Below, one piece after another: positions 1 through 32,000 of a stretch of 32,000 bases of DNA (positions within the stretch are counted from its first letter, which is position 1; every line of letters starts with the position of its first letter). The translations under genes were made by a program, and so were the position numbers. The notes under the pieces were generated by a model. It did not search any database. It worked only from the letters and a program-made list of their open reading frames with translations, and was not told where the DNA came from. Source of the stretch: Polynucleobacter necessarius (GTDB taxonomy: Bacteria; Pseudomonadota; Gammaproteobacteria; Burkholderiales; Burkholderiaceae); the NCBI RefSeq assembly GCF_900095195.1, contig NZ_LT606950.1, positions 270,001-302,000 of the forward strand. The letters run 5' to 3'.

Positions 1-2
1 CC

Positions 3-356
3 CTGGATCTTATTGAAAATCTAAAAATCTCGGTAGTGATTCCGGGTCACGGCAAAATCTTCACCGATGTTACAAAATCCATCGCTACAGCGCTCTCTCG
101 ATTAGACTACTTGGCATCCAATTCTGATCGAAATGCTCGCCATGGAGCTAAGGTGCTTTTGAAGTACAAGCTAATTGAGTGGCAAATAAAAGAATTGAGT
201 GAGGTTAAAGAGTAGATTTTGAATACACCCGCTTTAAAGAGCGCAGCGTATCAACTCAATATAGATGACGAGGAGTTTTCTCAATGGCTGCTACAAGCTC
301 TGGTTAAATCCGGAGCTGCCCTGTGCGATGGAATGAATTTAATGGATCAGGTTTAA
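3..356 (+). pseudogene. MBL-fold metallo-hydrolase, C-terminal part (5' end outside window) with an in-frame TAG
   Basis: The frame starting at 3 reads LDLIENLKISVVIPGHGKIF...KYKLIEWQIKELSEVKE. After a TAG at 213-215 the same frame continues ILNTPALKSAAYQLNIDDEEFSQWLLQALVKSGAALCDGMNLMDQV to TAA 354-356. The PGHG motif is typical of the MBL-fold C-terminal half. Confidence 0.55.
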
Positions 357-399
357 TAAGGGGATATATGGAACATACTGTTTTAGTGACTGGTGCTAC

Positions 400-776
400 G
401 GCTATGCGCTAGGTCTCGATATGACTCGTAGAGATCTACAGCGGTTTATGGGAGATCAAAAGAAGCCCTGGGAAATTGGTAAGTCGTTTGATTACTCTGC
501 CCCAATCGGCCCAATCTATACCGTAGATAAAATTGGTCATTTCCAGAAGGGTGCTATTGCGCTATCGGTAAATGGCGTAACTAAACAGAGCGCTGATTTG
601 AGTCAAATGATTTGGTCGGTGGCTGAACAGGTTTCAAAGCTATCCGAGGCAAATGAATTATTCCCTGGCGACATATTTATTCCGGCACTCCTGAGAATGT
701 TGGTCCTGTTGTCAAAGGCGATGTAGTACGCTGTACGATTGCCGGCTTACCGGATTTGGTAGTGAAAATCGTTTAA
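400..776 (+). pseudogene. Fumarylacetoacetate hydrolase (FAH) family remnant, 5'-truncated and frameshifted
   Basis: GYALGLDMTRRDLQ...GKSFDYSAPIGPI...MIWSVAEQVSKLS...PGD lies in ORF 421-726. After about 680 the sense moves to another frame: GTPENVGPVVKGDVVRCTIAGLPDLVVKIV, then TAA 774-776. The N-terminal half expected for this family is missing upstream. Confidence 0.7.
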
Positions 777-781
777 GATCG

Positions 782-1526
782 ATGCGCGTATTGCTAGCCT
801 TAGGGCTTTTATTCGTCTCTTTGGGAACGCATGCCGTTGAGTATCGCTTTTATTCGGCGGCAGGCGTCAAGGCTCCTTTGACAAATCTTTCGGAAATTTT
901 TAATCGTAATCAGTCTGGATATCGAATCGTGAATGATTTTGATACCGCAGGAGCTGCAGAAAAAAAATTTTCGAGGATACTAAAAGTACTTGCTTAATCA
1001 CCACCAAAGTTCGCATGGACAACGCCATCAAAGCCGGCACTCTTCCGATGAATAGCGCAACACCATTGGTAGATACTCTTGCAGGAATTTCCTCTTCAAA
1101 TACGGTAAAGCCAGTTATTAAGAACTCGCAGCAATTAACCGATGTTTATTACAAGCAAAGTCGATTGCATTCTCGGACCCCGAGAGAGGCGCAACCGTGG
1201 GCCGTCATTTTCAGCAGGTGATTAAAAAACTCGGCATTGAAGATCAGGTATTAAAAAAATCCATACTGGCAAGCGATGGCGTCGAGACCATGAAACTGGT
1301 TTTGGCAAAAAAAGTCGAGATAGGAATCGCGCAAATGAGTGAGGTTATTCAGGCAGATCGAAGTGCACTTGTTGGGCCATTTCCCCCCGAATATGAATTG
1401 GCAACCCGATATTCGTTATATTGCAAGAATCGGGATCAAGACAAGCTGGCATCGTTTATTGGTTTACTGCAATCCCCGTTCGGCAATCAAGTATTCAGGA
1501 GTTCTGGCTTACGTCCGGTGCAGTAA
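782..1526 (+). pseudogene. ModA-like periplasmic substrate-binding protein (ABC transporter), two frameshifts
   Basis: Three consecutive ORFs (782-997, 1015-1221, 1197-1526) read as one protein once frames are switched. The signal peptide MRVLLALGLLFVSLGTHA...FDTAGAAEKKF is followed by a shift at the A8T4 run (960-971) into EDTKSTCLITTKVRMDNAIKAGTL. A second shift near 1150 leads into LLQAKSIAFSDPERGATVGRHFQQVIKKLGIEDQV... Confidence 0.7.
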
Positions 1527-1535
1527 ATAGCTGGA

Positions 1536-2075
1536 TTATGGATTTTTCTTCCATTTGTAGAATTTGGGATAGATGCGCATCACGGTTGGACCATTAAAGT
1601 CCCAAGTTTTGCATGTGCCTAAATACAGGGGAGGCTGATTTCCATCGATATCCATTAGGGCCCCGGGTATCGCTTGAAAAGCTGCTGTCGCTAGATTATT
1701 TAAGAGCTCTCTTAAATGCGTGCAGCCTGCAATTCCGCCTAAGTGCGTTTGAATGGTTTTGCGCCACCCCTTGCCCAATTGTTCTCCAATGAGTGCATTC
1801 ATGGGCGGAATAACATGGGGGCATTCAGGATGAGGATGTCCATCCATCGCAACTTCTATGCCTTGAATAATTAACTCACTATTGAGAGTCAGGCGCACCC
1901 ACTTGTCATGGAAAGCTTCACCCGGTTGGTAGGTTGTGGTTCCTGTGACAAAGGGCGTTGTCTTGTAATCACGAAGATGCCCTTCAATATCCCAAAGACC
2001 ATCTTCCCTGGCAAAACCCTGAAAGGTAATTTCGCGAGTGTGCAGCAGTGAGCAGGGCTGTGGTTTGGAGAGCAT
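1536..2075 (-). CDS. DUF2889-family protein
   Basis: Uninterrupted 179-aa ORF. The pattern MDGHPHPECPH...GIAGCTHLRELL is one I recognise from DUF2889-type proteins. Confidence 0.65.
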   Translation of the reverse strand: MLSKPQPCSLLHTREITFQGFAREDGLWDIEGHLRDYKTTPFVTGTTTYQPGEAFHDKWVRLTLNSELIIQGIEVAMDGHPHPECPHVIPPMNALIGEQLGKGWRKTIQTHLGGIAGCTHLRELLNNLATAAFQAIPGALMDIDGNQPPLYLGTCKTWDFNGPTVMRIYPKFYKWKKNP

Positions 2076-2175
2076 CAGGCATTAATTCATTGGTTCTGTA
2101 TTTCTCAATGATAATGAATTGTTTGGTGGTTCATGAGCACACGAAAATACCTTCCCTGTAGTATCCTTTGCGACT

Positions 2176-2902
2176 ATGGCAAAACCCATTTCCCTCGAAA
2201 AAATCCTCTTTAGTCAGGGATTCGGAACGCGTCGTTATTGCAGTGATCTCGTGTATGCCGACTTAGTTAAGGTGAATGGTGTATTGGCTGAAGACCCAGA
2301 GGAGCGGATCTCTACCGAGGGTTTAATGCTCAATGTGGATGGCCAAGATTGAGAGTATCACGAGAAAGCCTATATCGCGTTTCATAAGCCACCGAACTAC
2401 GAGTGCTCGCACAAAACTACGCATCACCCAAGTGTATATAGCTTATTACCACCCCCATTGATTGAGCGCGGCTTGCAGTGTGTTGGACGGCGGGATTGCG
2501 ACACTGCAGGGTTGCTATTGATTTCCGATGATGGGCAATTTATCCATAAAATGACCACGCCCAAAAAATATTGGCAAGGTATATAAGATCACTACGCCCG
2601 AGCCCATTACCCAGGCTCAAATTGATCATTTAATGAATGGCGTTGTCTTGGAAAATGACCCTCGGCCTTGCTATGCAACGGCTTGCAAGCAAGTATCGGA
2701 AAATATTCTAGCGATGACCATTGTTGAGGGTCGCTATCATCAGGTAAAGCGAATGATGGCTGCGGTCGGAAACCATGTGGCTAAGTTGCATCGCGTTGAA
2801 ATTGGTGCCTACGTTATGCCTGCAGATCTGGAAGGGGGTAAATGGTGCTGGCTCTATCCCCAAGATTTACAACAGTTATCACAAAGTGTTGATCCAAAAT
2901 GA
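2176..2902 (+). pseudogene. rsuA: RsuA-family pseudouridine synthase with an in-frame TGA and a frameshift
   Basis: An S4-like N-terminus MAKPISLEKILFSQGFGTRRYCSDLV is followed by a TGA at 2350-2352. The GRRDCDTAGLLL motif corresponds to the family RLDxDTxGLLL motif. An indel in the A6 run (2563-2568) shifts the frame into KNIGKVYKITTPEPITQAQIDHLMNGVVL...EGRYHQVKRMMAAVGNHV (ORF 2633-2902). Confidence 0.8.
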
Positions 2903-3198
2903 GCCGATTCATATTAGATGCTAATTTTGACTTTAGGGGTGCCATTCTCCAATGGCGTCTTGCGCCGTCAGGTATTCAAATTAGCCGTGAATTTGTCTTC
3001 CAGGATTTTAAGCAAGCCTTTGCGTTCATGACGCTCTGCGCGCAATATGCAGAAGAGATTGACCACCACCCAGATTGGCAAAATTCTTGGAACAGGGTAA
3101 CTGTCAGCCTAACTACGCATTCAGCAAAGGCGCTCACTGAACTCGATATTCAGTTAGCAAAGGCAATGGATCGTTTTGCGCTCCAGCTGCAACCTTGA
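2899..3198 (+). CDS. phhB: Pterin-4-alpha-carbinolamine dehydratase
   Basis: Intact 99-aa ORF whose start overlaps the previous stop (ATGA). Family pattern FQDFKQAFAFMTLCAQYAEEIDHHPDW...VTVSLTTHSAKALTELD is present. Confidence 0.8.
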   Translation: MSRFILDANFDFRGAILQWRLAPSGIQISREFVFQDFKQAFAFMTLCAQYAEEIDHHPDWQNSWNRVTVSLTTHSAKALTELDIQLAKAMDRFALQLQP

Positions 3199-3201
3199 CG
3201 A

Positions 3202-3417
3202 TTAATACTCTTCACCCTCATGATCCTCTTCATTGAGGCTCATCAAAATGGTTGCCAATAACCCATAAACGATTTCAGTCGGAATCATGCCATCCTCATC
3301 GAGTTCGTCCATGACGTCATTTAGGCAATCCTCAGTAGGCTCGTTGAGCAAGGTCATGGCGCATTCGCACCCATAATCAAAATCTTCGTCGTTTTGGGTT
3401 TGATGTTCGTTTGTCAT
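3202..3417 (-). CDS. Small, highly acidic hypothetical protein (71 aa)
   Basis: Intact ORF with AAGGA 6-7 nt upstream of the ATG. It is rich in D/E and carries a C-x-C...C pattern. No family recognised. Confidence 0.45.
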   Translation of the reverse strand: MTNEHQTQNDEDFDYGCECAMTLLNEPTEDCLNDVMDELDEDGMIPTEIVYGLLATILMSLNEEDHEGEEY

Positions 3418-3551
3418 AAATGTCCTTGATTGGGCGTTCAGAATAGCAAATAAGGCCTACTTAGGATAGAAATATCCCAAGTTTAGGATGTGCACCTGCA
3501 AAAAATTCAGAATAATTTATAGTCATTTAAAACTAAAACAAAGGAGGCAGT

Positions 3552-3895
3552 ATGCAGCTAAATATCAATGGGCAAACCCACAATATTGATGTTGAACCCA
3601 ATATGCCCTTGTTGTGGGCGATTCGAGAGGTAGTCGGTTTAACTGGAACGAAATACGGATGCGGTGTTGCCCAATGTGGCGCCTGTACCGTTTATCTGAA
3701 TGGCGAACCAGTACGTTCTTGCTCTATTCCGGTTTCTGCAGTGGGCGCGGCCAAAATTACAACCATTGAATCTCTGTCAAAAGACAATAGCCATCCTGTT
3801 CAAAAAGCATGGATTGCTTTAGACGTGCCTCAGTGTGGATATTGCCAATCCGGTTAGGTGATGACAGCTGCTGCCCTATTAAAGTGAATTCCAAA
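3552..3895 (+). pseudogene. iorA: (2Fe-2S)-binding small subunit of an IorAB/aldehyde-oxidase-type molybdoenzyme, 5' part with two in-frame stops
   Basis: RBS AAGGAGG at 3541-3547. Reads MQLNINGQTH...GCGVAQCGACTV...QCGYCQSG, TAG 3855-3857, VMTAAALLK, TGA 3885-3887, IPK. Sense ends at CCAAA 3891-3895. The C-terminus is at 26658-26811. Confidence 0.85.
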
Positions 3896-4623
3896 AACGC
3901 TTGGACTGCTAGAACAGAGCTTGATATGGTCTTACAAATGATTTGCAACTGGCTGGCTATATCAACTCTTATTACACCAGCGCTAACCAGAACTACACCA
4001 ACCCAGAGGCCTGTGGTGATACACCAACCTGTACGGGTGGATATGGCGTGCCATCATCACATGATCCATCAACTGCATATCGACGCGGCGGGATCGAGGG
4101 CGGATCACTGGAAGTGATTTACCGCATCACGAATCCCGTAACTTCACCAGTTGGTGTCGGCTTATACCTCGAACCAACTTGGGGTAGAAATAAAGATGAG
4201 CTTGAGGCACGCTTACTCCTTCAATCGAACTTTATTGATGATCACTTGGTGCTGGCAGGCAACATTGTGGTTGCGAATGAACGTCTCAAATTTATTGAGA
4301 ACAATAATGTCCCAGAATCCATGCTCGACTTTTTGGTAGGCGCTAGCTATCGATTTGCACCCAAGTGGTCCGCAGGCGTTGAGGCCCGTTTTCATAACGA
4401 CTATTCCGAACTGAATTTACGCAACCAAGTCCAACGCGCAACCTTTATTGGACCCAACTTTCACTATGCAGAAAAAGACTGGTGGCTAACAGGCGCATGG
4501 CGCTATCAACTGGCTGGCGGCACCTGTATGGGCGGCGGCGAAGCCGAATGCTCCAACGCCCGTGTGTGGGACAGCCATTCAGTCAATGAATTCATCCTCA
4601 AAGTAGGCTTTCCACTGAACTAA
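3896..4623 (+). pseudogene. Secreted/outer-membrane-like protein of unknown function, 3' part (5' part at 26472-26657)
   Basis: NAWTARTEL is followed by a 1-nt frameshift near 3923, then YGLTNDLQLAGYINSYYTSANQ...WRYQLAGG...EFILKVGFPLN (ORF 3943-4623). There is no start codon or signal peptide here. A matching signal-peptide fragment sits at 26472. Confidence 0.7.
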
Positions 4624-4664
4624 AGCAACTTCTTTTGAACGGCCTTACGAAATAAAGACTCGCT

Positions 4665-5213
4665 ATGCATTATTGGAAATCCAGTCCGCACCTTATTGCT
4701 GGGCTAGCCATATTAACGACACCAATTTTTTCGCAAGTCAAAATTTATGTCTCCACTGAACAAGCTCAGCAAATTCTTTTCCCAAATAAAGTTCTCACAA
4801 AGTCGTCCATCATCATTACAAATGATTTACAGGAAAAGATGCGCTCAGCATCGAGCATTCGACACCCATTTCAGGGTGATCGCATTTGGAAAACTGCTGA
4901 TGGCGGTTGGTTTGTTGTGGATGAAGTCGTTGGCAAACACCAAATAATTACCTATGCCGTTGCCCTGAGTCCCAAAGGAGGCATTCTCGGGATTGAGATC
5001 CTGGAATACGTGGAGTCCTATGGCTACGAAGTTGCTGAAGCGCAATGGCGAAAACAATTTATCGGAAAAACGATCTCCGACCCCATCAAACTCAATCAGG
5101 ATATCCAAAATATTGGGGGCGCCACGCTTTCGTGCAAACACCTTACCGATGGCGTGAAACGCATTACTGTGCTCTATGACTTAGCACTTAAATTTCCCGC
5201 TAAAACGAAATGA
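4665..5213 (+). CDS. FMN-binding-domain protein (NqrC/RnfG-like), periplasmic
   Basis: Intact 182-aa ORF with an N-terminal hydrophobic segment. It carries the flavinylation-type motif GGATLSC (Thr codon at 5124-5126), as in ApbE substrates. Confidence 0.7.
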   Translation: MHYWKSSPHLIAGLAILTTPIFSQVKIYVSTEQAQQILFPNKVLTKSSIIITNDLQEKMRSASSIRHPFQGDRIWKTADGGWFVVDEVVGKHQIITYAVALSPKGGILGIEILEYVESYGYEVAEAQWRKQFIGKTISDPIKLNQDIQNIGGATLSCKHLTDGVKRITVLYDLALKFPAKTK

Positions 5214-5223
5214 GTAATGCGCT

Positions 5224-6048
5224 ATGACACGCTGCAAGCCTCTTCTGGGAACATTCGTAGAAATTGCGATTGACTCCACTCAAGATCAAGCCCCAATAGA
5301 GCATGCTTTCTCAGCGATCCAACAGATTCAGGAATTAATGGGATTTCATCATCCAGAAAGCGAGCTGAGTCGAATCAACCAACACGCTCACACTCAGGCG
5401 GTAGATATTCATCCGTGGACTGGGCAAGTGCTACGAATTGCCAAGCAGGTTCATCGACACTCCCGCGGCGTATTCAATTGCGGGATTGGTCATTGCTTGG
5501 TAGCTGCTGGCCTTTTGCCGAGACACATTGACTATTGGCAATCATGATTTAGGCGGTATTGAGGATATTCACTTCCTCACGTCGGAATTAATCACTGCAT
5601 CTCGACCCGTTTGCTTGGATCTCGGCGGAATTGCCAAAGGATTTGCTGTAGATATGGCGGTCAAGATTTTGATCTCGGAGGGAGTTTCCGCAGGTATCGT
5701 CAATGCAGGTGGCGATTTAAGAGTTTTCGGAGACTACAGCAAGCCTATTTATATTCGTAACCCTAAAAATCCCATTGAGCTTTTAGAGCTAGGTGTGCTG
5801 CAAGATAGCGCCATGGCAACAAGCAGCCTCTATTTCGCCCATCGCGATCAGCAATCAAGCTATATCTCATCAACCCGATCGCTCAAGATGCAACTGAGGT
5901 GCACATTCAATCGAATGCTTCGTATTCCATCCTAGCAAAAGAATGTGTTTATGCGGATGCATTAACCAAGGTCTTAGCGATTACCAAGCAAGTTGACCAT
6001 CCTTGCTTTCGTCATTTCTCAGCCCAAGCAATACAAATCGCAGCATGA
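5224..6048 (+). pseudogene. apbE: ApbE-family FAD:protein FMN transferase, at least two frameshifts
   Basis: MTRCKPLLGTFVEIAI...ELSRIN (ORF 5224-5547) continues after a shift as LDLGGIAKGFAVDMAV...VNAGGDLRVFG (ORF 5528-5935). A further shift leads into AKECVYADALTKVLAITKQVDHPCFRHFSAQAIQIAA, ending at TGA 6046-6048. Confidence 0.8.
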
Positions 6049-6486
6049 GTCGCCTAGGAAAAATGCCCAACCGGCAAAAATGGTTTGTGACCTTAGGGCT
6101 ATTGACTTGTTCTGTCAGTGGCAGCGCCTATCTCCTCGGACATCAATTTCGTATATATCGTTCCGTTCTAGGCTTTTCGTATATATCGTTCCATTCTAGG
6201 CTCTCACACTATCTTGGCCACTCACGGAGTGGCTGCCATGCTCGCCATCTTGGCGCTTGGCTCCGTTCTGCCGTTTCATCTGAAGGCGGGCTTTAAGTCG
6301 GGACGTAAACGTATCAGTGGTTTTGGCCAACTCAGTTTTCTAGGCCTTCTGATAGGCTCCGGCGCACTGTTGTACTATGGGCCTGAGGTTATACGAGATA
6401 TCACCGTCAATATTCATTGGGGTATTGGTTTGTTATTTATGGTTATTTTTGTCTGGCACGCCATCTTTTATCGGTATCAAAAATGA
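6045..6486 (+). pseudogene. His-rich 4-TM membrane protein disrupted by a 28-bp tandem duplication
   Basis: MSRLGKMPNRQKWFVTLGLL...GHQFRIYRS (frame of ORF 6003-6296) and ATHGVAAMLAILALG...IHWGIGLLFMVIFVWHAIFYRYQK (ORF 6214-6486) become one frame if one 28-bp repeat copy is removed. Confidence 0.7.
6151..6206. repeat. 28-bp tandem duplication (2 copies, 2-3 mismatches)
   Basis: GTATATATCGTTCCGTTCTAGGCTTTTC (6151-6178) is followed directly by GTATATATCGTTCCATTCTAGGCTCTCA (6179-6206). Confidence 0.9.
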
Positions 6487-6537
6487 ACTCCAAATAAGCG
6501 GCGGCTTCTAAGCATTCGCACGATAAAATGCCATGCA

Positions 6538-7356
6538 ATGGACTTCTCGATATTGATTAGCCCCTCCCTTGGCATCTTAGTCGGTATTTTGATGGGCTTA
6601 ACTGGTGCTGGCGGTGGCATTTTATCCGTGCCCCTACTGGTTTTTGCATTACACCTTCCCGTCGCAGAGGCAGCTCCAATCTCTTTGTCTGCAATCGCGC
6701 TCGCCGCCGGGGTTGGCGCACTACTGGGATTTAAAAATAATATTCTGCGTTACAAAGCAGCAGGCTTAATGGCAATATTTGGCTTGCTGTTCTCGCCGAT
6801 TGGTCTCTGGCTGGCTGGAAAAATTCCAAACGGTCCACTCTTAATCATCTTTAGCACGATTTTGTTTTACGTTTCTATTCGACTCTATCGGCAGGCTCAT
6901 AAAGCAATCCATGGCATTGCAGATTTTGATAACAAACCGCCTCCACCCTGCTTGCTGGATAAGTCTGTTGGCAAACTGGCCTGGAACGTTCCCTGCGCTA
7001 GAGCGTTAATGTTTTCTGGTGGTCTTGCGGGACTGCTCTCAGGGCTTCTAGGCGTAGGTGGTGGATTTGCCATTGTTCCTGCACTCAAGCGCTACACCGA
7101 CCTCCCTACTAAATCGGTTGTGGCCACCTCACTTGGGGTCCTAGCGATTGTGGCCAGTGGTGGCACATTGTTTTCAGTAATTTCAGGAAAATTTGATTTG
7201 GCAATAGCCACTCCATTTGCTACTGGAGCACTAGCAGGATTATTGGTGGGCAGATCGATTGGCAAGAAATTAAGTGGCCCCAGATTGCAGCAACTCTTTG
7301 CCATCACCGCATTCGCTGTTGCTATCAGCCTACTATTTAAAGGCTTTCATTCTTAA
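6538..7356 (+). CDS. TauE/SafE (DUF81) family anion exporter, membrane protein
   Basis: Intact 272-aa polytopic ORF with the duplicated G-rich motifs LTGAGGGILSVPLL and LLGVGGGFAIVPAL typical of the family. Confidence 0.8.
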   Translation: MDFSILISPSLGILVGILMGLTGAGGGILSVPLLVFALHLPVAEAAPISLSAIALAAGVGALLGFKNNILRYKAAGLMAIFGLLFSPIGLWLAGKIPNGPLLIIFSTILFYVSIRLYRQAHKAIHGIADFDNKPPPPCLLDKSVGKLAWNVPCARALMFSGGLAGLLSGLLGVGGGFAIVPALKRYTDLPTKSVVATSLGVLAIVASGGTLFSVISGKFDLAIATPFATGALAGLLVGRSIGKKLSGPRLQQLFAITAFAVAISLLFKGFHS

Positions 7357-7367
7357 GTTATCCAGAA

Positions 7368-7396
7368 TAAAAAAGCCCTTATTGCTAAGGGCTTTT
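7368..7396. terminator. Bidirectional rho-independent terminator
   Basis: AAAAAAAGCCCTT-ATTGCT-AAGGGCTTTT lies between convergent genes. Confidence 0.75.
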
Positions 7397-7418
7397 GATT
7401 GGATGAGCTTGCACTAGA

Positions 7419-7790
7419 TTAGTGACCGCCAGCACCACCTAAGTAAGCAGCTTTTACTGCTGGATCATCTTTGGGTTTGGCAGCTGGACCATGCGTCGGG
7501 ATTGCTGTCATCTCACCGAAAAGCTGCACGTTTTGGAAAGTACGCGCGATGTCAGACAAAGCAATATCCGAGGATGTCTTACCAACCACTGTCTCGCCAG
7601 CATAAAGAACGTTACCTGTAGTCGGCTTATAAATACCAGTGAGTACGTTCATCATGGTGCTCTTACCAGAGCCGCTTGGTCCAATCAAGCCATGAATGGT
7701 GTCGCGCTTAATACTCAGATCAACGTTGTTCAGCGCTTTCAAGCCACCAAACTGCATGAGGATCGAATCGACCTTGAGAAGCTCTTCACA
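7419..7790 (-). pseudogene. livG: livG::livF deletion fusion (branched-chain amino-acid ABC ATPases)
   Basis: EELLKVDSILMQFGGLKALNNVDLSIKRDTIHGLIGPSGSGKST...RTFQNVQLFGEMTA (LivG N-terminus, Walker A, Q-loop) runs directly into ...DDPAVKAAYLGGAGGH (LivF-type C-terminus). The signature motif and Walker B of livG, and most of livF, are absent. The 5' boundary is approximate. Confidence 0.7.
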
Positions 7791-8847
7791 AAGCCAACAA
7801 TACCGTTTTGTAGGTAGTAAACCACCAACAAAATCATGAAACCGAAAATACTTAAACGCCAGTCAGAGATGACGTTAAGCCAGAATGAGAATGCAGCCAA
7901 ACCAACCACACCTGCAATCGGAATCGCAACCCGTCTTGGGGTGGTTAATTGCTTTGACAATGCCAAGCCAGCACCGGCCAGTACAGTGAGAGCAATGATA
8001 GAAGCAACGATACGGAATAAGAAAATATCGTCGAGGAGTTTTAGTAGCAACACAATAATGGCCGCACCCAACAATGCACCCAAACGTGACTTGCGTCCAC
8101 CCATGATGATGCCAAGCAAGAACAAAACTGCGAGCTCATTGTTGTAGGTGTTCGGAGAAATGTACTGCTCAGAGTAGGCATACAAGCAACCGGCTAAACC
8201 AGCAAATGCAGCACTGATCACAAATGCGATCACTTTGAAGCGGTATACCGACACACCCATACAGTCACAAGCAATAGGACTATCGCGCAATGCTTCGAAC
8301 GCACGACCAATTTGAGATTTAACGAAACGGTCAACAACGATCATAGACATGATCAAAATCGCTGATACCATCCAGAAATACTCCGCTTTAGTCATGGGTA
8401 CGCCCATGAGTTCGGGCTTTGGAATCTTGATACCCAGAGGGCCCTCAGTCATCCAGGTCATCTCGTTAATCAGAATCTGCGTAATGGTTCCAAATGCTAG
8501 GGTCACCATCGCCAGATAGGGTCGATCACCTTCAACGCAGGCAGGGCCAAAATACCGCCGAAGATCGAGCTCACGATGATTGCTGCAGGCAACGTTCCCA
8601 AGATAGTCCAACCAAAGTGGAAATACAAAACACCCGCTGTGTATGAGCCGATTCCAAAGAGTGCTGCGTGACCCAATGAAACTTGACCAACATAACCAAC
8701 CACAATATCCAATCCGCACAACAAAACAGTGTAGATCAGAATGGTTTCAACTAAGTGAATGTAATACGGGTTATGAATCACCAACGGCAACACTATCAGC
8801 GCAGCAATCGCAATTAATAGAGGTAGTAGAGACTTCAATTTCATCAT
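7791..8847 (-). pseudogene. livM: LivM-type ABC permease, frameshifted
   Basis: The N-terminus is in ORF 8503-8847 (MMKLKSLLPLLIAIAAL...GQVSLGHAALFGIGSYTAG...ALPALKV). The remainder is in ORF 7739-8719 (GDRPYLAMVTLAFGTITQ...IMGGRKSRLGALLGAAII...). The frame switches near 8520. Confidence 0.8.
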
Positions 8848-9092
8848 TAAACTTTCTTAATTGCAGATTTGCCGAAGAGACCGGATGGTTTGTATGCCAA
8901 CACAAGCAATAAAAAAATCAAACCTGAAACATCTTTGTATCCAGTGGAGATGTAAAAACCGGTAGCGGTTTTTACAATTCCTAAAATCAGGCCACCCACA
9001 ATAATTCCGAGACCGCTTGATAAGCCACCAATAATGGCTACTGTGAAAGCCTTCAGACCCAATGCACCACCCATCGTTGCGCCGGTGAGCGT
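8847..9092 (-). pseudogene. livH: LivH-type ABC permease, 3' fragment only
   Basis: Only the last ~80 codons look like LivH (GATMGGALGLKAFTVAIIGGLSSGLGIIVGGLILGIV...YKPSGLFGKSAIKKV). The upstream part of ORF 8847-9233 is antisense to the cbiX fragment. Confidence 0.7.
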
Positions 9093-9094
9093 TA

Positions 9095-9412
9095 ATGGAG
9101 CAAGTTTTTGAATGGTTGGAAAGCCTTTGGAAAGATCAGCATCCAGATGTTTTGGCAGAGTTAGCGTTTTTAGAAATGATGCAACCCTCTCTGGAAGAGG
9201 CGATCGCTGCTTTGGGGGGAAAGGGCGTAACACAAATTACTATCGTTCCCGTCTTTTTTGGTCAGGGCGGTCATTTACGGAATGACTTTCCGTTACTGCT
9301 CAAAGAGTGTCAGCAGAAATTTCCGAAAGTTGCTTTAAGCACGACGCCGGCCGTTGGCGAGGATCTCGCAGTCTTGCAGGCGATTATCGATTGCGGGGCT
9401 CGCGTTCTTTGA
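9095..9412 (+). pseudogene. cbiX: CbiX-type sirohydrochlorin chelatase, 5'-truncated
   Basis: ...LAELAFLEMMQPSLEEAIAALGGKGVTQITIVPVFFGQGGHLRNDFP... is present. The N-terminal HGS(R) strand expected for CbiX is missing. The fragment abuts the livH fragment head-to-head at about 9092. Confidence 0.6.
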
Positions 9413-10172
9413 TTGATCGTCTGCATTTCTTAAGGCTTCACCAACCATAATGAGGGCTGGTGAGTTCTGATCAAACCATGAATCTGCCTTTCCTTGTGCG
9501 AGCTCGCCGAGCGTGCTGCTCCATAGACGTTCCCACTTGGTGCTAACCGCTTCTAATATGTTACGGGTGTCGTTGTTGTGTGATGTGTGCGTTGATCAAT
9601 CAGTTGCTGTGCAATTTTGGCCGCATATTTACGCCCCATGTAATACACCAAGGTATCTGCACTGGGATTGCTGATAGGCTGAGTTGCCGATACTGAATTG
9701 TTTTGACCGTCAGTTGCTTATGCTAAGGTAATAAATGCAACACTTCGACTGATGCCGCGCAGTGTGAGGGATTGTTGTAGGCTCGCTGCACCCGCAAGTG
9801 CAGCCGTGATACCGGGTACAACCTCGACCTCAATACCAGCATCCTTGGGTGCTTGAATCTCCTCATCGGCTCTACCAAAGAGCATTGGGTCGCCGCCTTT
9901 GAGACGTACAACCGTTTGGTATTTTTGTGCAGCATCGATTAAGCGTTTATTAATAAACGCTTGCGCGGGAGACAGCTTTCCACAGCGCTTGCCTACGGCG
10001 ATTTTCTCGGCTTGGGGGCAGAGGTAAGTATTTCAGGGTCAACTAGGGCATCGTGCAAAACAACATCCGCTTTTGCCAATAGTTTGGCACAACGCACGGT
10101 AATCAGATCTGCGGCGCCAGGGCCGGCGCCTACCAGATATACCTTACCAAGCGAAGTAGGTGTCGTTGCCAT
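9413..10172 (-). pseudogene. cobA: Uroporphyrinogen-III C-methyltransferase (CobA/CysG-type), multiple frameshifts
   Basis: The minus strand from ATG 10172 reads [44 protein letters not shown]. After shifts it reads [13 protein letters not shown]..., then VVRLKGGDPMLFGRADEEI...EVVPGITAALAGAA, then further shifts and stops to about 9413. The 3' end is approximate. Confidence 0.75.
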
Positions 10173-10212
10173 GATCGTTTGATTACCTAAAGCTTCTTAA
10201 GATTCGTTGACA

Positions 10213-10701
10213 TCAATTTGGTTGCAGCGATGTTCTCTTGCCGCGCCAACTATTTTGGGTGGTCACTGAAAACAAATCAAATTGCTTTAATGCGACATCC
10301 GTCTTTTGATCGGGGCGCAATGCAAAACTATCAAAATCAACACGAGCTCCTTGCAACAGTTGATCAATCAGCACGTCGCCGATAGCACGGATTTCACCGG
10401 TCCAGGCAAAGCGATCACGCAATAGGGCTGCGGTACTAAAACTTCTACCATCTCGAAAGATTAGAAAGTGCGCCGCCACTAAAGACCAAACTTTTTTGCC
10501 TTCTTCAATGAGATCTGCATGTTTCAAAATGTCATCATCGGCTGCAAACCAAACGCCAATCTGTCCAGCTTTGGCTTTTGCCTGAATATCCGCCTCTTGG
10601 TGATGACTGATCCACCAGGTAAAGGCACTAATACCTTGCTTTTGCCATGCTCTAGATCAGGCAGGCCACCCTCGTCGAGGCTACCACTCCAGATTAGCCA
10701 T
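10213..10701 (-). pseudogene. DUF934-family protein (sulfite-reductase-associated), stops and frameshifts in the 5' half
   Basis: The C-terminal half is intact in ORF 10213-10527 (FLIFRDGRSFSTAALLRDRFAWTGEIRAIGDVLIDQLLQGARVDFDSFAL). The N-terminal half from ATG 10701 is broken (ATGGCTAATCTGGAGTGG-TAG, then frame changes). Confidence 0.65.
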
Positions 10702-11562
10702 TCATTATCGCCTCTTGCCAAAGTTCATAGAGTTTGGCTTGCTCGACATCAGCTAACACCAGATTTTGCTCATGCGTTGAGCGCAATTCACCAAAACTGT
10801 ATTGCTCTGCCAAATCTGCAATCGCTAACATTTGTGCAGTAGTGGCATCGCCAGGAGCAACCGAACCATGCGGTTTAAGTGACAACACCACGCTGACATA
10901 ACCTGAAACTTGATGCGGTTTAACGTTGCGCTCCAACCATCTTGCAAACGCCGCCTTGTCTGCATCATTGGCAAGATTGATGACTTGCTCATTCGTTAAC
11001 GCTGGCAAATTCTTATAAGCGGGTTTCGTGAAATGCTTTGCTACACGATCCCATTCTGCTTGCGTGAAATTGTCATCACCATTCTGAATGTGCAACCACT
11101 CGCCTTCTACTTGGCGGGCGAATTCTTCAGGTCCGAGTGCTTTAACCAAGATCTTGATGCGGGCCTTATAGAGATTGTCTCTGCGGCCAAAGCGGTTATA
11201 CACACGCAGTAGGGCAGTCAGATAACTCGGCAGCAACTGCCAAAGCAATGCTTGCTTGATAAGTGATCCTAAGATGGGCGTACGACCCATACCGCCGCCT
11301 GCATAGATATCAGCCGTTAACTCGCCATTATGAATTGCTGGATTTTTCTTCAGCTCAATGCCGATGTCATGGCAAAGCAAGATCGTGCGGTCTTCTTTGG
11401 CGCCATTAATGGCAAATTTAAATTTGCGCGGTAGGTGCGCAAACTCAGGATGCAAGGTTGACCACTGGCGGAGTAATTCACAAACAGGGCGTGATCAACG
11501 TATTCATCACCAGCAACCCGTTGATTTACCAGGGTTTGGTCAATATGGTTGTATTTATACAT
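10694..11562 (-). pseudogene. cysI: Sulfite reductase hemoprotein (CysI-type) with an internal deletion, a frameshift and loss of the C-terminal third
   Basis: MYKYNHIDQTLVNQRV joins directly to AGDEYVDH... After a shift it reads RPVCELLRQWSTLHPEFAHLPRKFKFAINGAKEDR...GGGMGRTPI...RVYNRFGRRDNLYKARIKILV... It ends at LWQEAIMNG, before the siroheme/4Fe-4S Cys cluster region expected for the family. Confidence 0.8.
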
Positions 11563-11714
11563 AGACCATGATTATCATGGAAATTCAATATATCTCAAAA
11601 TAATCAAATATTTACCCTTTATACACATTTAGATATAAATGGATTGGCATATTTTCCTGCAACCAATACCCATTCGCTCCTTGTGTAGGTTTATAGTGGC
11701 GGATAGCGCATTTC

Positions 11715-13778
11715 ATGCAGACAAGCGCTTCATATCGCATACATAGCCCACTCAACCTAGTGTCCAAAACCCAATCACCCGCATCCCCCAGTTTGGCTGA
11801 TTCCAAAAGTATCACTTCGACTGGTGTAGGCCATCTTCAGTATCGTCCTGACATTGATGGATTAAGAGCGGTGGCAATTTTGATGGTTGTGATTTATCAC
11901 GCCTTTCCATCATTGCTAACGGGCGGTTTTATAGGGGTAGATGTCTTTTTTGTTATCTCTGGATTTTTGATCTCAACCATTATCTATAAGCAGTTAACAG
12001 TCGACTCTTTTAGTTTTCTTCAGTTTTATGCGCGTCGCATTAAGCGTATCTTTCCAGCACTGTTTATAGTGCTCCTCTTTTGTTTTGCATTTGGCTGGTT
12101 TAATTTATTGGCAGATGAATTTGCCCAGTTAGGAAAGCATATTGCTGGCGGTGCAGGATTCGTTGCTAATTTAGTGCTCTGGAGTGAGAGCGGATATTTT
12201 GATAACGCGGCCGATACCAAGTCGCTCTTACATCTTTGGTCTCTTGGTATTGAAGAGCAGTTTTATTTCGTTTGGCCCATCATTATTTTCCTAGCATGGA
12301 AGAAGCGAGTGAACCTGCTCAAAGTAGGTTGCTTCATTGGCTTAGTGTCTTTTGTAGCGAATGTCTATGAAGTGCACCGCGTAGCAAATTTCACCACGGC
12401 GTTTTATTCACCAATCACGCGCTTTTGGGAGTTAATGGTTGGCGCAATATTGGCTTACATGATGCTGAACCAAAAGGGTCTTGTCGATCGCTATCCAGGT
12501 GGCGCTTTCAAGGCATTGCATCGTCTCGTAGGAAACAACGGGATTTCGATTGTTGGAGTCATGTGTTTGCTAGTCGGCGCACTGTTGATCACTAAAGAGT
12601 CTGCGTTCCCTGGTTTCTGGGCTTTACTGCCTGCCATGGGAGCCGCATTATTGATCGTTGCAGGAGAGGGCGCTTGGGTTAACCGAATGGTTTTATCCAA
12701 TCGGCTCATGGTCTGGATCGGGCTGATAAGTTTCCCGCTGTATTTGTGGCACTGGCCGCTACTCTCATTTGCACATATTCTGCAAGGTCAGATGCCTGAG
12801 GCAGAAATTCGTATTTTGATTGTTTTGGCATCTATAGCACTATCAACGCTTACTTACTATTTGCTTGAGAAACCCATCCGCGCTAATCGATTCAATAAAA
12901 CGAAGGCGATCATATTGGTTTTTCTGCTGATGATGGTTGGATACGTCGGCCTTAATACGTATCAACGAGATGGGCTCACTTTTAGGTTGGCGCAGGTTCG
13001 CTTTCGGCTCCCACCCGTACTCCAAACTTTGGCAATGAAAAATCCATCGGCATCCGATACGGCTATCGGACCCTTAAAGGTGGATTGCACATTGCCAGAT
13101 GCAGTAAAGATGAAGCCAGAAGGCGCTGTTTGTTATACCCAAGAAGAGCTGCAGAAGCCAGAAATCCTGTTGTGGGGCGACTCGTATGCCGGGCACCTGC
13201 TCGCTGGATACGAAGAGCGATATGGCAGTCAGTACCAAATCATGAGGGTTGGACACAATGGTTGTCCACCCATTCTGGATATGGAACTGCCCAATCGCAA
13301 GAACTGCACAGCTGGTAATGCAGACATCGTTCGTCGAGTCTTGAGGGATCGCCCAGCAAAACTAGTGATCGCAGCCAATTGGACGGATTATGACTGGCGA
13401 CGAGTTGAAGGCACTTTAATTCAACTACAGCAGTCTGGATTTACAAGTATTGACTTAATTGGTCCTGCCCCAGTTTGGAGTGATGGACTCTATAAGCAGT
13501 TGTACTTGAAATATCTATCGGATCGAGATCCCAACATTCCTTATCGTATGAGTTTTGGTTTCAATAAAGATAAAGATTTTTTAGGGATCGATGCGGATAT
13601 GGCAAAGATGGCTGCAAAGTTGAAGGTGCATTATTTGTCGATCGTGAACATTCTGTGTAATGCAGATGGTTGCATTACCAGGTTTGGGGATACGGGTGAT
13701 ACGCTTGAAAGCTATGATGCTGGCCACTTTACCAATATGGCATCGCGATATGTTGTGTCCCGTTTTCCGGGGAAGTAA
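11715..13778 (+). CDS. Acyltransferase-3 / SGNH fusion protein (OafA-like O-acyltransferase)
   Basis: Uninterrupted 687-aa ORF. It has an N-terminal polytopic acyltransferase-3 pattern (RPDIDGLRAVAILMVVIYHAFP...GVDVFFVISGFLI...HLWSLGIEEQFY) plus a soluble C-terminal domain (LLWGDSYAGHL...). The exact start is uncertain. Confidence 0.8.
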   Translation: MQTSASYRIHSPLNLVSKTQSPASPSLADSKSITSTGVGHLQYRPDIDGLRAVAILMVVIYHAFPSLLTGGFIGVDVFFVISGFLISTIIYKQLTVDSFSFLQFYARRIKRIFPALFIVLLFCFAFGWFNLLADEFAQLGKHIAGGAGFVANLVLWSESGYFDNAADTKSLLHLWSLGIEEQFYFVWPIIIFLAWKKRVNLLKVGCFIGLVSFVANVYEVHRVANFTTAFYSPITRFWELMVGAILAYMMLNQKGLVDRYPGGAFKALHRLVGNNGISIVGVMCLLVGALLITKESAFPGFWALLPAMGAALLIVAGEGAWVNRMVLSNRLMVWIGLISFPLYLWHWPLLSFAHILQGQMPEAEIRILIVLASIALSTLTYYLLEKPIRANRFNKTKAIILVFLLMMVGYVGLNTYQRDGLTFRLAQVRFRLPPVLQTLAMKNPSASDTAIGPLKVDCTLPDAVKMKPEGAVCYTQEELQKPEILLWGDSYAGHLLAGYEERYGSQYQIMRVGHNGCPPILDMELPNRKNCTAGNADIVRRVLRDRPAKLVIAANWTDYDWRRVEGTLIQLQQSGFTSIDLIGPAPVWSDGLYKQLYLKYLSDRDPNIPYRMSFGFNKDKDFLGIDADMAKMAAKLKVHYLSIVNILCNADGCITRFGDTGDTLESYDAGHFTNMASRYVVSRFPGK

Positions 13779-13840
13779 ACATCATTTTTAGCGTATGCTG
13801 TACATTTAAAAAATTAAAATAATAATATTTGGGAGGCAGT

Positions 13841-15103
13841 ATGAAAAAACAATACTTCACTGGCTTAGTATTTTGGCTTGGGATAACGACAGCTGGGATG
13901 GCTGCATCAGCTCCTCCGCTTGTGCTGAGTCCGGGACCAGGTTTCAATCAGGAGGGATTAAAAAAATAGATGCTTTCTTTGCCGATCGAATTACGAATAA
14001 CAAAATGCCTGGCGCGGTATTGGCAGTGGCTAAAAATGGCAAGCTCAGCATCTATAAGTCATATGGGTATTTAGATAAAGCCAGCAATAAGCCGATGACA
14101 ACCAATGCGATTTTTAATCTGGCATCGATGACTAAAGTGATGGCATCGGTTGGCGCGTTGACCTTTTATGAAGAGGTCAAGTTACCTCTCAATGCACCCA
14201 TATCCAATTAGCTGCCGCAATTTAAAGATATGAAAGTTGGCAAGGTGGATGCCGATGGTAATTTGACAACCGTACCAGCCAAAAATCCGATCACTGCGCA
14301 AGATCTGATGCGCCATACCAACGGCTTAACATACGGCGCTCGTGGCAACACGGCGGTACATAAGCTGTACCCCGCTGGTTCTGCTCCCGCCGCCATGAAA
14401 TACAGCGCTACCGAGTTCATTGATAAATTGGCCAGCACGCCATTGCTGTATGAGCCTGGAACGGTGTGGGACTATGGCTTTGGGATTGATGTCCTCGGCA
14501 TTATTCAAGAAAAGATCACGGGTAAATTATTGGGTGGTGTATTGCAAGAGCGCGTTTGGAATGTCGTTGGCATGTCCGATACCACCTTTGATTTGGCAAA
14601 AATCAACTCCGCTCGCTTTGTACAACCATTGCCAATAGATTCGATGAATGGCAAACCCCAGAAAGTCGACATTTTGAGCCAACAGGTGAAGTTTGATTGC
14701 GGTGGATCGTGTGCATTTTCGACTGCGGGAGACTATGTGCGTTTTGGTCAAATGCTGTTAAACGGTGGCAGCCTAGTGGCAAAAAAGTACTGGGACCGCA
14801 AACGGTGGCATTCATGACCTCGAATCATCTCAATAAAGATATTAAAATACTGTGGGTGGTACTGAGCCAGGGCGAGTGGGTTATGGATTTGGCTTAGGCG
14901 TGGCCGTTCGTATGGAGCGCGGTCTCTCCGCGATCAATGGCAACGTTGGCGATTTCACCCGGAATGGCGCCAACGGAACCATCTTTTGGATTGACCCAAA
15001 AGAGCAAATGATCGTCGTGATGATGGCTGTTGCTTCCGGCGAGATTCGGAAAGTACATCGGGAGCAATTAAATTCAGTGATTTATGGGGCATTAGCCAAA
15101 TAA
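13841..15103 (+). pseudogene. Serine hydrolase (class-C beta-lactamase/esterase family), frameshifts plus an in-frame TAG
   Basis: RBS GGGAGG then MKKQYFTGLVFWLGITTAGMAAS... A shift at the A7 run (13960-13966) leads into IDAFFADRI...PGAVLAVAKNG...FNLASMTKV (SxxK motif). TAG at 14209-14211 interrupts PISN-LPQFKD. At least two further shifts near 14790 and 14860 lead into ...GYGFGLGVAV... Confidence 0.8.
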
Positions 15104-15126
15104 TATTTTGGTAATCGCTGGGGTAG

Positions 15127-15153
15127 AAAAAAGCCCCGTTTCATCGGGGCTTT
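15127..15153. terminator. Bidirectional rho-independent terminator
   Basis: AAAAAAGCCCCG-TTTCAT-CGGGGCTTT lies between convergent genes. Confidence 0.75.
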
Positions 15154-15175
15154 AGCTTTTCTGGCGCATCATTTT

Positions 15176-15780
15176 CTAGAGTCCTGCCTCGCGATAATGC
15201 CGATACAAATTCGCAATTGCTGCAAATCCGAGGGTCACAATCAACACGGAGAATAAATATTCTAGAGTGAGATAGTTAAATATGCTCATTTGAATCAAAA
15301 CCACGGCGCCTATAAAAGCGCCAATCGATCCTAAAACTACCCATTTGAAGTTTGGTACAAATGCGCCTAAGGTAATCGCAATAAAAACAATATACAGATC
15401 CGAAACCAATTGATCGGCGGTGACAAAGATCGTATTCGTGAATTCGGGATTGGTGAATTTCCCCAAAATAGCAATGACGAGTATGCTGGCCAATATCGCA
15501 AAGTTCAACTTTGCTTTACCAACAATCGCTTTCAGTTGATCAGTAATCATTGAGATATTAGGCCCATTGCCGTTAAAGACTAGCCCAATACCCAGCCACA
15601 AGAGTGCAAAGGCAACCAAGATAGTCAGCCAATCTTCTTGAGGAAGTATTCCAAGCTATCCATATAGGCTTCATCGCCGCGACCAAACCACCGGTCAAAC
15701 CGCTTCCATACAAGACGTCCAACTACCAGTGAAAGTAGCATGGCAACAATGCCTAGAATGATTGTCAGCGTGGTGTCCAT
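15176..15780 (-). pseudogene. Polytopic membrane protein of unknown family, probable frameshift near 15625-15650
   Basis: ATG 15780 gives MDTTLTIILGIVAMLLSLVVGRLVWKRFDRWFGRGDEAYMDSLE and stops at TGA. The adjacent frame continues ...LPQEDWLTILVAFALLWLGIGLV... (ORF 15176-15619, which has no ATG of its own). Two separate small genes cannot be excluded. Confidence 0.4.
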
Positions 15781-15935
15781 TTAGTAAATCTTTCAAGCTC
15801 GAGTCTTCGGAAGACTCAAGAATACAGGTTTTGCGACTCAAGGCTCATTTTTTGGCACTTTTGAGAGGGTAGTGTTTATTGCTAAAGTAGAGCCCATTCT
15901 GCAGTACTAATGTATTTCACTATAGAGAGAAAACC

Positions 15936-16522
15936 ATGGCAGATTTATCGGTGGATCAAATTCAAGAGATCCGCGTAAACGTATTGGGTGCGGCAGCCAA
16001 AGTGCCTGGAGCCCTGATTGGCTTGGGTATTTTGTTCATTATTTTGGGCATGATCGGTACTGCAGGCCAAGTCTTGTTCTCTCTGATCTCGGTGAATGTT
16101 TTGGGGATCTTCTTATTTGCTGGCGGAGTATTGCAAGGTATTCATGCGTTTAAGTCATCAGGTTGGAAGAGTGTGAGCATCCAAATGGTATTTGCGGTGC
16201 TGTATGTTGCCGCGGCAATTTACGTCTGGGCGTTTCCGATTCCTGCATTAGAGGCGATTACCTTGTGGCTAGCTGCCATCTTTTTGTCACCGGCTTCTTG
16301 CGCCTGATCGCAACATTTCAGCATCGCCATTTTGCTGAGTGGTTTTGGCTTGCAGTATCCGCAGCAATATCTATTTTGATGGGTGTACTCATCATGAATA
16401 ACTTTCCATCCTCTAGCCTATGGTTACCAGGTTTATTGATTGCCATTGAGTTGCTATTGCAAGGATGGTCATTATTGTTCTTGGGCTTTGCCACCAAGTC
16501 ACTGACAATTGGTAAAGAGTAG
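15936..16522 (+). pseudogene. HdeD/DUF308-family membrane protein, frameshift in a T5 run
   Basis: ORF 15936-16307 (…GLGILFIILGMIGTAG…LAAIF) continues in ORF 16163-16522 as FVTGFLRLIATFQHRHFAEWFWLAVSAAISILMGVLIM... The switch is at TTTTT 16281-16285. Confidence 0.7.
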
Positions 16523-16730
16523 TCGCCATGGCAATGAAGAAAACGGATCTCTATAAGATCCTCGCTTTAGCGACTGCACAGCGCATGAAAATGCCGCTAA
16601 GACCCCAAAGCCTGGGGCTACTGAGGCAAAATCAAAATCCAAGAAAGAGTTAGCCGAGGCTAATCCGTTGCTAGCTTCTTTGATGGGTAAAAAGAAATTG
16701 AAATAAGATCCACTTCATTCAATTGATCAG

Positions 16731-17569
16731 TTGGCTTTGAAAAAAACGGCACCATTTATAGTGATCGATTTTCTGAAGGTGTTTGCAGCCCTTCTGATTA
16801 TTCTGCATCACCTGTCGAGCTACGGACAAATTGCGAAAGATGCCCATACGGTTCTGCCATTGACGATGGCATGGTTATTTGAGTATAAACGCTATGCCGT
16901 ACAGATCTTTTTAGTAATGGCAGGATATCTTGCAGCGCAATCCTTGAACCGCCTTGCCAATATGCGCTTTAGTGCATCGAATTTTCTAAAAGTCATCTTC
17001 AATCGTTATCTACGATTGTTTTTTCCCTATGCGGTTGCGTTGCTACTAACGATAGCGTGTGCCTATATTGCGCGCCTCTGGATCAATGATGAGTTTGTCG
17101 GTGAATCAGAAACCCTCTCTCAATTTTTAGCGCACCTCTTTTTTATACAGGGCATCTTAGGGCTAGATTCTATTTCTGCGGGTGCTTGGTATATCGCGAT
17201 TGATTGGCAACTCTACGCAGTACTAGCCGTTTTGTTGATTACTTTTCCGCGCTATCAGTCAGCCATTTGGATCCTGAGTGTGCTGGGCGTCTGTTCACTG
17301 TTATTTTTTAATCGCTCTGGGGATTACGAAGCCTACTTTATCTACTTCATTGGCTCTTATGCTCTTGGAGCATTGGCATTTCTGGCTAAAGGGTTTAACA
17401 ACGACGGCGTTAACCGCTTGGCCAGAATCATTCTTCTGGTGATTGACATCACCATTTTGGTGTCATCGTTCCAGCAGCTTTGGCTGCGCAATATTTTGGC
17501 TTGGATGGTTGCAGTGGTGTTATTGCTCTGGGGCGATAAACCGTATCCAGCGATGAATGCTAGAAACCA
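16731..17569 (+). pseudogene. Acyltransferase-3 family membrane protein, 3'-truncated
   Basis: A TTG-start ORF with the family pattern (FLKVFAALLIILHHL...QIFLVMAGYLAA...AWYIAIDWQLY). Beyond about 17570 the open frame is merely antisense to the yjgA fragment. Confidence 0.55.
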
Positions 17570-17773
17570 AAAACTCTTAATCTTGTTAGTCTCAGCAATT
17601 GCCGTCTTGATTGCCTCATCTAAGGGTATGGCTTTGAGTGCATCGCTACTCAAAGCCGCTAAGACTTCAGCCAATTTCTGGCGTTCGGTCATTTGGCGCT
17701 TTAGCTCGGATTTGCTAGGGCCTTCATCTTCCTCGGCTAGCTTGGGAGTGCGATTTTTCTCATTTAGATGCAT
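17570..17773 (-). pseudogene. yjgA: YjgA/DarP (DUF615) ribosome-associated protein, 5' third only
   Basis: MHLNEKNRTPKLAEEDEGPSKSELKRQMTERQKLAEVLAALSSDALKAIPLDEAIKTAIAETNKIKS aligns by eye to the E. coli YjgA N-terminal region (SKSEIKRDAEELKRLG...LDKIPLD...A..IK). The rest of the family sequence is absent. Confidence 0.65.
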
Positions 17774-17857
17774 GTAGCTATTTTAGACGGCTATTGAGAG
17801 TCTGCTGTACTGATGACCAATGTTGAAGTTTGGTAAATAATAGAGCGATAAATTCGA

Positions 17858-18900
17858 ATGAATACTAAAAATACCGAGACAATGACTCAAGTAAATGCGT
17901 ACGACTACATCATTATTGGCGCCGGTAGTGCGGGCTGTATGTTGCAGGCGCTTAACTGAGAACCCCAATAAAAAGGTATTGCTCATCGAGGCGGGCAAGA
18001 GCGACAACTATATTTGGATTCATATTCCGGTTGGCTATCTGTACTGCATTGATAACCCTCGCGCGGCTCGGCGTTTCAAGACAGTTACGGAAAAGGGGTT
18101 AAACGGCCGCTCTTTGCTGTATCCCCGTGGTCGTGTCCTGGGCGGATGTTCATCGATTAACGGCATGATTTATATGCGTGGTCAAGAGGGCGACTACGAA
18201 TCTTGGGTGCAGGCCACTGGCGATGCATCTTGGTCTTGGGAAAATGCACTCCAGCGTTACAAGTCTTTTGAGGATTACCACAGTGATGCCAACCCATGGC
18301 ATAGAAAAGTTGGCGAGCGGACGGTATCCAAACAGCGCTTGCGTTGGCCCATCATGGATAAATTTAAGGAAGCTGTAGTTCAGGCAGGTATTCCACATCG
18401 GATGACTTTAATCGCGGTGATAACTTTGGTGTAGGTTACTTTGATGTGAGTCAACGCAAGGGTTGGCGACTCAATACTGCAAAAATTTTTGAAGGATGCA
18501 GCCAAGCGCAGCAATCTAACAGTGCTCACAGAAGCCATTGTGACCAAGCTCAAAATTGATCCCGTGACAAAACGCTGTCTCGGAGTGGAATATCGCAAAA
18601 ATGGTCAACTCACTGAATCCTTAATTCGTTCGAGTGGTGAAGTCATTCTGAGTGCAGGCGCGATTGGTAGCGTGCAGATCTTGGAGCGTTCGAGAATAGG
18701 CTCTGCAACCCATTTGGCGAAGTTGGGTATTCCGGTAATGGCGGATTTACCAGGCGCTGGTGAAAACCTCCAAGACCATTTGCAATTGCGCATGATCTAT
18801 AAGGTGAGCGGTATTAAAACTCTGAACACCAAAGCAAACTCCTGGTTTGGCAAGATGATGATTGGCTTGGAATATCTGCTAAAACGCTCTGGCCCTATAG
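17858..18900 (+). pseudogene. GMC-family (choline-dehydrogenase-like) flavoprotein oxidoreductase, several frameshifts, 3'-truncated
   Basis: YDYIIIGAGSAGCMLQA shifts into RLTENPNKKVLLIEAG...YPRGRVLGGCSSINGMIYMRGQ. A further shift gives DFNRGDNFGVGYFDVSQRKGWR, and another gives NLTVLTEAIV...ILSAGAIGSVQIL...LPGAGENLQDHLQ...LLKRSGP. The C-terminal substrate-binding half is missing. Confidence 0.8.
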
Positions 18901-19153
18901 CCATTTTGAACTATTGAGTACCTTCAGATTGCCATCGGATCGCAATGAATAGAATGCCTGAGTATTGCTCACACATTTTTTTGAAACCAGTTCGGGAACT
19001 TGGCAATTTCATACCAGGTCCCCAAGTAACGTGGAACATCCAAGGATGAAATCGTTTTGACTGGTACATCAATCGTTTGAGCATAAGCAGTGTTACCAAA
19101 TAGCAGAAAAGTACTGCTAAAAAAATAGGGAGTGCAGAATGAATTTTAGTCAT
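18901..19153 (-). pseudogene. blc: Bacterial lipocalin (Blc-like), 5' fragment with frameshifts
   Basis: The minus strand reads MTKIHSALPIFLAV... It shifts into LLFGNTAYAQTIDVPVKTISSLDVPRYLGTWYEIAKFPNWFQK, then into AFYSLRSDGNLKVLNS, and then stops. YLGTWYEIA is the lipocalin signature. Confidence 0.7.
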
Positions 19154-19201
19154 TACTTTTTCATGATGAGATTCGAGTAATTTGTTCTCTGCAACCACTG
19201 C

Positions 19202-20177
19202 TTAATAATATTTTTTAAGATCCATACCAGCATACATACTAGCTACTTGCTCGCCATATCCATTAAACATTTGGGTTTTTATTTTGGGCGCAAACATACC
19301 CTTGGGGTCACCAATACGTCGTTCAGTAGCTTGGCTCCAGCGGGGATGATCAACTTGTGGATTGACATTGGAATAAAAGCCATACTCCCTCGCATCAAAC
19401 TGGATTCCAGCTGGTCTTGGGCATTTCTTCCGTAAACCGAATTTTGACGATGGATTTAGCGCTCTTAAAACCGTATTTCCAGGGGACTACGATGCGCACC
19501 GGCGCACCATTTTGTTTTGGAAGCACTTCACCATAAAGACCAAAGGTCAGCAAAGTCAGAGGATTCATCATCTCGTCCATTCGCAAGCCTTCACGGTATG
19601 GCCAATCGATAATGTTGCTCCGAATTCCTGGCATTTGTTTGCGGTTTTCTAAAAAAATAAATTCCACATACTTTGCCGATCCGAGTGGCTCTACTTTGTT
19701 AATGAGTTTTGAAAGAGAGTAGCCATCCCAAGGAATGACCATTGACCATCCTTCGACACAGCGCATCCGATAGATGCGCTCTTCCATGGGTGCCAACTTT
19801 AATAAGGCATCAATATCTAAGGTGACTGGCTTTTTTACCAGACCTTCAATGGAGATTGTCCATGGACGCGTCTGCAAACTCCCCGCATGAGCCGCGGGAT
19901 CCGATTTATCGGTACCGAATTCATAAAAATTGTTATACGTCGTGACGTATTTGTATGGGGTTGCTTCCTCTTTAGGGTCGTAAGCTGAATTCAGTGACGC
20001 ACTTAACTTCTCAGGAGTGGCGGCTAATGCTTGCCGTGAAAACCATGGCGCCAGTGCGGCACCAAAACTCCCAGCAGCGGCCGCCTTGATCAATGCGCGG
20101 CGATTCTCAAAAACTGCTTTGGGTGTGACTTCACTAGCCAGAAGGGTCTTATCTGTAAACGCCATAACGGACTCCAT
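19202..20177 (-). pseudogene. msrP: MsrP (YedY) periplasmic methionine-sulfoxide reductase, molybdopterin subunit, one frameshift near 19400
   Basis: ORF 19395-20177 has a Tat signal ([13 protein letters not shown]) and [16 protein letters not shown]. It ends at ...PKTSWNPV. The adjacent frame continues [66 protein letters not shown] to TAA 19202-19204. Confidence 0.85.
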
Positions 20178-20237
20178 TTATGCAATAGGGCTATTTTGCA
20201 ACCGTTTTGAATTATGCGTATTGCGCGAATTTAGTGA

Positions 20238-20645
20238 TTAACTTTGGGCTTCGCGCATCTTATTGAGTAGAGACAAACTATGTTTGTCCATACCGCCGAC
20301 CATTCCTGCTAATACTGGATAGTCACGAATGAGGGTTTCGCCCCTATAAAACCGCAATAGCTACTCAGGATAAGTTCGTTCCGTGATCTCACGAATTTCC
20401 AGCAACTCGATCCGGTGATGCCGTTTGTCTTCCTGAATACGCTTCCAGACTTTCATAGTGTTGGCGCGTTCACCCTCGATGATTTGTCCAAATTGCTGGT
20501 TGTCATAGAACAAAATGCCAGTAATACCGTGCTGCTGATTGAATGCGCGAGCAGATTCTAATAAACGCATCAGCCCAAGAAAAGACGTATCCGAGACAGT
20601 TTCGTTCAGATAACTCAATTCAACAAGGTCGTTTGGTTTTGGCAT
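20238..20645 (-). pseudogene. BLUF-domain (blue-light FAD sensor) protein with an in-frame TAG
   Basis: MPKPNDLVELSYLNE...NQQHGITGILFYDNQQFGQIIEGE...IQEDKRHHRIELLEIREITERTYPE is followed by TAG (20361-20363), where the family has Trp. The same frame continues LLRFYRGETLIRDYPVLAGMVGGMDKHSLSLLNKMREAQS to TAA 20238-20240. Confidence 0.65.
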
Positions 20646-20684
20646 GGGGGGGTAATTCAAAGGTGATGCAATCGTGAGAACGAT

Positions 20685-20714
20685 AAAAAAGCAAACCCGA
20701 GAGTTTGCTTTTTT
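20685..20714. terminator. Rho-independent terminator downstream of icd
   Basis: AAAAAAGCAAAC-CCGAGA-GTTTGCTTTTTT. Confidence 0.8.
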
Positions 20715-20756
20715 AGCTTAATCCTAATTGATTAAATTAGGACTTATGACTAACAC

Positions 20757-22994
20757 CTATTGCGCTCTTACTGCCTTTAGCGCTGCATTGAAAGTAGAAC
20801 TTGGACGCATAACAGCTTTGCACTTCTCAGAATCAGCTAGGTAATAACCGCCGATATCGGCTGGCTTACCTTGGACTGCTTTGAGCTCAGACACAATCTT
20901 CTGCTCATTTTCAGCCAACGATTTAGCTAGCGGTGCGAAATACGTTTGCAATTCTTTGTCCTCAGTCTGGTTTTCCAGTGCTTCAGCCCAGTACATGGCG
21001 AGATAGAACTGGCTTCCACGGTTATCCAACTCACCAGTACGTGGTGAAGGAGACTTGTTGTTATCCAACAATTTACCGGTTGCCTCGTCCAGAGTACGCG
21101 CTAGGATCTTCACTTTCGGGTTACCCGTCTTATCGCCAATATCTTTAAGCGATACAGCCAAGGCCAAGAACTCGCCAAGGGAATCCCAACGCAAGTGATT
21201 TTCTTCTACAAGCTGTTGAACGTGCTTCGGCGCTGATCCACCAGCACCAGTTTCAAAGAGGCCACCACCAGCCATCAATGGCACGATTGATAACATCTTC
21301 GCACTGGTTCCCAATTCCATGATGGGGAACAAATCGGTGAGGTAGTCACGCAAGCTGTTGCCAGTCACAGAAATAGTGTCTTTGCCACGAATCACGCGCT
21401 CGAGGGTGTAACGCATTGCGCGGGTTTGAGACATGATCTGAATATCAACACCTTCGAGGTCATAGTCCTTGAGATAGGTTTTCACCTTTTTGATCAACTC
21501 TGCCTCGTGAGGGCGGTACTCGTCCAACCAGAATACTGCTGGAGTGTTCGAGAGACGCGCACGATTTACTGCCAACTTCACCCAATCGCGAATCGGTGCA
21601 TCTTTGACTTGGCACATACGCCAGATATCACCCTCTTCTACGTTTTGCTCAAGTAATACAGTCCCGTCATCGGCAACAATACAAGCGACACCAGCTTCTG
21701 GAATTTCGAAGGTCTTGTCATGTGAGCCGTACTCTTCCGCTTGTTGCGCCATCAAACCAACGTTAGGCACTGTACCCATCGTGGTTGGATCAAAGTTGCC
21801 ATGGGTCTTACAGAAATTAATCATTTCTTGATAGATACGGGCAAACGTACTTTCTGGAATGACTGCCTTAGTGTCATGCAAGCGACCATCCGCGCCCCAC
21901 ATCTTGCCGCCGACACGAATCATTGCGGGCATCGACGCATCAACGATCACAGCGCTTGGTGAATGGAGATTGGTGATACCTTTAGCAGAATCCACCATCG
22001 CCAAAGCTGGACGATGCTCGTGACAAGCATGCAAATCCTGAGTGATCTCTTCGCGCTTAGACTCTGGCAACGATTTAATCTTGTCATAGAGGCTGCCCAT
22101 ACCATTATTGGCATTCACACCCAACTCTTCAAACAACTTAGCATGTTTGGTAAAAGCATCTTTGTAGAAAATCTTCACAGCGTGACCAAAAACGATCGGG
22201 TGTGACACTTTCATCATGGTCGCTTTTACGTGCAAGGACAGCATCATGCCAGTTTTGTACGCATCTTCGATTTCTTTTTCATAGAACTCGCACAATGCTT
22301 TCTTACTCATGTACATGCTGTCGATGATTTCGCCTTCAAGCAAAGAGACCTTTGGTTTGAGCACAATGGTTTTTCCGCTCTTTGTAACCAAATCCATCTT
22401 GACGTCACACGCTTTTGTCATCGTCATCGACTTCTCACTAGAGTAGAAGTCACCACCATGCATGTGAGAAACGTGGGTGCGGGAGGCTTGACTCCACTCA
22501 CCCATGGAGTGTGGGTTCTTGCGCGCATAGCGCTTCACAGCGGGTGGCGCACGACGGTCGGAGTTACCTTCGCGCAATACTGGGTTTACTGAGCTACCCA
22601 AGCATTTTGAATAACGGGTACGAATAGCTTTTTCTTCATCCGTTTTTGGATCTTCTGGGAAATTCGGGATCTTGTATCCCTTGCTTTGCAATTCTTTGAT
22701 GGCTGCCAAAAGCTGGGGAACGGATGCGCTAATGTTTGGCAACTTAATAATGTTGGTGTCTGGCAAAAGTGTCAGCTTGCCAAGCTCCGCTAGATTGTCA
22801 GGTACTTTTTGTGCATCGGTTAAGCAATCAGAAAACTCAGCCAAGATGCGAGCGGCAACAGAAATGTCGCTCTTTACAACCTCCATTCCAGCAGGCGCTG
22901 TAAATGTACGAATGATTGGCAGAAACGCACAGGTCGCCAATAATGGCGCTTCGTCTGTCAGCGTGTAAATAATCTTTGATTTCTCTGAAGCCAT
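20757..22994 (-). CDS. icd: Monomeric NADP-dependent isocitrate dehydrogenase
   Basis: Uninterrupted 745-aa ORF. The length and N-terminus ([22 protein letters not shown]...) are typical of monomeric-type IDH. All plus-strand ORFs inside are antisense shadows. Confidence 0.92.
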
Positions 22995-23245
22995 TAACTT
23001 TTCCTCGATATTGATAAATTTACAGAGTCAGGTTTTTACCCTGCCACTCTCATAATCCGCATTTTGCAAGCCGCTTTTAGCCGCCTCTTGGTCAATGAGG
23101 CGAGTCTTTAATTTTAAATCATCGGGATTGGCAAAAATGGGGGTTTTGCACCTGAATTCAGCGGATAAACCCTCAAATTTAAGGGAATCCACCAACCCTA
23201 TGAGGAATATACTGAGCCACTCATTCGTACCCATTAGGAAAAAAT

Positions 23246-23597
23246 ATGACTGAACTCAAAAAAATCGATACCGTTGTCGGAAACGGTCAAGAAGCTGTCG
23301 CTGGTAACCACGTGGATGTTTGTTTATTACACCGGCTGGCTCTTTGATGAGAGCGCACCCGATAACAAAGGCCAGAAGTTTGATAGCTCACTGGATCGCG
23401 GCCAGCTCTTTGGTTTTCCGTTGGGTGCAGGTCACGTTATTAGGGGCTGGGATCAAGGCGTCGCTGGCATGAAGATCGGTGGCAAACGCACATTAATCAT
23501 CCCTCCAGATATGGGTTACGGCGCACGCGGTGCTGGCGGTGTCATTCCTCCAAACACCACTTTGGTCTTCGACGTGGAATTACATGGCGTGAACTAA
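23246..23597 (+). pseudogene. FKBP-type peptidyl-prolyl isomerase disrupted by a 4-bp tandem duplication
   Basis: [25 protein letters not shown] (from ATG 23246) and YYTGWLFDE...[46 protein letters not shown]...[10 protein letters not shown] (ORF 23274-23597) are in frames that differ by one position. The GTTTGTTT at 23317-23324 accounts for the shift. Confidence 0.8.
23317..23324. repeat. 4-bp tandem duplication GTTT-GTTT
   Basis: GAT GTTT GTTT AT TAC; removing one GTTT gives ...HVDVYYTGW..., the FKBP consensus. Confidence 0.7.
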
Positions 23598-23622
23598 TCG
23601 CTTTGTGGTTACCTGAAAACAC

Positions 23623-23645
23623 AAAAGCCACCCTAGGGTGGCTTT
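23623..23645. terminator. Bidirectional rho-independent terminator
   Basis: AAAAGCCACC-CTAG-GGTGGCTTT lies between convergent genes. Confidence 0.75.
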
Positions 23646-23679
23646 ATTTATATGTATTTACTTAGTGGGAGCAGTTTGA

Positions 23680-24633
23680 TTAAGAGCGCAAATCTTTACC
23701 ATTTAACGTAAGACGATTGGTGGATTTAGTTTGGCAAAGGCCAATTAAACGATTGCGCTCAGCCATGACTTTGTCTGCATAACCGCCATCATCTTCCGCA
23801 TTGGCAGCGCCCACATAGTATTTCAAACCATTCCGCAAAGATCCTGCCGTAGCAATCAGATACTTGAGAATATAAGCGCCCACACGAATATTGACTTCAG
23901 GCTTCGCGGCTTCACGAGTACCGCCAAACAAGGCATATTTATCGCGATGGACGGATGTCATGACTTGCATCAAACCTTCTGCGCCAGCATGACTCTTGGT
24001 ATTGGGATTGAAGTTTGACTCCACCGAAATCACTGCCAAAAGTAACACTGGATCAATATTGACCTCTTTTGCGATCAGGATGGTATTGGAGACATACTCT
24101 TCGATCTTCTTACGATCGAGGCTGTACTTCTTCTCAAAAAAATCCGCTACTGCACGTTGATTCTGAATAGAGCCCATTAAATTACTGTCCAAGGCTTGCG
24201 GATCAATCTTGGAGGCTGGAATGCGATCTGCCAAATGCGAAATCGACTTCACGGGCACTTGGGCAACAGAAGGCATGAGTAAGGCAACGGTTTGCTGTCT
24301 CGCACTAGCAAAGCCAACATTAGAAGATGCCTGGGCAATCCCTTCGCCATGAGCGTTTTCATTCTTGTATTGGTCTAGCATGCCAAAGCCATTGCTCCAC
24401 ACAATATGGCGGGCTTCGTCTGGAACGAGAATGCGAGCCAGATCAAATGGGCCTGCATTCGTGCCATTGCCAGACAGCCAAAGTCCTACAACCATGAATA
24501 CCGTGACAACGAGTACGCCATTGATGACTCGATACACAGGAGCCATACCATGCGCAAGCAGTTCTTTGGCCGCCAGCATTGCCGGTTGCGCCTCCTGCAT
24601 TTCACTCAAATTGTTTGATAAACATTTACTCAT
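23680..24633 (-). CDS. Membrane-anchored lytic transglycosylase (SLT domain)
   Basis: Intact 317-aa ORF with an N-terminal TM helix and the SLT motif LLLAVISVESNFNPNTKSHAGAEGLMQV...AYILKYL. Confidence 0.8.
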   Translation of the reverse strand: MSKCLSNNLSEMQEAQPAMLAAKELLAHGMAPVYRVINGVLVVTVFMVVGLWLSGNGTNAGPFDLARILVPDEARHIVWSNGFGMLDQYKNENAHGEGIAQASSNVGFASARQQTVALLMPSVAQVPVKSISHLADRIPASKIDPQALDSNLMGSIQNQRAVADFFEKKYSLDRKKIEEYVSNTILIAKEVNIDPVLLLAVISVESNFNPNTKSHAGAEGLMQVMTSVHRDKYALFGGTREAAKPEVNIRVGAYILKYLIATAGSLRNGLKYYVGAANAEDDGGYADKVMAERNRLIGLCQTKSTNRLTLNGKDLRS

Positions 24634-25060
24634 TCAGTTGGTTGCGACACCCATAAAACCTAACTACTGATTTATGCTGCATCGCAATATGTAAAAACAT
24701 GGGTCATCCTAAAAAGGTTCTTATATCAAGTCAAGAATAAAGAGGATCATTTCCATAACTTTTAAGTCTCGCAATACGGGTCATCCCGCATATGCACCAA
24801 ATAAGACACATTTAATTCAATAAAATCAATAACTTATATATGTTAAGAGGCGCTAATTTCATTTTGTAAAAAATTTTCAAAAACCCAACTTTTTTACTAT
24901 TTGAAAGAAAAAATTCTTTCAAAAACCCATACATCTAGTGTTTTTCACCCCCTTCATTTCTGCCGGCAGTGCTCTTACAAATTGCTGCGGAGCATTATGG
25001 ATCAAGGACTTAGAGGGTTAGATAGCCACCCGAGAGATTGGCGTCCTAAACTAGAGACTC

Positions 25061-26086
25061 ATGAATATTCACCTAAAACAATTCGCAACCTTGGGCTTAC
25101 TGGTTTTACTAATCAGCCCACTGAGAGCGCTTGCTCTCTTTAATGACTGCAAGGACTTCTTCCCCCATCAACAGGTACCCGTGACTGCACAAACTGGTCG
25201 AGACCTTTGTTTTGATAGCTTTGCGATCTTTTACTCACCGCAAGATAAAAAGCCCATCTACACTGTAGAGAAATTAAACCGCGAGCAGCTCTTAGCACCA
25301 CACCCGCGCAGAACAAATCAATTTTATGAAGAAGCTCGACTGCCCTTTGCAGAGCGTGCTCAACTATCCGATTATCGAGGCAGCGGCCATGACCGAGGCC
25401 ACAATGTTCCCGCGGGGGATATGATTAATGAAAGGACTATGGCCCAGTCGTTTTCGCTGGCCAACATGATGCCTCAGGCCAGACTCAATAACCAAGGGAT
25501 ATGGGCCAAGAACGTTGAGGAGCCCACCAGGCAGTATGTCAAACGCGCCCAAGGCGATATCTATATTTTTACCGGGTCCACAGGCAACCAAGGGAGCATT
25601 GGCAAAAATCGCGTCACCATTCCGAGTCACTTGTTCAAATTGGTTTACGACCCTCATAAAAATGATGCATGGGCCTATTGGATTGAAAACGCAAATGAAG
25701 CGGGAATGTCCCCACCAATTTCGTATGCAGAATTGGTTTCAAAGACGGGGATTGATTTTCAGTTGCCCATAAAAACCGGCACTCCAATCCAACATACTCC
25801 AACTGACCCCAAACCAGTCAAGCCTATAGTGGGCGGCTGGTACCCGATCTTTTTTGATGACTGCTCCAGCAATAAGCTTGATGCACTGATGGCTCGCATT
25901 CAAGCGGGCCAAGTGGCGAGCGTGCAAATTCAATACGACCGCAATCGTGAGCTGGCAAGGAAAATCGCTTCTCGAATCGAGTCAAGCTCTTCCATCCAGG
26001 CTAGCATCGAACAAAGTAGCCCGCCGGAGTCACCCAGCGTTCAATATGAGCGGGATCGTGTAACACTGATTGTCCGCTCCAGGTAA
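25061..26086 (+). CDS. Secreted DNA/RNA non-specific endonuclease (NucA/EndoG-type beta-beta-alpha-Me) with an uncharacterised C-terminal extension
   Basis: Intact 341-aa ORF with signal peptide MNIHLKQFATLGLLVLLISPLRALA and active-site motif GHDRGHNVPAGDM...N. The last ~100 aa resemble nothing I recognise. Confidence 0.8.
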   Translation: MNIHLKQFATLGLLVLLISPLRALALFNDCKDFFPHQQVPVTAQTGRDLCFDSFAIFYSPQDKKPIYTVEKLNREQLLAPHPRRTNQFYEEARLPFAERAQLSDYRGSGHDRGHNVPAGDMINERTMAQSFSLANMMPQARLNNQGIWAKNVEEPTRQYVKRAQGDIYIFTGSTGNQGSIGKNRVTIPSHLFKLVYDPHKNDAWAYWIENANEAGMSPPISYAELVSKTGIDFQLPIKTGTPIQHTPTDPKPVKPIVGGWYPIFFDDCSSNKLDALMARIQAGQVASVQIQYDRNRELARKIASRIESSSSIQASIEQSSPPESPSVQYERDRVTLIVRSR

Positions 26087-26317
26087 CTAATCTTTGCGTT
26101 GCAGCCCATGCGCTTTCGGAATGGGATCAAGAGGTCCACGTAAACCGTTGTGAAGCGTATGCATCAACTCCAGCAGCTCGCCTAATTCGCCTTTCGGAAA
26201 TCCCTTTCGGGCAAACCACGCTAGATAGTTTCCCGGCAAATCTGCCAGCGCACGTCCTGCATGCTTGCCATAGGGCATTTTCATCAACACTAGCTTTTCG
26301 AGTGATTGCGCATCCAT
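26087..26317 (-). CDS. DUF3820-family protein
   Basis: Intact 76-aa ORF. MPYGKHAGRALADLPGNYLAWFARKGFPKGELGELL matches the DUF3820 pattern. Confidence 0.7.
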   Translation of the reverse strand: MDAQSLEKLVLMKMPYGKHAGRALADLPGNYLAWFARKGFPKGELGELLELMHTLHNGLRGPLDPIPKAHGLQRKD

Positions 26318-26393
26318 TACTGCGGAATTTTACTGGTAAAGCCTAATTCCCTTAGCGATTTCACCATTTATCAAAAAATAGTCTTTTTCGTAT

Positions 26394-26437
26394 TTGATAA
26401 TTATTCTCATTTGATGGTATATTGAGAACAGTTCTCA
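26394..26437 (+). promoter_or_regulatory. Sigma70-like promoter overlapped by two Fur-type 7-1-7 inverted repeats
   Basis: TTGATA (26394-26399), 18 nt, then TATATT (26418-26423). Box 1 is TGATAAT-T-ATTCTCA (26395-26409), one mismatch to TGATAATnATTATCA. Box 2 is TGAGAAC-A-GTTCTCA (26423-26437), a perfect palindrome. The ATG is at 26472. Confidence 0.55.
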
Positions 26438-26471
26438 TTTAGATTTTTAACCACTCTCTTTTCAAATACCC

Positions 26472-26657
26472 ATGAAATTGACCATTCAAAAACTATTCGC
26501 CTTTTGCCTTGTCCTTGTTGCCGCCCTTCACTTTTCCCTAGCCCATGCTGGGGAAGGAGCCTTTGGCTGGATTTATACCCTCGACCTACAGCCCAAAGGA
26601 AAATGGGAGTTTGAGCAACGCTTACAGTTAAATCAAACCCAAGCATCTGGAACCAAA
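26472..26657 (+). pseudogene. Secreted/outer-membrane-like protein, 5' part (3' part at 3896-4623)
   Basis: MKLTIQKLFAFCLVLVAALHFSLAHA (signal peptide) [36 protein letters not shown]. Sense ends at CCAAA 26653-26657. Confidence 0.7.
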
Positions 26658-26811
26658 GCCAACAGATGCTGATATTGATAATGCAATGTCCAATGTTTGC
26701 CGTTGTGGAACATACCAAAAGATTCGAGATGGTATTCATGTTGCCTCGGGTCAGAAAAAATTAGCAGATGTCTTGGCGCAGTACCAAGCAACCCCTGCAA
26801 CACGTGGTTAA
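26658..26811 (+). pseudogene. iorA: iorA-like 2Fe-2S subunit, 3' part (5' part at 3552-3895)
   Basis: (PK)[34 protein letters not shown]... runs to TAA 26809-26811. This is the second Cys cluster and C-terminus expected after ...AAALLK..P.P. It lies 10 nt upstream of the large-subunit start. Confidence 0.8.
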
Positions 26812-26821
26812 GGAGAGAGAC

Positions 26822-29026
26822 ATGACATTAGAAAACTCTTCCCGTCGCGAATTTATTATCAAGGGCTCCATGGTCGGAGGCGGCCTGATGTTAGGGATTG
26901 GCGCTTTACCAGAGGCGGCATTTGCGCAATCTGGGCCACATAATCCCAATACCCCAACAAAAGCGGGTGAGGCTGAAGTCAATGCTTGGGTCAGCATTAA
27001 GCCGGATGATACGGTCTATATTCGTATTGCTCGCTCTGAGATGGGGCAAGGTACGCGTACTGGTTTAGCGCAATTGGTTACCGAAGAGCTCGAATGCAAC
27101 TGGAAAAAAGTTAAAACCCAGTCTGCAACTTCTGGCCAAAGTTTGGCTCGTAAGCGTGTATGGGGTGAGCATGGAACTGGCGGCAGTCACGGCATTCGTA
27201 TTTCCGAGGACTATGTTCGTCGTGGCGCAGCAGCAGCGCGTAGCATGCTGCTACAAGCAGCCGCGAATCAGTGGAACGTTCCAGTGACCGAGCTTACTGT
27301 AGGTAAAGGTGTTATCACGCATGTGCCAACAGGGCGTAAAACTACCTACGGTAAAGTTGCGGAACTTGCCTCTACGCTGACCCCTCCTGATCCAAAAACG
27401 ATTACGTTGAGAGATCCTCGCACTTGGAAAGTGGCTGGTCAACCATACGCCCGTATTGATACGGCCAATAAGGCAAATGGCACAAAGGTTTATGGTGCCG
27501 ACCTGCAACTACCTGGCATATTGTGTGCCTCGGTTAAATCCTGTCCAGTATTTGGCGGTAAGTTGGTGAGCTATGACGAAGCCAAGATTAAAAACATGCG
27601 CGGCGTTAAAGGCGTTGTGCAGATCAATGAGAGTACCTTAGCCGTTGTCGCGGATACGTGGTGGCGAGCTAATACCGCTCTCAATGCGTTGCCAATTGTT
27701 TGGGATAAAGGCAAGGCTGCTAACGTTTCTCAGAGCGATATCGACAAGATGATGCGCGCTGGCTTAGATGAGCAAGGCGATTTTTGGCAACGCAAGGTTG
27801 ACGATGCGCCGCAAGCGATTAATGGCTCGGCAAAAAAGTTGAAGCCATTTATTACACCCCGTACTGTGCACACGTTACGATGGAGCCAATGAATGCCGCT
27901 GTCAAAATCAGTGGTGATCGTGCTGAGGTTGGGTGCCTACGCAAAACGGCGAAGGCTCCTTGGCAGCATTGTCAGAAGCTACCGGCATTTCATTGCCTAA
28001 CTGCGAAGTGTATAAATTAGACTCGGGTTGTGGTTTAGGTCGTCGAGGCTCTACTCAAGACTTCGCTACCTTTGCAGCCAAGGTGGCCATGAAATACCCT
28101 GGTACTCCTGTCAAGGTGCTTTGGAGTCGTGAAGAGGTATTATGCATGACTATTACCATCCAATTGCGATGGCTAAGATGACTGCGGGTCTTGATGCCAG
28201 TGGAAATGTCACAGGCATGCACATCAAGGTTGCTGGGCAATCGATTCATGCTACGCTTGCCATTCAAAATATTAAAGATGGCAAGGATGAGCGGCAGCTG
28301 CAAGGCTTTTATGAAAAAGGACCCGATGTTCAACCCGGTTATACCTTCCCGAGTTTACTAACCGAGTACGTCATGAAAAACACCCACGTACCAGTGGGTC
28401 CTTGGCGTGGGGTGAATACCAATCAAAACGGTATTTTCATGGAATGCTTTATGGACGAGTGCGCTAAAGCAGCCGGTAAAGATCCTGCGAAATTTAGACA
28501 AGCTGTCATGCAGAGTCACCCCAAGCATTTGGGCGTGCTCAATGCTGCCGCTCAAAAAGCGAATTGGGATAAGCCGCTGCCAGCAGGGACGTATCGTGGT
28601 GTAGCACGGTTTATGGGTTACGCCAGTTACTCTGCATGCGTGGCAGAAGTATCAGTGGATGGCAATATCGCCCATGTGAAACGCTTGGTGTTTGCGTTAA
28701 ACCCAGGACATGTAGTCAATTCGTATTTAACGCGTGAGCAAATTGAGGGCTCTGTGGCCATGGCTTTGGGCGCTATTTTCAATCCAGAAATCACCGTTGA
28801 AAATGACCGGATCAAGCAACAGAACCTCGATTCCTACCCGATGCTGAAATTGGCCTCGACACCACGAATCGAGACGGTGTTGGTACCAACCTATGATTTT
28901 TGGGGTGGTGTTGGTGAGCCCACAATCTGCGTAGTCGGTCCCGCAGTGGCGAATGCCGTTTCAGCGGCGATTGGCAGGCCAGTACGTAACTTCCCGCTCT
29001 ACAAAGAGGGTCTAACCTTGGCCTAG
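26822..29026 (+). pseudogene. iorB: IorB-like molybdopterin-binding large subunit (aldehyde-oxidase/xanthine-dehydrogenase family), at least three frameshifts
   Basis: Tat signal MTLENSSRREFIIKG... A shift near 27865 leads into YYTPYCAHVTMEPMNAAV...AEV. A 1-nt loss leads into WVPTQNGEGSL...GLGRRG...VLWSREE. A shift near 28135 leads into MHDYYHPIAMAKMTAGLD...GEPTICVVGPAVANAV... (ORFs 26768-27892, 27933-28181, 28142-29026). Confidence 0.85.
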
Positions 29027-29051
29027 TGCGTCGGTGTTATGTAAAGCATTG

Positions 29052-29081
29052 CGACCCCTGCAGAAAAATTTGTAGGGGTCG
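29052..29081 (+). terminator. Hairpin downstream of iorB (terminator-like)
   Basis: CGACCCCTGCA-GAAAAATT-TGTAGGGGTCG followed by TTT. The T-tract is short. Confidence 0.5.
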
Positions 29082-29095
29082 TTTAACATGGGTCT

Positions 29096-29717
29096 ATGAC
29101 ATTACTTAAAGGCGCTCTTTTCCTGCTCTCCATTATTCCTGTGGGAAGATTGGTGTGGCTTCGATACATAGACCACCTGGGCGCCAATCCGATTGAATTC
29201 ATCACCCGCTCAATGGGAACGTGGGCTCTGGTATTTTTGTGCGTCACCTTGGCCATGACACCTCTGCGTCTTCTGACCGGCTCGAGCATCTGGATCAAGC
29301 TACGTCGAATGTTCGGATTATTTTGTTTTTTCTATGCAAGTTTGCATTTTTCAATTTGGATATATCTGGATCAAAGGTTGGATTGGCAAGCCATGATTCA
29401 TGATGTACTAATGATGTACTAAAGAGGCCATTCATTACCATGGGCTTTTTAAGCCTGGTGCTGTTGACTCCTCTTTGGCGGCTACGTCGAATACGTGGGC
29501 AGTCCGAAGGCTGGGGCGCCGCTGGTCTTTGCTTCATAAGCTTGTCTACTTGATCGCAATCACTGTCATCGCCCATTACTGGTGACACAAAGCAGGCAAA
29601 AATAATTTACAAACTGTCAGCATTTATGCCGCAGTATTGTTACTGTTGCTGACGCCGCGAATACCGGTGATACGAGAGCGCTTACGTACTATTCTGAAAA
29701 TATCAACTCTGGAATAG
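29096..29717 (+). pseudogene. msrQ: MsrQ (YedZ) heme-b membrane subunit, with an 11-bp tandem duplication, a frameshift and an in-frame TGA
   Basis: MTLLKGALFLLSIIPVGRLVW...LGANPIEFITRSMGTWALVFLCVTLAMTPL...RRMFGLFCFFYASLHFSIW...IHDVL. Without the duplication it reads KRPFITMGFLSLVLLTPL. After a shift it reads AATSNTWAVRRLGRRWSLLHKLVYLIAITVIAHYW, then TGA (29583-29585), then HKAGKN... It aligns by eye along E. coli YedZ. Confidence 0.85.
29401..29422. repeat. 11-bp perfect tandem duplication TGATGTACTAA x2
   Basis: 29401-29411 equals 29412-29422. Removing one copy restores ...IHDVLKRPFITMGF... Confidence 0.9.
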
Positions 29718-30312
29718 AGTCAAGATTTAATAGTTCTTTTGCCGATTCAGGGGTTGCGTTTAGCCAGTCCTGAAAGAGATTGGGCTTTAACGGTACGATA
29801 GTGCGCTTTTCATCCTCTGGTTTATGACAACGCTTCATGACTGGATGTTTGCTTGCTTCAATGGTGAGCATAGAGAACGACACAATAAGTTCACCTGTCT
29901 CTGGCTCTGTCCAGGTATCCCAAATGGATGCAATAGCCATCGGCTCATGATTTTCCTGTTGAATTTTGGTACGCACTGCTTTGCCAGATTCATAACAGGG
30001 TTCGTAGAATGCATCTGCTAAGGCAAGTGCGAAGTGCCGCTTCATCCATGCATGTTTATAAGAGGGCTTCTCGCTGACGGTCTCCGCTCTAGCGTTGTAA
30101 GTTTTTCTGCCAAATTCTTCATCCTTTGCCCAGGAGGGTATCAGGCCGAAGCGAGCTGGTCCAATAGCGGTGCGTTGAGTGTTGTGACTCTTTAGGATAA
30201 TCATTCCTGGGTAGGTGGGAAAAACATCGTGTGGGCTTGATGCCGATAGTGCGAGATCAAAATGGGTTTTTACCCAATCAACGTCCGCGGTGGTGAGGTA
30301 CTGTACGCACAT
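29689..30312 (-). CDS. SOS-response-associated peptidase (SRAP/YedK, DUF159)
   Basis: Intact 207-aa ORF with N-terminal Met-Cys (MCVQY) and the pattern ...FGLIPSWAKD...TYNARAETV..KPSYK.AW... Confidence 0.75.
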   Translation of the reverse strand: MCVQYLTTADVDWVKTHFDLALSASSPHDVFPTYPGMIILKSHNTQRTAIGPARFGLIPSWAKDEEFGRKTYNARAETVSEKPSYKHAWMKRHFALALADAFYEPCYESGKAVRTKIQQENHEPMAIASIWDTWTEPETGELIVSFSMLTIEASKHPVMKRCHKPEDEKRTIVPLKPNLFQDWLNATPESAKELLNLDSIPELIFSE

Positions 30313-30376
30313 GTCCAGATTTTAATGCTTGCCTAGCTGGTAGTATTAGGGTTCCCTATCTGAAAGATTGCTACAC

Positions 30377-31081
30377 ATGAAACTGAATATCACACCCTCT
30401 ATCAAGCGTATTATCTCTATTGGTTTTTTATCCATCGCCTTATGTGGCGGCGCAAATGCCCAACAGAGTGGCTTGCCAATTAATGCTGCTGCTTCAGTCA
30501 ATGACGCAATCGTTACAAACGATATGGTTGAACAAGGCATCAAGGCAGCCCTGGCTCAAGGTCAAAAAGATTCGCCCGAGTTGCGTAGGGCGGTGATTGA
30601 AAAGTTCATTGAAGTCTTCTTGTTGTCCCAACAAGCTGAAAAAGATGGTACAGCAAGCAAGTAGTTTCATTAGGCCCACAGGGCATGATCAACGAATACA
30701 AGATTAGTGACATTGCGGTTGCCTCTGAATCCGATGCGCAAGCCGCTTTAAATCGTATAAAAAAGGGGGGCTTTTGACAAGGTAGCAAAAAGTGTTTCAT
30801 TAGCACCGAATAAGACACAAGGCGGGGCGGCAGGTTGGGTGCAACCTGGGCAAGTTCCTCCACAAATCTCAGCTGTATTGGTGAATCCTGGCAAAGGCCA
30901 AACCTCCGCAGCGATTCAGATGCAGCAGGGCTGGTATTTGGTCAAACTGGAAGATAAGCGTTCCAGTAAGCCACCGACACTTGAACAAGCAAAGCAAGCT
31001 ATTCGTGCGGGCTTAGCTCAGAAGAAGCAATTTGAATTTATTTCTGGAATTGCCAAGAATTCAAAAATTGTTGTGCAGTAA
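30377..31081 (+). pseudogene. Parvulin (PpiC)-type peptidyl-prolyl isomerase, periplasmic, frameshifts and stops in the middle
   Basis: Signal peptide MKLNITPSIKRIISIGFLSIALCGGANA...LLSQQAEKDG ends at TAG 30662-30664. EYKISDIAVASESDAQAALNRIKKGG, then FDKVAKSVSLAPNKTQGGAAGWV and ...QQGWYLVKLEDKR lie in other frames (ORF 30839-31081 carries the C-terminus). Confidence 0.7.
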
Positions 31082-31110
31082 GCAACAGTATTTAGAGGTC
31101 ATCGTGAAAT

Positions 31111-31136
31111 AAAAAGGGCTCCCGGGAGTCCTTTTT
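31111..31136. terminator. Bidirectional rho-independent terminator
   Basis: AAAAAGGGCTCC-CG-GGAGTCCTTTTT lies between convergent genes (one G-U/mismatch in the stem). Confidence 0.65.
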
Positions 31137-31623
31137 ATTGACGCTCGAGAGTGACGAACTGAAAGTGAATATCGTTTTCGGATCCAGGCGTACGTTCTAC
31201 TTCTCTCCAGTCGTTGGGATTAGGTACTTCAAAGAATGTATCCCCGCCATCAATATCAAGATCGATTTCAGTAATGTATAAACGATCCGCTTTATCAAAA
31301 GCCTGCCTAAAAAGTTGTTCACCGCCAATTACAAAGACTCTAGGGGCTTTACTCAGTGCGTTGAGGGCCTCGTCTAGGGAGCCCACTAATTCTCCGTCGG
31401 TCAGCTCGTAGTCAGCATTGCGACTCACCACGATATTGCGTCGACCAGGAAGCGGGCGACCAATTGATTCCCAGGTCTTGCGACCCATGATGACGGGGTG
31501 ACCCATCGTGACACGCTTAAAAAATTGCAGGTCAGCAGAAATTTTCCAAGGCATTTGGTTGTCACGACCAATCACGTGATTCCGTGAGCGGGCAACAATT
31601 ATGGAGATAGCAGGTTGTGTCAT
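31135..31623 (-). CDS. folA: Dihydrofolate reductase
   Basis: Intact 162-aa ORF: ISIIVARSRNHVIGRDNQMPWKISADLQFFKRVTMGHPVIMGRKTWESIGRPLPGRRNIVVS. Confidence 0.92.
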   Translation of the reverse strand: MTQPAISIIVARSRNHVIGRDNQMPWKISADLQFFKRVTMGHPVIMGRKTWESIGRPLPGRRNIVVSRNADYELTDGELVGSLDEALNALSKAPRVFVIGGEQLFRQAFDKADRLYITEIDLDIDGGDTFFEVPNPNDWREVERTPGSENDIHFQFVTLERQ

Positions 31624-31634
31624 AGGGCAATTTC

Positions 31635-32000
31635 TTAAACGGCTACAGGGGCTTTGATATGGGGGTGGGATTCGTAACCTACGATCTCAAAATCCTCAAA
31701 TTCGTAATCAAAAATAGAGTCGGGTTTGCGTAGGGTATTGAGTTTGGGTAACGGGAAGAAATCTCGAGAGAGCTGCAGATTCACTTGTTCTAGGTGATTA
31801 CTATACAAGTGGCAATCGCCGCCAGTCCAAACGAAATCGCCGACTTCGAGATTGCATTGCTGGGCCAGCATATGCGTTAACAAAGCATAGCTGGCAATAT
31901 TGAACGGAACTCCTAAGAAAATATCTGCACTGCGCTGATAAAGCTGGCAAGACAGTTTCCCATCTGCTACGTAAAACTGAAAGAAAGCATGGCAAGGCGC
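31635..32000 (-). CDS. thyA: Thymidylate synthase, 3' part (continues beyond window end)
   Basis: The frame is open to the window edge: [69 protein letters not shown]...KAPVAV. Confidence 0.92.

Follow-up and report, generated by a model that had tools for sequence, protein, structure and literature searches.

Background

When inversions arise by microhomology-mediated or non-homologous end joining, two breaks are exchanged reciprocally, and the joint shows 0-5 nt of identity and sometimes a few filler or mutated bases. In Polynucleobacter necessarius, a review (PMC4285135) that summarises Boscaro et al. 2013 attributes genome decay to illegitimate recombination in an IS-free genome, and reduction and rearrangement are ascribed there to such recombination after the loss of repair genes; the same review reports that the organism is polyploid. 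In Sodalis/SOPE and Serratia symbiotica, inversions early in symbiosis scramble gene order and often inactivate genes (PMC4285135).

Here we analysed 32,000 nucleotides of P. necessarius (assembly GCF_900095195.1, contig NZ_LT606950.1, positions 270,001 to 302,000), which we call the window and number from 1. It belongs to a pseudogene-rich, decaying genome of a P. necessarius-type endosymbiont. Comparison with relatives, whose contigs and loci carry L numbers below, indicates that this stretch was probably scrambled by three nested inversions, each cutting two genes, with no repeat or mobile element involved.

Five blocks joined inside genes

The window consists of five blocks, joined at four junctions (J-A to J-D), with the following features:

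1-3895, plus: block S1, net ancestral orientation, GC skew +0.052
3-353: MBL-fold hydrolase remnant (tblastn with MBL residues 190-306)
421-726: FAA-hydrolase fragment (Pfam)
1197-1526: SBP fragment (Pfam)
1536-2075, minus: DUF2889 (Pfam)
between DUF2889 and the next gene: pseudouridine-synthase remnant
2633-3198: pterin-4a dehydratase (Pfam)
3552-3895: iorA 5' part
3891-3896: J-A, iorA 5' part joined to DUF6662 3' part, CCAAA at the joint
3896-9103, plus: block S2a, net inverted, GC skew -0.046
3896-4623: DUF6662 3' part
4665-5213: FMN_bind protein
5224-5935: ORFs
6538-7356: TauE
7419-8847, minus: livF/G/M pseudogenes
8850-9103, minus: livH 3' part
9103-9104: J-B, livH 3' part (minus) and cbiX 3' part (plus) diverge
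9104-18898, plus: block S2b, net ancestral orientation, inverted twice in the proposed history, GC skew +0.048
9104-9412: cbiX 3' part
between cbiX and DUF934: cobA-like remnant
10213-10527, minus: DUF934 (Pfam)
10694-11643, minus: cysI fragments (Pfam)
11715-13778: intact AT3+SGNH acyltransferase (Pfam)
13873-14817: beta-lactamase-like pseudogene
15936-16522: DUF308 (Pfam)
16731-17777: AT3 (Pfam)
17882-18898: GMC oxidoreductase 5' part
18898-18899: J-C, GMC 5' part (plus) and blc 5' part (minus) converge
18899-26657, minus: block X+S3, net inverted, GC skew -0.059
18899-19198, minus: blc 5' part
19202-20177: msrP pseudogene
20361-20660: BLUF
20757-22994: intact icd
23274-23597, plus: FKBP
23680-24633: SLT transglycosylase
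25061-26086, plus: NS endonuclease
26472-26657, plus: DUF6662 5' part
26653-26658: J-D, DUF6662 5' part joined to iorA 3' part, CCAAA at the joint
26658-32000, plus: S4+S5, a single block, ancestral orientation, GC skew +0.077
26658 to about 26811: iorA 3' part
about 26822-29026: iorB pseudogene
29050-29081: terminator-like hairpin
29096 to about 29690: msrQ pseudogene
29689-30312, minus: SRAP
31135-31623, minus: DHFR
31635-31883, minus: ORF at the place of the relatives' thyA

Syntenic homologues of all blocks were found in relatives, and G+C is 0.45-0.48 across all blocks. The GC skew of the five blocks alternates in sign, with each switch falling precisely on one of the four real breakpoints, and is uniformly positive in the reconstructed ancestor.

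Two of the junctions belong together. A preliminary description of this DNA, made without database searches, had recognised that iorA and an outer-membrane-like gene are each split, and relatives bear this out. The parts of iorA (2Fe-2S subunit) that end at 3895 and begin at 26658 form one open frame, collinear with the intact iorA of L081, L085 and L086, and the alignments of the two halves to relatives overlap by 5 nt. The second gene is a DUF6662 member (Pfam), and of 79 loci in relatives, 78 run straight from 26657 into 3896. Relatives have unbroken copies of both genes. J-D is the exact reciprocal of J-A, and CCAAA stands at both (3891-3895 and 26653-26657), a motif that the description had noted. 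This pair of junctions is the reciprocal product of a single iorA-DUF6662 exchange, both lying in the window, and the exchange recognised by the preliminary description is real.

For the remaining exchanges, cbiX with livH and GMC with blc, one junction each is visible. The 5' parts of livH and cbiX are missing from the window, as are the 3' parts of GMC and blc: tblastn recovered only residues 208-292 of LivH, the portion of GMC that precedes the break and about 90 N-terminal residues of Blc, and detected neither LivK nor EamA in the window. At J-C the GMC alignments of at least 12 relatives end at 18898 and the blc alignment of L081 ends at 18899. Around J-B there are 2-3 unassignable bases with mismatches nearby, so that the exact breakpoints hold to within a few nucleotides. 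In relatives, 9103 is followed by 3.6 kb of sequence absent from the window, after which the match resumes at window position 18898 and descends. We predict that the two reciprocal junctions lie just to the left of the window. These junctions (cbiX-5' to livH-5' and GMC-3' to blc-3') are absent from the window itself and may have been deleted.

The ancestral order in relatives

The ancestral order was assembled from one 85-kb contig (L088 plus L083) and two shorter contigs. With iorA on the plus strand, it begins with the Na/Ca exchanger and cbiX-5', followed by S2b (9104-18898) and by GMC-3', eamA, livK and livH-5'; it continues with rc(S2a) (3896-9103), rc(S3 plus blc-5') (18899-26657), blc-3' and MBL-5', S1, S4 and S5. 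The 85-kb contig reads MBL-blc-msrP-BLUF-icd-...-DUF6662-livFGMH-livK-eamA-GMC and from there GMC-darP-AT3-...-DUF308-...-cysI-DUF934-cobA-cbiX-Na/Ca exchanger. In window coordinates it runs 18909>23193 ... 26472>26644, 3897>4623 and 7501>9103, then a 3.6-kb gap, then from 18898 descending to 9125. L085 carries icd-msrP-blc-MBL-SDR-DUF2889-...-iorA-iorB on a single contig (22895<20773, 20143<19202, 19065<18905, 36>402, 1549>3895, 26653>27810), and L081 and L082 continue the order as iorB-msrQ-SRAP-DHFR.

Further alignments agree. S1 is collinear with L081 7354-9729, L085 4442-7977 and L086 30-2445; S2b is collinear, although reversed relative to S2a, in L014, L083, L084, L088 and 12 loci, and in 12 loci S2a is followed by window position 18898 descending. 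Judged by the identity of Icd and MsrP, the nearest relatives (L014, 97%; L031, 96.6%) are of the msrP-blc type. Taken together, these data establish the ancestral order and the gene halves that meet at the four junctions.

Breakpoint sequences

No repeat of at least 16 nt touches 3895, 9103, 18898 or 26657, and neither an IS, a transposase nor a tRNA was found at any breakpoint; this absence, too, is established, and here the preliminary description was right. It had also read CCAAA as a 5-bp microhomology that existed before the exchange. The motif does stand at both junctions, but its earlier presence at both sites is doubtful. At the joint, iorA of relatives reads ATT CC(A/T) AAG CCA, giving CCAAA in L081 and CCTAA in L085 and L086. 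At the DUF6662 site all 75 relatives compared have ACN-TAY-GAN/AAC, and CCAAA occurs there in none of them. Because their DUF6662 genes carry CC/CT-TAY at the position of the window's CCAAA, the five nucleotides may partly reflect a post-hoc coincidence or a duplication. The relatives support 2-3 nt of shared pre-existing identity only; identity of at least 5 nt is expected by chance in about 0.5% of cases and of at least 2 nt in about 16%.

Three probable nested inversions and their proposed order

These observations suggest three reciprocal two-break exchanges, each of which would have broken two genes internally. The exchange between iorA and DUF6662 would have inverted about 13 kb that begins in the DUF6662 gene, takes in icd, msrP, blc and S1 and ends in iorA; the one between cbiX and livH would have inverted S2b together with the 3.6-kb piece GMC-3'/eamA/livK/livH-5'; and that between GMC and blc would have flipped S2b and S1 back and inverted S2a. 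Illegitimate end joining of double-strand breaks, with 0-3 nt of pre-existing identity, is the likely mechanism.

An exhaustive search of inversion scenarios gave a minimum of three inversions, reached by only two orders, and the GMC-blc exchange comes last in both. Provided that all three were inversions, we infer that the iorA-DUF6662 and cbiX-livH exchanges were independent of each other, with either one first, and that GMC-blc followed. The preliminary description had held the sequence of events to be determinable; it is in part, although in a different order from the one it gave. All three events fall within about 36 kb of ancestral sequence, a closeness that is suspicious if they were independent.

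A contig (L087) of a strain 97.5-98.5% identical (the 98%-identical strain, run SRR14234079) retains, past 9107, the intact cbiX 5' end and upstream DNA and lacks the 9103/9104 junction; the strain keeps at least one ancestral junction. Since a near-identical strain has kept cbiX intact, at least one of the inversions must be very recent.

Alternative explanations

The alternative that survives best, which we nevertheless regard as unlikely, keeps the same three site pairs but reaches them by another route. In one version the GMC-blc inversion came first, iorA and DUF6662, now in direct orientation, excised a circle (S2a...S1), and this re-integrated between cbiX and livH; in another, a single complex shattering or template-switching event took place in the polyploid symbiont. 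The end result is identical in either case, the six breakpoints all fall in the same 36 kb, and the reported polyploidy and repair-gene loss (PMC4285135) would suit such a route. Excision, however, requires that a circle with retained genes be lost and then recaptured, and three inversions that use each breakpoint once are both the theoretical minimum and what successive simple inversions would give. L087 is uninformative on a single event, since a strain that branched off ahead of all the events would have no junctions.

A further reading, also unlikely, is that the exchanges were not independent: they may stem from one complex breakage-rejoining or template-switching event, or mark a locally fragile region, in an endosymbiont that is polyploid and deficient in repair, which arose within the last ~1-2% of divergence. 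If true, this would make the region an IS-free bacterial counterpart of clustered complex rearrangements.

Successive inversions remain the preferred reading, and the other alternatives fare far worse. Mis-joins in the source assembly are very improbable: at each of the four junctions a specific pair of truncated genes meets, in orientations that agree with one another, J-A is reciprocal to J-D to the base, there are no repeats able to mislead an assembler, and the block boundaries match the GC skew. Insertion of 3896-26657 into iorA, as a foreign element or a Campbell-type circle, is no more credible. Circularising this 22.8-kb piece does restore the DUF6662 gene, and it interrupts iorA exactly; yet every part of it is ordinary chromosomal DNA with neighbours conserved in at least 80 relatives, its G+C equals that of the flanks, it holds two further novel junctions, and no integrase occurs among the ORFs scanned.

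The history put forward by the preliminary description is barely tenable at all. It started from S1 S4 rc(S2) rc(S3) S5, with S2 (3896-19201) as a rigid block, and applied inversion X of (S4 rc(S2)) at CCAAA, then inversion Y of (rc(S4) rc(S3)) at TTAA. This mends the reading frames of iorA and DUF6662 and brings msrP and msrQ together, an adjacency that is real in 13 more distant Polynucleobacter loci. However, the proposed boundaries 19201/19202 and 29086/29087 are ancestral adjacencies: L014, L081 and L088 align through the first, and L081 (9725-12737) and L082 (1-5022) align uninterrupted across the second. TTAA is indeed present at 19202-19205 and 29083-29086, but it is simply the context of the msrP stop codon and is not conserved (TAA, TAG or TGA in relatives). 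Free-living relatives and a further symbiont have the adjacencies msrP|blc and iorB|msrQ, and in L081, L085, L088 and L082 these stand alongside intact iorA and intact DUF6662; as Y has to follow X in this model, its products could not coexist with the intact genes, and Y is refuted. S2, moreover, is split in all 12 informative loci by the overlooked breakpoints 9103/9104 and 18898/18899, so that at least three events are needed, and the exchange at iorA inverted the 13-kb segment described above in place of S4+rc(S2). The positive GC skew of S2b is the opposite of that expected for a net-inverted block. The postulated ancestor is seen in no relative: iorAB was expected to precede blc, whereas L081 and L082 have msrQ after iorB, and blc follows msrP in at least 22 loci and never directly follows iorB.

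The separation of msrP from msrQ is an old indel and not an inversion; it predates the exchanges and is unrelated to them. Homologues of both genes of the msrPQ (yedYZ) operon are present in the window, but in its clade a blc...iorAB block of 6-9 kb lies between them with orientation unchanged, and in the closest free-living clade this block reads blc-MBL-SDR-DUF2889-...-iorAB. The case calls for caution, as 'gene reconstitution' from a single sequence had suggested an msrP-msrQ inversion that, as the relatives show, never took place.

Three further candidates were rejected: a site-specific invertible segment (Hin/Gin-type or shufflon), as no recombinase was found among 20 ORFs compared with Pfam (small ORFs partly covered) and the breakpoints lie inside unrelated coding sequences, which they destroy; homologous inversion between IS copies or other repeats, given the absence of repeats of 16 nt or more at the breakpoints; and a genomic island, all blocks being syntenic in relatives and of even G+C throughout.

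Comparison with known systems

The window is a clear but ordinary case of a known process, illegitimate recombination during genome decay; the example itself is new. It resolves to base level how gene order may be scrambled in a young endosymbiont without mobile elements, by three nested inversions, each of which would have destroyed two genes and joined ends that share practically no homology. Because at least one of them is young enough to vary between near-identical strains, how fast and by what mechanism illegitimate recombination proceeds during decay becomes measurable in Polynucleobacter/Euplotes.

Illegitimate recombination in an IS-free, decaying genome agrees with the reports on P. 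necessarius (PMC4285135), which concern the same organism group and describe it as pseudogene-rich with no proliferation of mobile elements. There the process is described genome-wide; here it is followed at base level through three nested inversions, for which the gene halves and a partial order are given and of which one junction is missing from a near-identical strain. The inversions of Sodalis/SOPE and Serratia symbiotica differ in that they arise by homologous recombination between IS copies (PMC4285135), whereas the breakpoints described here have neither a transposase nor any repeat of at least 16 nt. The two-break reciprocal exchanges of this window, with a few filler or mutated bases at J-B, resemble inversions made by end joining.

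Reciprocal exchange between iorA and the DUF6662 gene

It had been proposed from the sequence that iorA is split within the window, and its two parts do belong together: joining the sequence that ends at 3895 to that beginning at 26658 gives one continuous reading frame (QCGYCQSG*VMTAAALLK*IPK up to the joint, then 22 residues). iorA is uninterrupted in three relatives, L081, L085 and L086, and on the intact gene the alignments of the two window parts share 5 nt (9725-9729, 7973-7977 and 2441-2445, respectively). The second gene said to be split, an "OM-like" gene, is likewise recovered, since joining the sequence up to 26657 to that from 3896 gives back a DUF6662 protein (Pfam). A genome scan yielded 80 loci matched by the C-terminal part of this protein, nearly all from free-living Polynucleobacter (78-94% protein identity), and the DUF6662 halves were adjacent in 78 of 79 loci. 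With both frames restored and the halves adjacent in relatives, these results demonstrate that the junctions 3895/3896 and 26657/26658 are the reciprocal products of a single iorA/DUF6662 exchange. Two alternatives, a foreign island and a circle inserted into iorA in Campbell fashion, were rejected because of synteny and composition.

Ancestral neighbors of msrP, blc, iorB and msrQ

The preliminary description placed its other two breakpoints at 19201/19202 and 29086/29087, and neither withstood comparison with relatives. Alignments to L014, L081 and L088 run unbroken from ~18900 across the first site into msrP and icd, and L081 and L082 align straight across the second. The small ORF at 18911-19198 (minus strand) is the 5' portion of blc, a lipocalin gene; L014 encodes a 192-aa Blc directly after the msrP gene. 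In the 44 loci where the sequence after msrP can be read, the next gene is blc (at least 22), msrQ (13) or another gene (6-7). The msrP-blc type includes the relatives nearest the window (Icd identity 97.3% in L014, 96.6% in L031 and 96.1% in L037), and its MsrP is 84-89% identical to that of the window versus 78-82% for the msrQ type. The msrP-msrQ adjacency is kept in the 13 more distant loci (e.g. L017 and L038), and the third gene, neither blc nor msrQ, follows msrP in L009, L020, L040, L044, L050, L052 and L063.

Where blc follows msrP, its ATG lies 0-5 nt after the msrP stop codon, which is TAA, TAG or TGA. Because the stop varies and blc begins so close to it, the TTAA formerly taken as a recombination site is merely the stop-codon context of the window strain; on the same grounds, TTAA was rejected as a target-site duplication of the blc...iorAB block.

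The order iorB-msrQ-SRAP-...-DHFR-thyA is found both in L081, another P. necessarius genome (LT606951), and in L082, a metagenome contig whose iorB gene call (628 aa) looks intact. L085, a single 9.25-kb contig, reads icd-msrP-blc-MBL-SDR-DUF2889-rluX-pterin4a-iorA-iorB. Taken together, these gene orders show that in the nearest clade msrP and msrQ are set apart by a 6-9 kb blc-MBL-SDR-DUF2889-rluX-pterin4a-iorAB block, all in one orientation. A synteny check thus found iorAB followed by msrQ and not by blc, the neighbor on which the two-inversion model depended. Relatives furthermore pair the junctions that this model dates after its second inversion with the intact iorA and DUF6662 genes that it dates before its first, a combination that it forbids. 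The window itself opens inside an MBL-fold hydrolase pseudogene (1-402, residues 190-306); the SDR gene, which follows MBL in L031 and L085, is absent, and fragments of an FAA hydrolase and an SBP are in its place.

Two further junctions

The segment 3896-19201 had been treated as one block, S2; relatives show two, S2a and S2b. The window accordingly comprises:

1-3895: S1, ending within iorA; GC skew +0.052
3896-9103: S2a, from DUF6662 to the 3' part of livH (minus strand); GC skew -0.046
9104-18898: S2b, from the 3' part of cbiX (plus strand) to the 5' part of the GMC oxidoreductase gene (plus strand); GC skew +0.048
18899-26657: the 5' part of blc (minus strand) and S3, ending within DUF6662; GC skew -0.059
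26658-32000: S4 and S5, opening within iorA; GC skew +0.077

In relatives, DUF6662 is followed by window 3896 to 9103, then by 3.6 kb missing from the window, then by the window from 18898 descending. The 3.6-kb piece was seen in six loci, and six more lack the liv operon; in L031 the piece comprises livK and eamA, flanked by the remainders of livH and of the GMC gene. The descending block, GMC...DUF308...cysI-DUF934-cobA-cbiX, is seen in L083 and L084 and ends at window ~9125. Of LivH, tblastn found only residues 208-292 in the window; GMC is present as far as the break and Blc for about its first 90 residues, and LivK, EamA and SDR were not found. At 9103/9104 the livH and cbiX parts diverge and at 18898/18899 the GMC and blc parts converge, which are the orientations expected for inversions between genes in the same orientation. 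A deletion as the source of the GMC/blc junction was rejected, as it would take out S1 and S2a, both of which are present.

The window (G+C 45-48%), from a P. necessarius-type endosymbiont, contains many short broken ORFs and a few intact genes, e.g. icd, DHFR and SRAP. Within otherwise pseudogene-rich S2b, an intact 687-aa ORF for an AT3 and SGNH acyltransferase (11715-13778) is missing at the corresponding position in L014 and L084. Compared with free-living genomes, the symbiont has deletions at window 23195-23235, 24944-25115, 6150-6523 and 7350-7499, where relatives have an additional 0.3-2.3 kb (in L088, for example, an MFS transporter gene separates icd from FKBP). A 28-nt tandem duplication, perfect but for one position, lies at 6147-6202 (TTTCGTATATATCGTTCCGTTCTAGGCT x2).

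Ancestral order and number of inversions

An 85-kb contig (L088 and L083) reads MBL-blc-msrP-BLUF-icd-...-DUF6662-livFGMH-livK-eamA-GMC and continues darP-AT3-...-DUF308-...-cysI-DUF934-cobA-cbiX-Na/Ca exchanger. Together with L085 and L082, it gives the ancestral order (iorA on the plus strand; rc, reverse complement; pieces outside the window in parentheses): (cbiX-5') S2b (GMC-3' eamA livK livH-5') rc(S2a) rc(S3 with blc-5') (blc-3' MBL-5') S1 S4 S5. This contig (L083/L088/L089; JGI 3300049821 Ga0509788_00111) gives the closest match to the window in CysI (86%) and DUF6662 (88%). Many of its genes are fragmented (cysI, a TonB receptor, livK, GMC), yet it keeps the ancestral order; it may represent a further Polynucleobacter in decay, perhaps one associated with a host.

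Exhaustive enumeration, with the missing pieces put where reciprocal exchange would place them, showed that at least three inversions lead from this ancestor to the present S1 S2a S2b (blc-5' and S3) S4 S5, and that only two orders of events attain this minimum. In both, the iorA/DUF6662 and cbiX/livH inversions would come first, in either order, and the GMC/blc inversion last; S1 and S2b would have been inverted twice, S2a and blc-5' with S3 once. GC skew agrees independently with this scheme: its sign changes coincide exactly with the four true junctions (3896, 9104, 18899 and 26658), and it is positive throughout the reconstructed ancestor. The ancestor of the two-inversion model, S1 S4 rc(S2) rc(S3) S5, leaves S2b with the wrong sign. 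Two of the three exchanges have only one junction in the window; their reciprocal partners are predicted 0.9-5 kb beyond its left edge.

If excision of a circle and its re-integration were allowed in place of inversions only, the inferred order would fail; with GMC/blc first, iorA and DUF6662 become direct repeats. The three events fall within ~36 kb of ancestral sequence and may not be independent.

Timing of the exchanges

L087, a 1735-bp contig (Logan, SRR14234079), matches window 11519-10621 and 9575-9107 at 97.5-98.5% identity. Beyond window 9107 it continues into an intact 120-aa cbiX and upstream DNA in place of livH, and window 9576-10620 (cobA/DUF934 remnants) has no counterpart in it. 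A minimum of one inversion junction and one ~1-kb indel thus distinguishes the two strains. Since so close a strain lacks the 9103/9104 junction, the cbiX/livH exchange is very recent and, under the inversion-only order, so is the GMC/blc exchange. That GC skew of the inverted blocks has not yet re-equilibrated is consistent with recent events. None of the four junctions occurs in the visible parts of L081, L084 or the PPGSP2 locus (L055), and a chimeric GMC and DUF6662 query for further close-strain contigs returned nothing above 88% identity.

Mechanism of the exchanges

As previously claimed, no breakpoint carries a repeat (none of at least 16 nt), and no tRNA was found at the breakpoints in the window. 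Because no repeat is involved, the exchanges are illegitimate recombination. The proposed CCAAA microhomology is indeed present at both iorA/DUF6662 joints; its existence before the exchange is backed only for CC, plus one A. The native iorA site reads ATT CCA AAG CCA in the window and L081 (CCT in L085 and L086), and the DUF6662 site reads GGN ACN TAY GAN/AAC GCN TGG in all 75 relatives, with CCAAA in 0 of 75. For the exchange to have been clean, both parents must have carried CCAAA. Either the conserved Tyr codon had already been mutated in the symbiont DUF6662 copy, or the joints duplicated 3-5 nt of iorA and dropped 3-5 nt of DUF6662. Shared bases amount to AT at most at 18898/18899. At 9103/9104, 2-3 bases could not be assigned and mismatches lie close by, also in the comparison with the 98.5%-identical strain. 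Error-prone end-joining of double-strand breaks would fit these joints best.

The rearrangement is real and can be nicely resolved, and half of the two-inversion model is wrong. The lineage is described in PMC4285135 as a recent Euplotes symbiont, rich in pseudogenes and without mobile elements, whose genome reduction is ascribed to illegitimate recombination. The process seen here is the already accepted picture for P. necessarius, to which the window adds a new example.
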